Source: a virus | Strand: one strand, 5' to 3' | IMG/VR virus record: IMGVR_UViG_3300045988_174813 | Length of the DNA stretch: 64,000 nucleotides | Shown: positions 1-64,000 of the stretch, one piece after another | How positions within the stretch are numbered: the first letter of the stretch is position 1 | How the letters are laid out: each line of letters begins with the position of its first letter | Notes under the pieces: generated by a model | What the model was told of the DNA's origin: nothing | Database searches by the model: none | Seen by the model: the letters and a program-made list of their open reading frames with translations, nothing else | Made by a program: the position numbers and the translations under genes

Positions 1-244
1 AACCGCCATAGACGGTCGTATAATCAGTACTAAAATTTATAGACATAGCATCTAAATAAGGTTCTACTAATTGAGTTATATATGTGGGTTTACCGTTTAT
101 ATTTGTTTTTATCTTCAAATAAAAAGGTTCAGAACTTTCAAAGTTTAGTGCCGACATATCATAATAAGACGTTCCACAATAAGGGCATTTATTTTTTTCT
201 GGCTCATACACAGCCCCGCAATTAGGACAATTCTTACTCTTCAT
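1..244 (-). CDS. zinc-ribbon protein, 3' end cut by window edge
   Basis: ATG at 244; MKSKNCPNCGAVYEPEKNKCPYCG.. has two CxxC pairs; open to nt 1. Confidence 0.6.
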   Translation of the reverse strand, partial: MKSKNCPNCGAVYEPEKNKCPYCGTSYYDMSALNFESSEPFYLKIKTNINGKPTYITQLVEPYLDAMSINFSTDYTTVYGG

Positions 245-422
245 TTACTTCACAGTATGTTTCAAGAGCTTCAATAAACTTGTCATCCTCAATATAAAAT
301 CCGTCCTATCCAATAGCGCGTTGGAAATTACATATCAACTGCATAAAGCGCCAATCGGGCCACTTTTTCCAACACGTTTTCATTCTCTCAAGAACATCAT
401 CAATTCTATCAGGATTACGCAT
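234..422 (-). CDS. small hypothetical protein (1 sense TAG)
   Basis: GGAGA RBS, ATG 422, TAA 236-234, in-frame TAG 308-306; missed by ORF track. Confidence 0.6.
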
Positions 423-452
423 ACACATTCTCCTTTCATTTTATATATTTAT

Positions 453-481
453 ATTATACAATAAAAATGAGAGAAAGTCAA
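453..481 (-). promoter_or_regulatory. sigma-A type promoter
   Basis: TTGACT-17-TATAAT on minus strand upstream of 422. Confidence 0.65.
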
Positions 482-536
482 ATTTCACTTTCTCCCACAT
501 ACGATATTTTATTCCTACTTCACTTACCAATAAGTA

Positions 537-574
537 GGCGCGCCCGCCTCCGCCCCTTTAGGCGGGGGCGCGCC
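537..574 (-). terminator. GC-rich hairpin after 624-1613
   Basis: GGCGCGCCCGCC..GGCGGGGGCGCGCC inverted repeat; weak U tract. Confidence 0.45.
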
Positions 575-623
575 GTCCCAGACTTACATTCTAAATATAT
601 CCTATAATAATTCAAATCTCAAA

Positions 624-1613
624 TTAGGACTTTTGGTTCCAACCCCAATCCTAACTTTTATAATAGTTTATCCAATATTTCTCACGTTCATTCAATCTAT
701 CTTTACTTACTTCTTCAATTACTTCAAACGTAAAGTTATCTATTCCCTCATCAGCCATTGCATCGTGAACTTTTTGATGAGCTATATCTCCTATATCATA
801 TGCACTCTTGATATGAGATGTCCATCTACGTCTTATATTTACTGATTGGCCTATATATACTTTCTATGAAGGTATGTGAGTAATTTTATATATACCGCAC
901 TTTTCCTTATCTCCGAGCACTCTAAATAACATATCATTCATAGGCTGTTTTATAAATACATCATATATAAGTTTATTTAGAGCTTCTCTATTTGTAAGGC
1001 GCGGTTCAATACTTCGCAATACTTTTATATCTTCTTTGTCTGCTTCTGAAAGTTTTATTCTATAGTAATCTTGCTATTCAAGTATTTCTTGTTCTTTTTT
1101 ATAACTCTCAATAGTCAATTCTCGTGTTGACTTCAATTGAAGCAATTGTGTCTTTAGCTACTCCATTTCTTCATTTATTTCGTCTTTCTACAAATTGCAT
1201 TTAGCTATATATTTATACAAATCATCATTGAAAGCGCGCCGTTGTTTTTCAATTTCTATATTTACTTGGCCTAATAAACGCTCACGTTCACTATCTACTA
1301 GTCCTTGAAGTTCTGCATCTACTTTATCTTGTTGTAATTTTTTCTTTTCTTGAAGGTCATTACAAAATTGAGTATATTGTTTATTCTATTGCTCTTGAAA
1401 TTCTATATATTTATTGGTATATTTTTGCTTCTTTTGCTCTAATTCTTTTATAAATTCAGTTTCATCTATTTCTTTTTTCTAATTTAGTTCTTCCCTAAGT
1501 TCACAGACTTGTTTCCATCGTAAGGCCTCTAATTTTTTATTCCTATTACATAATAATATTATAGTAATTATTTCAATAATAACAAAGCCTATTCCTAAAT
1601 ATAAAAAAATCAT
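624..1613 (-). CDS. GIY-YIG nuclease domain protein with N-terminal TM helix and coiled coil (7 sense TAG)
   Basis: AAGGAG RBS, ATG 1613, TAA 626-624; C-terminus has GIYKI..KVYIGQS..RRRW..H..NEREKYWI; all 7 internal stops are TAG. Confidence 0.75.
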
Positions 1614-1656
1614 ATGATATAACTCCTTTATAAAGCTCCTTCCGCTTTACAATTTC

Positions 1657-1685
1657 ATTATACCATATGATTTCTAAAAAGTCAA
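1657..1685 (-). promoter_or_regulatory. sigma-A type promoter
   Basis: TTGACT-17-TATAAT, minus strand. Confidence 0.65.
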
Positions 1686-1688
1686 ATT

Positions 1689-2282
1689 TCATTTTGAGTA
1701 ATTTTTACTGAACTCATTAAACATAATTTTGATGTAGGCATATTCATTATCTATTTTCCCATTTTTACGTCCAAGCTATTCAAGAAGATTTTCATACTTC
1801 CCATAAGCATCAAAAACGTGGTTGTATCCCTCCAAAGTAGCAGACTAACCATCATCATATCGTAAAGAATTGGCAAAAGAAATGATCTCCCATCGCAATC
1901 TGTCAATTTCGTTAGTATCAATTTTCTTATTCATATGTTCTATTGTTTTAGTTTGTTCCGCATTGATAAGCATTACATCAGCTAATTGTTTATCTACATT
2001 ATTCAAGTGCGTATTTATAGCATTGAAAGATGTTTCAATTTTTGTATTATTAGCATCAATAATTTTTTTAACCGTGCGCTAAGCTTCGTCTCTTTTCTCA
2101 TTTGCTATTGCGCGAGCCATCTCTCTTATTTCTTCATTACGCAATTTACGTTTTTTCTCTTTACGCTTCTTACCCCAATTAGTCATAGGAGAAAAAATTT
2201 TATATATTGCTGTAAGTGCTCCCGCGATAGCACCAATAGTAATTATCCAATTTGAGATTGCAGAAATTATGTCACTTGGCAT
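1689..2282 (-). CDS. membrane-anchored coiled-coil protein (3 sense TAG)
   Basis: ORF 2079-2282 continues in frame through 3 TAGs to TGA 1691-1689; N-terminal TM helix. Confidence 0.6.
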
Positions 2283-2336
2283 TTTTTCTCACCTCGCCAA
2301 ATAAAAGTAGAGTTTTTATGCTACGGTTTCTACATT

Positions 2337-2732
2337 TTAGTTGCGCTTATAGGGATTATTTTGGTCATTATGCCATTTTGACTTTGCAAGATATTTATCT
2401 TGAAATATATCTTGCGCGGACTGTATACTTTCTAAATCACAATATGGTATAATATATAAAGATAGCCCGCGCGCGAGACAGGCAGAAATCTTTATGCGGT
2501 CGTGCTCTTGATAACGAGTGAAGTCTGTATGTGTCGGTTGGAACATCTTTACTTGGACATAGTGTTGTTGACCTTGCACTTCAACTAATGATTGGAGCTC
2601 TCCATTAGAGTATATCCCGAAATCATAACGTAAAGCTTGTTTACGGCGCACTCCCTCAATAGAGACTTCGCGGGCAAACTTGTAGCCTGCCCGCGAAAGA
2701 AGAGAAGCAATGTAATCTTCGCCCTTACTCAC
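2337..2732 (-). CDS. Vsr/DUF559-like PD-(D/E)XK nuclease-fold protein
   Basis: YDF..LVEVQGQQH resembles the D..E.QG..H core of Vsr-like endonucleases. Confidence 0.45.
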   Translation of the reverse strand: MSKGEDYIASLLSRAGYKFAREVSIEGVRRKQALRYDFGIYSNGELQSLVEVQGQQHYVQVKMFQPTHTDFTRYQEHDRIKISACLARGLSLYIIPYCDLESIQSAQDIFQDKYLAKSKWHNDQNNPYKRN

Positions 2733-3856
2733 ATCAACTGGTCAATGGTGCATTCTTTATAAGACTTGTCACCATCGGGTCTCCATTCAATAATTTTTCC
2801 ATGACGCAATGCGAGGGTATCTTTCATAATCTCCATCGCCGCGATTTTTACAATGTGGTATCTATATGTTTCAGGGCTTTCACTAATTCCCTTTTTTACC
2901 TCATCAGGAATACCGCTAATCCAACCGACGGGATAGACTTTGTCCCCATCCATAACAGCAATCTCAACTGCGCTCGCCCATCCATAAAACCAAGCTTTAG
3001 TTACAGGCTCAATAGTTGCGCCGTGCTCATAGTCATTGTAATAGCGTCCAAGCATTTTTTCGTTAGTTTTGAAGTTCCACCAATACTGCCACTCATAAGG
3101 ATAATCTCCCTTATATACCTTTGTAGCAGGCTTCCAACGGCCAGTAAGAAAACAGTCAATGGGATTGTCAAGTTCTTTCTTTATTTTCAAAGTCTTGCGT
3201 GCGGTACGCTTACCTGGCTCTGCATGAGAGTTGGATTTAGTAATTACAATACCTTCTCCATCAAGCATACGCACACGCATAAGTTCATCCCAAAGAGCCT
3301 GGCCATAGTAGTATTTAGCTATTTCAATAAATTTATTGTCTGCGCGCGCAACACATTCAGATATATAACCAAGCTGAGAAAAACGTGTTTCTGCGGTCAC
3401 ACTAAGTAGAGAAGCACCAGCCCACGCCCATACATCAAATACATAATAATGAAGCTTTTCTCCTTTTTCTTGACGTTCGCGCGCCTTTTCGGGCAAACAT
3501 CCCATTATAGTGGTCACGTGGCGTGAACCTTCATTATTCGGAAAATAAATTTCTCCTAAAAGGCACGTCCCACGCGGAAGTACATCAAAGAAAGAGTGAA
3601 GATGAGGAACCCAGTCGATCTTATCCAAAAATCCACCATTCACACTTTCACTACGTCCTTGGAGGACCATATTACCGTCCATATCCTTTATAAAACGATA
3701 ATAGGCGCCATCCATTTTGCGCGAGCCAATATATGCATTTGACATAATCATAGCATAAATTTCATCCTGCTTATTCTTTTTGTAGCCCGAAGGAAATGAC
3801 CAAAATTTTTCAGCAGGCAAGCTTTGGAAATCTACGCCATCAATAATCATACTCAT
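2729..3856 (-). CDS. ATP-dependent DNA ligase
   Basis: Nucleotidyltransferase motifs SRKMDG (I), LLGEIYF (III), EGIVITK (IV), TLKIKK (V). Confidence 0.75.
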   Translation of the reverse strand: MSMIIDGVDFQSLPAEKFWSFPSGYKKNKQDEIYAMIMSNAYIGSRKMDGAYYRFIKDMDGNMVLQGRSESVNGGFLDKIDWVPHLHSFFDVLPRGTCLLGEIYFPNNEGSRHVTTIMGCLPEKARERQEKGEKLHYYVFDVWAWAGASLLSVTAETRFSQLGYISECVARADNKFIEIAKYYYGQALWDELMRVRMLDGEGIVITKSNSHAEPGKRTARKTLKIKKELDNPIDCFLTGRWKPATKVYKGDYPYEWQYWWNFKTNEKMLGRYYNDYEHGATIEPVTKAWFYGWASAVEIAVMDGDKVYPVGWISGIPDEVKKGISESPETYRYHIVKIAAMEIMKDTLALRHGKIIEWRPDGDKSYKECTIDQLM

Positions 3857-3885
3857 AAGTATAATCCTCCTTATTTTCTATATAT

Positions 3886-3914
3886 ATTATACTCCAACTT
3901 GTCAAAATTTTCAA
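3886..3914 (-). promoter_or_regulatory. sigma-A type promoter
   Basis: TTGAAA-17-TATAAT, then ATATATAGAAAATAAGGAGG leader. Confidence 0.65.
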
Positions 3915-4085
3915 ATTTCCAACTCACCAAAAAGTTATAGGGTCTACAATAAAATCCCTACTTATAAAAGAGGGGATAGATATGAACCTCAAATTTATCG
4001 CGGCTATCGCTGCACGAAATCGAATCCGACTAATACAATCGCTTTTAGGAGGTCTCATCCCTAAAGGCAAATGAGGAGGGCTACT

Positions 4086-4277
4086 ATGAAGGGTTATGTG
4101 CTTACAGAATCTTTCAAGCGGGCAAATATCTCTGATGCGGTGTATTACGCAATGACAAACGCAGATAAAGATACGCTCGCTAAGCAAGAGAACACCTCCT
4201 TCGGTGACAAGGTATATATCATTACAACCGGCGAAACCTTTATTATGGGTAACGACGGACAATGGTATCCGATGTGA
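4086..4277 (+). CDS. small structural-module protein
   Basis: AGGAGG RBS, ATG 4086; first plus-strand gene of the fibre block. Confidence 0.55.
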   Translation: MKGYVLTESFKRANISDAVYYAMTNADKDTLAKQENTSFGDKVYIITTGETFIMGNDGQWYPM

Positions 4278-4288
4278 GGTGAGGCAGT

Positions 4289-4951
4289 TTGGATATTCTC
4301 ACCTATGCAATTGTAAAGAAATATGTAAATGAGTGTCTGGTAGGTATGGGCGCGCTCAAAGGCGCCCCGTGCACAGTAAAAGCTACAGAAGTAACTGATG
4401 CTGGGCTAAAAGTAATTTTTGAATGGAAGGATAGTAATGGAACATCCCATACAACCGAAACCATTATACCTGCCGGTCCCCAAGGTGAACAAGGCGTGCC
4501 TGGCGCGCAAGGTGCATCTGGGCGTGGAATACTAACTATTGAAAAGACTGATACGTAGGGTCTTGTCGATACGTATACCGTGACTTATGATGACGGCACA
4601 TATACTACTTTCCAAATCAAAAATGGCGAGAATGGTGGGCTCTCAACTGATGGGGGGACTATGACTGGTCCTCTCATTCTTTCTGGCGACCCAACACTGC
4701 CCAATGAAGCCGTCACAAAAAACTACGTTGATACAAAGTTAGTTTCATTAGCAAAAGACGCTAATTTTGTATATCACAGCGAAGTCCCACAAAAAGTATG
4801 GAGTGTCTTACATAATTTAGGAAAGTATTGCTCTATTATCGTAGTTGATGATAATAAGAATGTAATTTATCCTGATATAACTTATGTAAGTGAAAACGAA
4901 ATACAAGTGAGTGCTACCTCGGAACTTACGGGGTATGCATTTTGTAATTGA
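4289..4951 (+). CDS. tail fibre protein with collagen-like run (1 sense TAG)
   Basis: GPQGEQGVPGAQGASGRG and GGTMTGPL..L..P..AVTKNYVD motifs; fragments 4289-4558 and 4580-4951 share a frame across TAG 4556. Confidence 0.75.
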
Positions 4952-4969
4952 ATAAGGAGGTATAATTGA

Positions 4970-6145
4970 ATGGCAAAGTTTGTAACTAACCTTGACCTCA
5001 ATTTCAATGAACTTCAAAATGCCGTGCTCAATCCGGTGGCGGAAGACCCCACTACTCTCAAAGAGGGTATGGTGTGGTATAATACCGCCGCGAAAGAGTT
5101 CAGATGTTACAAAGACGGAAAGGTAAAGCCTCTTGGCGCATAGGCGCAGTTTACTCAAGTTGGTTCTGTTGACGAGCTTCCAAGCAATGCTCAGCAAGGT
5201 GATATGGGCGTTGTAGAGACTGTTATTGATAAAGATAAGAAGTCTTATACTGCTTATATTTATGATGGTGCTTGGAAAGCTATGGATGGCAACTACGATG
5301 CAAGTAATGTGTATTTTGGTGAAGACCTTACATACACCGTTGCTATTGGCACTCTTGCCAAACCGAATGGTTCTGGTACTCTCTCTGCGAAGGGTAAGAG
5401 CGTGAAAGAAGTTCTCGCTTCTATTCTTGCGAAAGAAGCTAATCCTTCCAAGACCGAGCCTGCGGTGAGCTTCTCTTCAACTGGTGGCCTCGGCACATAT
5501 GAGATTGGTACTAAGAAGAATCTCTCCTATGCTGTTGCTCTTAGTGCTGGCGGTTACACTTATGGCCCTCCGACGGGCATTACTGCTCAGTCTTGGGAGG
5601 TTGTTTGTGATGGTGTGACCAAAACGACTGCTAATGGAACTTTCGAGAATGTCGTGGCCGAAGCTTCTGCGAAGAAGATTGTTGCTACGGCTGAATACGG
5701 CGAAGGTGCGATTCCTGTAACTAATCTCGGCAACGCATATCCTGCTGGAAAGATTAGTGCTGGCAGTAAGTCTAAGGAGTCTAGTAGCTACGTTGGCGTC
5801 CGCTATATGTTCTGGGGCCCGATGACTGATGCTGGTATGGCGCTCAATTCTGCGAACATTCGCGCGCTTGCCCATAATAAGGCTAGTGGAACTGGCGTAC
5901 TTGCTACCTTTGGTGCTGGCGCTGGTGCGAAAAAGGTCGTTGTTGCTGTTCCCGCGGGACGTAAGATTACGAAAGTGCTTATGCCTAGTGCCCTCAATGC
6001 TGATGTTACTGCCCTCTTTGTGAAGCAGGGAACACAGTCTCAAGTTGAAGGCGCGAATGCTTATGCCGCGGCTGCCTATGATGTATATGTATATCAGCCT
6101 GCGTCTATTGATGCTGGCGAGACCTATTCGGTCACAATCGGTTGA
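4970..6145 (+). CDS. tail fibre/structural protein (1 sense TAG)
   Basis: AGGAGG RBS, ATG 4970, TAG 5141-5143, same frame as ORF 5204-6145. Confidence 0.7.
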
Positions 6146-6163
6146 TAAGGAGGGAAAAAGAAT

Positions 6164-9100
6164 ATGGCTGTTATTATGAATGATGCCGCATATATGGGCT
6201 TTCCTCTGAGTATCAAGCGTGGCAACCCTGCCCCTGTTGATACTACTGCCGTTTGGTATGATAAAACTGAACTTGAAAATTATGCGAAGTCCGGTGCGAC
6301 TGCGTATGTTGGCCAAGTGCTTACTCTCGTTGCGGATGGTAAGTGCGAAGCTTATATGATTTCCAATGAGGCTGGAACTCTTATCAAGTTAGCCTCTACT
6401 ACTGCTTCTGGCGATTTAGCTAGCGATGTTGCGACACTTCAAACCCAAGTTGCGGGTCTTATTGAGAAGGTTGGCGCGCCCGCGCAAGGCGAGACTGAAG
6501 CTTCTGGATTATTCGCGCAAATTAGTGCCATTCAAACACTTGCTAATAGTAAGGTTAGCTCTGTTGGTGCGGGTGCTGGAATTGAAATTAGTGGCGAAGC
6601 TACTGCTCCTTCTGTTGCTGTAAAGCTTGACCCCACTGAAGGTAATGCTCTCTCTATTGTTGAGGGTAAGGGCCTTCGTGTCGAAGTCCCTAAGGTCGTC
6701 CATCCTAAATACACTGTTGAGAAGCTTGGCTCTGCGTCCGAGGGCGCGGTTGCCTCTTATGCGCTCAAGAAAGATGGAACCCAGGTTGGCGCAACAATTG
6801 ATATCCCCAAAGACCTTGTTGTTGTAAGTGGTTCTGTTGTTGAACTCAAAGCTGGCGCACTTCCTGCGGGCGTGACTGAGCCTGGCACATATATTGAACT
6901 TGTTCTCTCTGGTGGAAACCCGATTTACATTCCTGTTGGCTCTCTTATTGAGTATGTCACTGGTGGTTCGGGAGAGAATGATGCCATCCAAATCAACGTT
7001 GATAGTAATACCCACAAGATATCTGCTTCTGTAAAGGCTGGTTCTCTTACTAAGACTATGCTTGATTCCGATGTACAGACCTCTCTTGGCAAGGCCGATA
7101 GTTCTGTACAGAGTGTAGCAACTGGCTCTGCTAATGGTAATATTAGTGTTGATGGCACTGATGTGCCTGTCAAGGGTCTTGCATCTGGCGCGTTTGAAAC
7201 TGTCGAGAACCTCAATGCTACCGCGCAGACTAAGGCTGAAGCTGAAGCTGGTAAAGTAAAGACTGCATTGCTTGGTAGCGAAACAGATGATGCTACCAAG
7301 AAAACAATCTATGGTGCTATTGCTGCTGCGACCTCCGCAAAATCCGATGCTATTGCTGATGCGAAAGCCAAGATTGAAGCTCTTGACCTTGATGACAAAG
7401 CCGTTGCTGGCGAGTTCGTCACCGAAGTCAAGCAGACTGATGGTCAAATTGGTGTGGTGCGCGCGAAGCTTGGTGAAAGCGATATTCCTGCACTTCCCAT
7501 CTCTAAGATTACCAACCTTCAAGATACTCTTGATAGCAAGCAGGCTAACCTCACATTTGACGGCACTTATGGTGCTGATAATGCTGCTGCTACTGTTAGC
7601 ACAGTTGAGAATGCGAAGGCTGCTGTTGTTGGCGTTGCCGCTGATACTTCTGCTAAAGACACTGTAAAGGGTGCGAAGAAGTATGCTGATGAGGTTTCTG
7701 GTTAGGCTCTTACTGATGCCAAGGCTTATGCTGATGGGCTTGTCACTGGTGATAGTGGTGTTACCGCGCGTGTTGAAGCTCTTGAGGGCAAGGTTGATGT
7801 TGCGAAGGTTTCCACGGCTATTGCTACTGCAAAGGGTGAAGCTATTGCTGATGCTAAGACTGAGACGACCTCTCAAGTTAGTGCCGCGACTGAAGCTATC
7901 CTCGGCGAAGCGGGTTATACCCACACTGTAAAGGATGCTTATGTGCTTGCTTCTGGCAAGACTACAATGGCCGAGGTTGAAGCCAAGGACTATGCGACTA
8001 AGACTCAGGCTCAGGGTTATGCTGATGCAAAGGACGCTGCCATCTCCGCCGCGAAGAAAGCTGGTGATGACGCTGCGGCCGCCGCACAAACTGCTCAAGA
8101 GACTGCTGATGCTAAGGTTGCTTCCGTAAAGGCTACTGCTGACCTTGGTATCGTGGTTGCTGGCACTGCCACTGCGCCTACGATTGGTGTAAAGGTTGAC
8201 CCCGTTGCTGGTAATGCGCTTAGCGTATCTGCTACTGGCTTGAAGGTCACTATTCCTACGGCTGACACTTATGGTTTAGTGAAGGATGAGACTGCTGGCG
8301 ATTACGCCGCGGTGTATCATCTCACTAAGAATGGCGCGAACTTTGGCGACGCTATCAATATCCCGAAGGATATGGTGGTGTCTTCTGGTACTGTTGAGAC
8401 CAATCCTACTGGTAAGCCTGCGGGAACCTATCTTGTTCTTGTTCTTGCGAATGCAACAAGCGATAAGATTTATATTCCTGTTGATAGTCTGATTGAGTAT
8501 GTAACCAGTGGTTCTAAGACCGGCGATATGATTGTCGTCGATGTGTCTGCTGACCATAAGGTTACTGCGACTATTACTGATGGTAAGATTACTCTTGCTA
8601 AGCTTGATAATGGCGTGTAGGCTTCTCTTGGAAAAGCTGATAGTGCTCTTCAGGCGGGCGATGCGCCGGGCTATGATGATATTCTTACCAAGACCGAAGC
8701 TGGCACAACTTATGTTGCTCAGGAAGCTAATAAGCGTCTGATGACTTCTGCCGAGGGCACCAAGCTCGAAGGTATTGAAGCTCAGGCGACAAAGAACTCC
8801 ATCAAGCTCAATGGTGTGGCTAATGCCAATCCTGAGTTCTATGCGCCAACTACTGCTGGTTCTGCTGGCCAGGTTCTTATTGCTAGTGGAGATGGAGCCC
8901 CGACTTGGAGCGCGATGCCCAAGAGCTTCATCAAGTTCGTTCAGAAGAACCCTGCTCTTACTCCTTCTGGTGGTAAGGCTACTTGGACGATTGGCGCGTC
9001 TGCGCATGGTATTGTTGCGGAAGACATTATGGTTCAACTCTTTGAGGTTGCTACTGGCGAGCAAGTGTTTGCTGATATCATAGTGGGCGCGGATAAGAGT

Positions 9101-9169
9101 GTGAAGATTTCTATGAACGCTTCGGCTTCTGTCGTAGCGAATACATATAAAGCCGTCCTATTCGGCTAA
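6164..9169 (+). CDS. large tail fibre protein, 1001 aa (2 sense TAG)
   Basis: ORFs 6164, 7943 and 8741 share one frame across TAGs 7703 and 8618; internal ~170-aa domain duplicated. Confidence 0.8.
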
Positions 9170-9180
9170 GTTGTTTAGTG

Positions 9181-9214
9181 AGCCCAATAGGGAAATACCC
9201 TATTGGGCTTTTTG
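9181..9214 (+). terminator. rho-independent terminator
   Basis: AGCCCAATAGGG-5 nt-CCCTATTGGGCT, then TTTTT. Confidence 0.8.
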
Positions 9215-9226
9215 AGTTTTGAAAAT

Positions 9227-9255
9227 TTGATTTTTTAGGCAAAGTATGGTATAAT
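9227..9255 (+). promoter_or_regulatory. sigma-A type promoter (variant leader TGTAAGGCGAGAG)
   Basis: TTGATT-17-TATAAT with TG extension. Confidence 0.65.
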
Positions 9256-9380
9256 AAATAATGTAAGGCGAGAGCCTATTTTACATAGATGATATAAATT
9301 TATGCTGTCCGCGCGGAGTGGATGGTATAACTTTTTATAGATAGAAGGAAACTCGAATTGTGTTTCACGGAGGCGATACA

Positions 9381-9716
9381 ATGCTTACAATCGACAAAGA
9401 CAACACAATCCATTTGACCCGTGGTGACACCGCGCGCTTCCGCATTACTCAAGCAACTAACCTCGCCACGGGAGAACCTTATGTCTTCCTACCCGAAGAC
9501 AGACTTGAGTTCACAATCAAAAAGTCAGTCAGTGATACTGACCCTCTAATTCATAAATCTGTCTCTGGTGGAGAGATAATCCATCTCCTCCCCGAAGATA
9601 CAAAACCTCTTTCTTTTGGACGCTATGTTTATGACGTTCAGCTTACACTAGCTAACGGGGACATCTACACAATCATTGTCCCTACCGTATTTGAAATCGC
9701 TAAAGAGGTAACCTAA
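9381..9716 (+). CDS. structural-module protein
   Basis: GGAGG RBS, ATG 9381; beta-rich 111 aa. Confidence 0.55.
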   Translation: MLTIDKDNTIHLTRGDTARFRITQATNLATGEPYVFLPEDRLEFTIKKSVSDTDPLIHKSVSGGEIIHLLPEDTKPLSFGRYVYDVQLTLANGDIYTIIVPTVFEIAKEVT

Positions 9717-9718
9717 CT

Positions 9719-9985
9719 ATGGCGGGCCTCTCGGTACAAATGGCTCTTGTGGGCACGATTTAGCCGGAAGTATCACTCAAAGCACAAATGAACGCCGCAA
9801 TAACGGCTCAATCAGATATTTATGATGATATTGATGGCTATGTAATCACTCCTTCTTGGGAGGCTGACATCGTACTCCCTACAAAAAGTAAGCTAATGAA
9901 AGAAAATCTTACCGTCAAGAAGATTGCGCAAACCTCTGTAAGCAATGAAGCTGGCGGTATAACCTTGATTTTAGGAGGACAATAA
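9719..9985 (+). CDS. structural-module protein (1 sense TAG)
   Basis: ATG 9719, TAG 9761-9763, same frame as ORF 9788-9985. Confidence 0.55.
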
Positions 9986-9987
9986 TT

Positions 9988-10578
9988 ATGCCTGATAAGT
10001 ATGTAAATAAATTTATCCTCGATGGCGAGGTAAAGTTCGATCTTACTCAAGATGACATTACTGCTGATAAACTTGCTAAAGGTATCAAAGCGCACGATAA
10101 GTCTGGCGCGCCCATCGTCGGTACTTCTACTTTCGATGCAGATACTTCTGATGCTACTGCCGTCGCCGCGGAAATTCTCAATGGGAAGACCGCATACAAG
10201 GCTGGCGCGAAAATTACTGGTACTATGCCGAATAATGGAGCGAAAAATCTCGTAATCAATGACCTGACTACGACGGTAAAAATTCCTCTTGGCTATCATG
10301 ATGGGTCTGGCACAGTAAGTGTAGATACTGCGGAAAGTGCAAAAATCATCCCTGGCAACATTCGTGATGGTATTACTATTCTTGGTGTAACTGGCACTAT
10401 GAGTGGTACAGAAGGCGCGAAGGCGCAAACCAAGACTATCACCCCTACCTTTGCCGCGCAAGAAATTACTCCTGACAGTCCTGAATATAACTATCTTGCT
10501 AGTGTTACTGTGCAAGCCATTCCTGTGACCTATACAGATAATGAGTTTGGAGGTCAAACTCTCACCATCGGAGGCTAA
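9988..10578 (+). CDS. tail-associated protein
   Basis: N-terminus paralogous to the next gene (VNK..DGE..DLT.D..T.D.LA.GI.AH...G..IVGT). Confidence 0.6.
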   Translation: MPDKYVNKFILDGEVKFDLTQDDITADKLAKGIKAHDKSGAPIVGTSTFDADTSDATAVAAEILNGKTAYKAGAKITGTMPNNGAKNLVINDLTTTVKIPLGYHDGSGTVSVDTAESAKIIPGNIRDGITILGVTGTMSGTEGAKAQTKTITPTFAAQEITPDSPEYNYLASVTVQAIPVTYTDNEFGGQTLTIGG

Positions 10579-10580
10579 TT

Positions 10581-10970
10581 ATGGCAGTAAATAAAGTCGA
10601 AATTGATGGAGAGACTGCGTTGGATCTAACTAGCGATACAGTAACTTCAGATAATTTGGCTTATGGGATTACTGCTCATGGTGCGAATGGTGAAGTTATT
10701 GTAGGGACAAGAAAATTTTGTCGAATTTACAGTACAACTAATCCAGCACTAACTGCAAGCGCGGGCGCTTTTACGTGGACAGTTCCCGCGGCAGACCATA
10801 GATTTACATCTAAGGTTTTGGGTATATCATTATATGATAGTGAAGGCTAGATGGTTTTTACGAGTGTAACGATTGATAGCAGTTATAATATTGTGGTTAG
10901 TATGTATGATGAAACTGTGACTACAATTGAAGCTGGAAAGTATATAATTATAGTCATTGGTGAAGACTAA
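10581..10970 (+). CDS. tail-associated protein (1 sense TAG)
   Basis: TAG 10848-10850 read through to TAA 10968-10970; C-terminal NPALT..G.F.WT domain also ends the 6164 gene. Confidence 0.6.
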
Positions 10971-11048
10971 CTGCGCTATGCGCGCAGATATATATAAAGA
11001 GTATGGGGCGCGTAAGATGCGCGCCCTGCTTCTATGGAGGTGTACTCA

Positions 11049-11525
11049 ATGAAATATTTAGGAAAAGTTAGTGACCCGAAAGATCTAGCCACGAAAGAGT
11101 ACGTGGATGGAAAAGTTAGTGGCGTAGATATGTCCACAAAACAAGACCGTACTGACTTGTTGACAGAAGATAATGATTTTATTACAGGTGTGCCAGAAAC
11201 TTGTAAAGTTCCATATTATACAGCAGAGGGTGCGGAGAATTATTCTTGTTCTCTCGGCAGTTTACTAGCTGGCGCAATTCTAAACTAGGCTGGAACTGGC
11301 GCAGGACTTCTAAGAACCGATAATGGCGCGGTAAGCAAAGTTTCTTCTATTGGAACTAACGATATCGCCGAGAAAGCAGTAACCGCAAATAGGCTTGGCG
11401 CGGATGTAAATTATTCTGCTATCGGTTTAGTATCTAACCAGGTGCGTGGGATTTATGTAGGGACTGAAACCCCATCTAACACAATTGGCAATAATGGCGA
11501 TATATATATCAAATACGCTATTTGA
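11049..11525 (+). CDS. tail fibre-like protein (1 sense TAG)
   Basis: GGAGG RBS; MKYLGK..KEYVD N-terminus, NGDIYIKY C-terminus; TAG 11286. Confidence 0.6.
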
Positions 11526-11535
11526 GGTGAGATGA

Positions 11536-12111
11536 ATGGGAACTTGGTCTACAACAGCACCTACTAATTTAGCTACTGAATGGACAGAAATAAAAGAGAA
11601 CAATGCGCAAGGTGGATACCGCTTGAAGATAAGCGGGAATTATGTTTATCTTTATTATAACTGCATTGCGCGCGCCTGTTCTGCTTGGCTAGAAACTGGA
11701 CAATTATGTGTAAAAGTTGAAAATTACAGTTGCGCGACTGGTAATGCTAGCCCTGGAAATAGTTTGAGCACTAATGCTTATGTTACTGATGAGAGTGGTG
11801 TGAAAGTTTATGCTGATGCCAATACCACTAATATGGGTGATAGTAGTGAAGCTGCGCACGGGCACTCGCGCGGAACTTATTACTATACCTATGATGCAAG
11901 TTTTACTGTAACATCTGCTGTTGAAGCTGGTATTAGAGATAATAGTGGTGTATATGGTAATGGCACTTGTGGCGTAACAGTTACGGTTAGTACCAAGCCC
12001 GGTAGTGGCGGAAGTAGTGGTGGAGGAGGCAGTGGTGAAACAACTGCTAATCCAGTTTAGAACCTATATTTGAAGATAAATGGTGTTTGGTACCCTATTT
12101 TATGGGGGTGA
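11536..12111 (+). CDS. MGTW-family receptor-binding-like protein (1 sense TAG)
   Basis: TAG 12058 read through to ..NLYLKINGVWYPILWG, then TGA 12109-12111. Confidence 0.6.
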
Positions 12112-22567: not shown

Positions 22568-22593
22568 CATTTTTCAAAAATTTATTATATAAT
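22565..22593 (+). promoter_or_regulatory. sigma-A type promoter
   Basis: TTGCAT-17-TATAAT. Confidence 0.55.
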
Positions 22594-22618
22594 ATATAAA
22601 GAAAAGGAGGAAAGCTCG

Positions 22619-23152
22619 ATGGAAGATAAAACTACAAAAACTACTCTCACTCTCTATTGCGGTCTTGCGGGCGCAGGTAAATCCACACACGCACGCGACT
22701 ATGCCACAAAAACCAACGCGCGCTATATATCCATTGACGCGTTCTATGAAGCTTGTTTTGGTGACCCAAAAATTCACGCCCACGAATTTGAAGTATGGAT
22801 GATGTTCTACAATGCCATTCGTCTTGCAGGCATAGACCACGTTTCAGTAGTCATTGATACAAATGCACCGACCCGTGCGAATAGAGACGAATTGTATAAC
22901 TGGTTTGCGCAGTATTTTGATACTACTGAACTTATGTGGATTGATGCCAGCCCTGCTTTGTGTATGGCAAATAATGCTTCGCGCGAACGCGTAATTCCTA
23001 CTGATGAATTTTTGGATATGGTAGATGCCTTTGAAGAACCAAGTGCAGAAGATGAAACTAGATGGGACACCATTTACCGTGTAGAAAATAAGCACAATAA
23101 GTTTAGTGGCTTTGAACTTATTTCTAAAAAACAAAAGAAAATTGGATTTTGA
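22619..23152 (+). CDS. P-loop kinase (AAA_33 / polynucleotide-kinase-like)
   Basis: AGGAGG RBS; Walker A GLAGAGKST; VVIDTN..R. Confidence 0.6.
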   Translation: MEDKTTKTTLTLYCGLAGAGKSTHARDYATKTNARYISIDAFYEACFGDPKIHAHEFEVWMMFYNAIRLAGIDHVSVVIDTNAPTRANRDELYNWFAQYFDTTELMWIDASPALCMANNASRERVIPTDEFLDMVDAFEEPSAEDETRWDTIYRVENKHNKFSGFELISKKQKKIGF

Positions 23153-23177
23153 CTTTTTGAAATTTTTGTGATATAAT
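23149..23177 (+). promoter_or_regulatory. sigma-A type promoter
   Basis: TTGACT-17-TATAAT. Confidence 0.65.
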
Positions 23178-23199
23178 ATATATAGAAAATGAGAAAGGA

Positions 23200-23565
23200 A
23201 TGAGGATATTGGTTCGCAGAACGTCTAAGTACTCCGTCGAACAGAAAAATGAGTGGAGCGGGCGCATTGCAATTGTGCTTGCAGAGGCACAGGATGCGCT
23301 GACGATTGATGAAATTCAGCATAGAGATGTATCACTTGTCGGTATGACCCCGCAGATGACGGCAAAAATTCTCAACCATCTTGTAGAGATGGGAATGGTA
23401 GCAAAGTCTAAAAATCGTTCTGGCCGTATGGTATATAAGTCTCTTGCAGTAATGGAAGAGCAAGGATACGATACGGAACCCTATAAGGGTGGCGCCAATA
23501 TGCTTGATAAACGAGAAGATTATATTGGCAAATATGAATTTGCGATGGCAGGTGATTATAGATGA
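23200..23565 (+). CDS. winged-helix DNA-binding protein
   Basis: LTIDEIQ..VGMTPQMTAKILNHLVEMGMVAKSKNRSGRMVYK is MarR-like wHTH. Confidence 0.5.
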   Translation: MRILVRRTSKYSVEQKNEWSGRIAIVLAEAQDALTIDEIQHRDVSLVGMTPQMTAKILNHLVEMGMVAKSKNRSGRMVYKSLAVMEEQGYDTEPYKGGANMLDKREDYIGKYEFAMAGDYR

Positions 23566-23837
23566 GTTTGTTTGCAAAGTATACTCACGAATGGGTTGGC
23601 AAGCAGTGGGAGCGTGAAGTAGTTGAAAAGGCTGATCTTCATATTGGATATTACTACCCTGTTGAGCAAGTTATTATGACACAGAGCTATACAGATATTA
23701 CTCTTGCGCGCTTGGGCCATTTCAATAGTGCGTTTTTTGAGTTTTATGATGAGGATGGGAATAAAATTGATATCTATAATGACCCGCGTTATAACCCATA
23801 TTTACTAATGGATGAAAGAGAGGAGGAAACTAGTTGA
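23562..23837 (+). CDS. hypothetical protein
   Basis: 91-aa ORF, ATGA overlap with the upstream gene. Confidence 0.55.
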   Translation: MSLFAKYTHEWVGKQWEREVVEKADLHIGYYYPVEQVIMTQSYTDITLARLGHFNSAFFEFYDEDGNKIDIYNDPRYNPYLLMDEREEETS

Positions 23838-25255
23838 CTAGTATTGCATTTGTAAAGTTTCTTGATGCAAAAGATAAACCAAATGGTAAGACGTATCCCT
23901 ATTTGATAGATAATGCCCTAAGACCTAAACTTGCGTCATATGGTATATCTAACGTGGCTGATGCATATCATATCACCAATGAAAGCGGATATAATTATCG
24001 GGGAGCGAAAGTAGTAGGTGTTGCTACTGCGGAGATTAGTAATGAGGAAGAATATAATCTTTCTGGATTGAAGCGGATTACTTCTGCTGAATGTTGTGGA
24101 GAAATTGAATATCCTCGTAGTGAGCGAAATCAAGACGAATATGAGGCGCGAAGAGATTTTGATAGAGCGCGAAAGAAAACCAGTAAAGCCGATACTGCCA
24201 CGGTTTCTAGTACGTCTAATGATGGAATGAAAACCTGTGTAAAGTCGAATGGTATTTGGCAAGAATTGTTCAAACCCTTTGAAGTATCTTTTACAACTGG
24301 TAATGAGGCATTGAATAATAGTCTTTGGAAAATTCTAGACAGCGCGCCAACTACAGCAGATAAAATTACTAATGTAGGGACTTCCACTGGAAAGCTCAAT
24401 GGAGCAATGTCTACTAACATACATACAAATATAACAAATAAAAATATTTATACGGGAACTACAACTACTGCTATCGACAATATCAATGGAGTAATGTCCA
24501 CTAATACGCTCACAACAGGAGCCAACTATTTGAAATTCAATAACCTACCTAAAATAAATACTGAAGAAAAGAAGGAGAAAACTATGTTTGAAGGTATGCT
24601 GAAAAATCTGCGCTTTGGTAAGGCAGATAATGCTAAAATGTCCATTTATGGGCCTGCTCTTCGGGAGGCTATTTCCGGAGATACTTGGGTCGCATTTGAT
24701 AAGTCTAAGGAACAGTGGATTGATGTTCCTGCTGAAGCTATTCTGGATATTCCTTTGTTTGAAATGCCTGTCGCTAAGAATAATATCCAGATTGGAGACT
24801 TTATTTTCCATGCTGGGATTGGCACTGGTTGGGTGCGTGTAATTGATTTCGATGATGAAGTGAATTACTTCATTGAAGCAGAAGACCCGTCCAATCACGA
24901 AATCATCAAAATTCTTCCTACGCGTAATATGTTCGGCTTTGACTTCTATACCAAGCTTGTTGTTCCTTTTGATATGGGCGCTACCTTTGGTGGTGCGAGC
25001 GCGTCTAATCCCTTTGGTATGCTTCCTATGCTTATGATGATGAGTGATAAGAATAAGTCTAGTTCTAATGATAATTCTATGCTTATGGCTATGATGATGA
25101 TGCAGAATGGAACTATGGACTTTACGTCTAATCCCATGATGCTCTATGCCCTTATGGGAGATAAGAGTGGTGATAATTCTATGCTTATGGCTATGCTTAT
25201 GAGCCAGATGATGCAGGGCGCGCCCACTAAACATACTTGCAATTGTGACTTATAA
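23834..25255 (+). CDS. hypothetical protein with Met-rich C-terminal tail
   Basis: 473-aa ORF (TTG start); tail MLPMLMMMS..MLMAMMMMQ..MLMAMLMSQMMQ. Confidence 0.6.
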   Translation: MTSIAFVKFLDAKDKPNGKTYPYLIDNALRPKLASYGISNVADAYHITNESGYNYRGAKVVGVATAEISNEEEYNLSGLKRITSAECCGEIEYPRSERNQDEYEARRDFDRARKKTSKADTATVSSTSNDGMKTCVKSNGIWQELFKPFEVSFTTGNEALNNSLWKILDSAPTTADKITNVGTSTGKLNGAMSTNIHTNITNKNIYTGTTTTAIDNINGVMSTNTLTTGANYLKFNNLPKINTEEKKEKTMFEGMLKNLRFGKADNAKMSIYGPALREAISGDTWVAFDKSKEQWIDVPAEAILDIPLFEMPVAKNNIQIGDFIFHAGIGTGWVRVIDFDDEVNYFIEAEDPSNHEIIKILPTRNMFGFDFYTKLVVPFDMGATFGGASASNPFGMLPMLMMMSDKNKSSSNDNSMLMAMMMMQNGTMDFTSNPMMLYALMGDKSGDNSMLMAMLMSQMMQGAPTKHTCNCDL

Positions 25256-25320
25256 CTAAGTTACAAACTAAAACTACCTACAAAAAACAAATACTTATTT
25301 TGGAGATAAAGGAGTAAACT

Positions 25321-25635
25321 ATGGAAAACGGAAAACGTGATGTAAAGCGTGAGGCTTCTCTGCGCGCGACCCTCTACGATATGGTTCTTGAAACTCTCGC
25401 ACAGAACGGATATACTTTTGAGCCTGTGGTTGGTGGTAGCCTTATTACTATTGATAATCACACCCATTGTAAGCTGACTATTTCAGTGTGTAATGAGGAT
25501 AAGGTTCCAGAGTATTTGGCCGACTATGCTGAACAGCAGAAAAAGAGTGCTGAGCGCGCGCAGACTCGCGCGGATAAAGAAGCTGAGAAGGCTCGTAAGG
25601 CGCAGGAGCGCGCAGAGAAAAAAGCGAATAGATAA
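25321..25635 (+). CDS. hypothetical protein with K/E/A-rich tail
   Basis: AAGGAG RBS; same architecture as 62045-62416. Confidence 0.55.
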   Translation: MENGKRDVKREASLRATLYDMVLETLAQNGYTFEPVVGGSLITIDNHTHCKLTISVCNEDKVPEYLADYAEQQKKSAERAQTRADKEAEKARKAQERAEKKANR

Positions 25636-25656
25636 CCCCTGTATTATGGGATATAC

Positions 25657-25685
25657 GGGCGGAGTATATTGCTCCGCCCGCTTTA
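25657..25685 (+). terminator. rho-independent terminator
   Basis: GGGCGGAGT-5 nt-GCTCCGCCC, then GCTTT. Confidence 0.55.
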
Positions 25686-25704
25686 GTATATGGAAGGAGA
25701 AACA

Positions 25705-25968
25705 ATGGAGAGAATATTCAGGCGTAAGCCAACATTTACTACTGCTATCCAATTTGATGGTAGCAATGCTTCTGATGTGATGAAATTTTGCGCGCGCCAT
25801 TTAGTTGAAGTTGGGAATAGATTAGTTCTTGAAACACCAGATGGGCCATATATTATTGAACCTAGCGACTTTATTGTCAAGGGCGTAGCAAACGAATTTT
25901 ATCCGGTAAAAGAGCATATATTTTGGAAAACCTATGAGGAGATTATCGTGAATGAAACTGACGTATGA
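25705..25968 (+). CDS. hypothetical protein
   Basis: AAGGAGA RBS before ATG 25705. Confidence 0.55.
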   Translation: MERIFRRKPTFTTAIQFDGSNASDVMKFCARHLVEVGNRLVLETPDGPYIIEPSDFIVKGVANEFYPVKEHIFWKTYEEIIVNETDV

Positions 25969-26269
25969 TGAATTTGCAGATTTTCTTGGGCGATATATTG
26001 AAAGTGAAAAGAAATTCAATAATTTTGCACAAGCAGTAGAAGAATATTTTACTGATACATATATAATGGCGCCAAAAGATAGTGAATTAGTTCTTGATAT
26101 TTTGCGCACTGTGATGAATGATGATGAAGATTGGATTAGTTATTGGATGTATGAGTTGGATTGCGGGCGCGCGTGGAAGCCATATATGGTAACCAAAGAT
26201 GGGGAAGATATTCCCTTGCGGACGATGGAGGATTTGTGGAATTTGCTAAATGAGGAGGCGCGCGAATGA
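25952..26269 (+). CDS. hypothetical protein
   Basis: 105-aa ORF, overlapping gene junctions. Confidence 0.55.
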   Translation: MKLTYDEFADFLGRYIESEKKFNNFAQAVEEYFTDTYIMAPKDSELVLDILRTVMNDDEDWISYWMYELDCGRAWKPYMVTKDGEDIPLRTMEDLWNLLNEEARE

Positions 26270-26985
26270 AGATTTATTTAGCTGGACCGATTTTTACTTA
26301 TGGAGATTTACTTCGTAATACTGAATGGGCGCAGAAAATTCGAGAAGCCCTTCCAGGAGTGGATTTATATTCGCCTGTTGAGAATACCGATATAAATGGC
26401 ACAGAAGGCAAGAAGAAATTTGCTGGCTCGCGCGAAATAGCACAGGCAGATAATCTTCGTCTTGATGAAACGGATGTTCTTGTGGCATGTATTGACGGTG
26501 ATGTATTGCCTAGCGGGACATGTGCGGAGATTGGAAAATTTCACGAAAAAATTGCGCGTGGAGACCATAAGCATATTATTGGTATTTGCACTGATAATCG
26601 CCAATGCCATTTGACTAGTAGCCCCGCGAAAGATGCTGGTGGAGCAAGCGAGCTTGGGGAACAACAGTATTCTTATCAGAATCTCTATGTGACTGGGCTT
26701 ATCAAGCAGTATGGAGATTTAGTGTATACTATTGACGAAGTAATTATGCTTCTAAAAAAGTATGCTAAAGAATATGGGCAGAAAGTTACAAGTAAGCGGA
26801 AAACTGACAAAGAACTTATTGAAGAATTTGAAAATGATATGACTCGTTGTCATTTTGAACGTTTTGTCGGTAATTATTATCTATATCATGATGAAGGAAA
26901 TGATGATATTTCTCTAATTAGCATCACTCCTTCTGGTACAATTCAACACTTATTGAGAGAAGTAAATTTGGAGGAAATTGAATGA
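26266..26985 (+). CDS. nucleoside 2-deoxyribosyltransferase
   Basis: MKIYLAGPIF.. start and ..DGDVLPSGTCAEIG catalytic-Glu region. Confidence 0.7.
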   Translation: MKIYLAGPIFTYGDLLRNTEWAQKIREALPGVDLYSPVENTDINGTEGKKKFAGSREIAQADNLRLDETDVLVACIDGDVLPSGTCAEIGKFHEKIARGDHKHIIGICTDNRQCHLTSSPAKDAGGASELGEQQYSYQNLYVTGLIKQYGDLVYTIDEVIMLLKKYAKEYGQKVTSKRKTDKELIEEFENDMTRCHFERFVGNYYLYHDEGNDDISLISITPSGTIQHLLREVNLEEIE

Positions 26986-28208
26986 AGTATGGAATAAAGG
27001 ATAAGCCTCCATTTGGGCAATTGGTTCTTTTCTCACTCCAGATGATGCTTAGTTGCTTTACCGCGACAGCACTTATTGGACAGATTTGTAATGTTCCTTT
27101 GTCGGGCGCATTTGTAGGTTCTGGGCTTGCAACTATTGTATATCTTATTGCAACTAAGTTTGAAAGTAGTATGTACATTTCTAATTCAGGCGCCTTTGTA
27201 TCACCTGTATTGATTGCACTCCAACTTGGTGGCGCGACTGCGGTAGCCATTGGTGGTGCAATTGCTTGTATCGTTTATTGTATTTTTGGCTTTATTTTTA
27301 TGAAGATTGATGTAAGTCATATTTATAAAGTATTGCCTAAGGTGCTTATTGGCTCCATTACTGTAGTTATTGGTATTACTCTTATGAGTTTTATTCCATC
27401 ATACATTGGTGATACTGGTAATGTGGGTATGTTTATTGCACTTATCACGGTACTTACTATTGCTTTTGTTTCTCATTATTGCAAGGGCGCGCTCGCATTA
27501 TTTCCATTTTTGATTGGCACGCTTGTGGGATATGTAGTATCTATTCCTTTTGGCCTTGTAGATTTTAGTGTTTTTGAAGGAATCAGTTTATTTACTCTAC
27601 CTGACCTTGGTTTCTTTCATTGGACAAATATTGATGTAAGTACTTTACCTAATATTATTGTTCTTTTTGTGGCATTTACAGTGAGCGCAATTTGCGAATG
27701 CCTCAGCGATCATGCGGTTCTTGGTAATATTATTGGTGTTGATTTGTATCGTAAGCCTGGTCTTGGGCGCATTTTTATTGGCGAAGGATTAGCAAATCTC
27801 GTGGGCGCGTCAAGTGGGCAACTCGCCCAGTGTAGCTACGGAGAGAGCGTGTCAACTATTGGCTTTAGTAAATGTAGTTCAGTCTATTCTACTCTTGGAT
27901 GCGCGCTCTTTATGATTGCACTTGGTTTTATTGAACCTGTGCAAGCATTCGTAGCATCTATTCCATCCTGTGTTATTGGCGGTGGTACTGCAATGGTGCT
28001 TTATGGATTTATTGCTAATAGTGGTATTCGTACCTTACAGTCAGTAGACTTCAATAACCAGAAGAATCTAATTATTTCTTCTGTTGTTATGTCCCTTGGT
28101 ATCAGTGGCGTTATTGTAGGCAATGATACATTCCATTTGAGTGGAACGGCGCTTGCTCTTATTGCAGGTATTATTTTGAATTTTGTATTGAAGGAGAAAA
28201 ATAACTAA
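26982..28208 (+). CDS. uracil/xanthine permease (NCS2 family, UraA-like)
   Basis: Collinear with E. coli UraA: SLQ, SNSGAFVSPVL, YGESVSTIG, GGTAMVLYGFIANSGIRTL, NLIISSVVMSLGISG; multiple long hydrophobic segments. Confidence 0.8.
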   Translation: MKYGIKDKPPFGQLVLFSLQMMLSCFTATALIGQICNVPLSGAFVGSGLATIVYLIATKFESSMYISNSGAFVSPVLIALQLGGATAVAIGGAIACIVYCIFGFIFMKIDVSHIYKVLPKVLIGSITVVIGITLMSFIPSYIGDTGNVGMFIALITVLTIAFVSHYCKGALALFPFLIGTLVGYVVSIPFGLVDFSVFEGISLFTLPDLGFFHWTNIDVSTLPNIIVLFVAFTVSAICECLSDHAVLGNIIGVDLYRKPGLGRIFIGEGLANLVGASSGQLAQCSYGESVSTIGFSKCSSVYSTLGCALFMIALGFIEPVQAFVASIPSCVIGGGTAMVLYGFIANSGIRTLQSVDFNNQKNLIISSVVMSLGISGVIVGNDTFHLSGTALALIAGIILNFVLKEKNN

Positions 28209-28432
28209 TGCTACGTTTGAAAGAAAAGTTGACATTCCGTTGTGAAACTGAAGATGAAGCTAAGGCGCCCATTGAACATTATAAGCAGGACGGGCACACG
28301 AATGGTTATGAAGTAAATAAGGTTTCTTATCAGTATAAAGAGAAGAAGGCTAAAGGGGATGTAATTGATTCGTGTTGGCAAGTAGACCTCGAACTAATTT
28401 ATACTACTATTTGGGCAGGTCTTGAAGGATGA
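28208..28432 (+). CDS. hypothetical protein
   Basis: 74-aa ORF, translationally coupled (TAATG). Confidence 0.5.
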   Translation: MLRLKEKLTFRCETEDEAKAPIEHYKQDGHTNGYEVNKVSYQYKEKKAKGDVIDSCWQVDLELIYTTIWAGLEG

Positions 28433-28860
28433 TTGATTGCCGTTATGCCCACGAAGAATACGGTAAAACTGTATGTTGGGGAACCAGAGAGCGTGAACTA
28501 TGCGACCCGCGCGGTTGCAAGTCTCAAGTACCTGTAAGGGGCAAGCCTAAAATTATCACTCTTTGTGGTTCTACACGCTTTATGGAAGACTTTTTGAATG
28601 TCGCGCGGGACTATACCCTCAAAGGATGGGTAGTTCTTATGCCAGGTGTCTTCGCGCACAGCGATGGAACAACACTTACTGACGAACAAAAAGCACAATT
28701 GGATGAACTCCATAAGCGAAAAATAGATATGAGTAATGCGATTTTTGTCATCAATAAGGATGGATATATTGGCTCTTCGACTGAAAGCGAAATACGTTAT
28801 GCGCGGGCGCACTTCAAAGAGATAGTGTATTTAGAACCTGATAAGATGCTAAAATTCTAA
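28429..28860 (+). CDS. deoxyribosyltransferase-superfamily (Rossmann-like) protein with N-terminal Cys cluster
   Basis: IITLCGSTRF....A.......G..VL.......L..LH..KI..S..IFVIN..GYIGSST..EI.YA. Confidence 0.45.
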   Translation: MIDCRYAHEEYGKTVCWGTRERELCDPRGCKSQVPVRGKPKIITLCGSTRFMEDFLNVARDYTLKGWVVLMPGVFAHSDGTTLTDEQKAQLDELHKRKIDMSNAIFVINKDGYIGSSTESEIRYARAHFKEIVYLEPDKMLKF

Positions 28861-28863
28861 AAT

Positions 28864-28892
28864 TTGATTTTTACCCTCCATTATGGTATAAT
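28864..28892 (+). promoter_or_regulatory. sigma-A type promoter
   Basis: TTGATT-17-TATAAT. Confidence 0.6.
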
Positions 28893-28917
28893 TATATCAG
28901 AATGGAGGGATTAGTTT

Positions 28918-29285
28918 ATGTCTTTTGAATTTACTCCGGATATTACGCCCTTTCTTGGCGATAATCAAAAGTCCTAATTGAACATTGCACCATTCTTGCT
29001 ATTGTCGAGGGTGGATGTGATGCTGAAATTCATAGCGTTGATTTTAGATACTATAACTGGAAAAACGGGAATGGAATGATTATCTTCCATAATAAAATGG
29101 AAGATAAAGGCTATAACTCCATTGAAAAGTTTGATAACTGCGCGCTAATTGGAGAGCTGAAAGATGAACGTATTTGTTTTTCCTATCTAGTGTATGATGA
29201 TATTTATGAAACTAATTTTGATTTTGGATTTGAAAACGATGACGATGACGATGAGGATGATGAAGGGCCTGAATATGCTCTTTGA
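28918..29285 (+). CDS. acidic protein; reading frame broken at the CAAAAG run (frameshift, error or pseudogene)
   Basis: GGAGGG RBS, ATG 28918, frame ends TAA 28975; the -1 frame is open from 28965 and contains ORF 29076-29285. Confidence 0.35.
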
Positions 29286-29292
29286 TTACTCG

Positions 29293-29351
29293 GCGCGGGT
29301 ACCATAAAATTTTAGAATAGTATTGATTTTTGTATAATAGGCCCGCGCGAA
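29293..29351 (+). promoter_or_regulatory. paired GC boxes (copy 2 of 3)
   Basis: GCGCGGGTACCATAAAATTTT..TGTATAATagGCCCGCGCGAA. Confidence 0.4.
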
Positions 29352-29377
29352 AACTACTTATTTATAGGAGAATACAA

Positions 29378-29914
29378 ATGGCGATAAATACAGGTTATCT
29401 TTAGGCTAAAACTGATAAAGCATCAGATGAATATTATACTCCTGCCTATGCGGTGAAGCCCATTATAAAATATATTAGGGAAGGCTCTAAAACAATTTGG
29501 TGTCCCTTTGACACTCAAGATAGTGAGTATGTGAAGTGTCTTACAGAAGCAGGACATACAGTTATTGCTACACATATTGATGAAGGTAAAAATTTCTTTT
29601 TTTATGAACCAGCAGAACATTATGACTATATTATAAGTAATCCTCCGTTTTCTTGCAAGGATGCTGTTTTAGAAAGATTAGCGAAAATAGGAAAGCCTTA
29701 TGCCATTCTTTTACCTCTACCCTCTCTTCAAGGTCAAAAAAGATTTAGTTATTTAGTAGGAACACAAGCATTGATTTTTGATAAAAGAATTAACTTCTAT
29801 ACCGATAGCGCACGCACCTCTATTGCAAAAGGTGTAAGTTTTGCTACCATTTATATTTGTAAAAATTTCTTACCTAAAGATTTGATTTTTGAAAAATTGG
29901 AGAGTAATATATGA
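29378..29914 (+). CDS. DNA methyltransferase, NPPF motif (1 sense TAG)
   Basis: ATG 29378, TAG 29402; DEYYTP..IWCPF..YDYIISNPPFS. Confidence 0.6.
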
Positions 29915-30066
29915 ATATAAAGAGTTGTCCTATATGTGGGCATCATTTATCAATTACCAATGAGACAGCCTATTGTCCCATTTGTGATAGGGAAAGTACC
30001 GAACGAGAACTTTTTCGCTTATGGCTTGTAAAGGAGGCAGAAAAAGATGAAGAAGAAGAAAACTAA
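29911..30066 (+). CDS. zinc-ribbon protein
   Basis: ATGA overlap; CPICG..CPICD; 51 aa. Confidence 0.5.
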   Translation: MNIKSCPICGHHLSITNETAYCPICDRESTERELFRLWLVKEAEKDEEEEN

Positions 30067-30220
30067 ACCTCGCACTTTCAACGAAATGGCGCGAACAATA
30101 CGAGGCTCTTGGGGCGATATAAATCCAGTCACGCGAATAGAGCGGGATAAAACAAAATATACAAGAAAGACTAAACATAAGGGTAAAGATAACTCCTACC
30201 TTTATGGGCTAGTAGCCTAA
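30047..30220 (+). CDS. small basic protein
   Basis: AGGAGG RBS; MKKKKTKPRTF..; last 15 nt overlap tRNA-Lys. Confidence 0.35.
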   Translation: MKKKKTKPRTFNEMARTIRGSWGDINPVTRIERDKTKYTRKTKHKGKDNSYLYGLVA

Positions 30221-30281
30221 TGGTTCAGGCAACGCCCTTTTAAGACGTCTGATGCTGGTTCGATTCCAGTCTAGCCCACCA
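30206..30281 (+). tRNA. tRNA-Lys (UUU)
   Basis: Acceptor GGGCTAG/CTAGCCC, anticodon loop CTTTTAA, T arm GCTGG-TTCGATT-CCAGT, encoded CCA. Confidence 0.85.
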
Positions 30282-30318
30282 ACCCGAAAGGGTATTCTAC
30301 TAGTAGGAGTGAAAATTT

Positions 30319-30684
30319 ATGGAACAAGTTCTTTCTTGGATACAGCTTGCCATCTAGGTTTTGTCTTGTCTCGTTGTAATCATTCCTCTTGGCTATAAGC
30401 TATACCAGACAATTGTTGCTTATGGCAAAGAGAAGAATTGGCCTAAGCTCGTCGGTCTTGTCGCTGTATATATGGCAGAAGCCGAAAAGAAGCTCTCTGA
30501 GGGAGCCGATAAGAAAACTTGGGTTATGGCTATGATACAAACCACAGCCAAGGAAATGGATTATGAGCTTACTGATGCTAAGCTTGCAGAGATTTCTCAA
30601 CTTATTGATGACCTTTGCGCGATGGCAAAGAAAGTCAATGTTAATGTTCTTCCTATTGAGGGCGGAGAGCCTGTGGTTGAATGA
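30319..30684 (+). CDS. LL-H-type holin-like protein (1 sense TAG)
   Basis: ATG 30319, TAG 30355, joins ORF 30361-30684; N-terminal TM then amphipathic domain. Confidence 0.45.
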
Positions 30685-30687
30685 ACT

Positions 30688-30711
30688 TTGGGAGGGTTTA
30701 TGCCCTCCCAA
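30688..30711 (+). terminator. stem-loop after the holin-like gene
   Basis: TTGGGAGGG-6 nt-CCCTCCCAA; no clear U tract. Confidence 0.35.
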
Positions 30712-30782
30712 TCTATAAATTTATCAAGCCCGCGCCTTCTAAGTGGACTTGTAATTAGAACTTCTATGTAGAAAGGTGGTTT

Positions 30783-31520
30783 ATGATTTTGAGTGTCAAT
30801 TACTTTTTCTCTGGGGATACACATGGAGATTTTTCTCGTTTTCGAGACAATCCCATAGCTCAGGATAAGAATAATTATATCGTAATTGCTGGTGATTGTG
30901 GCGCTAATTTTTTTGGTGGAAAGCGTGATATGCGAGTCTGGCAAGAAGTCTCTCAATACCCTTGCCGTTTTTATACCTATTGCGGAAATCACGATATGCG
31001 CCCGCAAAACACGTATAATATGGAACGAGTATATGATGAGGCAGTAAAAGGCTGGGTGTGGTGGAATCCTTACTTTCCTAACCTTCGTTATTTCGAAGAC
31101 TATGGTATCTATATGCTCGGTAAGTATAAGTGCGCCATCATAGGCCACGCTTATTCTGTAGATAAATACTATCGTCTTATGCGCAACTGGACGTGGCATC
31201 CTGATGAGCAACTTACTACCCAGGAACGCTATGAGTGTCAGAAGCTTATGGAAGGTCAGCATTTTGATTTTGTAATGACTCATACTGCGCCATATAATTC
31301 GCGCCCAGTAGATAAATTTTTGGCTTGTGTAGACCAGTCTACTGTAGATGAGACTATGGAGCATTGGCTTGAAGCTCTGCGCGCGGATATAGATTATGAT
31401 GTTTGGCTTCTTGGACACTACCATATTGACCGTATTCAAGAGCCTAAGATGCGGATATTCTATAAAGATATCGACAGTTTAGATAATATCTATACTCAAA
31501 TAGCAAAGCCCAAAATTTGA
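30783..31520 (+). CDS. metallophosphoesterase (calcineurin-like)
   Basis: GDTHGD, IAGDCG, GNHD, GH, LGHYH motifs. Confidence 0.75.
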   Translation: MILSVNYFFSGDTHGDFSRFRDNPIAQDKNNYIVIAGDCGANFFGGKRDMRVWQEVSQYPCRFYTYCGNHDMRPQNTYNMERVYDEAVKGWVWWNPYFPNLRYFEDYGIYMLGKYKCAIIGHAYSVDKYYRLMRNWTWHPDEQLTTQERYECQKLMEGQHFDFVMTHTAPYNSRPVDKFLACVDQSTVDETMEHWLEALRADIDYDVWLLGHYHIDRIQEPKMRIFYKDIDSLDNIYTQIAKPKI

Positions 31521-31545
31521 AAATTCAGAAAAATAATGGTATAAT
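31517..31545 (+). promoter_or_regulatory. sigma-A type promoter
   Basis: TTGAAA-17-TATAAT. Confidence 0.65.
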
Positions 31546-31577
31546 ATATATAGAAAATGAAAGTGAGGGAAAACTAA

Positions 31578-31826
31578 ATGATTACAACTAACGATTGGAA
31601 TGTAGTTCTCAAAGAGCTTGGCTATAAGGAACCAGTATCTAAAGTAAAGCGTAAGCAGAAGCCTACTAAGTGTCGTCTATGTGGCGCCAATATGGTTCCC
31701 CATCCTGGCACCAATGTCTTTACTTGCTCTGGCACTATTGAGAAGGAAATCGAGAAGGATGGTAAGACTGTCAAGATTAGTGAGTCTTGTCCAGGCGTGT
31801 TTCTGCGCAATCGTATTATCAAGTAA
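31578..31826 (+). CDS. zinc-ribbon protein
   Basis: CRLCG..CSG..C; 82 aa. Confidence 0.55.
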   Translation: MITTNDWNVVLKELGYKEPVSKVKRKQKPTKCRLCGANMVPHPGTNVFTCSGTIEKEIEKDGKTVKISESCPGVFLRNRIIK

Positions 31827-31864
31827 ATAACCCCATAAAATCTAACCGAAAGGGAGGACTAGTT

Positions 31865-32089
31865 ATGGAAAGAATCATTGTAGTAGTTGGCTATTTCCCT
31901 AAGTCTAGAGTGTATATGGCTAAAATTGTGCGTGGAGACATATGGGCGCAAGCTTGGAAAGACCAGTGGACTGCTGATGGTGGAACTGTAGCAGTAGGAA
32001 AAATGTTTTATACCAGTGGTAAGCGCGAAGAAGCCTATAAGACTCTCAAGACTAAACTCATAAAAGAAATAAAGGAGAAGAATAACTAA
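31865..32089 (+). CDS. hypothetical protein
   Basis: GGAGG RBS before ATG 31865. Confidence 0.55.
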   Translation: MERIIVVVGYFPKSRVYMAKIVRGDIWAQAWKDQWTADGGTVAVGKMFYTSGKREEAYKTLKTKLIKEIKEKNN

Positions 32090-32325
32090 TGGAAGATGGT
32101 TGGATAGATGTAAACTATTCCTTCTCTACTGTAGGCTATGCGCGTGATACATTACTTGCGCGATTACGGCAGATGGTTGTGAATTATGAACGGTTGGAAC
32201 TTGTGGATAGAAGTCATTGGAGTGATTGGCGCGAGACAATTCTTTTGCGCGGGTCTATTCGTGATGGAGAATATGGCGAGTTTCAGAAGTTTATGGAAGA
32301 AATGATGCGTGAGTATGATGTGTGA
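32089..32325 (+). CDS. hypothetical protein
   Basis: 78-aa ORF, TAATG coupling. Confidence 0.55.
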   Translation: MEDGWIDVNYSFSTVGYARDTLLARLRQMVVNYERLELVDRSHWSDWRETILLRGSIRDGEYGEFQKFMEEMMREYDV

Positions 32326-32328
32326 AAT

Positions 32329-32357
32329 TTGAATTTTTGAAAAATTTAGTGTATAAT
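32329..32357 (+). promoter_or_regulatory. sigma-A type promoter (variant leader TGTAAGGTTGAGAGAG)
   Basis: TTGAAT-17-TATAAT. Confidence 0.65.
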
Positions 32358-32385
32358 ATATATGTAAGGTTGAGAGAGAAATAAT

Positions 32386-32646
32386 TTCTTGAAACTTTAT
32401 ACGCACATATCGGGGCGGAGTATGCGACGACACGTGCAACGAAGCAAATAAACTCGGCAGTGCCTGTATATGTTGCAACCGTTGGAGGACGAGATAAACC
32501 TCCGGTAATTTGTAGTTTTCCATTCCTCAAGAGAAAGCTTCCGGAAATACGAGAAGGGAATGTATGGCGCGCGCGAACCAGCATTCAAAATCCCCACGAA
32601 GAGGGCATTTGTGGATTGGGTGTTTTGCCACAAGATGCACTAAAAT
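32386..32646 (+). ncRNA. promoter-driven ORF-free structured transcript, unknown class
   Basis: No RBS-preceded ORF; helices GGAGG/CCTCC, CATTCC/GGAATG, CCAC/GTGG; ends at the next promoter. Confidence 0.4.
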
Positions 32647-32647
32647 T

Positions 32648-32676
32648 TTGACTTTCTGGAAATTTTAGTGTATAAT
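32648..32676 (+). promoter_or_regulatory. sigma-A type promoter driving tRNA-Leu
   Basis: TTGACT-17-TATAAT; near-identical copy at 34550. Confidence 0.7.
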
Positions 32677-32696
32677 AAATATAGAAAGTGAGATAT

Positions 32697-32781
32697 GGGG
32701 AATTGGTGTAATAGGTAGACACAAGGCACTTAAAATGCCTGGGCGAGAGCCATACCAGTTCGAGTCTGGTATTCCCTACCA
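32697..32781 (+). tRNA. tRNA-Leu (UAA)
   Basis: Anticodon arm AGGCA-CTTAAAA-TGCCT, long variable arm, T arm ACCAG-TTCGAGT-CTGGT, A73, CCA. Confidence 0.85.
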
Positions 32782-32867
32782 TACAAAAGGATAGGATGAT
32801 GTTGGCCTATCATCTGATAAGAGATGCCCCTCTTCCTTTTGTTTATTTTAGGGCAAGGGGTAAATTT

Positions 32868-33503
32868 ATGGCGTATATTTATAAGATTGTAAATAGAGTA
32901 AATGGAAAACTCTATATTGGTAAAACTTAGTTCTCTATTGAAAGGCGATTTTAGGAGCATATTAGAGCCTCTAAAAAAGAAAATTGTGCTAATCGTCCTC
33001 TATATAAAGCTATGAAAAAATACGGGATTGACAATTTTTATGTTGAACTTATTGAGGAAACTAATAATCCAGAAGAGCGTGAGCAGTTTTGGATAAGATA
33101 TTATAATAGTTATGTTGGTTTTTCTAACTGTCAAGGTTATAATGCTACTTTAGGTGGTGACGGGAAAGCTTATATTGATAGAGAACCGATAATTGAACTC
33201 TTTTAGTAGGGTCTTACATAGAGAGAAATTTCTTCTTTGCTGGGTTATGATGCTCATACTATAAGAGTAGCTTTGAATGAAGCTGGATTTTCCCATAAAG
33301 AAATTGAAAATAATGCTCTTTCTAAATAGAAAAAGGGCGTTCAGATGTTAGATAAAATAACTTCTGAATAGATAGCTCTTTTCTCTTCTATAATGGAAGC
33401 AGAAAGGTATCTCCAAAAACCGCAAAGTCGTCGGCATATAGCTGAGGTTTGTAATGGAAAACGAAAATCAGCTTATGGGTATAAATGGCAATGGAATAAC
33501 TAA
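32868..33503 (+). CDS. GIY-YIG homing endonuclease (7 sense TAG)
   Basis: YIYKIVNRVNGKLYIGKT..RF.EH..N..LY.A..KYG..NF..E..E....REQFWI..Y; C-terminal ..NGKRKSAYGYKW; ORF 33012 shares the frame. Confidence 0.75.
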
Positions 33504-33538
33504 AATAAATTTATGGATGTATAACATCCATAATATAT

Positions 33539-33610
33539 GGCGGGAAGCGATGGTCGCAGATTGGTCTCATACACCAATTATTGAGTGTTCGAATCACTCT
33601 CCCGCACCCA
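33539..33610 (+). tRNA. atypical tRNA, anticodon CAU (Met/Ile2-type)
   Basis: Anticodon arm TTGGT-CTCATAC-ACCAA, T arm GAGTG-TTCGAAT-CACTC, CCA; D loop only 3 nt, G1/A72 mismatch. Confidence 0.5.
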
Positions 33611-34436
33611 TAGACGTGCCCTAATGCGTCTCTAAATAATCAGGGTAGTGCGAGAGAGGATGGATTTACGGTAAACTACCACTGGCGTCACAGACCCAAT
33701 AGGAGGGCGACGATATGTGGCTTGTCATTTGGAATCGCACTATAATACAAAGAAAACGAAAGTAACCGTGTATTTCTTATTCTGCGCGCCCTGCATTCAA
33801 AGCGCTCAATGAAGCAGGAGCTTAGTAGACAAAAGAAAAGGGTTCGTTTAGCTTATAACCCTAAAAGCTAAACTTTGTATAGAGGCGAGAGGATGAACCT
33901 CTATGGGGTTTTTGGTAACGGTCTCCTAACGAACACGTAACGGGTCGGAAGTCCCAAAATCTTCCCGCAGGCACGGCGATAGTTATCCCGCTTATGTGAA
34001 GGGTTCGTAGCGTAAAATGTACCCTATCCAGCAAGAAGCTACGCTGGGAGTGAGCTTCCGCTGGCAGTCGTGAAAAGCTCGCGTCTTAGGCTGTGTCAAT
34101 GCCCTAAGCGTTAGGTCGATTACGAGAAATTGACTAGGTTTTAGTGCTTTTGTGAAATATAAAGCTCCTGCGCGGGCGAGTGCAGAATATTGTAAAGGGA
34201 GAAGTACAATCCCATCGTTCAGTTTGGTCGTTGCTGTATAAAACGACCACCAAATGGCGCGCTTCCAGTTTCTAAATGCGTAGGTTGTCTTTACCTCAGA
34301 AATTATAGGTTGCATAGAAAGTAATTAGAAGATGTAAAATAATAATAAGTCCTATAAGAGTAAGGAAAAAGATAATGGTTAGATATGCAGGGCGTAGAGT
34401 TGATGGTGTGCTCGCGCGGAGGATGAAACCATCCAT
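33611..34436 (+). ncRNA. ~825-nt ORF-free structured spacer between two tRNAs (large ncRNA candidate)
   Basis: Looks GC-richer than flanks by eye; >=8 local helices, e.g. CTTAGG/CCTAAG 34085-34108, GGTCGTT/AACGACC 34226-34248. Confidence 0.45.
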
Positions 34437-34511
34437 GGAGTATTCGTATAGTGGCTAATATTCCAGTCTTCCAAACTGGCGCGGTGGGTTCAATTCCCAC
34501 ATACTCCTCCA
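34437..34511 (+). tRNA. tRNA-Gly (UCC)
   Basis: Acceptor GGAGTAT/ATACTCC, loop CTTCCAA, T arm GTGGG-TTCAATT-CCCAC, CCA. Confidence 0.85.
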
Positions 34512-34549
34512 TGGTTCGGTAGTTTATCCTTCAAAAGCTACCTAGAATT

Positions 34550-34578
34550 TTGACTTTCTGGAAATTTTAGTGTATAAT
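34550..34578 (+). promoter_or_regulatory. sigma-A type promoter driving the suppressor tRNA
   Basis: TTGACT-17-TATAAT; leader ATAGAAAGTGG runs straight into the tRNA. Confidence 0.7.
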
Positions 34579-34597
34579 AAATATAGAAAGTGGATGA

Positions 34598-34673
34598 AGG
34601 CCTGTGGTGTAACGGTAAGCATAGGAGGCTCTAACCCTCTTGATACTCGTTCGAGTCGAAGTCGGGCCTGCCA
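34598..34673 (+). tRNA. suppressor tRNA, anticodon CUA (reads UAG), Gln-like
   Basis: Acceptor AGGCCTG/CGGGCCT, anticodon arm GGAGG-CTCTAAC-CCTCT (CTA at 34631-34633), G73, CCA; one bulge in the T stem. Confidence 0.8.
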
Positions 34674-34803
34674 TACTAAAGGCGCACACAGCAATTCCTA
34701 ATAGGGTAAAAATTTGTTCTGCACAAACGAATTAGTTGGTTCAAATCCAACAAAAAAAACTTGCGTCTTGAGTTTATTTCAAAAGAAAGAAAGGAAAACA
34801 TTT

Positions 34804-35010
34804 ATGTCTACAAATAAAGGTTATATGAAAGCCTATAACTTCATTGCAAAGCCTGGTTCTAAATCCTCCATCGCACGTCAGGCGGAACTTTCCGCGCGAC
34901 CCGTTATTGTTCATTCTTGTAGTGTGTGCGGCGCGCAGGGAACATTGTATCGTACAAATAAGGGCGAACATCCTGCGGTGTATGTTTGTAAGGAGCATCG
35001 GGCGAAGTAA
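34804..35010 (+). CDS. small Cys-containing protein
   Basis: GAAAGGAAA RBS, ATG 34804; CSVCG..C..H. Confidence 0.5.
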   Translation: MSTNKGYMKAYNFIAKPGSKSSIARQAELSARPVIVHSCSVCGAQGTLYRTNKGEHPAVYVCKEHRAK

Positions 35011-35026
35011 GTTTCGCCCTATATAT

Positions 35027-35101
35027 TGTGCTTTAGCTCAGTGGTAAGAGCCGGCGACTTATAATCGTCAGACGATAGTTCAACTCTATCAAGCACAACC
35101 A
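35027..35101 (+). tRNA. tRNA-Ile (UAU)
   Basis: Acceptor TGTGCTT/AAGCACA, D arm GCTC-AGTGGTAA-GAGC, loop CTTATAA, T arm GATAG-TTCAACT-CTATC, CCA. Confidence 0.8.
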
Positions 35102-35514
35102 TTTGGGAGGAAGGATGTAATCCGTAATCTACCTCCACTAATATGGCGTAAGTAGCTTGGACTTTGCTCCGCCTATAATAGAGCCTAACTCAAAGCATAG
35201 TGTTATAGAGCGTGAGAGCCAACGTCTATGTTGGCTCCCGCAATTGAACAGCTAATTATTCATTTTTCCCTACCTCCTTCTTTGTTCTCTTTTGGTCGTT
35301 GAGAGAATAAATAAAACGACTACCAATAGACTTTCACACCTCTGGCGGGCTGCAAGTGGCAAATGAAAGTCTTTCCGAAAGTAGGAAAATCCTTCTACTT
35401 GCGCGGAAACCATTTCGGAATTGACCACTGCGATGGTATCTTCGTTTTAGAGGTTACAGCCTAGTTAGCCATTATGGGAAGTCTGGTCAATGGAACATAA
35501 TGGTTAGCGTACTT
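35102..35514 (+). ncRNA. ~410-nt ORF-free structured spacer
   Basis: Helices GAGCCAAC/GTTGGCTC 35215-35236, GACTTTCA/TGAAAGTC 35329-35371, and 12 bp TTAGCCATTATG/CATAATGGTTAG 35464-35508. Confidence 0.4.
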
Positions 35515-35591
35515 GGTGCCATCGACTAATTGGCTAGGTCACGACCCTTTCACGGTCGTAATGTTGGGTTCAAGTCCCACTGGCATCTCCA
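35515..35591 (+). tRNA. tRNA-Glu (UUC)
   Basis: Acceptor GGTGCCA/TGGCATC, anticodon arm CGACC-CTTTCAC-GGTCG, T loop TTCAAGT, CCA. Confidence 0.75.
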
Positions 35592-35624
35592 TATATTACC
35601 GATATATTAGAAAGGAAGAGACAA

Positions 35625-36398
35625 ATGGACATCACTAATTTTGATACCTATAATGCGCGAATGTCATCCTCTATTGAGGATAAAATGTGGTTTTGGGATA
35701 AAGTCAAACATACTACAGATTCTATTGTAGATTATGGATGCGCCGATGCGTCTCTTCTTTTGCGTATCAATGAAGAGCATCCTTATCAGACTCTTATTGG
35801 CTATGATGCTTCTGATGATATGCTAGCCCGCGCGAAAGAAAAAACTAAAAATACACCTATTTGCTTTGTAGAAAGTATATTTGAGCCGGAAATGAAAGAG
35901 ACTTGTCTTGTTCTTTCTTCTGTAATTCATGAAATCTATTCTTATCAGTTGAAAGAAGATGCAGATTTTGAACTGGGCATGATTTTTGACCTTGGCGCAA
36001 AATATATTGCAATTCGTGATATGGGTATACGAGATATATGCCGTAATATAGAAACACCAATCGATGTTCTCAAAAACATTTATGCACGCGATGATGTTGC
36101 TAAGATTGCTTCTTTTGAAAAACGTCAAGGCCGTATTTCTAATTGGGCAAATTGTATTCACTATCTTTTGAAGGCGCCATATGACGAGAATTGGGCGCGA
36201 GAAGTGGAAGAAAATTATGTACCGTTTACTATGAATGAAGTGCTCGCGCAATATAATGTGGATAGTCCTGTCAAATATGATGTGGTGTTTTTTGAAGCAT
36301 ATACCTTACCCTATGTGCGCGAACGCATTATTCGAGATTATAATATTAGCTTGTATACGCCCACTCACTATAAACTGCTTCTTGAACGTCATTTCTAA
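35625..36398 (+). CDS. class I SAM-dependent methyltransferase
   Basis: IVDYGCADAS (motif I), LIGYDASD, LVLSSVIHE; embedded in the tRNA island. Confidence 0.6.
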   Translation: MDITNFDTYNARMSSSIEDKMWFWDKVKHTTDSIVDYGCADASLLLRINEEHPYQTLIGYDASDDMLARAKEKTKNTPICFVESIFEPEMKETCLVLSSVIHEIYSYQLKEDADFELGMIFDLGAKYIAIRDMGIRDICRNIETPIDVLKNIYARDDVAKIASFEKRQGRISNWANCIHYLLKAPYDENWAREVEENYVPFTMNEVLAQYNVDSPVKYDVVFFEAYTLPYVRERIIRDYNISLYTPTHYKLLLERHF

Positions 36399-36405
36399 TC
36401 TATAT

Positions 36406-36489
36406 GCCACCGTGATGGAAAGTATACATACAAGCCTTAGAAGCTTGCGCCCGCGAGGGATTGCGAGGTCGAACTCGCCGGTGGCACCA
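36406..36489 (+). tRNA. tRNA-Leu (UAG)
   Basis: Acceptor GCCACCG/CGGTGGC, anticodon arm CAAGC-CTTAGAA-GCTTG, long variable arm, A73, CCA; T loop looks 6 nt. Confidence 0.7.
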
Positions 36490-36496
36490 GTAAAAT

Positions 36497-36525
36497 TTGA
36501 ATTTTCTGAAAATTTAGTGTATAAT
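36497..36525 (+). promoter_or_regulatory. sigma-A type promoter
   Basis: TTGAAT-17-TATAAT. Confidence 0.65.
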
Positions 36526-36559
36526 ATATACATAAGATGAAGAAAGGAAAGAAAATCTA

Positions 36560-36775
36560 ATGGCTTATTTTGATTGTATGGGAACTTGTGGGGTTAGTCC
36601 TTTCAAGTGTAAGAATCACTATTGTAGTGGTAATCCTCATTACACCCCGCCGAAGCGGAAAGTGAAACCCAAGCAGGGTTCTGGCAATCATCCTGTTCGT
36701 TCTATTCGTGCGAAAATTCGTAAGGATGATGGACGCGGATATAATTTCTTTAGAGATATGGCGCGAGACGAATAA
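36560..36775 (+). CDS. small basic Cys-rich protein
   Basis: GAAAGGAAAG RBS; 71 aa, K/R-rich. Confidence 0.5.
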   Translation: MAYFDCMGTCGVSPFKCKNHYCSGNPHYTPPKRKVKPKQGSGNHPVRSIRAKIRKDDGRGYNFFRDMARDE

Positions 36776-36778
36776 GTT

Positions 36779-36855
36779 TAGCGTATAGTGGAAGGCTCTT
36801 ACAGCGATAGATTTATAATTCTATTGTATTATTGGTTCGACTCCAATTGCGCAAT
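36779..36855 (+). tRNA. tRNA-like gene with 7-bp anticodon stem and 8-nt loop (TTTATAAT)
   Basis: Acceptor TAGCGTA/TGCGCAA (1 mismatch), T arm ATTGG-TTCGACT-CCAAT; non-canonical anticodon arm. Confidence 0.35.
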
Positions 36856-37239
36856 TGCGTATAGCTTAGTTGGTAAAGCAAATAAAAATTATTAGAGCCT
36901 TGGATAGTTTACCTTAGATAAGTTTGGATTTTAGTTAGTTTTGAGTAAAGACCCTTACAGCAAACATTCTAATATTTTTGGACTTATAATCCCGTGGTCG
37001 GTGGTTCGAGTCCACCTCAGACAGCCTGCGTGGTATGTCAGGTAGCTCAGTTGGCTAGAGCACGAAAATTATTTTGTGGGTCTTGTTTTATGTTTTGTTG
37101 GATTGGTACTCCTTAGTAAATAAAGGCGCGGGACTGCAATCTTTGAAAAAAGAATGTGATATAATAGATACTGTCGAGCGACCTCGGTAGGCTTGACCCC
37201 AAGTTCGGCTGGATTATCCAGCTCGCGCCTTGTATTTAT
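36855..37239 (+). other. cluster of unpaired tRNA half-molecules plus a structured element
   Basis: 5' half 36855-36880, 3' half ~36978-37024 (loop CTTATAA, T arm GGTGG-TTCGAGT-CCACC), 5' half 37036-37062; helix AAGGCGCG/CGCGCCTT 37124-37230. Confidence 0.4.
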
Positions 37240-37315
37240 GGATGGTTATCTCAACTGGAAGAGAGCTCGCCTTACACGCGAGAGGTTAGAAGTTCAAGTC
37301 TTCTACTATCCACCA
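37240..37315 (+). tRNA. tRNA-Val (UAC)
   Basis: Acceptor GGATGGT/ACTATCC, anticodon arm CTCGC-CTTACAC-GCGAG, T arm AGAAG-TTCAAGT-CTTCT, CCA. Confidence 0.85.
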
Positions 37316-37602
37316 TAGATTACCACTTGTTAGATTGTTATCCTCCTGAGACGTCAGCTAGTTCTGGCAATCAATAAGTGAATAATCTACGTCCAATATC
37401 TCACTCACGACGTAAAACTCTTGTGAGGTCGCAAAGGAGAGATGCGTGAGCGGGTCTCACTCCAGACTGCGTTAGGTCGAAAAGACGTCTAGCTCAACCT
37501 TTTTCTTTGTCTGTTCTTTTAGTGGAAGTATCGAAAAATGAACGGCAGAAACGTTTCGAGGTTCGAGTGGTTTCCTTGGGAGGACCGAAAACCACTCACT
37601 AT
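37316..37602 (+). ncRNA. ~290-nt ORF-free structured spacer
   Basis: Helices GTGAG/CTCAC ~37446-37460 and GTGGTTT/AAACCAC ~37567-37594; GACGTC-AGCT boxes at 37351 and 37484. Confidence 0.35.
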
Positions 37603-37679
37603 GCTTCCATACCCCAATAGGTAGAGGGGAATGGCTCAAACCCATTGTAGTCTCAGTTCGAATCTGAGTGGAAGTACCA
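37603..37679 (+). tRNA. tRNA with anticodon CAA but a short (class I) variable arm
   Basis: Acceptor GCTTCCA/TGGAAGT, anticodon arm AATGG-CTCAAAC-CCATT, 5-nt variable region, T arm CTCAG-TTCGAAT-CTGAG, A73, CCA. Confidence 0.65.
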
Positions 37680-37765
37680 TTGGCAGTTTACCACCTGCCG
37701 TCGATTTTTTTCTTTAGCATATGATAAGTTATGACGTTCTTATCTGAAATAAAAACGTCATCTAT

Positions 37766-37840
37766 GGGAGATTAGCCTAGTGGTTCAGGCAGTCGGCTGT
37801 TAACCGACCTACAGGTGTTCAATTCACTTATTTCCCGCCA
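37766..37840 (+). tRNA. tRNA-Asn (GUU)
   Basis: Acceptor GGGAGAT/ATTTCCC, anticodon arm GTCGG-CTGTTAA-CCGAC, T loop TTCAATT, G73, CCA. Confidence 0.85.
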
Positions 37841-37935
37841 GAACGGTTGTTGGGCCAACCGTTTCGTTTCCTCTTTTTCTTTGTAGGGTTTGGCAGTTTC
37901 CTTGGGGTCTCACTTCTAAAAACTGCCTTTTATAT

Positions 37936-38009
37936 TGAGGATGTGGTGTAATGGTAGCATTCCTGTTTTGGGTACAGGCGGAGCCGTTCAAATCGGACAT
38001 CTTCAACCA
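37936..38009 (+). tRNA. tRNA-Pro (UGG)
   Basis: Anticodon arm CCTGT-TTTGGGT-ACAGG, acceptor TGAGGAT/ATCTTCA, CCA; weak T stem. Confidence 0.65.
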
Positions 38010-38035
38010 TATCAAAAAAATTTAGGAGGTATATT

Positions 38036-38308
38036 ATGCCTAAGGTACTCTTTGAATGTAATGATTGTGGCAAGTTCTATGGCAGTGAAGCGGAAGCTCT
38101 TGCTTGTGAAAAAGCTCATGCTAGTGAACGCACGCGTAAGGAAAAGCTTCAGGCTGAAAAGAAAGCTCGTTTGGAAGCTATCCGTGCACAGTATGAAAAG
38201 CTTCTTGAAGATATTCGCAAGTTCAATGAGGACTATGCGGAACCTGCAACAATGAGTTATACTGGTGCACTTAGTAAGGTGTTGGATAGTTTTTTCAAGT
38301 TGTTCTAA
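38036..38308 (+). CDS. zinc-ribbon / coiled-coil protein
   Basis: AGGAGG RBS; CNDCG..C start, K/E-rich helix. Confidence 0.55.
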   Translation: MPKVLFECNDCGKFYGSEAEALACEKAHASERTRKEKLQAEKKARLEAIRAQYEKLLEDIRKFNEDYAEPATMSYTGALSKVLDSFFKLF

Positions 38309-38403
38309 GTGAATCATTGAATAAGATATAAAGACGCATAACAGCAATACATTATATAAATATTTTTTGAAAATATATTATGGAAATGCGTCTTGGTTTA
38401 TAT

Positions 38404-38478
38404 AGGAGCGTCGCCAAGTGATTAAGGCACGGGACTTTGACTCCCGCATCGTGCGTTTGAATCGCACCGCTTCTGCCA
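38404..38478 (+). tRNA. tRNA-Gln (UUG)
   Basis: Acceptor AGGAGCG/CGCTTCT, D arm GCCA-AGTGATTA-AGGC, anticodon arm CGGGA-CTTTGAC-TCCCG, G73, CCA. Confidence 0.85.
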
Positions 38479-38558
38479 GATAGATTGAATAAATCGTCTA
38501 ATTCAAGTAGGTTATAAGATAGTCTGCTAATTTCCGTTCAGCAGGAGCGCAGAAAGAT

Positions 38559-38586
38559 AGATATAAGACCTAATATATCTTTTGTT
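38559..38586 (+). terminator. stem-loop plus T run
   Basis: AGATATA-8 nt-TATATCT, then TTTTG. Confidence 0.45.
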
Positions 38587-38601
38587 CAATCAACCTAAAA
38601 T

Positions 38602-38630
38602 TTGAATAATTTCAAAATATATTGTATAAT
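38602..38630 (+). promoter_or_regulatory. sigma-A type promoter
   Basis: TTGAAT-17-TATAAT. Confidence 0.65.
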
Positions 38631-38665
38631 ATATACATAAAGTAAAGAAGAAAGGAAACACTAAA

Positions 38666-39037
38666 ATGAAAACCTATCCTATTGAGAAGTACAAGTTCAT
38701 TATCCTTCCTGAGCAGAAGAAAGTCATTGCGCTTACTTCGTATGCTGGTAAAACTGTAAAGGGTGTTGCCGTGTGCAGTGAACATGATGAATTTGATATT
38801 GAAACGGGCAAACGGCTTGCTGCCGCGCGAGCCAATGTAAAGGTAGCAATGAAGCGTAAGGCGCGTGCCGAGAAGAAGCTGGCATACTTTGATAAAATTA
38901 TTGAAGATGTCGAGCGTGAGTATCATGAGCTTGAAGGTTATGCTTATGATGCTGGCGAACGATGGGAAAACGCGATTGATGAACTGGCTGGTGTGCTGAA
39001 TGATGTTGGCGCGCTTGAGCCGATGGATATTGAGTAA
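38666..39037 (+). CDS. hypothetical protein
   Basis: GAAAGGAAA RBS; 123 aa. Confidence 0.55.
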   Translation: MKTYPIEKYKFIILPEQKKVIALTSYAGKTVKGVAVCSEHDEFDIETGKRLAAARANVKVAMKRKARAEKKLAYFDKIIEDVEREYHELEGYAYDAGERWENAIDELAGVLNDVGALEPMDIE

Positions 39038-39048
39038 GGAGTAAATTT

Positions 39049-39645
39049 ATGGGTCGGTGCGAAAGTAAGTATTGTGAAAAATGTGGGTGTTATGTGCCTG
39101 AGGGAGAGACAGCGTGTGTTTCTTGTGGGTATGATCCTACTCCAAAGCCTGTGCGCCGACCTGATCCTCTTGCAGATATGTATGCGCGAGACCCTTGGGC
39201 GATAGCGCAGTATCATACTCCTTTACCCATGGATTACGCACAACTGGTGAATGTGGCACCGAAGGTAAGACAGATGACTCTGAATGAAGTGCTTGATGAG
39301 TTGAAAATGGAAGATAAGTATGAGCGGTCCGCGCGAGCAATGAGTCAGATTTTTTGTTCAACTGCTCAAGCCTCTGAAGCTTTTACTCAACTTGCACGAG
39401 ACCATCAAGATGCGCAGAAACAGGTAATATTGCATGAATTTCTTTGGGCAAAAGGCGGAAAGGGCAATTCTTCAATAGTCACAACTCCAAATTGTATCAA
39501 AAATGAGATGGATAGAAATTGTTTGGAACTTTGTGAATATTGTTCTTTGGAACAAGAGAGAAAAGATATATATACTCACAGGATTATTAGAACATACAAA
39601 TGTTTGAAACATCCTCATGTGTCTTATATAAGTGTAATCAACTAA
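39049..39645 (+). CDS. zinc-ribbon protein
   Basis: CEKCG..CVSCG N-terminus; 198 aa. Confidence 0.55.
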   Translation: MGRCESKYCEKCGCYVPEGETACVSCGYDPTPKPVRRPDPLADMYARDPWAIAQYHTPLPMDYAQLVNVAPKVRQMTLNEVLDELKMEDKYERSARAMSQIFCSTAQASEAFTQLARDHQDAQKQVILHEFLWAKGGKGNSSIVTTPNCIKNEMDRNCLELCEYCSLEQERKDIYTHRIIRTYKCLKHPHVSYISVIN

Positions 39646-39647
39646 AT

Positions 39648-39741
39648 GGGCGTCTAATCCTAATTGGCTAAGGAAATAGTCTTGAAAACTATTAGTAGCA
39701 TCGTAAGGTGTGTCTCGGTTCAAGTCCGAGGGCGCTCGCCA
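39648..39741 (+). tRNA. tRNA-Ser (UGA)
   Basis: Anticodon arm ATAGT-CTTGAAA-ACTAT, long variable arm, T arm CTCGG-TTCAAGT-CCGAG, G73, CCA. Confidence 0.8.
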
Positions 39742-39743
39742 TG

Positions 39744-39856
39744 AATAGAATAGTAGGGTTAGCCTGTTCCGTGGTGATACGCGGGTCGCACCTTTGAGAA
39801 CGCCTTGTATACGGGTAAAACAGAGCACAAGCCGGCAATGTTCTCTCTATTCTATT
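39744..39856 (+). ncRNA. ~115-nt structured spacer closed by a 10-bp helix
   Basis: AATAGAATAG (39744) pairs with CTATTCTATT (39847). Confidence 0.35.
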
Positions 39857-39862
39857 TTATAT

Positions 39863-39950
39863 GCGGAGTAAATCCAGAAGGTCTGGAGCCTACCTGCTAA
39901 GTAGTGCGTAGTCGTAAGGCTATATGAATCGTTTTCATTGCTCCGCGCCA
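39863..39950 (+). tRNA. atypical tRNA-Ser (GCU)-like
   Basis: Acceptor GCGGAGT/GCTCCGC, loop CTGCTAA, long variable region, CCA; T loop lacks TTC and the D arm is aberrant. Confidence 0.45.
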
Positions 39951-39953
39951 TAT

Positions 39954-39996
39954 GCCAGAGATTGGTGTTGAGTGGGTTCGAATCCCACCGCTGGCA
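39954..39996 (+). other. acceptor/T-arm minihelix (tRNA lacking D and anticodon arms)
   Basis: GCCAGAG-11 nt-GTGGG-TTCGAAT-CCCAC-CGCTGGC-A; no CCA. Confidence 0.4.
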
Positions 39997-40073
39997 TCGA
40001 GGGCTTTTGCAATAAGCCCAAGAGATTGCAATCATGTATATTGGGAGGAGTTGAGACCCTACCCAATATATAT

Positions 40074-40148
40074 GCCTTCGTAGTATAATGGCTATTACTT
40101 CGGATTTGTAACCCGAAGATAGGTGTTCAATTCACCTCGAAGGCTCCA
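40074..40148 (+). tRNA. tRNA-Thr (UGU)
   Basis: Acceptor GCCTTCG/CGAAGGC, loop TTTGTAA, T arm AGGTG-TTCAATT-CACCT, CCA. Confidence 0.8.
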
Positions 40149-40648
40149 TTACCGCACGGATGGCCATGGTTCCAATATGACGGTATTACTTCTATATTGA
40201 AGGTTTGGTGCGGTATATAAATGAATATGGGTCTAAATTCAAATGGTAGAGCCTTCATTTGAATAACAAAGTGTGATAAATGTGAACAGATAGAGCGCTA
40301 AGCGCACGGGTCTTCTAGGGGCCTTCTCTATCATCTATGCTCTAATAGTTTAGTAGGAAAAATACCGGCATCGTTGCCGGAGAGAGCGGTTCGAATCCGT
40401 GAAGGGGCCGTGGTTCTTCCACCACGAAGAGAAGCGGGTGGTTTCCACCGTTAGGAAACTAAGATACCGAGTGACACGTGGTATCTATGGGAGGATACGT
40501 TGACTTCCACTGTTGGTCTCCTCAACAGTAATGTAGATGGAGTGACATCCGGAAAAGAGCGGAATAGCGCATTCGACGTTGTGATGTGCGCCATAGGTAT
40601 ATGGCCGGAAAAAAGATACCCATCCCGTCTGCGAGGACGGGAGCCTAT
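40149..40648 (+). ncRNA. ~500-nt ORF-free structured spacer (large ncRNA candidate)
   Basis: Helices TACCGCAC/GTGCGGTA 40151-40215, GATACC/GGTATC 40463-40485, CTGTTG/CAACAG, CCCGTC/GACGGG 40623-40640; holds a tRNA 5'-half-like copy at 40339. Confidence 0.4.
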
Positions 40649-40729
40649 CCTCTAATAGCAAAGTGGTAATGCATACCATCCCAAGTTTACGTAAGAAGGT
40701 AACCATTGGTTCGAGTCCAATTTAGAGGA
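40649..40729 (+). tRNA. tRNA-like gene with an enlarged anticodon region
   Basis: Perfect acceptor CCTCTAA/TTAGAGG, D arm GCA-AAGTGGTAA-TGC, T arm ATTGG-TTCGAGT-CCAAT; TACC..GGTA encloses 20 nt; no CCA. Confidence 0.4.
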
Positions 40730-40730
40730 C

Positions 40731-40756
40731 GCCCGCATAGCGGGCTATTTTATTTT
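40731..40756 (+). terminator. rho-independent terminator ending the tRNA island
   Basis: GCCCGC-atag-GCGGGC, then TATTTTATTTT. Confidence 0.7.
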
Positions 40757-40771
40757 ATGGAGAGATGAATT

Positions 40772-41608
40772 ATGGATTATTTGGGTTATAAGACGATAAG
40801 ACTTAATGATGAAGCATTGAGCCAACTCTATACCAATGGAAATTTAGGTGCGGACGCGCCCGAATTTTTGGTGAATGAGTATCTTATAGCAACAGATAAA
40901 GATGATAATCCAGTGGACTATTTTAGGTATACCACTGATGGGATTTTCGTTCGTGTTCCATTTCTCACTATGTCATCTAATCGTGGAGAAAAGTTGAAAC
41001 CACGCAATCAAGAACAAAGAATTGCTTTTGATTTGATGAAAAATAAAGATGTCCCAGTCAAACTGCTTACAGGAACATGGGGCGCGGGTAAGACAATTGC
41101 CTTGATTGGACAAGCTATGGAAGATCTAGAAGCTGGTGTGTTTGAAAAAATTACTTGGGTACGTAATAATGTACAGGTAAAAGACACTGATGCTCTTGGC
41201 GCGTTGCCTGGCTCTTCCGAGAGTAAAATGTTGCCATATGTAATGCCTTTTGCTGACCACTGTGGTGGGACAGAGGCCGTTGAACAGATGATTGAAATGG
41301 GTCTTTTGGAAGTAATTCCTCTTGGCTTTTTGCGCGGGCGCAGTATTCGCAATTCAGTTATTCTATGTTCAGAGGCAGAAAACCTTACTAAGCAACATAT
41401 CCAACTGCTTCTTGGTCGTCTGGATACTGGAAGTCAGTTATGGTTTGATGCAGATGTACGCCAGCGAGATAGAGAAGCTTTTGTAAAATCTGCGGGTATT
41501 GAGACTATGGTTGAACGATTGAAAGGAAACCCCCTATTTGGATATGTCCATCTACAAAAATCTGAACGGTCGCCTGCTAGTAGGCTGGCTGACCTTTTGA
41601 ATGACTAA
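40772..41608 (+). CDS. phoH: PhoH-like ATPase
   Basis: GTWGAGKT Walker A, ..LGALPGS..K..P..RGRS..N..I..EA.N......LGR...GS......D..Q.D. Confidence 0.85.
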   Translation: MDYLGYKTIRLNDEALSQLYTNGNLGADAPEFLVNEYLIATDKDDNPVDYFRYTTDGIFVRVPFLTMSSNRGEKLKPRNQEQRIAFDLMKNKDVPVKLLTGTWGAGKTIALIGQAMEDLEAGVFEKITWVRNNVQVKDTDALGALPGSSESKMLPYVMPFADHCGGTEAVEQMIEMGLLEVIPLGFLRGRSIRNSVILCSEAENLTKQHIQLLLGRLDTGSQLWFDADVRQRDREAFVKSAGIETMVERLKGNPLFGYVHLQKSERSPASRLADLLND

Positions 41609-41615
41609 TCTCCAG

Positions 41616-41643
41616 GAGGCTCGTACAAACGAGCCTCTTTTTT
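41616..41643 (+). terminator. rho-independent terminator
   Basis: GAGGCTCG-6 nt-CGAGCCTC, then TTTTTT. Confidence 0.8.
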
Positions 41644-41704
41644 AGAATATATAGTATACAAAATCTACTTATAGTTAGAAGAATAACTTATAGGTGGTGA
41701 GTGT

Positions 41705-43405
41705 ATGGCTGGCAAGCTATGGCATGCCTTTGGATAGCAAGGTACTTTTGTATACTATAAGCGCCTTGCAACTGATGCTTTAGTAAATCCTTCTCTTGGA
41801 GGACTATATAAGCATTCATTGGGGCAACTTGAAATGTCTTCTATACTTGGAAAAGTGAAGAATAAAGATATATCGCGGTCTCTTCGTGCGCAAGCATCTG
41901 TGGAGTTAAACAAAGAGCTTACTGCTTTGCAAAATGCCTGGGGCATAAGTTTTCCTGCTTCTGTCGTGAATGGGTAGTATTTTTATGATGGGCTGATTAG
42001 GGCTATTAATACACAAATACAAACTAATGCGGTGTATTAGCGTAATAAAGACCGTTTAGAGTATACCAATAAGCAAGGTAAACGAAATGCTCTTGCAAAA
42101 ATAGATGCGACGCAGTTCTTTGGAACATATTTTGAAAAACAATGGAAAGCAAATTATAAACAGATATAGGCTGAGTTAACAAGTAATATGACTGGTGATA
42201 ATCTTGTCCAACTTGTTGAGAGTACTCTAAATAACTGGCTTCCAACTTTATTAAATAATGCTCTTATAGATATGATGTCTAGTCAAGCGTTTGATGTGCG
42301 CTGGAATACACCAGAAGCTATAGCGGGTAATTAGCGCTGGGAACAGGATACTGCTTATAGAGATATGGTTGCCCAACTCCAAAAATACGGCGCAGATATG
42401 TAGAATAATCAGATATTACAATAGGTATGGAAAACGTATAATTTTGATGGGTTACTCGATGCACTTACTAAATCTATTACTGCTTCCGCGAAAGCAGAGA
42501 CTTCTACTAAGGATTTAAGTAAAGTTCTTTCTAAACAAGTTTCTAAAGTAGTGGGGCGCGCATCTACGGCAGGTAATTTAGCTGAAATCATTTGGAGTTA
42601 GCTGGTTGCAAGTGTAAATAGTGGTCCTGACTTTAGTGTAATGCATACTGGCGCGCGCAATCAATAGAAAGCCGACTTTATGATTTTCTTTCGCGCGAAT
42701 GCCCAAGACTTTCTAAGTAAGCAAAGTGAGATTATTGCTGAGCAAAAAGCTGACGATGAAGAAAGTATACGTATACAAAACATTATTGCAACTAACGGGG
42801 CATCATAGTTTTTAGCGAGTAATTCGATAGGTTATAATTTTATTGCTTACGTGAACGCAAAGAATTACACTCTCAATGATAGTTTTAGCGGATTTAGCGC
42901 AGGTTCCGCAATGGGCATGGGAGATATTGAACGTATGTTAAATATGATTCCTGGTGTAAGTTAGAATGGTGTATGGAGTCTAATTTCTTCTCTTATTCAA
43001 TTCGGAGATGGTGCGATTGGTGCGGGGACCGGCATGGAACAGGATCTTATGAATCAAATGAGTGAAGTCATTGCTAATTTTTTATTTGATGACTATGCAA
43101 CTTTGTGCTCTGATATAAGTGGTTCTACAAGTAGCAGTATTCATTTATTTGCTCTTGATGGGATATATATACCACTTTCTTTTTTTTTGAATATAAGTGC
43201 AGATGCTATTGATATAGGATGGGAAGAAGCGCAAGATTATTTTAATTTTGAACTTCATACTGTGCCTATACTTTATGGGGATTTGGCTCTTGATGAATAT
43301 ACGCCCGAAATGTGGGAGACACAAAGAGCTGATGCGCTTGCAAGAACTAAGATAAGTATGAGTTTTTTAAAGTCTTTTCAGACGCTTATTGGTTCTTTAA
43401 TATAA
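41705..43405 (+). CDS. 566-aa protein of unknown function (11 sense TAG)
   Basis: GGTGGTGAG RBS, ATG 41705; single frame to TAA 43403-43405; contains ORF 43034-43405; all 11 internal stops are TAG. Confidence 0.7.
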
Positions 43406-43407
43406 TT

Positions 43408-43436
43408 TTGATTTATTTCAAAATTTATGGTATAAT
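43408..43436 (+). promoter_or_regulatory. sigma-A type promoter
   Basis: TTGATT-17-TATAAT. Confidence 0.65.
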
Positions 43437-43462
43437 ATACATATAAAATAAGGAGAAAGCCT

Positions 43463-43870
43463 ATGGATGATTTTGAAACTACTTTTGAAAAAGAATTTCC
43501 AGGCGTGCATATTGTCGGCGCGAAAACCGTAAGACGATGGGATTTACTTATGATAATTCTATCTATTGCAGTTTGTATTGTGACAATATTTACCGCGCGC
43601 TTAGCATATTTCAAAAGTATATTTATATTTGTATGTATATGTGTGATTGGTGTGGGCGCACTATATTATTTGATTAGGTCGATTATCCCTAATAAAAGCG
43701 ATAGGTTGATTGTAGAAATTGATAAGGATGCTAATTGGAAACAGATTGTATCTTATTTTATGGTAGAAGCAACTAATGAGAATGGCGTATATGTTATTGA
43801 AGAAAGAATGAGGCCGTATCTTGTAAAAATAGATAGAATTGATGATGAGGATGAGGATGATAACGAATGA
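43463..43870 (+). CDS. membrane protein with acidic tail
   Basis: Two TM helices; C-terminal DDEDEDDNE. Confidence 0.55.
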   Translation: MDDFETTFEKEFPGVHIVGAKTVRRWDLLMIILSIAVCIVTIFTARLAYFKSIFIFVCICVIGVGALYYLIRSIIPNKSDRLIVEIDKDANWKQIVSYFMVEATNENGVYVIEERMRPYLVKIDRIDDEDEDDNE

Positions 43871-44025
43871 GTACAATTATGTTTTGGGTTGTGTTTGTAA
43901 TGTGTATGTATGGCGCGCTCAGTAGTTTTTTAGAGTATCGAAATTCTAAAAATAGAAACCAGCTTGGTTGGTCTATTGGCTGGCTTATGCTGTGCGCGAT
44001 GAATATTATAGTAGAACTTATTTGA
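43867..44025 (+). CDS. small membrane protein
   Basis: ATGA coupling; 52 aa, two hydrophobic helices. Confidence 0.45.
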   Translation: MSTIMFWVVFVMCMYGALSSFLEYRNSKNRNQLGWSIGWLMLCAMNIIVELI

Positions 44026-44055
44026 GAGGGGTTATATATCCCTCTCTTTTATTTT
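44024..44055 (+). terminator. rho-independent terminator
   Basis: GAGAGGGG-8 nt-CCCTCTC, then TTTT. Confidence 0.7.
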
Positions 44056-44061
44056 ATAAAT

Positions 44062-44090
44062 TTGAAATTTTTGAAAAGATATGGTATAAT
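44062..44090 (+). promoter_or_regulatory. sigma-A type promoter
   Basis: TTGAAA-17-TATAAT. Confidence 0.65.
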
Positions 44091-44122
44091 ATATATAGAA
44101 AATGAGAAAGGGGCTTTGATTT

Positions 44123-44962
44123 ATGACTGACGTTGAGAAGATGGAATGTGCTGGCATTGCGCTGAGTTTCTTTAAGGACAATGATGCAATGAATAAGCCC
44201 CTTTGGTATGATGAGTATAATGAACATACTTGCTCGAAGGGTATGGTTAGAGAAGGTGCATCTAAGGCGGTTATTATTGCTGATGATTGCGATTATGTCG
44301 TGAAGGTTCCTTTCAATGGCACTACACAGAGCGGTGATATTTGCATTCATTGTGAGATGTGCCCGAAGTATAAAGAGTGGGAAGAGCAGTGCGCCATTCG
44401 CAGGGAAGAAATCCAGAAGAAAGTAGATGCTAGTGGGCGTCCTTGGTGGGAGTGCGCGCGTGAGGTTCCTCACATTGATGACCCTTGCGATGGGTGCGAT
44501 AATTGTGAGTATGAAGATTTCCATGAGGAATTTACTGGCGCGGGTTGCTTCTACCGCTTTGATAATGATGTAGATTTTAAGGAAGATGACTATTGCGGTT
44601 CTGAGGCCTGGCTGTATGCGCGTGCTTGCGAGTGGGGTGTAGAAGAGGCTTTTCTGGAAATTGAGAAGCTTGGTGAAGTATGCGCGCACCCTGTGTATGT
44701 GCAGAAGAGAGTGGCTTTTGATAAGACAAAGACTTGCTCTGAGGACAGTAAGAAGCGCTTCAAGTCTCTTCATCCCAATCAGTATACCATTGGCGAAGTG
44801 CTTGGTGGAATGCTGATTGACGCATATGGGGAAGACTTTACTGAAGAATTATATCGGTTCATCAAGTTTTATGGTATTGATGACCTGCATAATGGAAATT
44901 GGACAATTGTTGATGGCAAGCCGAAGATTGTGGATTACGGTGGATATAAGGAGTGCAACTGA
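44123..44962 (+). CDS. Cys-rich protein with kinase-like catalytic motifs
   Basis: YVVKVP (Lys), DLHNGNW (HRD..N-like), IVDYGG (DFG-like). Confidence 0.35.
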   Translation: MTDVEKMECAGIALSFFKDNDAMNKPLWYDEYNEHTCSKGMVREGASKAVIIADDCDYVVKVPFNGTTQSGDICIHCEMCPKYKEWEEQCAIRREEIQKKVDASGRPWWECAREVPHIDDPCDGCDNCEYEDFHEEFTGAGCFYRFDNDVDFKEDDYCGSEAWLYARACEWGVEEAFLEIEKLGEVCAHPVYVQKRVAFDKTKTCSEDSKKRFKSLHPNQYTIGEVLGGMLIDAYGEDFTEELYRFIKFYGIDDLHNGNWTIVDGKPKIVDYGGYKECN

Positions 44963-45423
44963 TGGGTTGGAACAAGATTACGAATGGGCTTTTTCCTTAC
45001 AAGCCTAAGTTTTGTTGGAGGAATATAAAGAGGTTTCCCTGCCTCTTCCGGAGAATAGGGTATGTTTTGAAGCATGGATATAGTCCTATTGCTCGCTGGG
45101 ACTATAATGCTTGGTTTATTGATACGACGAAAGATATTTTTACAGAGTATCTAAAGTATCATGCTGGGTATAAGATTATTGATGAAACGAAAAATGAAGA
45201 GTGGAACCGTCAGGCTTGGGAGAACGTCATCAAAGAGATGATTGACTGTCTTGAACGAATGGATGAAAGTCAATACTATGATACCAAGCCTTGTAAATAT
45301 GATGAAACTGGAAACAAAGACGACTTGATGAAGTGGTATGATGAAGTTTGGAAAGAGATGGAAATTGCAAAGCGACGTTTCTTTCTTCTCTTCAATAAAT
45401 ACTTTTATGATTTATGGGATTGA
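44953..45423 (+). CDS. hypothetical protein
   Basis: 156-aa ORF, overlapping junction. Confidence 0.55.
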   Translation: MQLMGWNKITNGLFPYKPKFCWRNIKRFPCLFRRIGYVLKHGYSPIARWDYNAWFIDTTKDIFTEYLKYHAGYKIIDETKNEEWNRQAWENVIKEMIDCLERMDESQYYDTKPCKYDETGNKDDLMKWYDEVWKEMEIAKRRFFLLFNKYFYDLWD

Positions 45424-45435
45424 GAGGTAATATAA

Positions 45436-45705
45436 ATGGGAATTGAAAAATATAAAATTTTACCTTCGCGTCTGGTCGGAAGTGGAGATAATGACTATGA
45501 TGTGTTTAGGTTCGATGATGACGATCATAAGCAGATAATTTGTTTTCTTCAAGAAGATAAGGATGAACAAGATATTTGTTATGATATAAAGATTGTTGAT
45601 TATATCCTTCTTGGAGAGTGTATGCGCGAGCCAGAATTTGCTAAATGGTTGTATTATACCATTTTGACGTTGAACTCTGTAGCACAGGGAAGAAAAAAGA
45701 AATGA
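45436..45705 (+). CDS. hypothetical protein (paralog of the next gene)
   Basis: GAGAGG RBS; shares ..Y(D/E)(V/I)..(F/W)D...H....(C/F)..(I/F)(C/L)F.. with 45702. Confidence 0.5.
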   Translation: MGIEKYKILPSRLVGSGDNDYDVFRFDDDDHKQIICFLQEDKDEQDICYDIKIVDYILLGECMREPEFAKWLYYTILTLNSVAQGRKKK

Positions 45706-45971
45706 TATTCAAAGACTACGAACTGCGTTTGCTGGCTGGCGCGGATGACACATATGAGATTGTCAAATGGGATAAACATCATAAGAGTTGTTTCGTCATT
45801 TGCTTTTTGAAGTATGACCCTAAAGAAAGATGCTATGATGTTGAAAATGTAGGGATGAGACCCTTTGAAGCTTGCGCGAACACAAAAGGCTTTGCGGGTT
45901 GGATACAGAAGATAGTTGAAACGTTGAATTATGTCCGTGTCTTTGAAGATGAGGATGATTTTGAGGAGTAA
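45702..45971 (+). CDS. hypothetical protein
   Basis: ATG 45702, ATGA overlap. Confidence 0.5.
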   Translation: MIFKDYELRLLAGADDTYEIVKWDKHHKSCFVICFLKYDPKERCYDVENVGMRPFEACANTKGFAGWIQKIVETLNYVRVFEDEDDFEE

Positions 45972-45974
45972 ATT

Positions 45975-46133
45975 ATGGATGGATTTATTGATTATAATGT
46001 ATTCAATGAATTGCTGACTGAGTTATGCGACCGTTGTGATATGTATTGGATCGACGGATATTGTGCGAAGAGCTGCAAATGGGCAAAGTATCGAGATTTT
46101 GCTTCAACAGAATTACATAAAGAAAAAGATTGA
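45975..46133 (+). CDS. small Cys-rich protein
   Basis: GAGGAG RBS; 52 aa, CDRCD..C..SC. Confidence 0.45.
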   Translation: MDGFIDYNVFNELLTELCDRCDMYWIDGYCAKSCKWAKYRDFASTELHKEKD

Positions 46134-46158
46134 TTTTTCTATAAATTTATAGTATAAT
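46130..46158 (+). promoter_or_regulatory. sigma-A type promoter
   Basis: TTGATT-17-TATAAT. Confidence 0.65.
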
Positions 46159-46184
46159 ATATATAGAAAGTGAGGGAAAGATGT

Positions 46185-46799
46185 ATGGCTGATTTCTATG
46201 TTGCGCCGTCCTATCGTGGCTACTCTATTCTGCGCGGACCCTATACCAAAGATAGAAAAGAGTATGCGATAATTGACTTCAAAGGAAAAGAAAAAGAAAT
46301 CCGTATCTACCGCCAACCGCAAAAGAGTTGGAAGGAGCCCGCGCCAACTAAGTCTGCTCCTGTGGTTGACCCTACATCGAAACCTCACTATGAAGAAGTT
46401 GACGGGTGTATGCGCGCAGTAGGATTGAAAGATGCTACACTCGCATCGCTCATTGGCTTTGGAGAGCAAGGCTACATTGATATTGTAGTGTTGAAAGATG
46501 GACTCGCGCGAACTGAATTTTGGAAGTATACGTCAATGAATGGGTTGCATCCCTTCCGGCATAATCGTATGATTGGAGTATATCTGCCCGAAGGAATTGA
46601 GTGCCCCAAGAACGTAAAGCTTTCTTTCGCGCGAGCTACCAAATCTGACCTTTTGGTCGATGATAATACTTGGCGTCCGCGCGAAGAAGTATTGGATAGA
46701 CTTTGGGAACTGCGTGGAGAAACCCCTGAATTAGTAACCTATGAATGGAAATTTACTTCTAAGGAAGCCTTAGAGAAATGGAAGGAGAATAAAAAATGA
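46185..46799 (+). CDS. hypothetical protein
   Basis: GTGAGGGAAAG leader, ATG 46185. Confidence 0.6.
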   Translation: MADFYVAPSYRGYSILRGPYTKDRKEYAIIDFKGKEKEIRIYRQPQKSWKEPAPTKSAPVVDPTSKPHYEEVDGCMRAVGLKDATLASLIGFGEQGYIDIVVLKDGLARTEFWKYTSMNGLHPFRHNRMIGVYLPEGIECPKNVKLSFARATKSDLLVDDNTWRPREEVLDRLWELRGETPELVTYEWKFTSKEALEKWKENKK

Positions 46800-47101
46800 A
46801 TAGTTTTTCTTTTTGTCGTGATAATTATGGAACTTCCTCTCGATGGAGTTCCGACGAAGAGACTGTTGCGAAGGCCGAAGATGCGATGTGGGCGGATGTG
46901 GCAACTTATCTGCGTATTCTTGCTCGCAATGGGCGCAATGCTATTGTGAGTGTTGAGGATGGTGGTTTTGTGGTGTCTGTTGAGAATGATTATAGCGATT
47001 CTGCAATGGGTGGAATGATGCCTATGTGGGTTGATGAAGATGAAATGGATGCCGTTCTCAATCATCGTGATGAGGTAAAAAATGGGGACGTTGACCAGTA
47101 A
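46796..47101 (+). CDS. hypothetical protein
   Basis: 101-aa ORF, ATGA coupling. Confidence 0.55.
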   Translation: MNSFSFCRDNYGTSSRWSSDEETVAKAEDAMWADVATYLRILARNGRNAIVSVEDGGFVVSVENDYSDSAMGGMMPMWVDEDEMDAVLNHRDEVKNGDVDQ

Positions 47102-47429
47102 GTATTGTCCCGTGTGTATGGGTAAAGGAGTTATCTCGCGCCCATACCATTGTGATGATGGCATAACCATCTATGAGAATGAATTTTGTCGAAACTGCAA
47201 TGGAGAAGGCTACTTATTTATGGGTGATGACGTAATGACGAATGAAGATAAACTTCGTTCTGAGATTGCCTCCTATAAAGGGTTAGCAAATTTTCTGTCG
47301 AAGGTTTGGGGCGATGGTGGTTGCAAAGATTGCCCTGCAAGAGAGATTTGTAAACAGAGCCAGCGAAACGAAGTTCTTCCTTGTAATGAAGCTGTGAAGA
47401 TATGGCTCGCGCAGATAGTAAAGGAGTAA
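47082..47429 (+). CDS. Cys-rich (zinc-binding) protein
   Basis: CPVCMGKG..CRNCNGEG DnaJ-type CxxCxGxG repeats. Confidence 0.55.
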   Translation: MGTLTSKYCPVCMGKGVISRPYHCDDGITIYENEFCRNCNGEGYLFMGDDVMTNEDKLRSEIASYKGLANFLSKVWGDGGCKDCPAREICKQSQRNEVLPCNEAVKIWLAQIVKE

Positions 47430-47633
47430 GTTATGTTCTGGGTGGTTATTATGCTGTTGTTTATCGCCGCCGAAATTTCTGTTATGAATGATAAGATTTG
47501 ATGGTAGGCGCGCGAAGTAAGTATAAAATTGAGGCAGAATTTATGTGAAAAATTTTGCCGGAAATCACTTGTTCACCGAAAGTATAGATTGATGCGAGAA
47601 AGTATACAAATTAGTATAAATTGGACATTGAAA

Positions 47634-47677
47634 AGTAGAGTTCGGAACCTTTTTTGGTAGACGGACTCTATTTTTTT
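47634..47677 (+). terminator. imperfect hairpin plus T7 run
   Basis: TAGAGTTCGG..CGGACTCTA, then TTTTTTT. Confidence 0.4.
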
Positions 47678-47704
47678 GACTTTTTTGAAAATTTAGTGTA
47701 TAAT
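47676..47704 (+). promoter_or_regulatory. sigma-A type promoter
   Basis: TTGACT-17-TATAAT. Confidence 0.65.
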
Positions 47705-47730
47705 ATATATAGAAAGTGAGGGAAAAAGAA

Positions 47731-48243
47731 TTGGTTACTGTTGTGTTTGGTCTTTTGTTCTTGGTGATGGTGTTTTGTTTTCTAATTTATATTATTGATG
47801 CTGTAGTTGACATGATTGATACAAACAGTGAGCGCGAAGCAATCATCAAAGATTTCTTTCGCTATTTCCGAAAAATTGACTCGTACTCAGAAGACATTAC
47901 TCTTACCTTCAATCAGTTTCTTGCTTTTTATAATGTTTCTTCTGAATATTGGAAGGTCAATGAATATTATAATATTTGGTTTACCTATAAAAATGATGGC
48001 GAGAGATTTACTATTAGGTTCAAAACCTATGGTGATCAGATGAAGTATCGTTTGTGGAGACGGAAAAAGAAAAAGCACGACAATATCCTTGCAAGCGTGC
48101 GCGAAATGAATAGATTTATTGAAAATATTCGTCAGCAAAGCAAACGCGCAGAGGAAGAAGCAATGCGTGAAGCTAATGAACTTCATGAACGTATATCTAA
48201 AGAGTTGGAGAAAGGAGAAAATAATGTTTCTATGGGTAGATGA
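47731..48243 (+). CDS. TM-anchored protein, paralog of 51753-52223
   Basis: TTG start 7 nt after GAGGGA; shared block DFFR.FRKID..S..ITLTF.QFLAFYNVSS..W...YGDQMKYRLWRR.KKK. Confidence 0.55.
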   Translation: MVTVVFGLLFLVMVFCFLIYIIDAVVDMIDTNSEREAIIKDFFRYFRKIDSYSEDITLTFNQFLAFYNVSSEYWKVNEYYNIWFTYKNDGERFTIRFKTYGDQMKYRLWRRKKKKHDNILASVREMNRFIENIRQQSKRAEEEAMREANELHERISKELEKGENNVSMGR

Positions 48244-48544
48244 CCTGCGCGAGCCTCCAAAGACAGGCGCTAACTGGTTGTGGGCGCGTAGTGTAAGTGA
48301 AGCTAAAGTAGCGATTATGTTTTATGAGCGTCAGCGTCAAGTGGATTTTATTCATATCGACCTTGACCACGATGCCGGAAGCTATGCGTGGGATGGCGGA
48401 GATTACATTGAGGTTCTCAAGTGGCTTGAGCAACATCAACTGCCGGATACCGGTTATACATTCCATCTCCACACTATGAATCCAGTTGGGCGTGATAATA
48501 TGCGCGCGATTATAAATTCTAATGGATGGAGGGAAATTAAATGA
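48224..48544 (+). CDS. cREC (cyclic-phosphate processing receiver-like) domain protein
   Basis: GGAGAA RBS, ATG 48224; LWVDDLREPP..W.WARS..EA......IDLDHD.G....G.....WL.....P....LHT.NPVGR..M. Confidence 0.55.
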   Translation: MFLWVDDLREPPKTGANWLWARSVSEAKVAIMFYERQRQVDFIHIDLDHDAGSYAWDGGDYIEVLKWLEQHQLPDTGYTFHLHTMNPVGRDNMRAIINSNGWREIK

Positions 48545-48771
48545 AAGTAATTCGTATTCTTGATGCTGGCGTGTTTGCTGATGAACGAGGAAACATCATT
48601 CCTGACAACGAGTTTTTTGATTGCTTCCCACACGAGGGAGATTACTTGTCTATTCGGACTGTGAGCAAAGTGCCTAGTTGGTTTCCGCTCATTCGTTCTA
48701 CTGCTCGGCGCGAACGTATTCAGAAGTTTGGACTGCTCTGGCAGATGGTAGAAGATGGAGGTTGCAAGTGA
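48541..48771 (+). CDS. hypothetical protein
   Basis: 76-aa ORF, ATGA coupling. Confidence 0.5.
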   Translation: MKVIRILDAGVFADERGNIIPDNEFFDCFPHEGDYLSIRTVSKVPSWFPLIRSTARRERIQKFGLLWQMVEDGGCK

Positions 48772-49016
48772 AAATTATCCAAGTGTATAAGGGTATGTTC
48801 AGTGCGGAAACTGATACCTATATTCTTGAGAATGGTTCGTATTGCGACTATTCGGAGATTATAGAATTTATGTGCTATCCGCATAGTGATTGGCACAATA
48901 TCAAGAGTGTCAATTGGGATAATCTTGATAAGGATGAGCGTGCTTTGGTTATGGATGAGATTGATAACCCCGAAAAGTGGAAGAAAATTTTTGAGAAAGT
49001 GTGGTATGTGAATTGA
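48768..49016 (+). CDS. hypothetical protein
   Basis: GTG 48768 after GGAGG, overlapping the upstream TGA. Confidence 0.45.
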   Translation: MKIIQVYKGMFSAETDTYILENGSYCDYSEIIEFMCYPHSDWHNIKSVNWDNLDKDERALVMDEIDNPEKWKKIFEKVWYVN

Positions 49017-49210
49017 TGAAAGACCTTTATGAAGTGATGCACTATGGTACAATTACCCACGACTACCAGTGGGAAGAGCATTTCACAGATAGACCTACCA
49101 AATTTCGTCGTGTGCGTATTTTCCTCTATGAGGGGCAGTATATTTTGGTTGAAGAGCTTGATGGAACTATTGTTTCAGTAGACGAACTTGGAAAAGAGGA
49201 AATGTGCTGA
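49016..49210 (+). CDS. hypothetical protein
   Basis: ATG 49016 (TGATG coupling). Confidence 0.5.
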   Translation: MKDLYEVMHYGTITHDYQWEEHFTDRPTKFRRVRIFLYEGQYILVEELDGTIVSVDELGKEEMC

Positions 49211-49737
49211 TGGGTCAGAAGATTTGGATTATATCTGACACTCACTTTAACCACACCAATATTATCGACTATTGCGCGCGACCATTCAAAGATGTGGAAG
49301 AGATGAATAGCACCATTATCAATCGTTGGAATAGTGTGGTAGGTAAAGAAGATATTGTATGGCACCTAGGAGACTTTGCATTAGGTAGAGCTGAAGAGAT
49401 TTCTAAGTTTCGAGAAAAACTCAACGGAAAGATTTACCTCATTCGCGGGAACCATGACCATCATACCAATGGTTGGTATGTTGCGCGCGGGTTCGATAAG
49501 GTTTATGATAGACCTATCGTGATTGATAAAAATGTGTTGCTGTCTCATGCGCCAATTATCACAGAATATAATTGTGGTGAGCTAATCAATTTGTTTGGTC
49601 ATGTGCATAATAATCTTAAATGGAGTATTTCGCTTGGTGGCGCGTGTGTTTGTGTAGAGCATTGGGATTATGCACCAGTGCTTTTGAGTGATGTGAAAAG
49701 AATGGTTGAAAAGGAGAGACGAAGCTGTGATTGTTAA
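49210..49737 (+). CDS. metallophosphoesterase
   Basis: ISDTHFNH, LGDF, RGNHD, LSHAP, GHVH motifs. Confidence 0.8.
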   Translation: MGQKIWIISDTHFNHTNIIDYCARPFKDVEEMNSTIINRWNSVVGKEDIVWHLGDFALGRAEEISKFREKLNGKIYLIRGNHDHHTNGWYVARGFDKVYDRPIVIDKNVLLSHAPIITEYNCGELINLFGHVHNNLKWSISLGGACVCVEHWDYAPVLLSDVKRMVEKERRSCDC

Positions 49738-49924
49738 GAAAGAAGAGTATCTTGGGCTGAAGTATCGGATTGAGGAGCTGGAGAATATCCTTTGTCCGCC
49801 CTCTAAGGGACATGATTGGAAAGAAATCGAGGACGTGTATCAGTATGGGCCTGAGACTGATGTGCTGATTGGTAAGAAGTGCCAGTGCACTCGATGCCTC
49901 AAGAAAAAGTTTGTGAGTTTCTAA
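49727..49924 (+). CDS. hypothetical Cys-containing protein
   Basis: AAGGAGAG RBS, GTG 49727. Confidence 0.45.
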   Translation: MIVKKEEYLGLKYRIEELENILCPPSKGHDWKEIEDVYQYGPETDVLIGKKCQCTRCLKKKFVSF

Positions 49925-49927
49925 TCT

Positions 49928-50134
49928 ATGGATAGAGAAAATTTGCGACTTATTTCTATTATCATGGCTTATATTTGTCTATGCGCTATACTTTTTGGCC
50001 TTCCTTTTATATGTATGGAAGTAAAAAGCAAACGCATGGAAGCTCAAGGATATGAGTGGGTTGAGGGCAACTGCCAGTGCCACTGCCCTTCTTGTGAATG
50101 CGATAAAGGCCATTGGGCACCAATTAGTGATTGA
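49928..50134 (+). CDS. small membrane protein with Cys-rich tail
   Basis: TM helix, then CQCHCPSCEC. Confidence 0.5.
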   Translation: MDRENLRLISIIMAYICLCAILFGLPFICMEVKSKRMEAQGYEWVEGNCQCHCPSCECDKGHWAPISD

Positions 50135-50142
50135 CTTACAGG

Positions 50143-50191
50143 GCGCGGGTAGCATAGATTTTATGAATGGAATTTATGTAGCCCGCGCGAA
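50143..50191 (+). promoter_or_regulatory. paired GC boxes (copy 3 of 3)
   Basis: GCGCGGGTAGCATAGATTTT..TTTATGTAGCCCGCGCGAAGTAAGTA. Confidence 0.4.
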
Positions 50192-50208
50192 GTAAGTAGA
50201 AAGGAAAT

Positions 50209-50988
50209 ATGGATAGAAAGAAATATAAATGGATTGTAATCGGGCTACTGATTGTAGTTCTGTTGTCGTATTTGATTACTAGTGCGCGAGCCACAAATGA
50301 GCCTAATGGATATGTGGTTAGTGAGACAACATTGTATAGTGGGCCAAGCTATAATGCGAGTAGTTATACAACACTTAGTGTGGGGACAGAGCTTTGTGTA
50401 TATGGACGATATAACCAATGGTATGAAGTTGGTTGGAATGGAAAGACTGGGTATGTGTTGAGTGAGTATGTGTCTATTGACCATAAGCAAGACTACACAA
50501 TTACTATTGATGCAACACCTGTGCCTATTGCTCCGGTAGCTACTCCATTCAATAAGCCAATGGAGCCCGCGCCTAGCGAGCCGACTACTACTACACTAAC
50601 TCCTACTCCTACTTCTACTTTTACGCCTTCGGGTGATACCTCTATTGTAGAAAGTGCAGAAGCCTATCTTGGTGTCCCCTATAAATGGGGTGGAACCACT
50701 GATAAAGGTATGGATTGTAGTGGTTTTGTCCAGAAAGCTTACGAAGATGCAGGCTACTCCATTGGACGCACCACCCAAATTCAGGCTTTTGAAGGTAAAG
50801 AAGTAGAAGACTATGCGCCTGGCGATATTTTATGTTTCGGACGTAGTAAATGGAACATCTTCCACACAGGAATATATATTGGTGATGGGAAGTTTATTCA
50901 TTCGTCCTCGCCAGAAGGTGTTGTTGTGAGCGAGCTTGATGGGTATGGATTGAAACTTATTATGGCAAGGAGAATAAGTGAAGAATGA
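50209..50988 (+). CDS. secreted SH3 + NlpC/P60 (C40) peptidoglycan endopeptidase
   Basis: N-terminal TM/signal, SH3-like ..Y.GPS......L.VG....Y......WYEV..NGKTGYV; Pro/Thr linker; GVPYKWGG..GMDCSGFV..H.GIYIG.GKFIH. Confidence 0.8.
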   Translation: MDRKKYKWIVIGLLIVVLLSYLITSARATNEPNGYVVSETTLYSGPSYNASSYTTLSVGTELCVYGRYNQWYEVGWNGKTGYVLSEYVSIDHKQDYTITIDATPVPIAPVATPFNKPMEPAPSEPTTTTLTPTPTSTFTPSGDTSIVESAEAYLGVPYKWGGTTDKGMDCSGFVQKAYEDAGYSIGRTTQIQAFEGKEVEDYAPGDILCFGRSKWNIFHTGIYIGDGKFIHSSSPEGVVVSELDGYGLKLIMARRISEE

Positions 50989-51230
50989 AAGTTCAAGAAG
51001 CAAATAAAAATCGGTGTAGTTTTTGTGCTCTCAAAAAAGGCGATTGTTTCCGAAAAGGAACTGATATTTATATGAAAGTAGATACTTTTTATGCGCCTAC
51101 GGCTAATCGTGCTAACCCTGATGCTCCTCAAGTTGCTTGTAATGCTGTGAATTTGGCAAATGGAAATTTTGGAAATATTGATGTTTATGAAGGCGTAACT
51201 TTTTGCCCTGATGCGGTTGTTAGTTTTTGA
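50985..51230 (+). CDS. small paralog-family protein (member 1 of 6)
   Basis: F..LK.GD.F......YMK......N.V.L..G.F pattern. Confidence 0.55.
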   Translation: MKVQEANKNRCSFCALKKGDCFRKGTDIYMKVDTFYAPTANRANPDAPQVACNAVNLANGNFGNIDVYEGVTFCPDAVVSF

Positions 51231-51236
51231 GGTAAG

Positions 51237-51473
51237 ATGATGAAAATTGAATGTAATAAGAAAACTATTGTTCGGTTTCGAGACTTAAAGGCTGGTGATT
51301 TGTTCCGCGAGATTGACGCGCAGGCTGAGGCAATTATGATGAAGACTGCGGATGTATTTCGGTCTGATGGTTCGATGTTGAATGCGGTTTATTTGTCTGA
51401 TGGCGAGTTTGAACGGTTCGGAGAGATGGAAGAAGTAGAGCTACTACCCAGCGTAGTGGTAGTAAATAATTAA
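51237..51473 (+). CDS. small paralog-family protein (2 of 6)
   Basis: RFRDLKAGDLFRE..MMKT...LNAVYLSDGEF. Confidence 0.55.
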   Translation: MMKIECNKKTIVRFRDLKAGDLFREIDAQAEAIMMKTADVFRSDGSMLNAVYLSDGEFERFGEMEEVELLPSVVVVNN

Positions 51474-51476
51474 GCT

Positions 51477-51695
51477 ATGAAAATTAGTTCTAAGTTAGAA
51501 ACTACCATTCCTTTTAGAGATTTAAAATGGGGAGACTGTTTCCGATCTAAGGTTAGGAATAATGCTATCTTTATCAAAATTCCTTTTACTGAGGGCGGAG
51601 ATTATAATGCCGTTATACTGGAAACTGGTTTGCTGGCTTGCTTCCCATCAAATGAACAAGTTGAGCCTCTGCCTAATGCTAAAGTTGTAATCTAA
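51477..51695 (+). CDS. small paralog-family protein (3 of 6)
   Basis: PFRDLKWGDCFRS..FIKI...YNAVILETGLL. Confidence 0.55.
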   Translation: MKISSKLETTIPFRDLKWGDCFRSKVRNNAIFIKIPFTEGGDYNAVILETGLLACFPSNEQVEPLPNAKVVI

Positions 51696-51698
51696 ATT

Positions 51699-51727
51699 TT
51701 GATTTATTCCTAAATTTAGTATATAAT
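51699..51727 (+). promoter_or_regulatory. sigma-A type promoter
   Basis: TTGATT-17-TATAAT. Confidence 0.65.
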
Positions 51728-51752
51728 ATATATAGAAAGTGAGGGAGAAATA

Positions 51753-52223
51753 ATGGTTGTGCTTTGTATTATTGTAGCAGTGTTAGTCGGTTTCTTGATT
51801 TGGATTGTTTTTTCAGCATTGAATAAGGATGATGAGAATGAAGAAATCTTCAGAGATTTTTTTAGATTTTTCCGAAAAATCGACCCACACTCAGATGGTA
51901 TTACTCTTACCTTTAAGCAATTTCTCGCTTTCTATAATGTTTCTTCTTCAAGTTGGCAAGAATATAACGGTTGTAATATCTACTTTGTTTATAGGAATCA
52001 CAATGAAAGGTTCCTCATTAAATTCCAAACTTATGGCGACCAGATGAAGTATCGTTTGTGGCGACGCAATAAGAAAAAGCGTGAAGCGACACTTCAGAAG
52101 GTACACGAGACAAATAGATTTATTGAGAGCATTCGTCAGCAGTGTGTCCGTGCAGAACAAGAGGCAACGAAAGAAGCACAGCAGTTGCGTGAGCGTATTA
52201 TTAGCGAATTGGAGGAGAAATAA
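51753..52223 (+). CDS. TM-anchored protein, paralog of 47731-48243
   Basis: See 47731; same length and architecture. Confidence 0.6.
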   Translation: MVVLCIIVAVLVGFLIWIVFSALNKDDENEEIFRDFFRFFRKIDPHSDGITLTFKQFLAFYNVSSSSWQEYNGCNIYFVYRNHNERFLIKFQTYGDQMKYRLWRRNKKKREATLQKVHETNRFIESIRQQCVRAEQEATKEAQQLRERIISELEEK

Positions 52224-52468
52224 TGAGTTCAATTACTAGTGATATTCTTCGTATCATTGATTGCGCGGGCGCCGACCCAACGTTTACCGAAGTCTTTGCA
52301 CGGCTAGGTTATGCAACTCACATCGAAGTAAAGAATACTCTTCGATGGCTTGAGCGTAAGGGACTTATTGTGTCTTACTATTGCCCATCAATGCGTCAGT
52401 CTCGTTATTATCTCTCTGCGCAAGCTGAACATTTGATGGATGAAATTGACGGGTGCGCGCACGAGTAA
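52223..52468 (+). CDS. winged-helix protein
   Basis: ..FTEVFARLGYATHIEVKNTLRWLERKGLIV.. Confidence 0.45.
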   Translation: MSSITSDILRIIDCAGADPTFTEVFARLGYATHIEVKNTLRWLERKGLIVSYYCPSMRQSRYYLSAQAEHLMDEIDGCAHE

Positions 52469-52482
52469 TTCAAACTTACATT

Positions 52483-52511
52483 TTGACTTTTTTGAGAATT
52501 TAGGGTATAAT
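52483..52511 (+). promoter_or_regulatory. sigma-A type promoter
   Basis: TTGACT-17-TATAAT. Confidence 0.65.
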
Positions 52512-52535
52512 ATATACAGAAAGTGAGGATGAGGT

Positions 52536-52796
52536 ATGGATAAGAAAAAGGTTTGGGTTGTTGAATATGAGGGTGGAGATACAGAGGTGTGCTCCACTGA
52601 AGGTTCTGCATATCGGCAGGTATTGTGTCATTATGTTGAGCTTCTTGCAGACAATCTTGCAGAAATTAGAGACGGGCTTGATACTGACAATGTTGAACAC
52701 GTTTATGAAACTATTATTGACGACCTGAAAGACCTCGCGCGAGAGCATTATATAGATGGTGCTGTGTGGATGCGCGAAGCGGAACTTGTAGATTGA
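52536..52796 (+). CDS. hypothetical protein
   Basis: GTGAGGATGAGG leader, ATG 52536. Confidence 0.55.
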   Translation: MDKKKVWVVEYEGGDTEVCSTEGSAYRQVLCHYVELLADNLAEIRDGLDTDNVEHVYETIIDDLKDLAREHYIDGAVWMREAELVD

Positions 52797-52840
52797 GATA
52801 TGTAAGTGGGATAATAAGGAAAGGGAAAGGGATAGTAAAA

Positions 52841-53140
52841 ATGAAAGAAACTAATATTGGAAAGTACGTCATCGTTCGTGGAAATCACTCTGGGGTATTT
52901 GCCGGAACTCTTACTGCCAGAGAAGGACGAGAAGTTCAACTCACCGATTGTCGTCGTATCTGGTATTGGGACGGTGCGGCAAGTATTTCCCAGCTCGCTA
53001 TTGACGGCACAAGCAAGCCGAATGATTGCAAGTTCCCCGCATCGGTGAAGGAGATTACAGTCCTTGATGCCATTGAAATTATTCCTTGCACAGAAAAGGC
53101 TGAAGCTAGCATCAAGGCGGTGCGCGAATGGAGATGCTGA
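52841..53140 (+). CDS. hypothetical protein
   Basis: ATG 52841; 99 aa. Confidence 0.5.
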   Translation: MKETNIGKYVIVRGNHSGVFAGTLTAREGREVQLTDCRRIWYWDGAASISQLAIDGTSKPNDCKFPASVKEITVLDAIEIIPCTEKAEASIKAVREWRC

Positions 53141-53835
53141 CGCGGGAGGCTTTCCTCCATACGGATTTTTTTGATTACGGTGACGGCTATGACGACGGTT
53201 ATGGCGAAGGTGATGGTTCCGGCTATGGTTTCTGTGATGGCGACGGCCTTGGTGATAGTTCTATTCTCAGGTATGGCTCTGGCTCCAGCGTTGGTTATGG
53301 CTGTGGTGATGGTTCTGGTTACGGTTATAGTCTCGATCCCATTTACGGCTTGAAATCCCTGAATGGTCAGCTGGTTGATATGATTGATGACGTACCGACG
53401 ATTCTCACGCGCATCATCGGCAACGTTGCCAAGGGCTTCATTGTCCGCACTGATTTGTCGCTTGCTCCTACATTCATCTGCAAGCAGGGCAATACGTTCG
53501 CCCACGGCGAGACACTCCACGAGGCGTGGAGAGCGCTGTTGGAAAAGCTCTTTGATAATATGCCTACGGAGAAACGCATAGAGGCGTTCTGCAAAGAGTT
53601 CAAGCCTGGTATCAAGCGTCCAGTGATGGATTTTTTCTCGTGGCATCATCGTCTCACTGGAAGTTGTGAGCAGGGGCGACGAGAGTTCGTTTGGCAACAT
53701 CATATTGATATTGACCACGATGAACTGACACCTGAAGAGTTCTTCGCACTGACACGTAATTCATATGGAAGCAGTATTATCCGGCAGACAGAGAAAGCAT
53801 TTGCTTGCCAGTGTGAAACGGAACTTATGAATTGA
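53128..53835 (+). CDS. protein with Gly/Asp/Tyr repeat N-terminus
   Basis: DYGDGYDDGYGEGDGSGYGFCDGDGLGD.. then a conserved-looking C-terminal domain (FAHGETL.EA..). Confidence 0.55.
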   Translation: MEMLTREAFLHTDFFDYGDGYDDGYGEGDGSGYGFCDGDGLGDSSILRYGSGSSVGYGCGDGSGYGYSLDPIYGLKSLNGQLVDMIDDVPTILTRIIGNVAKGFIVRTDLSLAPTFICKQGNTFAHGETLHEAWRALLEKLFDNMPTEKRIEAFCKEFKPGIKRPVMDFFSWHHRLTGSCEQGRREFVWQHHIDIDHDELTPEEFFALTRNSYGSSIIRQTEKAFACQCETELMN

Positions 53836-53862
53836 AAATAAGAAATAAGGAATAAGGAAAAT

Positions 53863-53891
53863 TTGAAGTTTTCTAAAATTTAATGTATAAT
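53863..53891 (+). promoter_or_regulatory. sigma-A type promoter (variant leader TGTAAGGTTGAGGAAG)
   Basis: TTGAAG-17-TATAAT, then a 170-nt leader. Confidence 0.6.
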
Positions 53892-54069
53892 ATATATGTA
53901 AGGTTGAGGAAGAGATAATTATCCAAAGAGTCAGGTGGGGCGCTAGACCTGAACTAAACTCTTCCTTTAAATAATCTGGATTTCGGTGTTATAAGGATTA
54001 GCCTTGCATAAATTGTGTATCCAAATTTTATATATTTTATTGGGCAAAGCCCAGAAAGGAAACAAAACT

Positions 54070-54519
54070 ATGTCCACTACTACTACTACTACTACTACTA
54101 CCGAAAAGTCCCCGAAGCTCACGCAGAAGCTCTTCTTCCAGAACGTCCTTGCGATGCTCCACGGAGAGGACACTGAGTTCACTGCCGAAGAGATGGCTGA
54201 ATTTGCCGAGGCTCGCATCGCCAAGATTGATGAAACCAACGCGAAGAATCGTGAGGCTGACCGTAAGCCTACCGCTAAGGAGCTCGCCACCCAGGAAGAG
54301 AACGCTCGTCTGCGCGAAGCCCTTGTTGGTATTGTGCGCGAAGCTACTGAGCCTCTGGTGCGTGATGCCATTGCCGAGGCTCTTGGTGTGTCCCCGCAGA
54401 AGGTTAGTGTTCTTGCGAAGAATGCTATTGCGTCTGGTGAGATTGCCAAGGCTGAGACGAAGGTGGATGGCAAGAAGCGCGTTGCTTATGTCGTTGCCGG
54501 TGAGACTACTGGCGAGTGA
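54070..54519 (+). CDS. poly-Thr-headed helical protein
   Basis: AAAGGAAA RBS, ATG 54070; MSTTTTTTTTTEK.. Confidence 0.55.
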   Translation: MSTTTTTTTTTEKSPKLTQKLFFQNVLAMLHGEDTEFTAEEMAEFAEARIAKIDETNAKNREADRKPTAKELATQEENARLREALVGIVREATEPLVRDAIAEALGVSPQKVSVLAKNAIASGEIAKAETKVDGKKRVAYVVAGETTGE

Positions 54520-54536
54520 ACCTTGAGTTGAGAATA

Positions 54537-54572
54537 AAGAGAGAAGTCCTACGGGATTTCTCTCTTTTTCTT
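54537..54572 (+). terminator. rho-independent terminator
   Basis: AGAGAGAAGTCC-tac-GGGATTTCTCTCT, then TTTTC. Confidence 0.7.
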
Positions 54573-54574
54573 TT

Positions 54575-54603
54575 TTGACTTTCTGTATTTTTTATGGTAT
54601 AAT
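54575..54603 (+). promoter_or_regulatory. sigma-A type promoter
   Basis: TTGACT-17-TATAAT. Confidence 0.65.
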
Positions 54604-54627
54604 AAATATAGAAAGTGAGGGAAGAAA

Positions 54628-54789
54628 ATGAAGTATCCGAAGTGTTGTAAGGGTTGCGTGCATCTTCATCCGCTCTATGGAAATAGAGATAAGACTGGAA
54701 AAAGAACCATTTCTTCCTATGATTGTAGTAAGAAGAATGGATTTTCATTGGCAACTAAGAATGGTTGTGCCGAGAAGAAGATGAAGTAA
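54628..54789 (+). CDS. small Cys-rich basic protein
   Basis: GTGAGGGAAG leader; 53 aa. Confidence 0.45.
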   Translation: MKYPKCCKGCVHLHPLYGNRDKTGKRTISSYDCSKKNGFSLATKNGCAEKKMK

Positions 54790-54830
54790 ATTTATGGTGT
54801 TCGCGCTGAGTAGAGAGAGGAGTTTGATTT

Positions 54831-55085
54831 ATGGTTTATTTTACTAAAGAGTATGATGAAAATATGGAAGGCTATGATGAGCTTGTCGCTCTTGCTGATA
54901 AGTTTCTTGCCCATAATGATGGAGAATATATTTATAATGAAGATACTGGACTTACTTTGACCAAGGTGGCAAAGAACCCCAGTGTATATGTTCTTTCACA
55001 CGATGATGGTGGGGATGAATTGTATACATCCTCCATCTATCAGGCAGTGGATTATTTGCTTACTCGGGAGGAAGAAGATAAATGA
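54831..55085 (+). CDS. hypothetical protein (paralog of the next gene)
   Basis: M.YF.K(E/D)Y..N...(Y/F)D(E/D).V..A..F start shared with 55082. Confidence 0.55.
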   Translation: MVYFTKEYDENMEGYDELVALADKFLAHNDGEYIYNEDTGLTLTKVAKNPSVYVLSHDDGGDELYTSSIYQAVDYLLTREEEDK

Positions 55086-55345
55086 TTTATTTTCGTAAGG
55101 ATTACTTTGATAATAGTAAAACATTCGATGATTTTGTAGAAGCCGCACAATGGTTCTTCAATTCAAGCGATGCAGAAGATACTTATATTTATAATAGCGA
55201 TAATGATGTATGGGTTACAAAGAATGCTCATACTCTTGAGCATCCAGGACGATGGGAAGTTCATGACCAGTTGCTTTGTAAGTCTTACCTTACAAACTCT
55301 TTGGAAGAAGCAATGGATTGTATGTTTTCTTTGAGGCGCGCGTGA
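55082..55345 (+). CDS. hypothetical protein
   Basis: 87-aa ORF, ATGA coupling. Confidence 0.55.
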   Translation: MIYFRKDYFDNSKTFDDFVEAAQWFFNSSDAEDTYIYNSDNDVWVTKNAHTLEHPGRWEVHDQLLCKSYLTNSLEEAMDCMFSLRRA

Positions 55346-55698
55346 TGGGACTTTGGACTGAACGTAAAAGTGGGATTGATGGCCTCGCGCCAGATGAGAT
55401 ACTTGTGAAGATTTTTGACCAGTCTTATGAGTGGACAGAAGATGATAATCGGTATCTTATGGAGTATTGTTTCTATCAGGAGATAGGTTATCCTGAACAA
55501 GCTGGACGCTGGACTTATCCTGTTGATGTGATTGTGGTGCTTGACACGATAGACTATGGTGAGAGGTTCTTTCGTATTGGTTATGATTGTGGTTTGACGG
55601 AGTATCAGGATACTATTGTATGGGATACGCGCCCAGTGGAAGTTAGACTTCATAAGTATACGAAAACCATTGAAGTGGAAGAGTGGGAGGAAGTATGA
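55345..55698 (+). CDS. hypothetical protein
   Basis: ATG 55345 overlapping TGA (GTGATG). Confidence 0.5.
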   Translation: MGLWTERKSGIDGLAPDEILVKIFDQSYEWTEDDNRYLMEYCFYQEIGYPEQAGRWTYPVDVIVVLDTIDYGERFFRIGYDCGLTEYQDTIVWDTRPVEVRLHKYTKTIEVEEWEEV

Positions 55699-55940
55699 AG
55701 CAAGAAAAGAAGATAAGCCTTGATGTGCTTTATAAAGAACTTCGTGATTACTGCTTTGAAGTTCTCGTAGATGACACCATTTCTTGGCGCGGGTATGCTG
55801 GCGGAGATGAGAAAATGGTTCGCGCGAAGTTCGCTTACATCAATGGTGTATCTGATGCAGTGAGGTATATGAATAGTATGCTGATGTATTATTCCAGAGA
55901 GCCTGGTGAAGAGAATACACAGGATGAAGAGAATGATTGA
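55695..55940 (+). CDS. hypothetical protein
   Basis: GGAGGAAG RBS, ATG 55695. Confidence 0.5.
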   Translation: MKQEKKISLDVLYKELRDYCFEVLVDDTISWRGYAGGDEKMVRAKFAYINGVSDAVRYMNSMLMYYSREPGEENTQDEEND

Positions 55941-56030
55941 TATTCTTTTCGCGCGAGCCATTCATAAAGAATGCTTCAAATCTATGCTGTGCGCGCGGTG
56001 TGTTTGGAAAAATAATGGAGGGTGTAGTGA

Positions 56031-56225
56031 ATGGAATACGTTGTAAGTAGTGAGTGTTATAATTATAGTTGCCCCTTTAGAAAGACTTCACTGCCTACCT
56101 CGGAAACACGATGCGAGTGCTATGCCTGTCAAAATAGAGTAGATTTTGCATTATACTATTATATGACTAATGAAACTAGGAAGGAGAACTGCAATGGATG
56201 GAGTAATTGTTCTGAATGTAATTGA
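56031..56225 (+). CDS. small Cys-rich protein
   Basis: GGAGGG RBS; 64 aa with 8 Cys. Confidence 0.5.
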   Translation: MEYVVSSECYNYSCPFRKTSLPTSETRCECYACQNRVDFALYYYMTNETRKENCNGWSNCSECN

Positions 56226-56544
56226 ACGAACACGGTTGCCTGATTGGGCACTTATATGTATACTACTGTGCGCATTTGCTATGGCAGTTTTCTTTATTGA
56301 ACTGCTCACTGGGGATACCCAAAAGAAAATAAATATTGGTGGTATTGGGTTTGCCTGCACTTTGATTCTAATCTTTATATTCCTAGTGGTAGGGCAGACA
56401 GTTGCTCCAAAGAGAATAATGCAATATGAATGTACCATTGATAGTAATGTAAGTTTTGTGGAACTCTACGAAAAGTATGATGTAATTGAGCAACGTGGAG
56501 ATATCTGGGTATTGGAGGAGAAAGCAAATGGAGAAGTCGATTGA
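56194..56544 (+). CDS. membrane protein (3 TM)
   Basis: AAGGAGAA RBS, ATG 56194. Confidence 0.5.
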   Translation: MDGVIVLNVIERTRLPDWALICILLCAFAMAVFFIELLTGDTQKKINIGGIGFACTLILIFIFLVVGQTVAPKRIMQYECTIDSNVSFVELYEKYDVIEQRGDIWVLEEKANGEVD

Positions 56545-56977
56545 TATGCTACACGCTGAGATGTGGAGAGACCGTTATACCGCCATTTTCAATCAGTATC
56601 GTGCTCTTGCAAAGCGCGAACAAATTATGCGCGAAGAGTATGATATAATGGCTCAAGATTTGGATGATTTCTATCAAGAGAGATGTGATTTGAAAGAGGC
56701 TCTTCTTCGAGAGAAAGAAGACAGCGAAAAGTATTCACACGAAGCTATTAAACTTAGATTACGCTGTGAGAAATTTCAAGAAAAAATTGATAAATATGAA
56801 GAGAACAATGCAAATCTTGAGAAGGAGAATGCACGCCTGCGATTGTGCTTAAGAGATTTGGTTGATGCTGGAACACAATACCTAGCATTCTCTCAGCCCA
56901 TTGCTGGAAGTGATGGCTCGCGCGGAGCACAATTCCGAGAAGTAATTGAGACAGGAAGGAGAGAAATCAATGAATAA
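56528..56977 (+). CDS. coiled-coil protein
   Basis: GGAGGAGAA RBS, ATG 56528. Confidence 0.5.
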   Translation: MEKSIDMLHAEMWRDRYTAIFNQYRALAKREQIMREEYDIMAQDLDDFYQERCDLKEALLREKEDSEKYSHEAIKLRLRCEKFQEKIDKYEENNANLEKENARLRLCLRDLVDAGTQYLAFSQPIAGSDGSRGAQFREVIETGRREINE

Positions 56978-57248
56978 TTCTAAGTTGACGAAGAAAGTTT
57001 GGAATAAAATGCGTGATGGAATCGTTGTAATACTTGCTATTCTCTCAGTATGCTCACTCTTCTCAGGTTGTAATAGTTCTTCAACATCTAAAGAGCGCGA
57101 GCGCGAGTCAATAGGTTATGCTATCGTAAATGGAAAGAGATACGATATTACTAACTATGCAACGAATCACGGTTTCCTTTATGTATGGACGACAGATGGA
57201 ATGAAAATTTATGGCGCAGGTATCACAGTTTTTATCCCGAAGGATTGA
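56970..57248 (+). CDS. putative lipoprotein
   Basis: AAGGAGAG RBS; signal helix ending in lipobox-like LFSGC. Confidence 0.5.
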   Translation: MNNSKLTKKVWNKMRDGIVVILAILSVCSLFSGCNSSSTSKERERESIGYAIVNGKRYDITNYATNHGFLYVWTTDGMKIYGAGITVFIPKD

Positions 57249-57250
57249 GT

Positions 57251-57397
57251 ATGGATAATAGTTGTGATTATGGTTATGGACCGTGCACGGCACCAGATAC
57301 ACTGTGCCCTCACTGGCAAGGCACTTTTTGTGAGTTAGACATATATTATGCTAAACTTGAAAAGGAGAGAGAGTATGAGCACGAATCCAAGTTATAA
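57251..57397 (+). CDS. small Cys-rich protein
   Basis: ATG 57251; 48 aa. Confidence 0.4.
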   Translation: MDNSCDYGYGPCTAPDTLCPHWQGTFCELDIYYAKLEKEREYEHESKL

Positions 57398-57623
57398 AGA
57401 TAGCGTAGTATACATTGACAAAGAGGGCAACTACTTCCACGGATATGTGGATGGAAGTTTCAAGGCAAGTATGGAAGACTGCGTGCAATGGGTTGATGGA
57501 GAGTTGAATGATGCGCAGTATGTTGCTTTCTGTAAGTGGCTGGAATATAGATTGTTTTTGGAAAGCTGGCGTAGAAAGAGAGATAGAGTTGTGGATGGGC
57601 GGAAGTTGAAAGTTTCACCTTGA
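57375..57623 (+). CDS. hypothetical protein
   Basis: AAGGAGAGAG RBS, ATG 57375; last plus-strand gene. Confidence 0.55.
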   Translation: MSTNPSYKDSVVYIDKEGNYFHGYVDGSFKASMEDCVQWVDGELNDAQYVAFCKWLEYRLFLESWRRKRDRVVDGRKLKVSP

Positions 57624-57636
57624 GCCAGTGGTGTAT

Positions 57637-57670
57637 GGAGAGCAAGAGATTGCTCTCCTTTTTTGTTTTT
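57637..57670 (+). terminator. rho-independent terminator closing the plus-strand arm
   Basis: GGAGAGCA-6 nt-TGCTCTCC, then TTTTTTGTTTTTT. Confidence 0.8.
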
Positions 57671-58084
57671 TAGAAAGAGATACTTGCGCGCCCTCCATAA
57701 AAATGTATCATCACTACATTTAGTGCCTCGCGCGAAGCCTATATAGAACTTCTATTGAGTAAATCTATGGAGCCCGCGCGAAGCAATCAAATTTCCATCA
57801 AGCAAACCCAGGAGCCCGCGCAGTTTCAATTCTACTACTAAGTCTACTTCTAGACTAAATCAAAATTTGAATATTTTTATTATGGGATTTCTACCTTTTC
57901 AATATAAAATAGATAGAAGATAGATTAGAAAAAAATTTTTATATATCTTGTAGGGAAAAATTTAGAGAGAATAGTAAAGAAAATCTACTTTATAAATGTA
58001 ATAGGGAAATTTATTTAGTAAATACATTTATAAATACATTATATATATAGTAGTAGTAGAAGTCTCCTACGGAGCCTTTTTTGG

Positions 58085-58160
58085 AAAACAACGCCCCCTT
58101 GAGGGGGGTGAACCTCGACCGCGCGCAGTCGCGGGTGAGGTTCATCGGGGGGTGCACACA
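58085..58160. other. nested GC-rich hairpins in an AT-rich repeat zone
   Basis: GCCCCC-ttga-GGGGGG; GAACCTC[GACCGCG-cgcagt-CGCGGGT]GAGGTTC. Confidence 0.4.
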
Positions 58161-58169
58161 ATTAGATAA

Positions 58170-58640
58170 ATAATTCTAAATGTAATTATAATGTATGTCT
58201 ATCGCGCGAGGCGCACAGGGACATCAAAGTAGAGTATATAATTTATAGTGTAATTTTGAGTGTAGTGGGCGCCAAATGGATGACTAAGTGGATTACTAAG
58301 TGAGCTACTAAATTATAAGTGTAATTCTAATGTAAGTTATAAATGTAATTATAAGTGTAAATAAAATGTGGGCGTAGGTAGTACGCGTGGTGAAGTTTAT
58401 AGAGTAATTTATAAATGTAATTATAATGTATGTTATGAATGTGAGTAAAATGAAGGGGCGCGCGAAGTAGGGGGCAAACACCGGTGCCTTGAATGGTAAG
58501 GCGTAGGTTATAGGTTATAGGTTATAAATTATAAGTTATAAGTTATAAATGTAATTTATAAATGTAATTCTAAATGTATGTTGTAAATGTATGTTGTAAA
58601 TGTAAGTAAAATGTGTGTTCTAAATGTAATAATGCCCCAA
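58170..58640. repeat. array of short (A/G)TGTAA(T/G)T motifs interrupted by GC islands
   Basis: e.g. TAAATGTAATTATAATGTATGT at 58176 and 58412; GTTATAGGTTATAGGTTATAAATTATAAGTTATAAGTTATAAATGTAA at 58506. Confidence 0.7.
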
Positions 58641-58707
58641 AAATTTTTCTTTCCGCCCCATATAGGGGGATGCTTCGGAGGCTCTTTGGGGGGTAGGGAT
58701 TGAGGGA

Positions 58708-58736
58708 TATATATCCCAAATTTTTTCCAAAGTCAA
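58708..58736 (-). promoter_or_regulatory. possible minus-strand promoter reading into the repeat zone
   Basis: TTGACT-17-TATATA. Confidence 0.4.
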
Positions 58737-58810
58737 ATTTTTTTTACACAATAAATTTCTTCCAAAATTTAGATTTTTTATATAAAAAATAGCAAAACGT
58801 ATACTAAAAT

Positions 58811-58839
58811 TTGACAAGTTCAAAAATGTATGGTATAAT
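58811..58839 (+). promoter_or_regulatory. sigma-A type promoter with no ORF behind it
   Basis: TTGACA-17-TATAAT with TG extension. Confidence 0.6.
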
Positions 58840-58845
58840 AAAAGG

Positions 58846-58912
58846 GGAAGGATATGTGTCCCGCGCGAGAAAAAAAATAAAAGTAAAACCTCGGAGTGAT
58901 CCGAGGTTTAAA
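58846..58912 (+). ncRNA. candidate ~65-nt small RNA
   Basis: Starts after the promoter; ends at AACCTCGG-agtgat-CCGAGGTT plus TAAATTT; only an 8-codon ORF. Confidence 0.35.
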
Positions 58913-59014
58913 TTTCTCCCATAAAAGGGTGGGGTTTTTCGGTTTTTCTGGCTTTTACAGGCGTTGTCAAATTTTATGTTATGTCAAATTTTTTCTAGAC
59001 AAATAAAAAAATTC

Positions 59015-59052
59015 CAAAATAAAAATAGCAGAGTAAAATACTCTGCTATTTT
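59015..59052. terminator. terminator after the initiator-like gene
   Basis: ATAGCAGAGT-aaaat-ACTCTGCTAT flanked by A/T runs. Confidence 0.65.
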
Positions 59053-59071
59053 CTATATATAAAGTTGCAAC

Positions 59072-59557
59072 TTACTCTTCAACAATAGGAAGTTGGTTCC
59101 ATTTTTCCAAAAATTCGTGTTCAGGAATCTCTTTAGTAAGTAAGCCCTTGAGTTCATTATAAGTTACATTGCGCGGGCCGTTCTTAGTCTGTACTGTACG
59201 GACTTCTGGCTTTAGAAGAATATCTTCTGTGGTAAGCGGAGGGTCGTGAGGCGTTTCATAGAAATTGAGCTTCCCATCTTCCTCAATTATATACCCACAG
59301 TTTACTAGGTCTGCTGGCGCGCGCCGGGCAGCATCAACTGATAATCCATATACATTTGAAAAATCTCGTGGAGAATAATCTTTCTCATAGTTATTCTGAT
59401 TAGATGCAAGGTATAAGTATAGTTTGAATCCAGAGGGTGTAAGTAACCTCGCGGCAGTAGCTAATGCTTGACAGTCAATAGCAAGGTATTGCTTTTTTTC
59501 TGAGAGCGGATTAGAACGGTGGATAATGATAGTCTTTTGATTTTGATAGTGAGCCAT
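59072..59557 (-). CDS. winged-helix replication-initiator/organizer-like protein
   Basis: AAGGAG RBS; ..LTPSGFKLYLYLASNQ..Y.YSPRDFSNVYGLSVDAARRAPADLVNCGYI..; flanked by iteron arrays. Confidence 0.4.
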   Translation of the reverse strand: MAHYQNQKTIIIHRSNPLSEKKQYLAIDCQALATAARLLTPSGFKLYLYLASNQNNYEKDYSPRDFSNVYGLSVDAARRAPADLVNCGYIIEEDGKLNFYETPHDPPLTTEDILLKPEVRTVQTKNGPRNVTYNELKGLLTKEIPEHEFLEKWNQLPIVEE

Positions 59558-59611
59558 AGTGAGTACTCCTTTTTTGATAAAATAAAATGATAAACTACTG
59601 ATGATAGTGAG

Positions 59612-59665
59612 CCAGCTTTTGGCGAGCGCGCCTTAGCAAAGCGAGCCAGAAAAAGCTGGCTCATA
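59612..59665. repeat. 12-bp inverted repeat
   Basis: GAGCCAGCTTTT..AAAAGCTGGCTC. Confidence 0.6.
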
Positions 59666-59689
59666 TTTAGCTTTTTGCGCATATTTCTT

Positions 59690-59995
59690 TATATTACTTA
59701 TGTAAATTTTACATAAGGATGTAGGAAAATTTACATAAGGATGTAGGAAAATTTACATATACTTTGCTTATTTTTCGTTTTTTTATGGTCGCTATGCGCG
59801 GCTCCTATAGCTAAATTTACATAAGGGTTAGGAAAATTTACATATACTTTGGTATACCTTATGTAAGTTTTACATAAGGTTATGGCTAATTTTACATATA
59901 CCTATAGCTAGTTTTGCGTATACCTTATGTAAAATTTGCGTATACCTATAGCTAAATTTACATATACCTTATGTAAATTTTACATATACCCTCTT
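59690..59995. repeat. iteron field, core AAATTTACATA(A/T)
   Basis: >=12 copies in both orientations; 22-bp unit GGAAAATTTACATAAGGATGTA x2.5; palindromes CCTTATGTAAATTTTACATAAGG. Confidence 0.75.
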
Positions 59996-60008
59996 CTATT
60001 ATATATAT

Positions 60009-60037
60009 ATTATATCATAATTTTTAGAAAATTTCAA
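60009..60037 (-). promoter_or_regulatory. sigma-A type promoter facing the iterons and initiator gene
   Basis: TTGAAA-17-TATAAT. Confidence 0.6.
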
Positions 60038-60093
60038 ATTCTTCTCAGCTTTCGGGGATTACTCGTGCGCTCGCTCGATAGTATGCTACTTCT

Positions 60094-60122
60094 ATTATAT
60101 CATAAAATCTCCAAAAAATCAA
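60094..60122 (-). promoter_or_regulatory. sigma-A type promoter (tandem)
   Basis: TTGATT-17-TATAAT. Confidence 0.55.
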
Positions 60123-60388
60123 ATTTTCTGGCGCAGCTCCCCAGCTCTCAAAATTTGCCTATACTCCCCGCCCAGCTTTCCAGCTTCCAGCTTTCTTGCG
60201 CCCAAAATTTGACAGGCCTATCCAATGTTCTCCCTATGTGGTGCGCGCATCATAAAATTTGACACGCAACAAAATTTGCGTTGGTGGTTTACGATAATAA
60301 TGTTATGTAAACTTTAGTTGTGTGATGAATTAGTGATTTAGTGTGTTAGTAGTTTACTATGCTAAAGAAAATTTGACAAAAATGAAAA

Positions 60389-60409
60389 TCTAACCTAAGA
60401 TAGGTTAGA
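60389..60409. promoter_or_regulatory. 21-bp palindrome TCTAACCTA-N3-TAGGTTAGA (copy 1 of 7)
   Basis: Perfect 9+3+9; 9 nt from a weak TTGTCA-17-TAAACT element. Confidence 0.6.
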
Positions 60410-60411
60410 TT

Positions 60412-60446
60412 TTGGGGTAAAAGAAAAGAGGGAAAATTAGATTTCC
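60412..60446 (-). terminator. rho-independent terminator of the right-arm operon
   Basis: Minus strand GAGGGGGAAAT-ctaa-TTTTCCCTC, then TTTTCTTTT. Confidence 0.7.
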
Positions 60447-60619
60447 CCCTCAATAGAATAATTTTCGTATTTATAATGTAAATCAATCTGGTATTCTTTT
60501 TCACACTGCGGGCAATAATAGATACAACATTCTGTATGATAATCATCACCATATAAATCATCATACGTATCATCAAGAGCAAGAACCGCACCACAATTCG
60601 GGCATCTAATCTCTTCCAT
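60437..60619 (-). CDS. zinc-ribbon protein
   Basis: CPNCG..CPQCE; 60 aa. Confidence 0.55.
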   Translation of the reverse strand: MEEIRCPNCGAVLALDDTYDDLYGDDYHTECCIYYCPQCEKEYQIDLHYKYENYSIEGEI

Positions 60620-60781
60620 TTATTCTTCATCCTCCAAACAAGAATCATTATTTTCACCAGTAGGAAAATAGAAACTTCCTTTCCAGAGAGGACAATTATT
60701 AATACATTCCCCTTTAAGGCAATCATTTACGTTGCATCTCTCTATAAAGAAAATAATTTCCTCATTACTTAGATTTTTCAT
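60620..60781 (-). CDS. small Cys-rich protein
   Basis: ATG 60781 (TAAATG coupling); 53 aa; below the ORF-track cutoff. Confidence 0.45.
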   Translation of the reverse strand: MKNLSNEEIIFFIERCNVNDCLKGECINNCPLWKGSFYFPTGENNDSCLEDEE

Positions 60782-60901
60782 TTACTCTTCCTCCTCATAC
60801 TCACACGGTGGAATATCTCCCGCGCACTTTGCTTCAAACTTACAAGTTGGATAACTTTCGTCCTCTTCGCACCAGCAATATGGACAATCCTTGCAACTCA
60901 T
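60782..60901 (-). CDS. small acidic Cys-rich protein
   Basis: AAAGGAGG RBS, ATG 60901; MSCKDCPYCWC..EEEE. Confidence 0.5.
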   Translation of the reverse strand: MSCKDCPYCWCEEDESYPTCKFEAKCAGDIPPCEYEEEE

Positions 60902-60926
60902 ACACTTACCTCCTTTAGATGATACA

Positions 60927-60955
60927 ATTATATCGCGCCCGCGCCATAAAGTCAA
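60927..60955 (-). promoter_or_regulatory. right-arm promoter
   Basis: TTGACT-17-TATAAT. Confidence 0.6.
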
Positions 60956-60972
60956 GAAAAACATTTCCATAA

Positions 60973-60991
60973 CCTAACCTATCTTAGGTTA
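60973..60991. promoter_or_regulatory. palindrome copy 2 of 7 (19-bp core)
   Basis: CTAACCTA-TCT-TAGGTTAG; 17 nt upstream of the -35. Confidence 0.6.
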
Positions 60992-61041
60992 GAAATGCAC
61001 CAAAAACTTTCCCTCGCTAAAGTATTAGCAAGGGAAAATTT

Positions 61042-61899
61042 TCAAATATCGGCGCGTCCTACGATGCGGAACGGGAAAGCAATAATTCCGTAGGAAAATT
61101 TTCCTTTCGTGCGCTTGTGGATAAGGGAAAAAATTTCGGTTTCTATCTCGGCATCATTCAATGCCGTGTGCGCTTCTTCAAAATCAGTTTCCCCAGTGAT
61201 AAACCGGAAAGACGTTTCCGCGCTTGTCTTGTAGTATTTCCCACTTTCGGTAATCCAACCGTTAGCTTTGCACGCTTCGCGGTAATCGTCGCTATCAAGA
61301 ATATGCTCACAAGCCAAACCCCAGAGGTCAAACAGAGGATACGACCGACCACGGAAACGGAACACTTCCGGCTCATATTCTTTCTTGGAGGTATAGCGCG
61401 TCTTGCTTGCAATGTTGTCGCAGATGCGGTTCTGGAGGGCTTCCCAGTTGTGGAAGTCTGCGCTATACAGTTTGGAAATATAAAGCTCGGTAAACGGGAT
61501 TGCTTTCTTGAAGTCAAAGTTGGCGTTATAAGCTCCGACGCCTACCACGTCGGCGAGGTCTGCTTCAAGTTTTGCGGACGCTTCGCGCCACGTTGCAAGC
61601 TCAATCGTTCCCGCTTCCAGAGCTTCAAGGTAAATCGGACGCTTAGACGCATAGTAAGCAGTATTGAAAATCGCAGGAACGGAGAAAATCTCGGTAATGA
61701 GATAGTTACGGCGGCGATAAACGTTACCCTTGGCGTCGCAAATCGTCCAGCCCAAATCATAAATAAGCGGCTTTGCGATAGCTACGGATTTTTTCGCTTC
61801 CGCGGACAGCTCCGACGCATAGGGAAGCGTTGCGGTTTCGCAATCGAGGACGCAATAGTATTTGCGGCGGCGGTCAAGTTTCTTCTCGGCAATAGACAT
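61042..61899 (-). CDS. DEDD-family 3'-5' exonuclease (DnaQ-like)
   Basis: AAGGAG RBS, ATG 61899; VLDCETA (ExoI), AYNANFDF (ExoII), HTALNDAEIE (ExoIII). Confidence 0.8.
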   Translation of the reverse strand: MSIAEKKLDRRRKYYCVLDCETATLPYASELSAEAKKSVAIAKPLIYDLGWTICDAKGNVYRRRNYLITEIFSVPAIFNTAYYASKRPIYLEALEAGTIELATWREASAKLEADLADVVGVGAYNANFDFKKAIPFTELYISKLYSADFHNWEALQNRICDNIASKTRYTSKKEYEPEVFRFRGRSYPLFDLWGLACEHILDSDDYREACKANGWITESGKYYKTSAETSFRFITGETDFEEAHTALNDAEIETEIFSLIHKRTKGKFSYGIIAFPFRIVGRADI

Positions 61900-61954
61900 A
61901 ATATATACTCCTTTTCTGTCGGGGCGTAACTTCTTTTCCCTCCTGACATTATAT

Positions 61955-61983
61955 ATATTACCACACCCTATACAGGAAGTCAA
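61955..61983 (-). promoter_or_regulatory. right-arm promoter
   Basis: TTGACT-17-TAATAT. Confidence 0.55.
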
Positions 61984-62000
61984 GAAAAATGTGTCCGGCT

Positions 62001-62021
62001 TCTAACCTATCTTAGGTTAGA
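62001..62021. promoter_or_regulatory. palindrome copy 3 of 7
   Basis: TCTAACCTA-TCT-TAGGTTAGA; 17 nt upstream of the -35. Confidence 0.65.
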
Positions 62022-62044
62022 AAAATTCCAAAAAAAGCAGGGAA

Positions 62045-62416
62045 TTACTCCCCTGCTTTTTCTTCCTCTGCCTTTTCCGCCTTGGCTTTTTCCTTTTCGG
62101 CTTTCTTCCGTTCCCGCTCGGCTTCTTTGCGCTTCCGTTCGGCTTCCTTGGCTTCGGCTTTCTCCGCCTTGTCTGCGAGCTTGGCGCGATACTCGTTAGC
62201 GAGCGCGTAACCGTCCGTGCCGTCCTCTTCGTCGGCTTTCTTCGGGATAATCACCGACAGCTTCACCCACCTATCCTCCCCAGCTTCGACAGTCGGGAAC
62301 ATAAGCGTTCCGGAAGCGGTCTGCATGACCTCTTCGCCGTCCTCCGTGAGAACTTCCACCAGACGCGCAAGCATGCGCGCACGCAGAGCATCATTCACAT
62401 TTACTTTCTTTTCCAT
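62045..62416 (-). CDS. protein with K/E/A-rich tail (architecture like 25321-25635)
   Basis: AAGGAGG RBS; globular N-terminus, then KAEKAEAKEAERKRKEAERERKKAEKEKAKAEKAEEEK. Confidence 0.55.
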   Translation of the reverse strand: MEKKVNVNDALRARMLARLVEVLTEDGEEVMQTASGTLMFPTVEAGEDRWVKLSVIIPKKADEEDGTDGYALANEYRAKLADKAEKAEAKEAERKRKEAERERKKAEKEKAKAEKAEEEKAGE

Positions 62417-62446
62417 TTGGGATACCTCCTTTATCTTTGTGAGTAT

Positions 62447-62475
62447 ATGATACTATATATTGAGGGAAAAGTCAA
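62447..62475 (-). promoter_or_regulatory. right-arm promoter
   Basis: TTGACT-17-TATCAT; leader nearly identical to 63611-63648. Confidence 0.6.
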
Positions 62476-62492
62476 GAAAAACTTTCGGTAGT

Positions 62493-62513
62493 TCTAACCT
62501 ATGTTAGGTTAGA
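62493..62513. promoter_or_regulatory. palindrome copy 4 of 7
   Basis: TCTAACCTA-TGT-TAGGTTAGA; 17 nt upstream of the -35. Confidence 0.65.
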
Positions 62514-62531
62514 TATAGATGGCTCGCGCCA

Positions 62532-62750
62532 TCAATGAATAGTGAGTTCTACATCGAGTTTTTCGACAAAATCAGAGTTCTCAAAAGAAGCGAAACTACC
62601 ATCCGCAATATTTACTGTATTGCACAAAATATTTTTTGACATGCAAAATTTCGTCCGCATATAGAGTTCGCCTTCCCAAGAAAAAACTTCTCCAACTTTG
62701 ACGAGTTCAAATACCATATTGCTCTTTCTTCTCGTATCATTGACCTGCAT
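62532..62750 (-). CDS. small paralog-family protein (4 of 6)
   Basis: AAGGAGG RBS; close to 63728-63946 (MQV.DTR.K...F...K.GEVF.WEG.L.MR..). Confidence 0.6.
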   Translation of the reverse strand: MQVNDTRRKSNMVFELVKVGEVFSWEGELYMRTKFCMSKNILCNTVNIADGSFASFENSDFVEKLDVELTIH

Positions 62751-62778
62751 TATACGTTCCTCCTTTATTTTGTAATCT

Positions 62779-62807
62779 TATTATATCAAATCTCTTTAGT
62801 TGTGTCA
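62779..62807 (-). promoter_or_regulatory. right-arm promoter
   Basis: TTGACA-17-TATAAT. Confidence 0.6.
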
Positions 62808-62813
62808 ATTGTA

Positions 62814-62834
62814 GTCTAACCTATATTAGGTTAG
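62814..62834. promoter_or_regulatory. palindrome copy 5 of 7
   Basis: TCTAACCTA-TAT-TAGGTTAGA; 6 nt upstream of the -35. Confidence 0.65.
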
Positions 62835-62846
62835 AATAGTTGGGTG

Positions 62847-63065
62847 TCAGAATGACACCCGTGCGGGAATGGGAATAACTTCCGTATCGACATTGTAAGA
62901 GTGAAAAACGCCGTCGGAAAGAGAAACTGCATTGAGGTAGCAATCTTCTTTTTCGTCGAAGACAACTTCGGTTTTCATAAGCAGACGCTTATCCGCATTG
63001 TTTGCAAGAAGAAAGCATTCACCTTTAGACAATTCCCCAAAAGAATTACTAGTTTCAATAATCAT
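62847..63065 (-). CDS. small paralog-family protein (5 of 6)
   Basis: F.ELSKGECF......LMKT....YLNAVSLSDGVF. Confidence 0.6.
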   Translation of the reverse strand: MIIETSNSFGELSKGECFLLANNADKRLLMKTEVVFDEKEDCYLNAVSLSDGVFHSYNVDTEVIPIPARVSF

Positions 63066-63093
63066 ATTATTTCCTCCTTTTCTTTATGGTCGT

Positions 63094-63122
63094 ATTATAC
63101 TATATTATACGCGCATTGTCAA
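63094..63122 (-). promoter_or_regulatory. right-arm promoter
   Basis: TTGACA-17-TATAAT. Confidence 0.6.
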
Positions 63123-63128
63123 CTAATC

Positions 63129-63149
63129 TCTAACCTATATTAGGTTAGA
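63129..63149. promoter_or_regulatory. palindrome copy 6 of 7
   Basis: TCTAACCTA-TAT-TAGGTTAGA; 6 nt upstream of the -35. Confidence 0.65.
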
Positions 63150-63172
63150 AGCCTCCAAAAAATTGTCTACCC

Positions 63173-63610
63173 TCAACCGAGGGCAGACAAAATTTCCATA
63201 ATCTGCGACGGGTCAAAACTGTATTCTCCCCAGTTTTCGCGGTTCTTCTCTTCATCATCGAAAAGAATATCTTCCGCGCCGAGCTTGAAAGTTTCTTTCG
63301 GTGTGCCATACTCTACGACGTGGATAGCGTCCCACTTGACAGAGTGGAGATGCTTGTCAAGCCATTTCTTTTTGGCTTCGCGCACGGCTTCAAGATAGGC
63401 TTTCGAGCTTGTCTTGCTTCCCCACGAGATAACGCCGATAGTGTAGCCTGCGCGGTGGAGCTTGTTGAGCTTGCGCGCGAGCGTGCGCATATCACCGAGC
63501 GGTCGCGCCTGGGCATAGGGTCTTGGATTTTCTGCGCGAAGCATAGAAAGCCAATTTTCCACGGCGTAAAGGTCTGAAATTGTGCCGTCCATATCGAACC
63601 AAATCGTCAT
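63173..63610 (-). CDS. HAD-superfamily phosphatase, 5'(3')-deoxyribonucleotidase-like
   Basis: FDMDGT (DxDxT), ..ISWGSK.., ILFDDEEKN. Confidence 0.6.
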   Translation of the reverse strand: MTIWFDMDGTISDLYAVENWLSMLRAENPRPYAQARPLGDMRTLARKLNKLHRAGYTIGVISWGSKTSSKAYLEAVREAKKKWLDKHLHSVKWDAIHVVEYGTPKETFKLGAEDILFDDEEKNRENWGEYSFDPSQIMEILSALG

Positions 63611-63642
63611 TTCGTTGTGTCCTCCTTTATCTTTGTGAGTAT

Positions 63643-63671
63643 ATGATACTACATAATGAGTAAAAAGTCAA
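63643..63671 (-). promoter_or_regulatory. right-arm promoter
   Basis: TTGACT-17-TATCAT. Confidence 0.6.
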
Positions 63672-63688
63672 GAAAAAATTGTGTGGTT

Positions 63689-63709
63689 TCTAACCTATAT
63701 TAGGTTAGA
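63689..63709. promoter_or_regulatory. palindrome copy 7 of 7
   Basis: TCTAACCTA-TAT-TAGGTTAGA; 17 nt upstream of the -35. Confidence 0.65.
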
Positions 63710-63727
63710 TTATGATGGCTTATGCCA

Positions 63728-63946
63728 TCAATGAATAATGAGTTCTGTATCGAGTTTTTCAACAAGCTCGGAATTTGCAAAGTAAACCAACATGCCATCC
63801 GCAATATCGACTGTATTACACAAAGTATCACCAACTTTGCAAGGTCGTATCCTCATCCAAAGTTTACCCTCCCAACAAAAAACTTCTCCTTTTTTGATTG
63901 CTTCAAAAAAAACGTGTTCTTTCATTCTCGTATCTTTGACTTGCAT
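63728..63946 (-). CDS. small paralog-family protein (6 of 6)
   Basis: AAGGAGG RBS; see 62532. Confidence 0.6.
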   Translation of the reverse strand: MQVKDTRMKEHVFFEAIKKGEVFCWEGKLWMRIRPCKVGDTLCNTVDIADGMLVYFANSELVEKLDTELIIH

Positions 63947-63975
63947 TATAGTTTCCTCCTTTATTTTGTAATTGT

Positions 63976-64000
63976 ATTATACTCCACTATGCACTCCTTG
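63976..64000 (-). promoter_or_regulatory. right-arm promoter, -35 beyond window
   Basis: TATAAT at 63981-63976 upstream of 63946. Confidence 0.4.

Follow-up and report, generated by a model that had tools for sequence, protein, structure and literature searches.

In the window, the whole stretch of 64,000 nucleotides of viral DNA analysed here, UAG is very probably decoded as glutamine with the help of a CUA tRNA of the phage's own, and the use of this codon is split by gene class. The main practical weight of the recoding lies in gene annotation, where standard gene calling shreds the TAG-bearing genes.

A stop-independent gene caller placed 64 in-frame TAGs in 25 genes between positions 1 and 43405, of which about 4 to 6 lie 5' of better start codons. 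The remaining 58-60 or so TAGs, in 21-23 genes, come close to the roughly 61 TAGs in 22 genes counted in an earlier note on this DNA, and the pattern is far beyond chance. When genes were called again with TAG as a sense codon, as that note had proposed, the coding density of the region 1-20,800 rose from 65% (code 11) to 90%, whereas control recodings with TGA or TAA as sense gave 70% and 66%, respectively. All 13 code-11 ORFs with a TAG end were found to sit in frame inside longer TAG-sense genes. The in-frame coding score over the 30 codons past the stop triplet was +6.1 for TAG, as compared to −0.5 for TGA and −2.1 for TAA. A TAG stop was required by none of the 89 gene calls, the terminators being TGA (52) and TAA (37), which agrees with the first reading that only these two end genes, and the genes with TAGs are never broken by either triplet. 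Pfam matches to GIY-YIG, Flg_new, NlpC/P60, ELLD and PG_binding_1 run across the masked TAGs. Finally, the synonymous share of codon differences was 0.79 past the first TAG and 0.78 before it, so that purifying selection is equal on both sides. Taken together, the restoration of density by the TAG-sense model only, the coding signal past TAG, the spanning domains and the equal selection show, at the level of gene structure and comparison, that TAG is a sense codon in this phage. The genes concerned in the first part of the window are the following.

624-1613, minus strand: transmembrane and coiled-coil protein with a GIY-YIG domain (Pfam, E = 1e-9), 7 TAGs.
1689-2282, minus strand: transmembrane protein that weakly matches a holin family (PHROG phrog_20, holin, E = 1.7e-4), 3 TAGs.
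4289-4951, plus strand: fibre-like gene, 1 TAG.
4970-6145, plus strand: fibre-like gene, 1 TAG.
6164-9169, plus strand: large fibre of 1001 aa, TAGs at 7703 and 8618.
9318-16528, plus strand: tail/fibre module of eleven consecutive gene calls, ten of them with 1-5 TAGs each.
12117-13166, plus strand: Flg_new-domain gene (Pfam), 3 TAGs.
14320-15945, plus strand: tail-fibre gene (tail-fibre PHROGs), 5 TAGs.
17603-17932, minus strand: gene with one sense TAG, conserved in relatives.
18017-18538, minus strand: dNMP-kinase-like gene with one sense TAG after the P-loop, conserved in relatives.
19644-20540, plus strand: endolysin with NlpC/P60-ELLD, LysM and PG_binding_1, whose Pfam domains span TAGs.

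The segments 6164-7705, 7943-8620 and 8741-9169, described before as sharing one frame, do so within an ORF at 6149-9169 with in-frame TAGs at 7703 and 8618, and the five TAGs ascribed to 14320-15945 were found at 14524, 15061, 15127, 15640 and 15661. Domain continuity across TAGs was likewise recovered: the GIY-YIG match of 624-1613 spans the TAG in GIYKITHIPS-TAG-KVYIGQS, and the duplicated fibre domain aligns, the internal repeat of the large fibre placing TAG 8618 opposite Gln (LDSDVQTSLGKADS versus LDNGV-TAG-ASLGKADS). The context FQEQ-TAG-NKQ exists as well, as codon 1386-1388 of 624-1613, with its strand corrected to minus. In the tail/fibre module, the genes at 11536, 12117 and 15956 are paralogues and 9988-10578 is the single call with no TAG; the lone TAG of 9318-9716 may be located 5' of the real start. 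Orthologues hold TAG or CAA/CAG at most TAG positions of the genes from 10545 on, the stretch that is covered by related loci and to which this comparison refers. Three plus-strand joins, 2522-3526, 18158-18583 and 18663-19082, are probably not genes. Minus-strand calls, including DNA ligase and RNase H, cover all three, and for the last of them the aligned position in one relative holds TAA; the plus-strand ORFs 2522-3526 and 18158-19082 appear to be non-coding.

Gene classes differ in how much they use TAG. The ratio TAG/(TAG+CAA+CAG) amounted to 0.20 in the late (fibre/lysis) module and to 0.04 and 0.03 elsewhere (Fisher p = 3e-8). Of the Gln codons in genes for replication and metabolism and in the early genes, about 3-4% or less are TAG, and in two outlying genes the share is 28% and 54%. 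The sense reading proposed for the whole of 1-43405 is real, but TAG use is not uniform, being clustered in 234-20,540, 32796-33503 and 41705-43405. Beyond the late genes, the following genes and blocks were distinguished.

20927-29285, plus strand: block without confirmed sense TAG, all genes stopping at TAA or TGA.
29378-29914, plus strand: DNA methyltransferase; its single sense TAG, at 29402, is CAG or CGG in relatives.
32796-33503, plus strand: GIY-YIG homing-type endonuclease within the tRNA array.
41705-43405, plus strand: conserved 566-aa protein adjoining PhoH, 11 in-frame TAGs.
43463-64000: block of 38 genes, most of them small; TAG is confirmed as sense in none of them and ends none.

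The first block encodes, among others, a TROVE-like RNA-binding protein, a kinase, a nucleoside deoxyribosyltransferase and a xanthine/uracil permease, and the sole in-frame TAG of its automated calls (25684) lies 5' of a better start. In the last block, whose coding density is 70% under either code, the three in-frame TAGs of the automated calls are all upstream of better starts. For the methyltransferase the start is given at its first ATG, 29378; in the automated call the gene begins earlier, at TTG 29330. Its TAG is one of the few outside the late genes. In the endonuclease, 7 TAGs stand against 6 CAA/CAG codons, which gives the 54% mentioned above. An AlphaFold model of the 566-aa protein (pLDDT 79.5) gave no informative fold match. 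Sense TAGs in a few metabolic genes (29402 and about 18466) and the absence of TAG from the lysin 16540-17574, inside the late module, make the split strong, not absolute.

The elements relevant to the decoding of UAG are located in and around a tRNA array, in which small genes and the GIY-YIG endonuclease are interspersed.

30206-40730, plus strand: tRNA array, 16 ARAGORN calls of which 12 pass Rfam.
34550-34578, plus strand: near-consensus sigma-70-type promoter, TTGACT-17-TATAAT, about 20 nt 5' of the CUA tRNA.
34598-34673, plus strand: UAG-reading tRNA, anticodon CUA (ARAGORN; Rfam tRNA 33.8 bits, gathering score 29).
38404-38478, plus strand: tRNA-Gln(UUG), the canonical Gln decoder.

The CUA tRNA exists and belongs to a conserved family, with at least 108 members in viral contigs and compensatory changes in 11 of 21 stem pairs. 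It has A1-U72, G2-C71, G3-C70, G10, discriminator G73, an encoded CCA end and the anticodon loop C-U-CUA-A-C, and it shares A1-U72, G2-C71, G73 and the anticodon-loop context with tRNA-Gln(UUG). As a whole it is no closer to phage tRNA-Gln than to other tRNAs; it is the weakest tRNA of the array and has two T-stem mismatches. The 29-nt promoter recurs in an identical copy at 32648-32676, ahead of tRNA-Leu(UAA), and with 3 mismatches at 47676-47704, ahead of an early-region gene. Not one match came up in 100 shuffles. Neither this tRNA nor the sharp late-versus-early split in TAG use figured in the earlier note.

Partial read-through, with UAG as a leaky stop and with functional truncated forms made alongside the full-length proteins, could be invoked since host RF1 presumably still competes at UAG, the window is without an RF-related gene and the T-stem of the CUA tRNA is weakened. 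We nevertheless consider it improbable. With 5-11 TAGs per gene almost no full-length protein would be made unless suppression were efficient, many of the TAGs fall within the folds of NlpC/P60, PG_binding_1 and GIY-YIG, domains that a truncation would inactivate, and selection past TAG equals selection before it.

The assignment of TAG to glutamine (genetic code 15) is shown by four kinds of comparison: codon exchange with CAA/CAG, near-invariant Gln in the endolysin, the Gln of the fibre repeat and the enrichment of Gln at TAG columns. When TAG was compared with the aligned codons in three related viral contigs, its non-identical partners were CAA/CAG in 25 of 35 cases and GAG once, and it paired with none of about 1,570 positions that hold the rest of its one-base neighbours, AAG, TAT, TAC, TGG, TTG and TCG. 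The endolysin contains five in-frame TAGs (19767, 19941, 20001, 20289 and 20466) from its real start at 19644, where it begins MSIIEKAV like all its homologues; a previous count of eight belongs to the stop-to-stop ORF. The codon 20001-20003, in GD-TAG-TGREI, falls on the Gln of the proposed GDQTG motif, and 20466-20468, in ALRAY-TAG-KLKGLPADG, on the proposed FQ of PG_binding_1. Homologues show a near-invariant Q in both columns; the FQ column also reads Q in PDB entries 5tv7 and 3bkh, and P0113, a phage homologue in the standard code, uses CAG at each of the two sites. The claim that TAG falls on conserved Gln positions is borne out by these two sites, and elsewhere by Q being the top enriched residue. 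In 18 TAG columns of two families besides endolysin and fibre, Q was most enriched, about 3.5-fold in each: among distant homologues it reached 17% at TAG columns of the first family (21% at canonical Gln columns, background 4.8%) and 11% at both kinds of column in the second (background 3.1%), counts that are inflated by some database homologues being TAG-to-Q translations themselves. Three homologues were checked as DNA, two of which use the standard code and one of which is recoded. In the endonuclease 32796-33503 the Q rate at TAG columns equals that of canonical Gln columns and Q is most enriched. In distant homologues some TAG columns mostly contain I, L, K or E, so that the case for Gln rests on the statistics and on the conserved sites and does not extend to each single position.

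Those columns, the limited likeness of the CUA tRNA to phage tRNA-Gln and its label 'Pyl' in ARAGORN would fit a sense codon for another residue, either pyrrolysine or, as with classical amber suppressors, Tyr, Leu, Ser, Lys, Glu or Trp. Against the exchange with CAA/CAG, with GAG once and with the six other codons never, the near-invariant Gln at GDQTG and FQ and the first rank of Q at TAG columns, we regard this as even less probable than leaky termination. The ARAGORN label follows from the anticodon alone. tRNA-Pyl lacks G18G19 and the T-psi-C loop, has one base between acceptor and D stem and a 3-nt variable loop, and goes with pylS/pylBCD. The CUA tRNA, with a D-loop GG, the T-loop TTCGAGT and a D stem preceded by two bases (T8, G9), does not have this architecture, and no pyl genes were found among the scanned window proteins.

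That TAG is an ordinary stop, and that the genes which look broken under code 11 in the late module with its 65% coding density are pseudogenes of a decaying element or assembly or sequencing artefacts, is almost certainly wrong, given that the same TAGs are kept in three independent related contigs, that selection downstream matches that upstream, that domains and homology cross the TAGs, that TGA and TAA never interrupt the genes and that a dedicated CUA tRNA is present.

Glutamine decoding of UAG could proceed as follows. The window comes from the genome of a large tailed phage, contigs related to it reaching 84-127 kb, and its CW_7, LysM, GH25, PG_binding_1 and Flg_new domains, which bind cell walls, suggest that the host is Gram-positive. 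The phage supplies its own CUA suppressor tRNA from its tRNA array, with a strong host-type promoter upstream. By virtue of its tRNA-Gln-like acceptor end this tRNA would presumably be charged with Gln by the host machinery, and in the charged form it would compete with release factor 1 at UAG. The host itself probably uses the standard code; no bacterium is known in which TAG stands for Gln. Replication, nucleotide-metabolism and early genes, in which TAG is rarely sense and never stop, are read nearly the same under either code; fibre, lysis and homing-endonuclease genes and one uncharacterised gene, with TAG at 20-54% of Gln codons, would yield full-length products only once the suppressor is active. 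The split may in this way time late-gene expression. No release-factor (RF2) or aminoacyl-tRNA-synthetase genes turned up among those window proteins that were scanned against Pfam and PHROGs.

In E. coli supE, a tRNA-Gln with a CUA anticodon inserts Gln at UAG. The tRNA described here resembles it in the anticodon and in the Gln-type acceptor end (weak 1-72 pair, G2-C71, G3-C70, G10, G73), but it is a divergent tRNA encoded by a phage, from a family that is widespread among phages, and faces dozens of obligatory sense TAGs instead of occasional nonsense mutations.

The comparison with published phages supports the view that this is a further code-15 gut-type phage, of a kind already known, as the earlier note had remarked. 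Borges et al. described code-15 gut phages in the Lak, crAss-like, Garnet, Amethyst, Jade, Sapphire and Agate clades, with a CUA suppressor tRNA in 40% of the TAG-recoded genomes and a recoded group I intron endonuclease in TGA-recoded Agate phages (bioRxiv 10.1101/2021.08.26.457843); the same pattern has been reported for further code-15 gut phages (PMC10607447). Like the phages of Borges et al., the present one has structural and lysis genes that contain in-frame TAGs next to replication and early genes that are standard-compatible, carries a CUA suppressor tRNA, has a strongly recoded homing endonuclease (here GIY-YIG, 54% of Gln codons being TAG) and has a close relative in the standard code (L007). 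Unlike some of their clades, it shows no RF2/tRNA-synthetase 'code change module' among the window proteins scanned. Such accessory code-change genes (RF2, aminoacyl-tRNA synthetase) are optional and occur in few clades of code-15 phages. The window contains no terminase gene. crAss and Lak phages have Bacteroidetes hosts, in contrast to the Gram-positive host suggested here with related contigs of about 84-127 kb. A proteomic demonstration of TAG=Gln is known only for crAss-like phages, an unrelated group (PMC9523058); the same reassignment, likewise affecting late structural proteins, is in our case deduced from sequence.

The large tailed, human-gut-type phages around phAss-1 (proposed Phassvirus) read TAG as Gln and have tRNA-Sup-CTA genes, and their standard-code relatives infect Firmicutes (PMC10607447). 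Besides the TAG reading and the suppressor tRNA, the present phage has in common with this group many tRNAs and, as far as the scanned window proteins show, the absence of a dedicated aminoacyl-tRNA synthetase (PMC10607447). In a deposited-phage collection assumed to hold phAss-1, BK046881 and BK025033, neither a megablast match to 1-25,000 nor a tblastn match to the 566-aa protein with 11 TAGs was found. Judged by these searches, and on the assumption that the collection holds phAss-1, the lineage is different from the phAss-1 group; the best match of the TROVE-like protein, at 41% identity, came from unrelated records.

Genes of the 64 kb window (40.7% G+C) were called under four codes, using a codon-usage score trained on standard-code (code 11) ORFs of at least 250 aa only, with every stop codon scored neutral. 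Coding density was recovered by the TAG-sense model only, and in part of the window only.

Coding density under the four codes
1-20,800: code 11 65.3%; TAG-sense 90.2%; TGA-sense 70.3%; TAA-sense 66.1%
43,406-64,000: code 11 69.8%; TAG-sense 70.4%; TGA-sense 63.2%; TAA-sense 68.8%

The earlier note, made from the sequence alone, had claimed that TAG is a sense codon, most likely glutamine, in 1-43405, and the rise in density from code 11 to the TAG-sense calls in 1-20,800 bears out the sense reading. All 13 code-11 calls that ended in TAG were in-frame pieces of longer TAG-sense genes. Over the 30 codons past the terminator the mean in-frame coding score was +6.1 for TAG, −0.5 for TGA and −2.1 for TAA, and this stretch contained a further TAA or TGA after 14% of TAGs vs 65% of TGAs and 72% of TAAs. 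The 89 TAG-sense genes terminated in TGA (52) or TAA (37) and none required a TAG stop, so that the claim that no gene stops at TAG held for every call; in L007, a syntenic standard-code relative, TAG terminates two of 25 genes.

With TAG masked as X, Pfam matches to GIY-YIG (two genes), Flg_new, NlpC/P60, ELLD and PG_binding_1 crossed TAG positions, in agreement with the domain continuity noticed earlier, and a metagenomic protein collection already holds full-length homologues that read through TAG. The individual examples of the earlier note were also recovered (# denotes an in-frame TAG): TAG at 20466-20468 and 20001-20003, in the contexts ALRAY#KLKGLPADG and GD#TGREI; a single frame at 6149-9169, broken by TAGs at 7703 and 8618 only; and five TAGs in gene 14320-15945. 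The string FQEQ#NKQ is present as well, with the correction that it lies on the minus strand (codon 1386-1388 in gene 624-1613). Read-through at 12058 is independently supported because the conserved C-terminal motif of 11536-12111 comes after this TAG. The paralogous fibre-module family to which this gene belongs (11536-12111, 12117-13166 and 15956-16528, also 13199-13723) has the N-terminus MGTW(S/T)TT(A/E)PT and a C-terminal KING-x-W-like motif.

Relatives were retrieved by anchoring on TAG-free neighbour genes (PhoH, TROVE), which yielded four loci from three IMG/VR contigs of 84-123 kb with anchor proteins 87-98% identical to those of the window. Contigs IMGVR_UViG_3300045988_164752, IMGVR_UViG_3300045988_166972 and IMGVR_UViG_3300029716_000003 are related to the window, and the endolysin is also carried by contigs as long as 127 kb. 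Among single-nucleotide codon differences the synonymous share was 78% upstream of the first TAG and 79% downstream, from which it follows that the downstream segments are translated and equally constrained. Taken together, TAG is almost certainly a sense codon. Neither a megablast of window 1-25,000 nor a tblastn of the 566-aa protein (41705-43405, +) gave a match among deposited phages, and the lineage is without a close relative among those genomes. Its hosts are probably Gram-positive bacteria.

The long TAG-joined ORFs of the + strand at 2522-3526 and 18158-19082 appear spurious. As candidate genes, 2522-3526, 18158-18583 and 18663-19082 were rejected: their translations look non-protein-like, genes were called on the opposite strand, and for 18663-19082 the aligned TAG is TAA in one relative. 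The opposing gene calls are:

2729-3856 (−): ATP-dependent DNA ligase, across 2522-3526
18017-18538 (−): dNMP-kinase-like gene, across a rejected + strand ORF
18531-18971 and 18968-19387 (−): RNase H, across rejected + strand ORFs

Codon comparison with the relatives identified the amino acid. Opposite the window's TAGs the relatives carry TAG (46), CAA (8), CAG (6) and five other codons, and opposite the relatives' TAGs the window carries CAA (7), CAG (4) and five other codons; with both directions pooled, 25 of the 35 non-identical partners are Gln codons. By comparison, none of about 1,570 AAG, TAT, TAC, TGG, TTG and TCG positions was paired with TAG, and GAG was paired once. CAA is the commonest partner although it lies two mutations from TAG, as synonymy of TAG, CAG and CAA would predict. 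In the endolysin, whose true start is at 19644, homologue alignments place TAG 20001 on the Q of the GDQTG motif, invariant among 50-62%-identical homologues, and TAG 20466 on the FQ of PG_binding_1, so that both motifs named in the earlier note were recovered. The FQ column holds Q in the PDB proteins 5tv7 and 3bkh (phiKZ gp144), and a standard-code phage homologue carries CAG at both sites; its source phage has one gene ending in TAG and no in-frame TAG. An internal repeat of the fibre 6164-9169 places Q opposite TAG 8618 (LDSDVQTSLGKADS vs LDNGV#ASLGKADS). In distant homologues of the 566-aa protein (11 TAGs), Q makes up 17% of the residues at TAG columns, 21% at canonical Gln columns and 4.8% of the background; for the GIY-YIG gene 32796-33503 (7 TAGs) the values are 11%, 11% and 3.1%. 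Q is the most enriched residue at TAG columns in both families (about 3.5-fold); the counts include some database homologues from recoded sources, already translated with Q, for example that of L006, a locus of another recoded lineage. The fibre-module paralogues 11034/13754 and 11536/12117/15956 were too diverged to indicate TAG identity. The residues and codons tabulated opposite TAG thus favour the glutamine proposed earlier, and TAG very probably encodes Gln.

ARAGORN detected 16 tRNAs within 30.2-40.7 kb, one of which has the anticodon CUA:

34598-34673 (+): CUA-anticodon suppressor tRNA
34550-34578: its promoter, TTGACT-17-TATAAT, about 20 nt upstream

The suppressor scored 33.8 bits with the Rfam tRNA model (threshold 29), the lowest of the array, and its T-stem has two mismatches. 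It shows A1-U72, G2-C71, G3-C70, G10, G73, an encoded CCA and the loop C-U-CUA-A-C; A1-U72, G2-C71, G73 and the loop context are common to the phage tRNA-Gln(UUG), whose G3 pairs with U70. By the established identity elements of E. coli GlnRS, its acceptor end would be Gln-like. The likeness is confined to acceptor-end and loop features, because overall similarity to the phage tRNA-Gln (45/79) does not discriminate from that to other tRNAs (40-54). The anticodon arm recurs in 104 or more viral contigs that are otherwise diverse. A cloverleaf fold is common to the 108 recovered CUA tRNAs, which represent 32 distinct sequences and show compensatory changes at 11 of the 21 pairs; in one of them the same body carries the acceptor stem UGGGG...CCCCA-G-CCA. 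Decoding of UAG by the phage suppressor tRNA is likely. Its sigma-70-like 29-mer, TTGACTTTCTGGAAATTTTAGTGTATAAT, is identical at 32648-32676, before tRNA-Leu(UAA), and at 34550-34578, and a copy with 3 mismatches (47676-47704) precedes the early-region gene 47716-48243. The same element stands ahead of tRNA-Leu(UAA) in IMGVR_UViG_3300029716_000003. Two tRNA-like sequences, 36779-36855 and 40649-40730, have odd anticodon loops in ARAGORN (4-base 'tata' and 2-base 'cc', respectively); both are conserved in L001, a related locus, and both fall below the Rfam tRNA threshold. ARAGORN's Met(cat) at 33539-33610 and Ser(tga) at 39648-39741 are missing from the Rfam list. The Rfam scan of the whole window gave tRNAs only, with neither a group I intron beside the GIY-YIG genes nor a Y RNA close to TROVE.

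TAG was unevenly distributed among genes:

TAG/(TAG+CAA+CAG) by gene or gene set
1-20.8 kb (fibres, holin-like, endolysin): 0.20, TAG in 19 of 25 genes
41705-43405: 0.28
GIY-YIG 32796-33503: 0.54
20.9-41.6 kb: 0.04
43.4-64 kb: 0.03

The first set differs from the 20.9-41.6 and 43.4-64 kb sets with Fisher p = 3e-8. Most residual TAGs of these low-TAG sets lie upstream of better starts with Shine-Dalgarno motifs, but the one in the methyltransferase (29402), where one relative has CAG, is a genuine exception, and 30355 may be another. DNA ligase, RNase H, a kinase, nucleoside deoxyribosyltransferase, permease, a methyltransferase, PhoH and the TROVE-like protein are TAG-free, and within the first block the dNMP-kinase-like gene, a metabolic gene, has a sense TAG at about 18466. 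Pfam and PHROG scans of the window proteins turned up neither a release factor nor an aminoacyl-tRNA synthetase. The partition might time late-gene expression, a reading to which we give an even chance. The three cell-wall hydrolases of the window have very unequal TAG loads:

16540-17574: GH25 + CW_7, inside the late module, 0 TAG
19644-20540: NlpC/P60-ELLD-LysM-PG_binding_1, 5 TAGs
about 50209-50988: SH3 + NlpC/P60 with signal anchor, early-type region, 0 TAG

The 566-aa protein, which is conserved and encoded next to PhoH, belongs to no Pfam or PHROG family, and its good AlphaFold model (pLDDT 79.5) gave no PDB match at E <= 0.001; in BFVD it matched unnamed gut-phage proteins only. Judged by its TAG load, it may be a late structural protein. 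Its L006 orthologue (10001-11788; 40% identity) has 11 TAGs, of which two positions are shared with the window and four of the remaining nine lie opposite window Gln, and the more distant, syntenic orthologue in L007 (10001-11674) is standard-coded with 0 TAG. This pattern argues that recoded sites arise repeatedly from Gln codons.

According to a preprint on code-15 (TAG to Gln) gut phages, TAG aligns with Gln in these phages, structural and lysis genes are recoded beside replication genes in the standard code, homing endonucleases are strongly recoded, and the phages carry CUA suppressor tRNAs and often have relatives that use the standard code (bioRxiv 10.1101/2021.08.26.457843). The window pattern matches this description, in line with the earlier remark that such recoding is known in gut phages, and the phAss-1 group has the same features (PMC10607447). 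In crAss-like phages, metaproteomics shows Gln at TAG (PMC9523058). The phenomenon is thus already known and the window leaves the existing picture unaltered, while providing a clean example in which recoding is limited to late genes and homing endonucleases and the suppressor tRNA is promoter-driven. Annotation under code 11 misses about one quarter of the late module and breaks up some 20 genes, including the 1001-aa fibre, the endolysin, the holin-like protein and two GIY-YIG endonucleases; annotation, host-range inference and lysin mining must therefore use code 15. Since syntenic relatives are both recoded and standard-coded, the lineage could serve to study the origin of the code switch.

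Of the side findings, the most interesting is that the suppressor has been replaced in situ in L001 (about 91% DNA identity), where the slot is occupied at 2177-2251 by an unrelated CUA tRNA of about 50% identity, with a non-canonical T-loop (AGCGTTA) and a D-loop lacking GG. The promoter is the same and the flanking sequence is almost identical as far as the tRNA borders; over the part compared, window 10.5-31.5 kb, L001 retains most of the window's TAG positions. We consider it conceivable, if rather doubtful, that the suppressor tRNA is a modular, exchangeable 'code-switch cassette'; suppressor tRNAs would then be swapped horizontally between recoded phages, possibly because host factors act against them, for instance defences that cleave tRNAs or an incompatible host synthetase.

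Among the other proteins, 624-1613 (−) has an architecture unusual for a homing endonuclease: its GIY-YIG domain is joined to a transmembrane segment at the N-terminus and to a long coiled coil rich in Q, E and K. Its final TAG (651-653), 9 codons ahead of TAA and just beyond the Pfam match, may be read as sense or may be the true stop. The window also encodes a TROVE/Ro60-like RNA-binding protein (20957-22519; phrog_850, E = 1e-119) and, within 26266-28208, a nucleoside 2-deoxyribosyltransferase and a xanthine/uracil-family permease, all auxiliary genes.

Follow-up and report, generated by a model that had tools for sequence, protein, structure and literature searches.

A conserved, phage-restricted pairing of a nucleobase permease with a nucleoside deoxyribosyltransferase as a candidate scavenging module

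Why would a phage encode a carrier for free nucleobases next to an enzyme that exchanges bases on deoxyribose? In the usual view, phage DNA precursors come from host DNA breakdown and intracellular de novo synthesis. The window analysed here, a 64,000-nucleotide piece of the ~122 kb genome of a human-gut phage with a Gram-positive host and TAG recoding, carries such genes at 26266-28860 on the + strand, and a first-pass annotation of the sequence had read them as an operon serving either salvage or the making of non-canonical DNA.

The cassette comprises four translationally coupled ORFs, all on the + strand, positioned and identified as first proposed: ORF1, a nucleoside 2-deoxyribosyltransferase (NDT) of 239 aa (26266-26985; Pfam, PHROG and PDB matches); ORF2, an NCS2/NAT nucleobase:cation symporter of 408 aa (26982-28208; Pfam and UraA alignment); ORF3, 74 aa, of unknown function with a predicted beta-alpha-beta-beta fold (28208-28432); and ORF4, a DUF4406-like protein of 143 aa (28429-28860; Pfam matches of its homologues and an AlphaFold model). 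From a 105-aa ORF immediately upstream (25952-26269, +; function unknown, kept in close relatives only) through ORF4, the junctions are in order ATGA, ATGA, TAATG and ATGA, the first of them coupling the 105-aa ORF to the NDT gene; these stop/start overlaps bear out the idea of a single, tightly coupled operon. The 105-aa ORF is itself overlapped by a 92-aa ORF (25690-25968, +) that matches a PHROG of unknown function (PHROG_419, 1.7e-20), gave no match in a Pfam search, and is probably the first gene of the cassette unit. A strong terminator-like hairpin at 25656-25680 (+; 11-bp stem, 8 GC pairs) probably ends the upstream transcription unit, and a promoter-like site directly 3' of the cassette (28864-28892, +; TTGATT, 17-nt spacer, TG-TATAAT) likely marks the start of the next. 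Stop-codon recoding affecting the cassette was ruled out, there being no in-frame TAG within it. In-frame TAG is present in other genes of the window.

As a module, the NDT-permease pair is conserved and all but confined to phages. The permease clade has its own PHROG (20031) and occurs on 240 or more IMG/VR contigs; of 24 permease clusters (80% identity), 22 have an NDT gene less than 2 kb away on the same strand. Sampling by NDT alone gave the same picture: the permease is within 2.5 kb at 72 of 80 loci, four of the eight misses are contig ends, and it is present at 72 of the 76 evaluable loci. Which gene is upstream flips across loci, with the linkage kept. Among 185,579 species genomes the permease clade appears in only two contigs and the NDT clade in only three, all MAG-binned; the three NDT matches in GTDB genomes all have the permease adjacent, and a single-protein permease search of GTDB genomes found nothing. 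The usual neighbours of the pair in relatives are genes for ribonucleotide reductase and dUTPase: within 3 kb, 36 representative loci have NrdD (19), dUTPase (17), NrdG-like (15), a Bmp/PnrA nucleoside-binding protein (4) and dNMP kinase (2). No deoxynucleoside or thymidine kinase gene was seen near the module in 187 metagenomic loci, or in the window. One relative, L007, has a methyltransferase between NDT and permease.

Other searches returned little. A megablast comparison of 25-30 kb of the window with 50,697 phage records found no match, no viral contig contained an exact DNA pattern taken from beyond the window, and tblastn with the permease as query turned up chiefly host-contaminated 'phage' entries (23-33% identity), the informative ones being those of Clostridium phage c-st and its relatives. 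Literature searches yielded no description of a phage NCS2 permease, of its pairing with an NDT, of what DUF4406 does or of the c-st module. The remark that nucleobase importers are uncommon in phages is right only in part: the searchable literature hardly discusses them, but there are the 240 or more contigs, the dedicated PHROG and the c-st version.

The transporter assignment of ORF2 is firm at family level. It matches Pfam Xan_ur_permease (PF00860) at 3.2e-44 (151.7 bits, cut-off 27; residues 12-377) and aligns without large gaps to residues 6-407 of the 429 of UraA (1e-47, ~31% identity), through both the 'YGE' (286-288) and 'SGIR' blocks, as the first reading of the sequence had it. Its many hydrophobic segments (mean Kyte-Doolittle hydropathy 1.03), full length and collinearity with UraA in the sequence alignment agree with a 14-TM architecture. 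A non-nucleobase transporter family, which HMM assignment might have revealed, is not indicated: besides the Pfam match, the best NCBIfam model is uracil permease (NF007995; 206.4 bits), ahead of RutG (119) and PbuX (115). That score is nevertheless below the UraA/PyrP equivalog cut-off of 477, and the 178 bits against the superfamily model TIGR00801 are under its cut-off of 291.8. We reject ORF2 as a UraA orthologue, on the equivalog score and on its altered binding site.

The alterations are specific. Of the residues that contact uracil in UraA (PMC5539350), S72, E241, Y288, G289, E290, Y342 and I345 show little or no variation among 80 distinct phage permeases, and E241 and E290 (E239 and E288 in ORF2) are invariant in all 80. 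Three further UraA positions are changed in the window permease, F73 to Gly70, N291 to Ser289 and H245 to Asp243, and the changes F73G, N291S/G and H245D are carried by all 80. The canonical NAT signature is [Q/E/P]-N-x-G-x-x-x-x-T-[R/K/G], with a near-universal Asn and, at its first position, Glu in pyrimidine-type and Gln in xanthine/urate-type carriers. ORF2 departs from it, reading E-S-V-S-T-I-G-F-S-K; across the phage permeases the first position is Glu in all 80, Ser or Gly stands in for the Asn and Ser for the Thr in 80/80, and the Gly is mostly Ala. Retention of the uracil-binding Glu residues together with the three changes suggests that the substrate is probably a pyrimidine, not necessarily uracil; with the Asn missing and Phe73 replaced by Gly throughout, it could be neither uracil nor thymine. 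By its conserved residues the transporter looks functional.

ORF1 matches Pfam Nuc_deoxyrib_tr (PF05014) at 9.9e-12 (45.5 bits, gathering threshold 28.8), PHROG_1817 at 1.5e-23 and the NDT of PDB entry 7m5h at 5.6e-21. Its core is residues 1-165; the remaining C-terminal tail of ~75 aa is confined to this lineage. In alignment with 7m5h the triad Tyr4/Asp62/Glu88 is invariant and Pro37 nearly so, the roles of the triad and of the transferase-type Pro being those described in PMC12884076. One feature sets the phage clade apart: Pro82 (in VLP[SA]GTCAEIG) where the 7m5h, 7o62 and 8qc0 chains have Asp. The replaced Asp, six residues before the nucleophile, is the 5'-OH-binding position of cellular NDTs and the equivalent of D92 in L. 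leichmannii NDT; the phage clade has another Asp three residues earlier (DGD). With the 5'-OH-binding Asp missing, the phage NDT may not accept plain deoxynucleosides.

The two smaller proteins are less widespread. ORF3 has close homologues only, found within the 5-10 kb flanks at 25 of 92 related loci, and a weak match to DUF7202 (0.018); its predicted fold, a confident small model, gave no significant structural match. ORF4, present at 34 of the 92 loci and absent from most, has a Cys-rich N-terminal stretch of ~40 aa followed by a DUF4406-like domain of ~104 aa with conserved motifs TLCGSTRF and GSSTxSEI, the latter containing the invariant Glu121; by motif comparison, an invariant Thr44 stands at the position of the N-terminal Tyr. 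It gave no direct Pfam match itself, while 19 of 27 homologues match DUF4406 (PF14359; best 3.9e-6). The AlphaFold model (pLDDT 74; 88-93 across most of the core domain) has as its top PDB matches in Foldseek the Chroococcidiopsis NDT, DNPH1 and MilB (E 6e-4 to 2e-2, TM ~0.5), and its top viral fold match is annotated 'N-deoxyribosyltransferase' (5.5e-11). As modelled, then, ORF4 adopts the NDT/DNPH1-type Rossmann-like fold, in agreement with its earlier designation as a second NDT-superfamily protein; at sequence level, hhalign of the ORF4 and NDT families was not significant (probability 1.6%) and a PDB sequence search gave noise only.

Two further nucleotide-metabolism genes suggested at first sight stand in part. 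The dNMP-kinase-like P-loop protein at 18017-18538 (-; 173 aa) can be recognised only if the in-frame TAG at 18464-18466 is read through; the product has a Walker A motif and matches PHROG_139 (6.7e-7), with a sub-threshold match to Pfam DNMK (1.8e-4), and would possibly provide a downstream step from dNMP to dNDP. The HAD-family protein at 63173-63610 (-) resembles a 5'(3')-deoxyribonucleotidase weakly (NT5C: PHROG 2e-9, Pfam 6.5e-5, just under cut-off) and might supply deoxynucleoside donors from dNMPs. Beyond the window, protein-based walking on an IMG/VR contig whose permease is 97% identical revealed, in this same-lineage genome, a dUTPase with canonical motifs 3 and 5 alongside Pol III alpha and a class II RNR; thymidylate synthase did not appear in the genome as sampled. 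In the ~100 kb covered, unevenly, of this ~122 kb genome type (~15-20 kb lie outside the sampled regions), no thymidylate-synthase-like, hydroxymethylase, PurZ or TGT-type gene was encountered. The possibility that the dUTPase is an NDT-Dut fusion, as in phage Wayne, was rejected: its N-terminal 170 aa are helical, judged from sequence, and not NDT-like.

The reading that we favour, and consider reasonably likely, is that imported bases receive a deoxyribosyl group and so feed the dNTP supply, making the cassette a phage nucleobase scavenging module; the function of each step is inferred from sequence and genomic context. The NCS2 permease, inserted in the host membrane during infection, would use the proton gradient to bring in a free base present in the gut lumen, most likely a uracil- or thymine-type pyrimidine, onto which the co-translated NDT would transfer the 2'-deoxyribosyl group of a deoxynucleoside. 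The donor would be released by the breakdown of host DNA, with the NT5C-like nucleotidase as one route, or might instead be a dNMP; host and phage kinases, the dNMP-kinase-like protein among them, would carry the product to dNTP. Since neither the 187 loci nor the window has a thymidine or deoxynucleoside kinase near the module, the scheme has to invoke a host kinase. The DUF4406-like protein would act in an accessory role as a second NDT-fold protein binding nucleotides or nucleosides. The net effect would be to re-balance and enlarge the dNTP pool of a 41% GC genome independently of thymidylate synthase. The salvage half of the original proposal thus gains support, from the tight, reciprocal and phage-specific linkage, the NrdD/NrdG and dUTPase neighbours and the thymidine kinase of c-st. 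The gene set is a known sort of phage salvage, here with an importer-NDT pair previously undescribed in the searchable literature.

Salvage might also operate on nucleotides: the NDT would be a phosphodeoxyribosyltransferase swapping the base onto host-derived dNMP, with no nucleoside kinase involved and the DUF4406-like protein as a dNMP-binding hydrolase or helper. ORF4 has C-G-S-T-R at the place of what we take to be the phosphate-binding loop of DNPH1, C-G-S-I-R, though it also has, by motif comparison, Thr for the catalytic Tyr and is missing from most related loci. In favour of this reading is Pro82, where 7m5h, 7o62 and the Chroococcidiopsis NDT have Asp: dNMP-specific members of the family likewise lack the Asp or Asn that holds the 5'-OH (PMC12884076), and the c-st NDT, which keeps the Asp, comes with a thymidine kinase. 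The DGD Asp three residues earlier means, however, that the pocket may have been remodelled and not lost; and while the 187 loci have no thymidine or deoxynucleoside kinase near the module, though dNMP-kinase genes occur there, a nucleoside route could use the host thymidine kinase. We regard nucleotide-level salvage as unlikely. Rather improbable, too, is a transporter-fed counterpart of the DmtZ systems, carrying out thymidylate-synthase-independent base exchange at the dNMP level or installing an imported non-standard base; were it so, the composition of phage DNA, and even its chemistry, would be dictated by external nucleobases in the gut.

What the permease carries, and to what end, leaves other readings to be weighed. 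The TM8 motif E-x-x-x-D is that of the xanthine/urate carriers XanQ and UapA, and F73G and N291S/G should widen the pocket; these features would suit a purine (xanthine, hypoxanthine, guanine) or a broad range of bases, the module then re-balancing purine dNTPs. RutG-type relatives are reported to take more than one base (PMC6308229). But the alignment has TM8 E-H-I-G-D-H as normal in canonical uracil-permease-like homologues also, the TM10 residue is Glu in 80/80 rather than the purine-carrier Gln, the uracil permease model scores clearly above the xanthine model, and the c-st version adjoins a thymidine kinase, so that we think a purine substrate very unlikely. To the idea that imported uracil or an unusual base is put on deoxyribose by the NDT-fold enzymes and replaces a canonical base in the DNA we give little credence. 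It has precedent in DmtZ, an NDT-family phage enzyme that hydrolyses dAMP and passes deoxyribose-5-phosphate on to the Z base (PMC12884076), and in the association of NDT with dZ contigs (bioRxiv 10.1101/2025.10.22.683976), and would accommodate the pocket changed in 80/80 permeases, the two NDT-fold genes of the operon and the methyltransferase of L007. It needs, however, a modified free base in the gut lumen; PurZ, thymidylate-synthase-like, hydroxymethylase, DpdA/TGT and glycosyltransferase families were not seen in the window or sampled flanks; and dU-DNA in particular sits ill with the canonical-motif dUTPase of the same lineage and with a dUTPase beside the module in 17 of 36 related loci. 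This half of the first-pass proposal found no positive support. Finally, the genes could be host-derived passengers, or serve takeover by nucleotide destruction with base export, or anti-defence: NDT-fold and SLOG/TIR-like proteins are defence effectors, and ThsB and TIR entries turn up in the fold search as well. A PADLOC scan gave no convincing defence system, its one weak NDT match (PDC-S10, 0.0023) being marginal and short; NCS2 carriers are importing proton symporters; the module lies within a replication and nucleotide-metabolism region; and the near-absence of both clades from species genomes and the strong conservation of binding and catalytic residues make any such role scarcely credible.

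If the scavenging reading is right, the conserved union of a phage importer with a base-swapping enzyme would make extracellular nucleobases an additional source for many large gut and rumen phages, tying phage productivity to gut metabolite content and giving a way round nucleotide-depleting host defences. The NCS2 subfamily, with its changed binding pocket, would be of interest for studies of transporter specificity, and the NDT subfamily, with its changed 5' pocket, for nucleoside-analogue biocatalysis.

Among known systems, the uracil:H+ symporters UraA and Gram-positive PyrP (NCS2/NAT, COG2233) share E241, E290, G289, S72, Y342 and I345 with the phage permeases, which differ in having the E-S-V-S-T-I-G-F-S-K motif instead of E-N-x-G-x-x-x-x-T-R, and in forming a phage-restricted clade that is nearly always NDT-linked. 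Bacterial NDTs (E. faecalis V583 7M5H, 37% identical to the window NDT; Lactobacillus NDT/PDT; Chroococcidiopsis NDT) have in common with ORF1 the PF05014 domain, the Tyr/Asp/Glu triad and the Pro, whereas the phage-restricted clade has Pro for Asp six residues before the nucleophile and the window lineage its additional 75-aa C-terminal tail. The DmtZ/DutZ pair of PurZ0 actinophages (PMC12884076), a dAMP hydrolase and deoxyribose-5-phosphate transferase with a Dut-like dNTPase, is by its description similar in being a phage NDT-superfamily system that acts on the nucleotide pool, frequently has a dUTPase-family gene close by and lacks the 5'-OH Asp; it differs in having no transporter and in its PurZ, not seen at the window, and where DmtZ/DutZ has an NDT domain the window-lineage dUTPase has an unrelated helical N-terminal domain. 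The closest parallel is Clostridium phage c-st (NC_007581), in which a uracil permease (CST091), an NDT (CST093) and a thymidine kinase (CST095) lie within 3.6 kb, functions known as annotations; we found no functional study of this module in the literature. Its permease and NDT are 25% and 24% identical to those of the window, in reversed gene order; its NDT keeps the 5'-OH-binding Asp; it has a thymidine kinase, which the window clade does not; and it has no ORF3 or ORF4 homologues. Yet it too encodes an NCS2 permease and an NDT on the same strand ~0.5 kb apart, and its permease likewise has Gly at the position of UraA F73, E...SD in TM8 and a residue other than Asn after the TM10 Glu.

The four plus-strand ORFs of the cassette lie exactly where the first-pass annotation had placed them: a nucleoside 2-deoxyribosyltransferase (NDT) gene (26266-26985, 239 aa), an NCS2 permease gene (26982-28208, 408 aa), a 74-aa ORF (28208-28432) and a DUF4406-like ORF of 143 aa (28429-28860). 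The operon coupling claimed for them is borne out by the gene junctions, which are ATGA, ATGA, TAATG and ATGA overlaps. Two small upstream ORFs on the same strand (25690-25968 and 25952-26269) are overlap-coupled like the cassette genes; because of these ORFs, a strong terminator-like hairpin at 25656-25680 and a good promoter-like site with an extended -10 at 28864-28892, the transcription unit probably spans 25690-28860. The GC content of the cassette is 39.4% versus 40.7% for the entire window, and the cassette is thus not compositionally foreign.

The permease matches Pfam Xan_ur_permease at 3.2e-44, and its alignment spans UraA residues 6-407; it is therefore full length. Uracil permease is its top named family, but the score of 206 bits falls short of the 477-bit cut-off; the protein is a divergent relative of uracil permease, not an orthologue. 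Its residues were compared with those of UraA, whose roles are taken from UraA structures (PMC5539350). Among 80 distinct phage permeases S72, E241, Y288, G289, E290, Y342 and I345 are conserved, and in all 80 F73 is replaced by Gly, N291 by Gly or Ser, and H245 by Asp, which is then followed by His. In an alignment that includes canonical uracil-permease-like homologues, E-x-x-x-D-H is usual among these too, and Gly73 and the loss of Asn291 are confined to the phage-associated branch. That the contact residues are conserved speaks for a functional transporter whose ligand resembles uracil; the two pocket changes, Gly73 and Asn291 loss, point to a specificity that is altered or widened. Such permeases of phages make up a PHROG of their own, 20031, with no function assigned.

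Phage NDT genes are common (PHROG_1817), and the window NDT matches this family, passes the Pfam nucleoside 2-deoxyribosyltransferase threshold and shares 37% identity with the E. faecalis enzyme of structure 7M5H. The Tyr4/Asp62/Glu88 triad and Pro37, residues whose roles were assigned in the DmtZ study (PMC12884076), are conserved among phage NDT homologues. Six residues ahead of the nucleophile, 7M5H, 7O62 and the Chroococcidiopsis enzyme carry the 5'-OH Asp, whereas the phage clade has Pro, with an Asp three residues before it, and the motif VLP[SA]GTCAEIG; in the window NDT these residues are Pro82 and Asp79. The Asp or Asn that holds the 5'-OH is absent from dNMP-specific members of the superfamily (PMC12884076), and from the altered position we infer that the phage NDT may prefer dNMPs. 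The NDT of the window lineage also has a C-terminal tail of ~75 aa (residues 166-239; 26761-26985), which gave no family match and is absent from relatives, including a 174-aa NDT whose neighbouring permease is 97% identical to that of the window.

A search with the permease-clade alignment retrieved at least 240 IMG/VR contigs, of which the best 80 were kept; many of the permease-bearing IMG/VR contigs measure 100-240 kb. Of 92 loci with flanks of 5-10 kb, 73 contain an NDT homologue, 34 the DUF4406-like gene and 25 the 74-aa gene. When permeases were clustered at 80% identity, an NDT lay at most 2 kb away on the same strand in 22 of 24 clusters, usually directly upstream of the permease and sometimes directly downstream, and the linkage is kept down to 40-44% permease identity. 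The linkage is reciprocal: 72 of 80 viral loci sampled by NDT alone have the permease within 2.5 kb, and four of the eight without it end at a contig edge. In these NDT-sampled loci NDT identity is 75-97%, versus a median of 43% for the permease. In a set of 185,579 species-representative genomes, two MAG-binned contigs carry a member of the permease clade and three a member of the NDT clade, all three with an adjacent permease. Since linkage is reciprocal and both clades are nearly absent from cellular genomes, the permease and the NDT are phage-specific subfamilies that travel together. A 151-kb contig from goat ileum assigned to a Methanobrevibacter MAG (JAFRFD010000012.1) bears the pair, with an NDT at 70% identity; this is probably phage sequence that was wrongly binned with an archaeon.

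The 74-aa ORF has close homologues only, and its confident small beta-alpha-beta-beta model gave no significant structural neighbour. The 143-aa protein consists of a Cys-rich N-terminus and a domain of ~104 aa that is common, at about 60% identity, to thousands of small proteins; DUF4406 is matched by 19 of its 27 sampled homologues. Its model (pLDDT 88-93 across most of the core domain) matches NDT, DNPH1 and MilB in the PDB, as well as viral proteins annotated N-deoxyribosyltransferase (best 5.5e-11). It keeps the Glu of the GSSTxSEI motif and has Thr at the position where the superfamily Tyr is expected. To judge by the model, the earlier assignment of this protein to the NDT superfamily is correct at the level of fold.

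An identical permease is present on public human gut metagenome contigs of 103-123 kb (e.g. BRIT16-1 scaffold_150, 122,567 bp). The window encodes a GH25 + CW_7 endolysin, an NlpC/P60 protein, RNase H, an ATP-dependent ligase and PhoH, and the flanks encode UvrD, GyrB/GyrA and SPbeta-type YorF/YonG domains; the genome is that of a large phage of a Gram-positive host, probably clostridial. One window protein (109 window ORFs scanned) matches the Spo0A C-terminal DNA-binding domain, Spo0A_C, at 3.6e-10, which fits a spore-forming host and could possibly mean interference with sporulation control.

It seems that this phage recodes TAG. The tRNA at 34598-34673 (+) has the anticodon CTA; the frame at 6149-9169 (+), 1007 codons long and containing two TAGs, corresponds to a single 1001-aa protein in the public gene call; and public calls also continue past a TAG in the gene of the P-loop protein (18017-18538, -), where the in-frame codon (18464-18466, -) separates the Walker-A region from the remainder of this dNMP-kinase-like gene. 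None of the four cassette genes has an in-frame TAG; several NDT homologues in related loci (L007, L070 and L081) have in-frame stops under code 11. The 16 tRNA genes of the window form an array at 30206-40730 (+) with small ORFs between them; ARAGORN left two with odd anticodon loops unassigned (36779-36855 and 40649-40730). The gene for a DUF2828/DUF7788 protein (PHROG 'RNA-binding protein'; 20927-22519, +) precedes that for an AAA_33 polynucleotide-kinase-like protein (22532-23152, +), and an RNA-ligase-domain match occurs at another place in the window; the three suggest an RNA-repair set beside the tRNA-rich region.

In relatives the module stands in a nucleotide-metabolism context. Within 3 kb, across 36 representative loci, we counted the anaerobic RNR NrdD (19 loci), dUTPase (17), an NrdG-like activase (15), a metallophosphoesterase (5), a Bmp/PnrA nucleoside-binding lipoprotein (4) and a dNMP kinase (2). 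Bmp/PnrA-like lipoproteins are substrate-binding components of nucleoside ABC importers, and those relatives therefore have a second uptake-related gene near the permease; one such gene is also seen at 13121-13233 of locus L006. The module of the window lineage has relocated away from the RNR/dUTPase cluster. GIY-YIG homing-endonuclease genes are inserted within or directly adjoining the module in L006 (4694-5989, its NDT being called as a 431-aa GIY-YIG-domain fusion), in L010-L012 (7181-8011, between NDT and permease in L010) and in L001 of the window lineage (15818-16522). In the distant relative L007, whose permease is 44% identical, a SAM-dependent methyltransferase gene (1842-2414) separates NDT and permease, with a Stealth_CR2 protein upstream.

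We consider it moderately probable that the module serves salvage, with base import, deoxyribosyl transfer and kinases leading to dNTPs. The permease would import a pyrimidine base of uracil or thymine type, to which the NDT would transfer deoxyribose; host DNA would be the source of the donors, and the NT5C-like enzyme (63173-63610, -) may help to release them. Kinases would complete the path, and the product of the TAG-containing dNMP-kinase-like gene may be one of these. The outcome would be dTTP without thymidylate synthase, and a pool shifted toward the phage's 41% GC composition. Neither thymidylate synthase nor a hydroxymethylase, PurZ or TGT-type gene was seen in the ~100 kb of this genome type sampled, its small ORFs scanned in part. 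A variant working at the nucleotide level, in which a dNMP serves as donor and the kinase step drops out, is consistent with the changed pocket of the NDT and with the missing TK, no homologue of which stands beside the module in 187 metagenomic loci; we hold it to be unlikely. Less probable still is the alternative raised in the first-pass annotation, a non-canonical base in the phage DNA: nothing positive speaks for it, and dU-DNA is contradicted by the dUTPase, which a 97%-identical relative encodes as a 306-aa protein with canonical motifs, along with DnaB, RecJ, class II RNR and Pol III alpha.

We rate the module as belonging among phage nucleotide-salvage auxiliary genes. A literature search found no paper on the NDT-permease pair, its phage-restricted subfamilies or the binding-site signature. 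Recent studies show that enzymes of the NDT family in phages can reshape nucleotide pools in ways that were not expected (PMC12884076; bioRxiv 10.1101/2025.10.22.683976), which makes the enzymology worth testing. A distant version occurs in Clostridium phage c-st, where uracil permease (CST091), NDT (CST093) and thymidine kinase (CST095) are annotated, and this annotation is a precedent. The c-st permease likewise has Gly at the F73 position; its NDT, unlike those of the window clade, retains the 5'-OH Asp.

Follow-up and report, generated by a model that had tools for sequence, protein, structure and literature searches.

The 826-nt block at positions 33611–34436 of the window, a 64,000-nt stretch of virus DNA (IMG/VR record IMGVR_UViG_3300045988_174813), probably encodes two adjacent structured non-coding RNAs embedded in a tRNA operon: a large RNA of approximately 665 nt, named here X, which would be a positional analogue of the phage RNAs ROOL and GOLLD, and a small companion motif located in front of it, named here module A. 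On sequence comparison, X matches no described family and module A is a new companion motif. An earlier note on this DNA had proposed that the block, if it belonged to neither GOLLD nor ROOL, would be a new large phage RNA, and by this rule it counts as one.

ARAGORN detected 16 tRNA genes in the window, all on the + strand between positions 30206 and 40730, and placed the block exactly between tRNA-Met(CAU) and tRNA-Gly(UCC) (Table 1), in agreement with the boundaries and the size of ~825 nt given in the earlier note. The tRNA-Met(CAU) has a short D arm, and its identity among relatives is 69–93 per cent versus 92–100 per cent for the RNA directly 3' of it. An amber-suppressor tRNA (cta) is located at 34598, 160 nt downstream of the block. 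Several genes carry in-frame TAG codons, including that of a GIY-YIG endonuclease (32796–33503), which contains seven of them; the phage therefore reads TAG as sense. A promoter-like site upstream of tRNA-Leu presumably marks the start of the transcription unit holding the block. It belongs to an approximately 45-nt element repeated at 23146–91, 34550–97, 47674–718, 52480–533 and 54573–617, and a second strong promoter-like site (34550–34578) lies within the same repeated element; the scan of the window found no promoter-like site between the two. The window also encodes a Ro/TROVE-like protein (DUF2828+DUF7788) at 20957–22516 and contains a YrlA-like element at about 36780–36920, outside the block. 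In several relatives, mobile homing-endonuclease genes flank the block.

The block is non-coding. Each of its six frames carries at least four TAA codons plus TAG or TGA, so that reassigning any single stop codon would leave all six closed. Only one antisense ORF is of appreciable size (33992–34315, 107 aa), and frameshifts or stops interrupt it in most of the 14 homologues, which bears out the earlier description of the block as ORF-free. Variable columns in these homologues are distributed over the three phases as 74/78/69, without codon periodicity; a protein gene read with TAG as Gln thus has neither a conserved open frame nor a third-position bias among them. When stop-free stretches of 90 codons or more were mapped with TAG read through, this proved to be the largest uncovered region of the window. 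Its G+C content (44.7 per cent, with local peaks of 46–49 per cent, versus 40.7 per cent for the window) agrees with the impression in the earlier note that it is GC-richer than its flanks.

Homologues were gathered by pattern scans of IMG/VR and from contigs encoding the neighbouring methyltransferase. Among GenBank phages, blastn in distant mode returned tRNA matches only, megablast of 20 kb retrieved no related record, and tblastn with the methyltransferase found only relatives of less than 40 per cent identity. The 14 distinct homologues show 80–99 per cent identity, and all lie directly 5' of tRNA-Gly on gut-phage contigs of approximately 84–130 kb belonging to one TAG-recoded lineage. 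Feature-by-feature comparison with five relatives indicates that the core of the block is conserved in a tRNA-like manner (88–99 per cent identity), while neighbouring protein genes reach 80–93 per cent (Table 1). Four core-block pattern scans of IMG/VR for X outside its lineage yielded three known relatives and chance matches, and R2, a covariance model of the X central domain, matched neither the ROOL- or GOLLD-bearing loci nor the distant relatives L022 and L028. Among the sequences searched, X thus appears restricted to one phage genus.

Folding of the single sequence only mildly outperforms that of shuffled sequences (z = -3.06 on the + strand and -2.36 on the - strand), and the real support for structure comes from comparison of the homologues. 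We scored 21 local helices, comprising 122 pairs, on the 14-sequence alignment A4. Pairing is retained in 98.3 per cent of cells, a figure inflated by the derivation of the helix set from the same sequences, and 15 pairs have changed on both sides, versus 7.1 ± 1.7 in shuffled alignments (0 of 500) and 2–7 in slid controls. The best-supported helices are marked in Table 1; the conserved core is invariant in the 14 sequences, and its pairs are consequently neither supported nor contradicted. Global consensus folds of the block obtained with RNAalifold were unstable between runs, and an all-against-all covariation screen for long-range helices was noise-limited; therefore, only local helices are reported. 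A UUGUA/UACAA pairing (34189–34209) considered as a pseudoknot stem was dropped, as it is not conserved in other lineages. The claim of the earlier note that the block is a structure-rich RNA accordingly stands as far as helices maintained by compensatory changes are concerned, and is borne out only mildly by single-sequence folding.

Most of the individual helices listed in that note remain pairable or possible, one of the seven failing on comparison. AGACG/CGTCT (33612–33630) and GGTCGTT/AACGACC (34226–34248) each show one compensatory change in the 14 sequences, while CTTAGG/CCTAAG, GGGA/TCCC and GAGG/CCTC can pair in all 14 with hardly any variation. GGGTT/AACCC (33840–33861) could form, though either in competition with a 9-bp helix (33846–54/33865–73) or as a pseudoknot with it. 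The exception is GTAGC/GCTAC (34007–34042): in alignment A4, its 3' strand becomes GCUUC or ACUCU in eight of the 14 sequences, with the 5' strand fixed.

Alternations between GC and GU and between AU and GU pairs are frequent and are tolerated on the + strand only; since GC/GU alternations would be C–A mismatches on the other strand, they point to the + strand. These substitutions indicate that the block encodes a locally structured RNA on this strand. They also render scarcely credible the explanation that the block is a decayed gene or functions as DNA, for instance as a replication origin, packaging site or set of protein-binding palindromes. The lack of a reading frame, the GC-rich palindromes and the homing-endonuclease genes flanking the block in several relatives would fit such an origin. 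However, compensatory changes preserve pairing, the GCGCGC/CGCGCG palindromes occur genome-wide rather than locally, and a decayed gene read with TAG as Gln, which the earlier note had named as the finding that would speak against an RNA, is contradicted by the absence of a conserved frame and of codon periodicity in the substitutions.

Table 1. Features of the block and its surroundings. Remarks "best supported" denote the helices with the strongest comparative support; identity refers to relatives of the window phage.
Feature	Position	Strand	Identity (%)	Remarks
Promoter-like site	32648-32676	+		TTGACT-17-TATAAT; upstream of tRNA-Leu; 11/12 consensus matches
tRNA-Met(CAU)	33539-33610	+	69-93	5' boundary; ARAGORN; Rfam tRNA 29.6 bits
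Module A	33612-33772	+	92-99	optional hairpin P0 and compact ~127-nt pseudoknotted fold
P0 hairpin	33612-33631 (33612-17/33626-31)	+		AGACGU/GCGUCU, loop GCCCUAAU; optional 5' hairpin of module A; best supported
Module A core	33646-33772	+		covariance model R1, 136.5 bits
P1 closing helix	33646-53/33735-42	+
Invariant strand GAGAGGAUGGAUU	33654-66	+		directly after P1 5' strand
Module A pseudoknot	33667-72 with 33765-70	+		internal loop pairs with 3' tail
P3	33679-82/33717-20	+
P3a	33686-89/33709-12	+
A-rich strand	33743-64	+
X	33773-34436	+		~665 nt; about 17 modelled helices, one covarying pseudoknot
X variable 5' domain	33773-33964	+		swappable
X long first hairpin	33773-33838	+		apical loop 33799-33810
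X 5'-domain helices	33846-54/33865-73; 33881-85/33898-902	+
X 5'-domain hairpin	33947-51/33961-65	+		4/5 pairs covary; best supported
X central domain	33965-34168	+	88-98	hairpin series c1 to c6; near-invariant
X H-type pseudoknot	34028-32/34043-47 with 34035-40/34053-58	+		CCAGC/GCUGG with GAAGCU/AGCUUC; best supported
X covarying hairpin cluster	34168-34300	+	70-86	least conserved part of X
Cluster hairpins	34168-73/34180-85; 34197-200/34210-13	+
Cluster hairpins	34225-32/34242-49; 34259-62/34278-81; 34282-85/34293-96	+		best supported
X A/U-rich linker	34301-34385	+		variable length; indels up to 30 nt among relatives
X linker hairpin	34310-15/34332-37	+		2 pairs changed on both sides; best supported
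X conserved 3' end	34386-34436	+	92-98
X terminal hairpin	34421-34434	+		GGAUG-AAAC-CAUCC; two bases 5' of tRNA-Gly; pairs invariant
tRNA-Gly(UCC)	34437-34511	+	95-100	3' boundary; ARAGORN and Rfam, 55.6 bits
Methyltransferase gene			80-93
68-aa ORF			81-90

Module A is, to judge from its very strong covariation, a new and well-supported small motif. Copies were found with a 16-mer from the 5' part of the block and then with two gapped patterns in L034, L041, L046, L047, L072, L075, L076 and L077, representing at least six other phage lineages, and R1 detects a single copy in each locus. The closing helix P1 is found as GUGCGA/UCGCAC, CUGCGA/UCGCAG, GAAGCC/GGCUUC and CACGC/GCGUG, the helix P3a as CGC/GCG, CAC/GUG and CUC/GAG, and the pseudoknot between the loop following GGAUU and the 3' tail has 5–7 bp in each of six versions. 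All three elements thus covary. In alignment A7 (10 sequences from seven lineages), 14 of the 22 pairs change on both sides versus 6.4 ± 1.6 after shuffling (0 of 500), and the covariation score is 0.437 versus 0.121. The junctions, of about 75 nucleotides, are almost invariant. The hairpin P0 is 100 per cent paired in the 14 homologues of the block, with one A–U to G–C change; in L034, L046 and L047, an equivalent hairpin with a GCAC/GUGC stem and a similar loop, GCCCUCAAU, lies just 5' of module A, the loop GCCCU(C)AAU being common to the window and this group.

The surroundings of module A differ among lineages. In L041, it is located exactly between tRNA-Glu(ctc) and tRNA-Glu(ttc), ~330 nt upstream of a homologue of the gene for the Ro/TROVE-like protein of the window; in L075, a contig binned as Acutalibacteraceae with an array of 24 tRNA genes, it lies between two tRNAs; and in L072 and L077, it shortly follows a tRNA. 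No large RNA is attached to it in these four lineages, and it also occurs away from suppressor tRNAs. In L034, L046 and L047, module A is found 35 nt after a GOLLD-like RNA (107–112 bits, E about 1e-28), and downstream of it in this group are a tRNA-Met and then a ROOL of 310–327 bits. In L076, it precedes a ROOL of 307 bits by 28 nt; this phage is related to that of the window (61 per cent amino acid identity for PhoH and 81 per cent for structural proteins). That module A adjoins ROOL, GOLLD-like RNA and X may be due simply to the dense packing of non-coding RNA genes in tRNA arrays.

This distribution bears on the architecture of the block, which the earlier note had taken for a single RNA of ~825 nt. 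A giant ornate RNA of this size, with module A as a 5' domain covalently joined to mature X, is possible, yet we regard it as distinctly less probable than two adjacent RNAs. No spacer separates the two parts, the pseudoknot strand of module A ending at 33770 and the first helix of X starting at 33773; no promoter- or terminator-like site lies between them; their order is the same in all 14 homologues; and in L076, module A is likewise just 28 nt from ROOL. On the other hand, module A is self-contained, as it exists without a large RNA in L041, L075, L072 and L077, it stands on the 3' side of the GOLLD-like RNA in the L034 group, and neither the helices of alignment A4 nor the all-against-all screen revealed a covarying pair joining it to X. 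The block is thus at least bipartite, module A being followed by an element of ~665 nt, and a single RNA is not supported.

HDV-like ribozymes are nested double pseudoknots with a catalytic C in J4/2. Module A has the strand order of HDV P1 and P2 (P1 5' strand, pseudoknot 5' strand, P1 3' strand, pseudoknot 3' strand), but it is about twice as long, with long conserved junctions, and possesses neither a P4 helix nor the J4/2-like context of the catalytic C. HDV-family Rfam models find no match in the block, and module A is consequently not assigned to the HDV-like or theta ribozymes. The latter, small processing ribozymes that flank gut-phage tRNAs, particularly suppressors, and minimal HDV-like ribozymes adjoin the 3' ends of tRNAs in recoded gut phages (bioRxiv 10.1101/2023.06.13.544163); in L041 and L075, module A similarly begins right after a tRNA 3' end. 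The model of YrlA, a Y RNA that is the partner of Ro60-type proteins, matches neither module A nor X.

X starts two bases after the pseudoknot strand of module A and ends two bases past its terminal hairpin. Its 5' domain is exchangeable: in L002, the whole of it is replaced by a shorter, unrelated sequence, and in L030, the first hairpin is replaced with pairing preserved. In the central domain, stem 2 of the pseudoknot is wholly rewritten in L008 (GAGACUC/GAGUCCUC), while most other pairs never vary in the 14 sequences. In the hairpin cluster, 97–100 per cent of cells are paired through compensatory and GC/GU changes.

The Rfam 15 library (4227 models) was scanned at gathering and E-value thresholds against the window, the block alone and 13 related loci. 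At gathering thresholds, the whole window contains tRNAs only; at E<=10, there is no match in the block, whether as 33300–34800 or as the 826 nt alone, and nothing inside the element in four homologous loci. Across all of these scans, the 13 related loci included, no match fell within module A or X, and neither of them therefore matches an Rfam 15 family. The check proposed in the earlier note was thereby run for GOLLD, ROOL, introns, RNase P and tmRNA: group I and II introns, RNase P RNA and tmRNA have no match in the block by Rfam models (and by ARAGORN for tmRNA), nor do ROOL (RF03087, gathering score 99.1 bits) and GOLLD (RF02032, 150 bits, for the conserved 3' region) at E<=10. The negative result is informative because the same library detects ROOL at 307–327 bits in L046, L047 and L076, GOLLD-like RNAs at 107–112 bits in L034, L046 and L047, YrlA-like matches in the same tRNA array of relatives, and a group I intron in the relative L008 (6861–7046, 54.8 bits), the last of which shows that the group I model is sensitive in this phage group.

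That X is a highly diverged member of the ROOL or GOLLD family is therefore very improbable in our view. It occupies the same niche, a position next to tRNA-Met in a phage tRNA array, has a similar size, and shares the neighbouring module A with ROOL in L076 and with the GOLLD-like RNA in the L034 group. But the models that recover ROOL and GOLLD-like RNAs in other phages, including a relative of the window phage, find nothing on the 826 nt at E<=10, X contains no match to an nhmmer profile of three ROOLs, and R2 finds nothing in ROOL- or GOLLD-bearing loci. Of the likeness to GOLLD and ROOL suggested in the earlier note, the guess about context proved better than the sequence alone could reveal, module A lying directly after a GOLLD-like RNA or directly before a ROOL in other phages; a match to either model was not found.

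The resemblance of X to these RNAs thus lies in position and layout. ROOL is a multi-helix, pseudoknotted non-coding RNA of ~580 nt found in phages and prophages near tRNA islands, and cryo-EM has revealed that it forms an RNA-only homo-octameric cage held together partly by kissing loops (PMC12286853). Like ROOL, the block resides in phage DNA at a tRNA island, the 16-tRNA array of a TAG-recoded phage, and in L076, ROOL takes the position behind module A that X has in the window. X is about 85 nt longer and, unlike the widespread ROOL, occurs in a single phage lineage. GOLLD, of about 800 nt, combines a variable 5' with a conserved 3' region and is often near tRNA-Met in phage arrays, GOLLD env-38 having been first found downstream of a tRNA-Met (PMC12286853). 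X resembles it in layout only, with a swappable 5' domain, a conserved core and a tRNA-Met upstream; module A is 5' of X but 3' of the GOLLD-like RNAs.

After the same tRNA-Met, the more distant relatives L022, L023 and L028 carry a different ORF-free element of ~470 nt, for which eight compensatory pairs are already seen between two sequences. We considered whether the element of L022 and L028 could be a diverged X and rejected this, as it has no collinear similarity to X, no module A and no R2 match; it appears to be a different structured RNA. Which large structured RNA occupies the slot behind tRNA-Met thus depends on the lineage.

Within a single hairpin loop, a palindrome of 6 nt has no way of pairing. 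The loop at the tip of the first X hairpin reads AGCGCU, GGCGCC, GAGCGCUC, AGAGCUCU or GAGCUC in different lineages and is always self-complementary, the chance of a 6-nt palindrome per loop variant being roughly 10 per cent given the composition. Palindrome-preserving change has been used to support intermolecular kissing loops in GOLLD (L21a) and OLE (L9.3) (PMC12286853). The ROOL homo-oligomer relies in part on such contacts, and X, with a loop that keeps its palindrome, may likewise self-associate. Across the genome of the window phage, GC-rich palindromes are over-represented about 15-fold, and the palindromic loop could be a feature at the DNA level; a local enrichment of GCGCGC/CGCGCG in the block was rejected, the motif being enriched genome-wide.

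The block might instead act in cis, as a leader or spacer of the tRNA operon carrying processing or decay signals rather than as a stable trans-acting RNA. Through these signals it would govern the amount or the timing of the nearby tRNAs, the amber suppressor among them. This role would be consistent with the location of the block inside the tRNA unit, just 5' of tRNA-Gly and the suppressor, and with the small theta ribozymes that flank gut-phage tRNAs (bioRxiv 10.1101/2023.06.13.544163). We hold it to be improbable, as 826 nt with ~20 helices and tRNA-like conservation far exceed the needs of processing signals, at 34550 the suppressor tRNA is provided with a promoter-like site of its own, and module A occurs away from suppressor tRNAs.

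According to the reading that we prefer, of two adjacent RNAs, a single transcript would start at the promoter-like site upstream of tRNA-Leu and run through to tRNA-Gly, taking in tRNA-Leu, tRNA-Met, module A, X and, where present, the endonuclease gene. The tRNA-processing enzymes of the host would free the RNAs, with 3'-end processing of tRNA-Met on the 5' side and RNase P cleavage at the 5' end of tRNA-Gly setting the 3' end of X. Since X lies in the slot that ROOL or GOLLD fills in other phages, behind the shared companion module, the simplest hypothesis is that it plays their part; like them, it may also self-associate, with its palindromic loop forming the kissing contact. Module A would then serve as a portable accessory; given how densely its junctions are conserved, it may be a processing ribozyme or a fold that binds a ligand or a protein.

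ROOL and GOLLD, two abundant phage RNAs, assemble into cages made of RNA alone; to our knowledge, no function has yet been assigned to either. Two related phages have unrelated large RNAs in this slot, which suggests that different folds can supply its function. By analogy, X could even be a third, independently evolved ornate RNA of phages that forms an RNA-only homo-oligomer, with module A as an accessory shared by ROOL, GOLLD and X, a proposal that we advance as doubtful. If it is true, phages combine module A interchangeably with ROOL, GOLLD or X in their tRNA operons, and module A might serve, for instance, as an adaptor for a ligand, a cargo or a protein, or as a processing ribozyme. Module A accompanies tRNAs, GOLLD-like RNA, ROOL and X, and ten sequences can hardly yield clearer covariation; it offers a new experimental handle, and the covariance models R1 and R2 could map both RNAs in large assemblies.

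Large RNAs, known or candidate, other than the element itself, which comprises module A (a pseudoknotted fold) and the ~665-nt RNA X, occur at or near the tRNA arrays of other phages. Two distant relatives, L022 and L028, carry an ORF-free element of ~470 nt in the same slot as that of the window, with tRNA-Met upstream and tRNA-Sup and tRNA-Gly downstream. The two sequences are 83% identical, with eight compensatory pairs between them, and the element has neither an Rfam match nor similarity to X or module A. A further structured RNA outside the described classes is thus far a possible reading of it. In a single phage lineage (L034/L046/L047; contig up to 165 kb), a GOLLD-like RNA lies inside about 1.5 kb of the tRNA array together with module A, tRNA-Met and a complete ROOL. 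The ROOL scores 310–327 bits; the GOLLD-like RNA scores 107–112 bits, under its gathering threshold of 150. A twister-P1-like match (43.9 bits, below the gathering score) was also seen at L047 7022–7086.

In the lineage of L008, which carries a homologue of the element, a 278-nt insert occupies the position of the amber-suppressor tRNA(CUA) and contains a match to the group I intron model RF00028, at 54.8 bits against a gathering score of 50. No suppressor tRNA was called at this site by ARAGORN, and the insert may correspond to an intron-containing suppressor tRNA of a TAG-recoded phage. Free-standing homing-endonuclease genes around the element differ between relatives in both presence and insertion point; the GIY-YIG gene of the window contains seven in-frame TAG codons. 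The tRNA-Met upstream of the element is unusually divergent (69–93% identity among relatives).

Features of the window and of related phage loci (positions refer to the window unless a locus is named)
Feature	Position	Remarks
ORF-free element, ~470 nt	L022 5315–5783; L028 5285–5763	distant relatives, methyltransferase 45% identical
GOLLD-like RNA, module A, tRNA-Met and ROOL cluster	L046 463–1933; L047 5060–6536; L034 400–819	
278-nt insert	L008 6824–7101	corresponds to 34598–34667
Homing-endonuclease genes, GIY-YIG	32796–33503; L014 735–1784; L029 4796–5776; L030 5153–5857; L026 6135–7046	free-standing
Homing-endonuclease gene, HNH	L024 936–1688	free-standing
~45-nt element with TTGACT-17-TATAAT	23146–23191; 32643–32690; 34550–34597; 47674–47718; 52480–52533; 54573–54617	+ strand
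Nucleoside 2-deoxyribosyltransferase-like and xanthine/uracil permease-family genes	26266–28208	adjacent pair, upstream of tRNA array
DUF2828+DUF7788 protein, 520 aa	20957–22516	PHROG 'RNA-binding protein', Ro/TROVE-like
ARAGORN call 'tRNA-??? tata'	36779–36855	overlaps the YrlA-like stretch

At least six copies of a ~45-nt promoter-like repeat, all in the same orientation, are present in the window, and two of them flank the predicted transcription unit containing the element. These repeats probably represent strong promoters belonging to the phage itself. A GC-rich palindrome is strongly enriched genome-wide: 72 copies of GCGCGC and 69 of CGCGCG are present in the 64 kb, versus roughly 4–5 each expected from base composition by our own arithmetic. 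The permease gene is unusual in a phage. A weak match to R1, the covariance model of module A (43165–43273, − strand; 22.9 bits, E about 0.04, 29% G+C), recurs in L030 and is probably due to chance.

Positions 7177–7290 of L002, homologous to about 36780–36920 of the window, match the Y-RNA-like model YrlA with a sub-gathering score (42 bits, E = 5e-6). The window also encodes a Ro/TROVE-like protein; taken together, the YrlA-like stretch and this DUF2828+DUF7788 protein point to a candidate phage Ro/Y RNA pair.

Follow-up and report, generated by a model that had tools for sequence, protein, structure and literature searches.

The viral DNA analysed here, a stretch of 64,000 nucleotides (IMG/VR record IMGVR_UViG_3300045988_174813; hereafter the window), contains a gene for a tRNA whose anticodon, CUA, reads the amber stop codon UAG. 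This locus raises the question of what a phage does with such a tRNA, and which amino acid it would deliver. With a probability of about 0.85, as judged from sequence evidence, this is an amber suppressor with which a TAG-recoded phage can translate its own genes, TAG standing for glutamine (genetic code 15).

The tRNA(CUA) gene was called by ARAGORN as a 76-nt tRNA at 34598-34673 on the plus strand, with the anticodon at tRNA position 34. The match to Rfam RF00005 (34598-34669) scores 33.8 bits against a gathering score of 29, which is above the cut-off yet among the weakest scores of the tRNA array. The anticodon loop CTCTAAC places CTA at 34631-34633, and ARAGORN agrees with this reading, which the initial annotation had proposed. 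The 7-bp acceptor stem consists of A1:U72, G2:C71, G3:C70, C4:G69, C5:G68, U6.G67, and G7:C66. It is accompanied by G10, an 8-nt D loop with GG, a variable loop of 4-5 nt, the T loop TTCGAGT, discriminator G73, and a gene-encoded CCA; the first three acceptor pairs, G10, and G73 can all be read in the sequence as first described. The T arm is irregular. The extra base reported to bulge from its stem appears in one drawing, with five pairs and a bulged A (ACTCG/CG-A-AGT), while in the register of the relatives it has three pairs and two mismatches, and an extra U precedes the acceptor stem. As a single sequence, the gene folds no better than its shuffled versions (z-score 0.33), and it does not form a cloverleaf in its minimum free energy (MFE) fold. 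The irregular T arm recurs in a second phage tRNA(CUA), at locus L089, with a fully compensated acceptor stem and a canonical acceptor end (U1:A72, G2:C71, G3:C70, G73).

Upstream of the gene, TTGACT (34550-34555) and TATAAT (34573-34578) are separated by a 17-nt spacer. The promoter scan scored this pair at 11 of 12 matches, so the promoter described earlier is present; the gap between it and the 5' end of the tRNA is 19 nt rather than 20. The promoter lies in a 51-nt box (34542-34592, plus strand; promoter scan, repeat family D1); counting this one, the tRNA region contains six related boxes. The proposed kinship with the tRNA-Leu unit holds: a sister box at 32640-32690 (plus strand), upstream of tRNA-Leu(UAA) at 32697-32781, is 98% identical over 51 nt. 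Four relatives have exactly the same -35 and -10 hexamers.

The suppressor belongs to an array of 16 tRNA or tRNA-like genes (30206-40730, plus strand; ARAGORN and Rfam), where it is placed between tRNA-Gly(UCC) and tRNA-Ile(UAU), an order also seen in the relatives. Just 3' of the suppressor, at 34735-34751 on the plus strand, the element GTTGGTTCAAATCCAAC looks like an isolated tRNA T arm and is followed by an A run. It is kept in the relatives, precedes a small conserved ORF (about 34804-35010), and could represent the remnant of a tRNA or a signal for processing. The tRNA-like gene at 40649-40730 (plus strand) scores 44.5 bits with the Rfam tRNA model, with an ARAGORN "anticodon" of only two nucleotides (cc); some relatives carry a tRNA with anticodon ACA at the matching place. 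Two sub-threshold matches to the Rfam family YrlA (Y RNA-like) are located at 36779-36914 and 36979-37087 on the plus strand (39.7 and 33.2 bits, cut-off 69). One of them overlaps a tRNA-like gene, also conserved among the relatives, whose anticodon loop has 8 nt ("tata"). The window also encodes a DUF2828/DUF7788 protein (20957-22519, plus strand), called "RNA-binding protein" in one Bacillus phage record. Together with the YrlA-like matches, it may form a phage counterpart of the Y-RNA/Ro pair.

In the standard code, about one third of the window seems non-coding or fragmented. When TAG is read as a sense codon, the fragmented regions become long plus-strand ORFs with 1-11 in-frame TAGs each. 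Altogether, 46 in-frame TAGs are found in 18 plus-strand genes and none in the 33 other plus-strand genes. None of the 51 plus-strand genes, a count that includes the 33 defined under the standard code, is terminated by TAG (TGA terminates 27 and TAA 24). Pfam domains continue across TAGs in the endolysin, in a GIY-YIG gene, and in a Flg_new repeat protein, the Pfam match of the latter spanning one TAG. Reading through TGA or TAA, in contrast to TAG, does not produce a consistent group of long ORFs across which domains continue, and recoding of these two codons was rejected.

The largest recoded region is the block of tail-fibre-like and virion genes at 4346-16528 (plus strand), recognized by ORF analysis, PHROG tail-fibre/virion matches, and Pfam Flg_new. 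It contains 23 in-frame TAGs in 12 of its 14 genes, for example two in 6164-9169, three in 12117-13166, and five in 14320-15945. Read-through of the TAG at 12058 regains a C-terminal KINGxW motif common to the neighbouring paralogue. The endolysin gene (19638-20540, plus strand) encodes NlpC/P60-ELLD, LysM, and PG_binding_1 domains, matched by Pfam across five TAGs at 19767, 19941, 20001, 20289, and 20466. The GIY-YIG homing-endonuclease-like gene (32865-33503, plus strand), with a Pfam GIY-YIG match across two TAGs, lies between tRNA-Leu(UAA) and tRNA-Met. With seven in-frame TAGs in 212 codons, it is the gene densest in TAG within the window, and all seven are conserved in a relative, L109. 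Other endonucleases (GIY-YIG, HNH/NUMOD) occur in relatives at various places in the tRNA array. An ORF of 566 aa and unknown function (41705-43405, plus strand) contains 11 in-frame TAGs. Its counterparts are only 37-41% identical, against 85-95% for the flanks, which marks it as a hypervariable hotspot. This ORF is located next to PhoH, amid otherwise TAG-free genes.

Because at least 46 TAG codons lie inside tail-fibre, lysis, and other genes, the phage needs a suppressor. The recoding is concentrated in late-type genes, namely the tail-fibre block and the endolysin, while the genes for the DUF2828 protein, nucleoside deoxyribosyltransferase, permease, PhoH, methyltransferase, and phosphoesterase are free of TAG. 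This distribution indicates that early-type genes keep the standard code and late genes are recoded, the layout known from crAss-like, Lak, and other gut phages (bioRxiv 10.1101/2021.08.26.457843; PMC7886860). Two cell-wall hydrolases, a GH25-CW_7 lysin (16540-17574, plus strand) and an SH3_3-NlpC/P60 protein (50209-50988, plus strand), contain no in-frame TAG; some of the lytic enzymes are therefore independent of the suppressor. The lysin domains (LysM, PG_binding_1, CW_7, and SH3) point to a Gram-positive host. The window, which covers only about half of a genome of ~120-130 kb, yielded no gene for a release factor or an aminoacyl-tRNA synthetase, and neither did the precomputed Pfam lists of the relatives.

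Glutamine is the best-supported residue at TAG, and very probably the correct one, given the alignments and codon usage of the recoded genes. In the endolysin, the five TAG columns contain Q in 111, 115, 120, 99, and 119 of 120 homologues. For many close relatives this Q reflects a gene-caller convention, since these are themselves recoded, and the gene of a recoded relative cannot be translated in table 11. A 52%-identical relative is, however, translatable in the standard code and has CAG at two of the five TAG columns, and at the two near-invariant columns (120/120 and 119/120, with no K) distant homologues also carry Q. In PDB 5tv7, Q is found opposite the TAG at 20466. Close relatives have CAA or CAG opposite the endolysin TAGs, and at 14 sites where codons of close relatives face a TAG, these are codons for Gln (8), Lys (3), His (1), Asn (1), and Ser (1). 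The TAG columns of the GIY-YIG gene vary widely among distant homologues, which mostly carry K, E, I, or L there, and not Q.

Codon usage points in the same direction. The share of CAG among Gln codons is 0.26 in TAG-containing genes versus 0.56 in TAG-free genes (Fisher p = 8e-8), the pattern expected if the TAGs arose from CAG by C-to-T changes, while the shares of AAG among Lys and of GAG among Glu codons are the same in both groups. TTG is likewise lower in TAG-containing genes, so the depletion is not specific to glutamine codons. The initial proposal of an amber suppressor inserting glutamine is thus supported by the 46 in-frame TAGs, the Q-aligned columns, the CAA/CAG partners, the CAG depletion, and the tRNA-Gln label of the closest annotated tRNA genes. 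The initial annotation had overlooked the TAG recoding and so had drawn on other, less strong evidence.

The structure of the tRNA is consistent with charging by glutaminyl-tRNA synthetase (GlnRS). The identity set of this enzyme includes a weak first pair, G2:C71, G3:C70, G10, G73, and A37. All of these are present in the suppressor, as in E. coli suppressors of the supE type, with which it also shares the CUA anticodon. It differs from the supE type in having A1:U72 instead of U1:A72, C38 instead of U38, and an unlike D arm. Within the anticodon loop, C34, U35, and A37 are kept, while A36 replaces the G36 of glutamine tRNAs; this was the one deviation from the identity set recognized at first, to which C38 has to be added. 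A non-Gln anticodon is expected for a suppressor. Among 147 distinct tRNAs compared, the weak 1:72 pair together with G73 occurs in 9 of 10 tRNA-Gln(UUG) genes and, outside glutamine, in single Leu, Asn, and Pro genes; the acceptor-end argument for glutamine is thereby modestly supported.

The resemblance to the phage's own tRNA-Gln(UUG) (38404-38478, plus strand; ARAGORN) is weaker than the initial annotation claimed, as judged by comparing the two genes. They have A1:U72, G2:C71, G10, and G73 in common; the third pair of tRNA-Gln is G3.U70, and its D region, GCCAAGTGATTAAGGC, lacks the GGTAA core that both were said to share. Overall identity is 59%, which rules out the suppressor as a mutated copy of this gene. 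In this respect too it departs from the supE type, which is a tRNA-Gln with a CUA anticodon, since the window suppressor is not derived from the phage's own tRNA-Gln.

The suppressor is instead a member of a widespread phage tRNA(CUA) family. Its anticodon arm, AGGAGGCTCTAACCCTCT, was found in 103 IMG/VR stretches, always in a tRNA(CUA) where the stretch is complete, and many of these stretches belong to contigs of about 100 kb. In the family alignment, compensatory changes affect 11 of 21 stem pairs, supporting the cloverleaf. A scan of bacterial genomes with AGGAGGCTNNNACCCTCT (the anticodon stem with any anticodon), aimed at the cellular tRNA isotype ancestral to the suppressor, gave 119 chance matches outside tRNAs among the 120 listed, and the listed matches included one more tRNA(CUA). 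The nearest annotated genes are the "tRNA-Gln" of the Crassvirales phages cr53_1 (NC_055889.1 at 6664-6738) and cr60_1 (NC_055891.1), with 83.6% identity over 67 nt. They match the suppressor exactly in the anticodon arm, AGGAGGCUCUAACCCUCU, and almost exactly in the D arm. The acceptor end, however, is U1.U72 with A73 in the cr53_1/cr60_1 type and A1:U72 with G73 in the window suppressor, and the regular 5-bp T stem of the former contrasts with the bulged or mismatched one of the latter. The genome context is also different, and the host phylum probably so. On a tentative reading, a suppressor family common to crAss-like phages and to this phage, whose host probably belongs to a different phylum, would imply horizontal transfer of suppressors between unrelated phages.

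The alternative that survives best accepts suppression of UAG but has the tRNA carry lysine, alone or alongside glutamine; we consider it unlikely. In a synthetic amber-suppressor series, many tRNAs with a CUA anticodon accept Lys or both Gln and Lys in E. coli, and U35 is read by both GlnRS and LysRS. Lys codons are the second commonest partner of TAG in the relatives, where AAA or AAG faces TAG at 3 of the 14 sites and accounts for 8 of 52 partner types in the family of the 566-aa ORF. Two TAG-to-AAA switches separate relatives that are 92-98% identical, and most homologues have K at one of the GIY-YIG TAG columns. Exchange of Q and K is, however, frequent in proteins regardless of recoding, and K is absent from the two near-invariant endolysin columns, the Q of PDB 5tv7 also speaking for glutamine. 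Moreover, CAG and not AAG is depleted in TAG-containing genes, and the closest annotated relatives of the tRNA are named tRNA-Gln. Charging with glutamine thus remains the preferred reading.

No close relative of the phage was found among 50,697 GenBank phage records by megablast and blastn of the tRNA region or by tblastn. The matches of the nucleotide searches were limited to unrelated tRNA-Gly and tRNA-Ile sequences, and the DUF2828 protein reached at most 41% identity in tblastn. Many relatives are present in metagenomes, on contigs of 118-130 kb. Fifteen loci around the neighbouring methyltransferase gene were compared. In 14 of these, the slot between tRNA-Gly(UCC) and tRNA-Ile(UAU) holds a tRNA(CUA), detected by direct call in five and after removal of a group I intron in nine; the fifteenth locus, L247, does not reach the slot. 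In all filled slots, the promoter box and the sequence downstream of the tRNA are the same.

Three non-orthologous tRNA(CUA) alleles occupy this single promoter-flanked slot within one clade of near-identical phages. An allele identical to that of the window is present in two independent assemblies, L236 and L237. An unrelated allele, 64% identical to it, is found uninterrupted in L108 (8976-9050), L109 (9000-9074), and L242 (1573-1647). It is characterized by U1.U72, G73, and a T loop, AGCGTTA, that stands in for TTCRANY and resembles the T loop of tRNA-Gln(UUG) of the same phages; in L242, a C-G pair of the anticodon stem is replaced by U-A, a compensatory change. In L238-L241 and L243-L246, this allele is split by a 275-nt insertion after U33 (8735-9009 in L238). 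The third allele, in L110, is interrupted by a 196-nt insertion after U35 (8814-9009). Both insertions are group I introns by Rfam RF00028, above threshold at 52.9 and 58.2 bits, and in both cases the 5' exon ends with U and the intron with G. ARAGORN reports no suppressor in these nine loci because the gene is split by the intron, and in silico removal of the intron restores an ARAGORN tRNA(CUA). The suppressor gene of the window is free of introns, and Rfam detected none anywhere in the 64 kb. The ORF of 585-595 aa downstream of PhoH contains 7-10 in-frame TAGs in L236 and in the intron-bearing L238-L241, that is, in all loci tested.

The presence of an unrelated allele in near-identical phages looks like cassette-like replacement of the suppressor. 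A broader view, in which this slot serves as a code-switch cassette that is exchangeable and in some phages gated by a self-splicing intron, is offered only tentatively. The literature searched contained no report of a suppressor tRNA interrupted by a group I intron, which is not proof of absence. Like bacterial intron-split tRNAs, such as cyanobacterial tRNA-Leu(UAA), the genes of L238-L241, L243-L246, and L110 carry their group I introns in the anticodon loop; unlike them, the interrupted tRNA is a stop-codon suppressor.

The conservation of the slot bears on a second alternative, namely that the suppressor gene of the window is decaying or non-functional and that read-through is provided by a suppressor outside the window or by a host factor. 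The low Rfam score, the bulge or mismatches in the T stem, and the MFE fold other than a cloverleaf would fit such decay, and the window covers only about half of the 120-130-kb genome, leaving room for another gene. On the other hand, this is the only tRNA(CUA) that ARAGORN finds in the 64 kb, and the 46 in-frame TAGs require a suppressor. The gene is preserved without change in L236 and L237, the odd T arm is kept in L089 beside a fully compensated acceptor stem, and every locus that reaches the slot holds a tRNA(CUA) behind the same conserved promoter. Loss of function is therefore highly improbable.

A pyrrolysine tRNA typically has a shortened D loop and a 3-nt variable loop and lacks GG and T-Psi-C. 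This identity can be dismissed for the suppressor, for which only the CUA anticodon and the ARAGORN label "tRNA-Pyl" speak, since ARAGORN labels every CUA tRNA "Pyl" (35 of 35 distinct viral tRNA(CUA) genes here), the D, T, and variable loops are of the other kind, no pyl genes or domains are among the Pfam results, and the endolysin TAG columns align with glutamine.

The following course of events is proposed for the amber suppressor. The gene would be transcribed by host RNA polymerase from the sigma-70-type consensus promoter, which is present in the sequence and predicted to be active, and the short 5' leader would be trimmed, the 3' CCA being already in the gene. A host enzyme, be it GlnRS or GluRS acting with GatCAB, would then charge the tRNA, most likely with glutamine, as suggested by C34 and U35, which are shared with the Gln anticodon CUG, and by the Gln-like acceptor end (weak 1:72, G2:C71, G3:C70, and G73). 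The charged suppressor would compete with release factor 1 at UAG. Read-through is needed at each of at least 46 in-frame TAGs in the tail fibres, endolysin, homing endonuclease, and hypervariable ORF, and the residue inserted there would be glutamine, to which the alignments and codon statistics point.

Genes of nucleotide metabolism and other early-type genes, being free of TAG, should be translatable without the suppressor. The presence of TAG in virion and lysis genes and its absence from early-type genes suggest that the recoded proteins would be completed only after the suppressor accumulates, as proposed for other recoded phages, and synthesis of virion and lysis proteins would thus be gated by the suppressor level. 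With a sigma-70 consensus promoter, expression would begin at the onset of infection; by itself, this does not delay late relative to early translation.

TAG-recoded (code 15) gut phages are known among crAss-like phages, Lak megaphages, and phAss-1 (PMC7886860; bioRxiv 10.1101/2021.08.26.457843; PMC9523058; PMC6784885; PMC10607447), and phage-encoded TAG suppressors with TAG read as Gln have been described (PMC7886860; bioRxiv 10.1101/2021.08.26.457843). Code 15 in crAss-like phages is backed by mass spectrometry (PMC9523058). A 136-kb TAG-recoded gut phage carries three suppressors, and the suppressor of phAss-1 was called Gln by tRNAscan-SE (PMC10607447). "Enigmatic" tRNA introns have been noted in Lak phages (PMC6784885), and a comparable heavily recoded homing endonuclease in the TGA-recoded Agate phages (bioRxiv 10.1101/2021.08.26.457843).

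Like these code-15 gut phages, the phage described here encodes a tRNA(CUA), has TAGs in structural and lysis genes and none in early-type genes, aligns TAG with glutamine, and shows no dedicated aminoacyl-tRNA synthetase in the window. Unlike theirs, its suppressor is one of 16 genes in a tRNA array and has a consensus promoter of its own, and no RF2 gene is seen in the window. It belongs to neither the crAss-like nor the Lak phages, and its lysins suggest a Gram-positive host. By analogy, the mechanism appears to be that of the known code-15 phages. Since such recoding is already known in gut phages, the locus is a new example and not a new principle; the alternative alleles and intron-split suppressors of the relatives are the less ordinary part.

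Overall, reading TAG as glutamine makes the tail fibres, endolysin, and other genes whole, and the odd tRNA is in this sense the key to the genome. The finding adds an uncharacterized clade of ~120-130-kb phages, probably from the gut and probably infecting Gram-positive hosts, to the TAG-recoded phages. Its relatives suggest that suppressors can be swapped as cassettes and show that they can hide from standard tRNA finders by means of group I introns, which is relevant to the apparent absence of suppressors from many recoded phages. Intron-split suppressors would help to explain why surveys detect suppressor tRNAs in only ~40% of TAG-recoded phages. If splicing limits maturation of the suppressor, it would also time the switch to TAG decoding.

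Follow-up and report, generated by a model that had tools for sequence, protein, structure and literature searches.

Two non-coding genes of a viral DNA (units 1 and 2; IMG/VR record IMGVR_UViG_3300045988_174813, the 64,000 nt of which are referred to as the window) very probably encode Y-RNA-like tRNA mimics of the YrlA type, which would dock on the phage's own DUF2828 Ro60-like protein. The partner of both RNAs is most likely the divergent Ro60-like protein encoded in the same genome. Although Ro60-Y RNA particles have been conserved all the way from bacteria to humans, what they do in bacteria is understood only in part, and what they do in phages hardly at all. The DNA reads as a tRNA 3' half followed by a 5' half because the T arm, a closed acceptor and the D arm sit in that order within one RNA. 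The features are listed in Table 1.

The strings on which a preliminary description of this region was based were located as claimed. In unit 1 these are the T arm ATTGG-TTCGACT-CCAAT (36831-36847), TGCGCAA (36848-36854) and, with no gap, TTGCGTA-TA-GCTT-AGTTGGTA-AAGC (36855-36879); in unit 2 they are GGTGG-TTCGAGT-CCACC (37000-37016), TCAGACA (37017-37023), GCC and TGTCAGG-TA-GCTC-AGTTGGCTA-GAGC (37036-37061). The acceptor strands of unit 1 abut as described, but the 7-bp helix proposed for them would have no loop and is impossible; the fold consists of 5 bp (UGCGC/GCGUA) closed by an AAUU tetraloop. For unit 2 the match of the acceptor strands at 6 of 7 positions held, and the spacing of 11 nt was corrected to 12 nt between the strands (9 nt after GCC). 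The supposed anticodon arm within 36779-36855 (7-bp stem, 8-nt loop) proved on folding to be the V hairpin of unit 1 (8 bp, 8-nt loop). Just upstream, at 36780-36786, the acceptor 5' strand of unit 1 is partially duplicated.

Two conventional tRNA assignments were rejected. ARAGORN called a 'tRNA-???' with a 4-base anticodon at 36779-36855; it scored 23.1 bits with the Rfam tRNA model (threshold 29), what it took for a D arm is a strand of the basal stem, and the V hairpin was taken for an anticodon arm. A single intron-split tRNA made of the 5' half at 36855 and the 3' half at 37017 would have acceptor strands paired at 3 of 7 positions.

Table 1. Features of the window discussed in the text (positions are those of the window).
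Feature	Position	Strand	Basis or remark
Short Y-like element AAGGCCC-UA-ACAGCAA ... GGGUCUU-G, without tRNA module	20904..20968	+	Leader of the Ro60-like gene
Divergent Ro60-like protein, 507 aa	20996..22519	+	Pfam DUF2828 and DUF7788; PHROG 850 'RNA-binding protein'
Polynucleotide-kinase-like P-loop protein	22532..23152	+	PHROG 505, E 2.2e-9; adjoins the Ro60-like gene
Y-like element with basal stem, motif and T arm only (GUUGG-UUCAAAU-CCAAC, 34735-34751)	34679..34770	+	Directly after tRNA(CUA)
Promoter-like TTGAAT-17-TATAAT	36497..36525	+	Consensus match only; upstream of orf71 (36560-36775) and units 1 and 2
Unit 1, complete tRNA-like Y RNA	36792..36903	+	Folding, Rfam YrlA, R1, ortholog in L079
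Unit 1 basal stem, AAGGCUC(U) with (A)GAGCCUU, then GG	36792-36799 / 36894-36901
Unit 1 conserved 5' motif UUACAGCGA	36799..36807	+	Rfam alignment to consensus acggCgaAUG
Unit 1 V hairpin, 8 bp and 8-nt loop	36804..36827	+	ARAGORN, folding
Unit 1 T arm, AUUGG-UUCGACU-CCAAU	36831..36847	+	Rfam YrlA, folding, R1
Unit 1 closed acceptor-like hairpin, UGCGC-AAUU-GCGUA	36848..36861	+	Folding
Unit 1 U8-A9 and D arm, GCUU-AGUUGGUA-AAGC	36862..36879	+	Rfam YrlA, folding
Unit 2, complete tRNA-like Y RNA	36948..37085	+	R1, Rfam YrlA, RNAfold, ortholog in L079
Unit 2 basal stem, AAGACCC with GGGUCUU, then G	36948-36954 / 37078-37084
Unit 2 motif UUACAGCAA	36955-36963	+
Unit 2 mini hairpin, GGA-CUUAUAA-UCC, then variable-loop-like CGUGGUC	36980..36999	+	Read from sequence
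Unit 2 T arm, GGUGG-UUCGAGU-CCACC	37000..37016	+	Rfam YrlA, R1
Unit 2 closed acceptor-like hairpin, UCAGACA, 12-nt loop GCCUGCGUGGUA, UGUCAGG, 6/7 paired	37017..37042	+	Sequence, R1
Unit 2 U8-A9 and D arm, GCUC-AGUUGGCUA-GAGC	37043..37061	+	Rfam YrlA, R1
Short Y-like element AAGACGC-AUA-ACAGCAA ... GCGUCUU-G	38331..38395	+	Just upstream of tRNA-Gln

With the Rfam YrlA model, unit 1 scored 39.7 bits (E 2.3e-7, model positions 1-114) and unit 2 scored 33.2 bits (E 1.7e-5, whole model covered); with the family model R1 the scores were 76.7 and 86.8 bits, respectively. The RNAfold minimum free energy of unit 1 was -31.9 kcal/mol (z -3.08), and a z of -2.57 was obtained for unit 2. The Rfam alignment of the basal stems was poor and mismatched, and was replaced by the stem obtained from folding and covariation. 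The mini hairpin of unit 2 is absent from its minimum free energy fold; many family members have short hairpins like it, in which the 7-nt loop ends in AA. Both units carry residues of the tRNA tertiary contacts (U8, A14, G18-G19 and the T-loop UUCGA). No terminator-like site was found before unit 2.

Comparison with an orthologous locus, which the preliminary description had proposed as a check, was made with L079, where both units are present with compensatory changes. The counterpart of the unit 1 acceptor hairpin is UAUGC-GAAA-GCAUA, in which a C-G pair is replaced by U-A and a G.U pair by A-U; in that of unit 2 the terminal pair is changed from A-U to G-C. When the region was compared with cultured phages by distant blastn, the neighbouring tRNA-Val alone was matched, from which we take it that there is no close cultured relative.

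Related RNAs were found in >70 viral contigs, with up to five elements in tandem. The 3'-half/5'-half arrangement is far beyond chance: a closed hairpin paired at 7/7 positions was present in 49 of 120 loose-pattern matches from viral contigs, at an estimated chance of about 0.1% per site. The acceptor-like stems are almost always exactly 7 bp long. A 7/7 terminal stem was present in 41 of 45 distinct sequences, and ACAGCRA was at the same position in all members found. The invariance of UUACAGC in the alignment (A3) is by construction, this string being part of the search pattern; support for the motif that does not depend on the pattern comes from the protein-picked loci described below and from cultured phages.

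RNAalifold, applied to a plain MAFFT alignment, predicted four helices, namely the terminal stem, the T arm, the closed acceptor and the D arm; 15 of their 20 pairs showed compensatory changes. In 76 model-aligned copies, 97% of the cells were paired, double changes were present in 19 of 20 pairs and the covariation score was 0.82 (0.21 in shuffles and <=0.17 in slid controls); the seed sequences had been picked for pairing in two helices, and those counts are thus partly by construction. The T and D stems, the strand asymmetry and the Levitt pair 15:48 are free of this bias. The 15:48 pair, which had no role in sequence selection, covaries (G:C in 16, A:U in 14 and U:A in 7 of 43 sequences) and is of the Watson-Crick type in 37/43, a value reached in 0 of 10,000 shuffles.

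The window protein contains DUF2828 and DUF7788 and, by Pfam, no TROVE domain; a phmmer search against PDB sequences returned nothing relevant, and no relevant paper on DUF2828 was found. Its AlphaFold model (pLDDT 89.6, pTM 0.89) was compared with the PDB using Foldseek, and the top eight matches were full-length Ro60, Rsr and phiLo Ro60 structures (E 5e-8 to 1e-5, TM 0.47-0.60), over 518-566 alignment columns. The best match was phiLo Ro60 (9KOP), at a sequence identity of about 15%. As judged from this model, the protein is predicted to have the Ro60 fold, with a HEAT-repeat ring and a C-terminal von Willebrand A domain. The DUF2828 family is widespread in cultured phages, with matches in 693 records, among them those of Felix O1-like coliphages, Listeria A511/P100-like phages and mycobacteriophages. 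The adjoining polynucleotide-kinase-like gene may point to an RNA-repair context.

The association of the RNAs with this protein family was examined from both sides. A DUF2828 homologue was present in 26/60 RNA-bearing loci and in 3/59 controls; all 26 linked homologues are encoded on the strand of the RNA, at a distance of 135-5,900 nt. Conversely, in 80 loci picked by the protein alone, the gene strand carried 165 motif-plus-stem elements and the opposite strand 2, with at least one element in 65/80, and all 32 tRNA-like matches in these loci were on the gene strand. Units 1 and 2 lie 14.3 kb downstream of the Ro-like gene, on the same strand, and the element in the leader of that gene shares their motif.

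Three further elements were found in the window (Table 1), two of them devoid of tRNA-like parts and one with a T arm as its sole such part, so that five carry AAGRCNC-N2-3-ACAGCRA, all on the + strand, against 0.02 expected. A 7-mer upstream of ACAGCRA with a complement within 150 nt is found at 28% of random positions; the complement test is therefore uninformative, and the motif count and strand asymmetry were used instead. The leader position of the element at 20904..20968 is likewise occupied in L124, L126, L134, L136, L142-L145 and other loci, and L123 has a short form at the place matching the element at 34679..34770, after its own tRNA(CUA).

The closest known relatives are the YrlA RNAs (RF02553) of Salmonella, Mycobacterium smegmatis and some mycobacteriophages (Chen et al., 2014; PMC4201824), which have a circularly permuted tRNA-like fold (Wang et al., 2018; 10.1101/312249). 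These bacterial and phage RNAs (PMC4201824) had been overlooked when the order of the halves was described as known only from algae. YrlA resembles units 1 and 2 in the stem formed by its two ends, in the presence of a conserved motif near the 5' end (GNCGAAN0-1G, the counterpart of UUACAGCGA), and in the succession of V, T, closed acceptor and D stem-loops. It shares with this family tRNA-like D and T loops and covariation of the 15:48 pair; the genes are on the same strand as that of a Ro60-type protein, and a genome can hold more than one Y RNA, some of them without the full tRNA module (YrlB-like), as is the case here. YrlA is further characterized by binding to the Ro60 orthologue and by pseudouridine 55 and dihydrouridine. 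The present family differs in its lower scores with the Rfam model (33-43 bits, eight other members giving 35-43 bits), which are under the gathering threshold of 69, and in its motif, which is ACAGCRA instead of GNCGAAN0-1G; ACGGCGAAU and ACAGCAAAU are separated by two purine transitions. An exact GNCGAAN0-1G is absent near the 5' end of both units, which have AGCGAUAG (AGCGAU) in unit 1 and AGCAAACA (AGCAAA) in unit 2. The partner is a DUF2828/DUF7788 protein and not a TROVE protein, the copy number is higher (five in the window), and the genes are inside phage tRNA arrays. In the window the protein gene is 14 kb away; YrlA genes described in the literature are within 4 kb of the gene for the Ro60 orthologue.

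Thermus phage phiLo (PMC12135203) also encodes a Ro60-fold protein with two phage Y-like RNAs (Yrl1/Yrl2) near its gene. In the available part of that report, Yrl1/Yrl2 were picked by a CGAA motif and folding, and neither a tRNA-like module nor a tRNA-array context is described. The Yrn1 RNA of Deinococcus radiodurans and the Y RNAs of metazoans bind the Ro60 ring through a terminal helix and recruit an effector with the other end (PNPase in Deinococcus); their conserved helix is a different one, and their tRNA-like module is incomplete or missing (PMC4201824).

The topology of a circular permutation, with T arm, acceptor and D arm in order, was thus correctly recognized in the preliminary description, but the ends form a helix bearing the ACAGCRA motif, and it is highly improbable that these are true permuted tRNA genes, to be circularised at the ends and opened in the acceptor loop as in Cyanidioschyzon merolae. 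The genes of this and other algae (Soma et al., 2007, as cited in 10.1101/312249) also have the 3' half first, a loop-closed acceptor and paired ends. [quoted passage not shown] However, circularisation and opening turn the algal precursors into real tRNAs that have an anticodon arm. The paired ends of the RNAs described here bear a motif of the protein-binding type, and they cannot restore such an arm: once joined, they would put helix and linker, together >30 nt, between the D and T arms, instead of a 5-bp stem with a 7-nt loop. The end helix and ACAGCRA are also conserved in sister RNAs without tRNA parts, and in most members the acceptor is closed by a loop of 3-6 nt, without a CCA-like sequence. 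A splicing-type endonuclease would also be required, which is unreported in bacteria (10.1101/312249), and none was seen in a non-exhaustive scan of the window ORFs.

The persistence of the units in L079 with compensatory substitutions, the maintenance by covariation of four helices and the 15:48 pair in >70 copies from unrelated viral contigs, and the strand linkage to one protein family leave very little room for the other proposal of the preliminary description, in which tandem tRNA paralogues were broken by recombination or deletion, leaving a functionless 3' half against the 5' half of the next gene. In its favour, the tRNA array contains degenerate tRNA-like sequences nearby, a partly copied acceptor strand lies upstream of unit 1, and a dimeric-tRNA origin has been proposed for YrlA (10.1101/312249); that origin may belong to the ancient history of the family, and units 1 and 2 are not recent scars. 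A third view, that the RNAs are functional but independent of the Ro60-like protein, serving as processing punctuation for RNase P/RNase Z or as decoys for host tRNA-targeting nucleases, is considered unlikely. [quoted passage not shown] It leaves unexplained the helix and ACAGCRA held in common with the short RNAs in the leader of the Ro-like gene, as well as the 165:2 strand-specific association; as an added role of the tRNA-like module it would be compatible with the docking of the RNAs on the Ro60-like protein.

From the observed structure, conservation, covariation and genomic linkage, and from the fold of the predicted protein model, we infer binding, expression in this phage, processing and a biological role along the following lines for the YrlA-type mimics. 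The RNAs would probably be produced within tRNA-array transcripts. In each, the 5' and 3' ends pair into a helix of 7-8 bp, next to which stand UUACAGCRA at its 5' strand and G at its 3' strand, and the T arm, closed acceptor-like hairpin and D arm between the two strands form an L-shaped tRNA-like module. The helix and motif would be the docking site for the DUF2828 ring protein, and UUACAGCGA of unit 1 is proposed as the recognition site of the Ro-like protein. The tRNA-like module would then be the effector end, offering a tRNA elbow to host or phage factors that recognize tRNA; by analogy with Ro60-Y RNA particles, candidates are exoribonucleases (PNPase, for example) and possibly also RNase P, modification or RNA-repair enzymes.

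The RNase P cleavage of M. smegmatis YrlA, followed by addition of CCA (PMC4201824), suggests by analogy a further step, which we regard as possible though rather doubtful: host RNase P would open the RNAs and the CCA-adding enzyme would complete them, yielding two-piece tRNA-like molecules on the Ro60-like ring that act in counter-defence. If so, these could be decoys or sensors for host tRNA-targeting nucleases, or an RNA cofactor of the Ro60-like anti-ppl protein of Felix O1-like Bas63. Bas63 gp130, which on the basis of genus-level synteny would belong to the DUF2828 family, countered the ppl defence when moved alone into T7 (10.1101/2024.10.10.617714), so that proteins of this kind may have one or more functions for which these RNAs are not needed.

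DUF2828 loci usually carry cognate small RNAs, recognizable by a 7-bp stem, ACAGCAA, the matching stem and then G, and the RNAs come in two forms, a short one and a tRNA mimic. Such RNAs had only been guessed at, in the Bas63 preprint (10.1101/2024.10.10.617714) and in a paper on Listeria phage CKA15 (PMC12282133). In the latter, three highly transcribed regions were reported upstream of the Rsr-like gene, which fit the three tandem short elements found upstream of A511 gp57. The exact RNA candidates are now available in genetically tractable phages, making the role of Ro60 and Y RNAs in infection directly testable. Examination of records of Felix O1-like phages, Listeria A511 and Mycobacterium Faith1 revealed members that are not annotated there, and the family accounts for a class of 'tRNA-???', 'tRNA-OTHER' and pseudo-tRNA calls and of unannotated gaps in phage tRNA arrays.

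All of the strings listed in the preliminary description, in which the two units had been read as tRNA 3' halves followed by matching 5' halves, were present at their positions. The 'acceptor' strands of unit 1 abut, as described, and because of this only five of the seven proposed pairs can form (UGCGC/GCGUA, with an AAUU tetraloop); in unit 2 the strands are separated by 12 nt, not 11. A permissive Rfam scan of the region returned one family besides tRNA, the Y RNA-like YrlA (RF02553), whose full model matched 36801-36914 at 39.7 bits (E-value 2.3e-7) and 36979-37087 at 33.2 bits (1.7e-5; both in a 501-nt search), neither reaching the curated threshold of 69. The order of the T arm, closed acceptor-like hairpin and D arm is identical to that of the YrlA model. 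Unit ends were set by folding and inspection, which placed them better than the Rfam alignment. In both units UUACAGC(G/A)A follows the 5' strand of the basal stem and a G follows the 3' strand.

Features of the window, with strand where assigned
Feature	Position	Strand	Remarks
Short form	20904-20968	+	in leader of Ro60-like gene
Ro60-like ORF	20996-22519		507 aa, as in homologues
Polynucleotide-kinase-like gene	22532-23152		next gene after Ro60-like ORF
Deoxyribosyltransferase and permease genes	26266-28208	+	permease-family product, 408 aa
tRNA with anticodon CUA	34598-34673	+	ARAGORN label 'Pyl'
Element with T arm only	34679-34770	+	immediately after tRNA(CUA)
257-aa ORF	35625-36398	+	within tRNA array
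tRNA-Leu(UAG)-like cloverleaf	36405-36489	+	type II
Promoter-like site	36497-36525		
71-aa ORF	36560-36775	+	immediately 5' of unit 1
Partial acceptor-strand copy	36780-36786	+	UAGCGUA, just 5' of basal stem
Unit 1	36792-36903	+	basal stem AAGGCUCU paired with AGAGCCUU
Unit 2	36948-37085	+	basal stem AAGACCC paired with GGGUCUU
Short form	38331-38395	+	just 5' of tRNA-Gln
tRNA with abnormal anticodon loop	40649-40730	+	82 nt

The upstream unit of the preliminary description, with its 7-bp anticodon stem and 8-nt loop, was called by ARAGORN (36779-36855, 'tRNA-???', four-base anticodon) and scored as tRNA by Rfam at only 23.1 bits (threshold, 29). The call was rejected as a misreading that combines the V hairpin, T arm and one closed-hairpin strand of unit 1, and is possible because a partial copy of the unit 1 acceptor 5' strand is present. 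In the orthologous locus L079 this copy and the internal strand share a G-to-A change, so that pairing of the copy with the altered 3' strand is kept, which points to either alternative pairing or gene conversion; L119, which is more distant, lacks the copy.

Two explanations had been offered for the inverted order of the halves, recombination or deletion scars and circularly permuted tRNA genes. The scar scenario was examined at L079 (IMGVR_UViG_3300045988_166972), which has in common with the window a flanking methyltransferase gene (85% at the amino acid level) and the 71-aa ORF (98.6%). Both units are kept there: the unit 1 hairpin reads UAUGC-GAAA-GCAUA (C-G to U-A, G.U to A-U and a new tetraloop), and the terminal pair of unit 2 has changed from A-U to G-C. 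Retention with compensatory changes contradicts a scar. For permuted genes, in which the paired ends would represent a split anticodon arm, the topology proposed is right. However, AAGRCNC-N2-3-ACAGCRA occurs five times in the window, always on the + strand (0.02 expected), each time with a downstream complementary 7-mer and then a G. As these five elements occur with or without tRNA parts, the helix and motif are a separate module, which argues against a split anticodon arm. Both explanations, permuted tRNA genes as well as scars, were rejected for the units. Y RNAs are divided into one module that binds Ro and another that acts as effector, a split matched by the helix with motif and the tRNA-like parts in the window.

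Viral contigs were scanned with TTACAGC-N20-50-GGTTCGA-N17-40-TAGCT, giving at least 119 loci. The closed hairpin was paired at 7/7 positions in 49 of the 120 matches listed (estimated chance, about 0.1% per site), with loops mostly of 4-6 nt; among the matches listed, 41/45 distinct sequences had a 7/7 terminal stem directly 5' of the motif, and these stems vary among contigs (GGAUAC/GUAUCC, GAAACC/GGUUUC, AGACCU/AGGUCU). RNAalifold, run on a sequence-only alignment, recovered four helices (terminal stem, T arm, closed acceptor, D arm), and 15/20 pairs showed compensatory changes. The covariance model of the family, R1, scored unit 2 at 86.8 bits and unit 1 at 76.7 bits, and found 125 copies (E <1e-3) in 100 loci, often two to five per locus and sometimes in tandem, as in the window. 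In 76 aligned copies 97% of cells were paired (66% in shuffles), 19/20 pairs had double changes, and the covariation score was 0.82 (0.21 in shuffles, at most 0.17 in slid controls); the seeds had been picked for acceptor and terminal helix pairing, which partly guarantees those two helices. The T stem, D stem and tertiary 15:48 pair were outside this selection. Tested separately, the 15:48 (Levitt) pair was G:C in 16, A:U in 14 and U:A in 7 of 43 cases, a level reached by 0/10,000 shuffles. Covariation supports the proposed fold, and that of 15:48 is direct evidence for a tRNA-like three-dimensional fold.

The Ro60-like ORF matched Pfam DUF2828 and DUF7788 and PHROG 850 ('RNA-binding protein'), with no sequence match in PDB. 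Its AlphaFold model (27 homologues; pLDDT 89.6, pTM 0.89) predicts a Ro60 fold: the best eight Foldseek PDB matches were all full-length Ro60 proteins (E 5e-8 to 1e-5, TM 0.47-0.60, 518-566 alignment columns), among them those of Thermus phage phiLo (9KOP, 9L5Y), Xenopus (1YVR, 2I91), human (9NEP, 9NF8) and D. radiodurans (Rsr, 2NVO); all lower matches covered only the von Willebrand A domain. A DUF2828 homologue was found in 26/60 listed loci with a closed-hairpin RNA, against 3/59 listed loci without one, in 26/26 cases on the strand of the RNA and 135-5,900 nt away. Conversely, 80 viral loci were fetched by protein similarity alone and oriented with the gene on +, with 6 kb of flanking sequence to either side. 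On the gene strand these loci contained 165 elements made up of a 7-mer, N2-3, ACAGCRA and, further on, the complementary 7-mer followed by G, against 2 on the other strand, and 65/80 loci had at least one. Many lay at positions of roughly -30 to -120 relative to the start codon, and there were tandem arrays of three to five elements. The R1 hits in these loci (32, tRNA-like form) were all on the gene strand.

The units, conserved in fold, coupled in the genome to a predicted Ro60-fold protein and built on a modular helix with motif, are very probably Y-RNA-like tRNA mimics that partner this protein. By analogy with the particles of Deinococcus, Salmonella and phiLo, the ring protein would dock on the helix with its motif, and an effector would be recruited through the tRNA-like module, with PNPase or tRNA-processing or repair enzymes as candidates. 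The RNAs are probably co-transcribed with the tRNAs; a promoter-like site was found, and nothing resembling a terminator was seen ahead of unit 2.

In the definition of Chen et al. [quoted passage not shown] Wang et al. 2018 (10.1101/312249) solved a YrlA structure, likened YrlAs to circularly permuted tRNAs, discussed the algal permuted genes and proposed a dimeric-tRNA origin. The window RNAs have the same architecture, tertiary pair and strand rule but differ in motif (ACAGCAAAU against ACGGCGAAU), Rfam score (33-43 bits in 10/10 members tested), sequence family of the partner, placement inside tRNA arrays and copy number. Such RNAs were only conjectured for phage Bas63, whose Ro60-like gp130, encoded 5' of tRNA genes, counters the ppl defence and suffices against it when moved alone into T7 (10.1101/2024.10.10.617714), and for Listeria phage CKA15, with three highly transcribed regions 5' of an Rsr-like gene (PMC12282133). 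A literature search found no paper tying DUF2828 to Y RNAs.

The analysis defines a widespread, unannotated putative RNA-protein system in tractable model phages. By tblastn the protein matched 693 phage records, including Felixounavirus, Listeria A511/P100-like, Mycobacterium, Staphylococcus, Enterococcus, Bacillus, Campylobacter and Vibrio phages, under varied annotations ('hypothetical', 'DUF2828', 'vWFA protein', 'Ro-like RNA binding protein'). Mycobacteriophage Faith1 has a tRNA-like copy (67.8 bits) 100 nt 3' of the Ro-like gene, with a short form on each side, and Listeria phage A511 has three tandem short forms just 5' of gp57. In CL1, a Felix O1-like phage of E. coli, the Ro-like gene is immediately 5' of a tRNA array whose unannotated gaps hold one RNA of the tRNA-like form (59.2 bits) and one of the short form. 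The CL1 RNA has conserved counterparts in 248 records, Felix O1 among them; in the records listed it either lacks annotation or overlaps a 'hypothetical protein'. Some Felixounavirus records (e.g. NC_028825.1, KP143762.1, MN481367.1; CL1 query L120:8959-11520) carry 'tRNA-OTHER' or 'tRNA-Pseudo' in this stretch, which may be the same misreading as 'tRNA-???'.

The tRNA array of the window (+ strand, 30.2-40.7 kb) comprises 16 ARAGORN calls mixed with small ORFs; phage-like genes elsewhere encode a GH25 and CW_7 endolysin, PhoH, a ligase and a nucleoside deoxyribosyltransferase. The last (a nucleoside 2-deoxyribosyltransferase) is followed by a xanthine/uracil permease-family gene, an unusual cargo in a phage-like genome. 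The CUA tRNA, kept in related contigs (L123, 16908-16982; L119, 629-703), is probably an amber suppressor, and a Y-like element lies immediately 3' of it in the window and L123. The tRNA-Leu(UAG)-like cloverleaf was missed by ARAGORN and Rfam. Its acceptor-like stem is 8 bp long, its anticodon loop reads CUUAGAA and its variable arm is long; the T loop has 6 nt, the D loop lacks GG, and CCA is encoded. It can be aligned with tRNA-Leu(tag) of L123. The 82-nt tRNA (ARAGORN anticodon 'cc', Rfam tRNA 44.5 bits) resembles an 82-nt 'tRNA-Gly(ccc)' of L123. The 257-aa ORF, 85% conserved in L079 and with weak, sub-threshold SAM-methyltransferase domain matches, may encode a tRNA- or RNA-modifying enzyme. 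The 71-aa product is Cys-rich and very basic, without a match in Pfam or PHROG; L079 (98.6%) and L119 (49%) both conserve it, in either case with the tRNA-like Y RNA following. In viral contig L035 a ROOL RNA (39-667, - strand, 351.5 bits) adjoins a tRNA array and a Y-like RNA.
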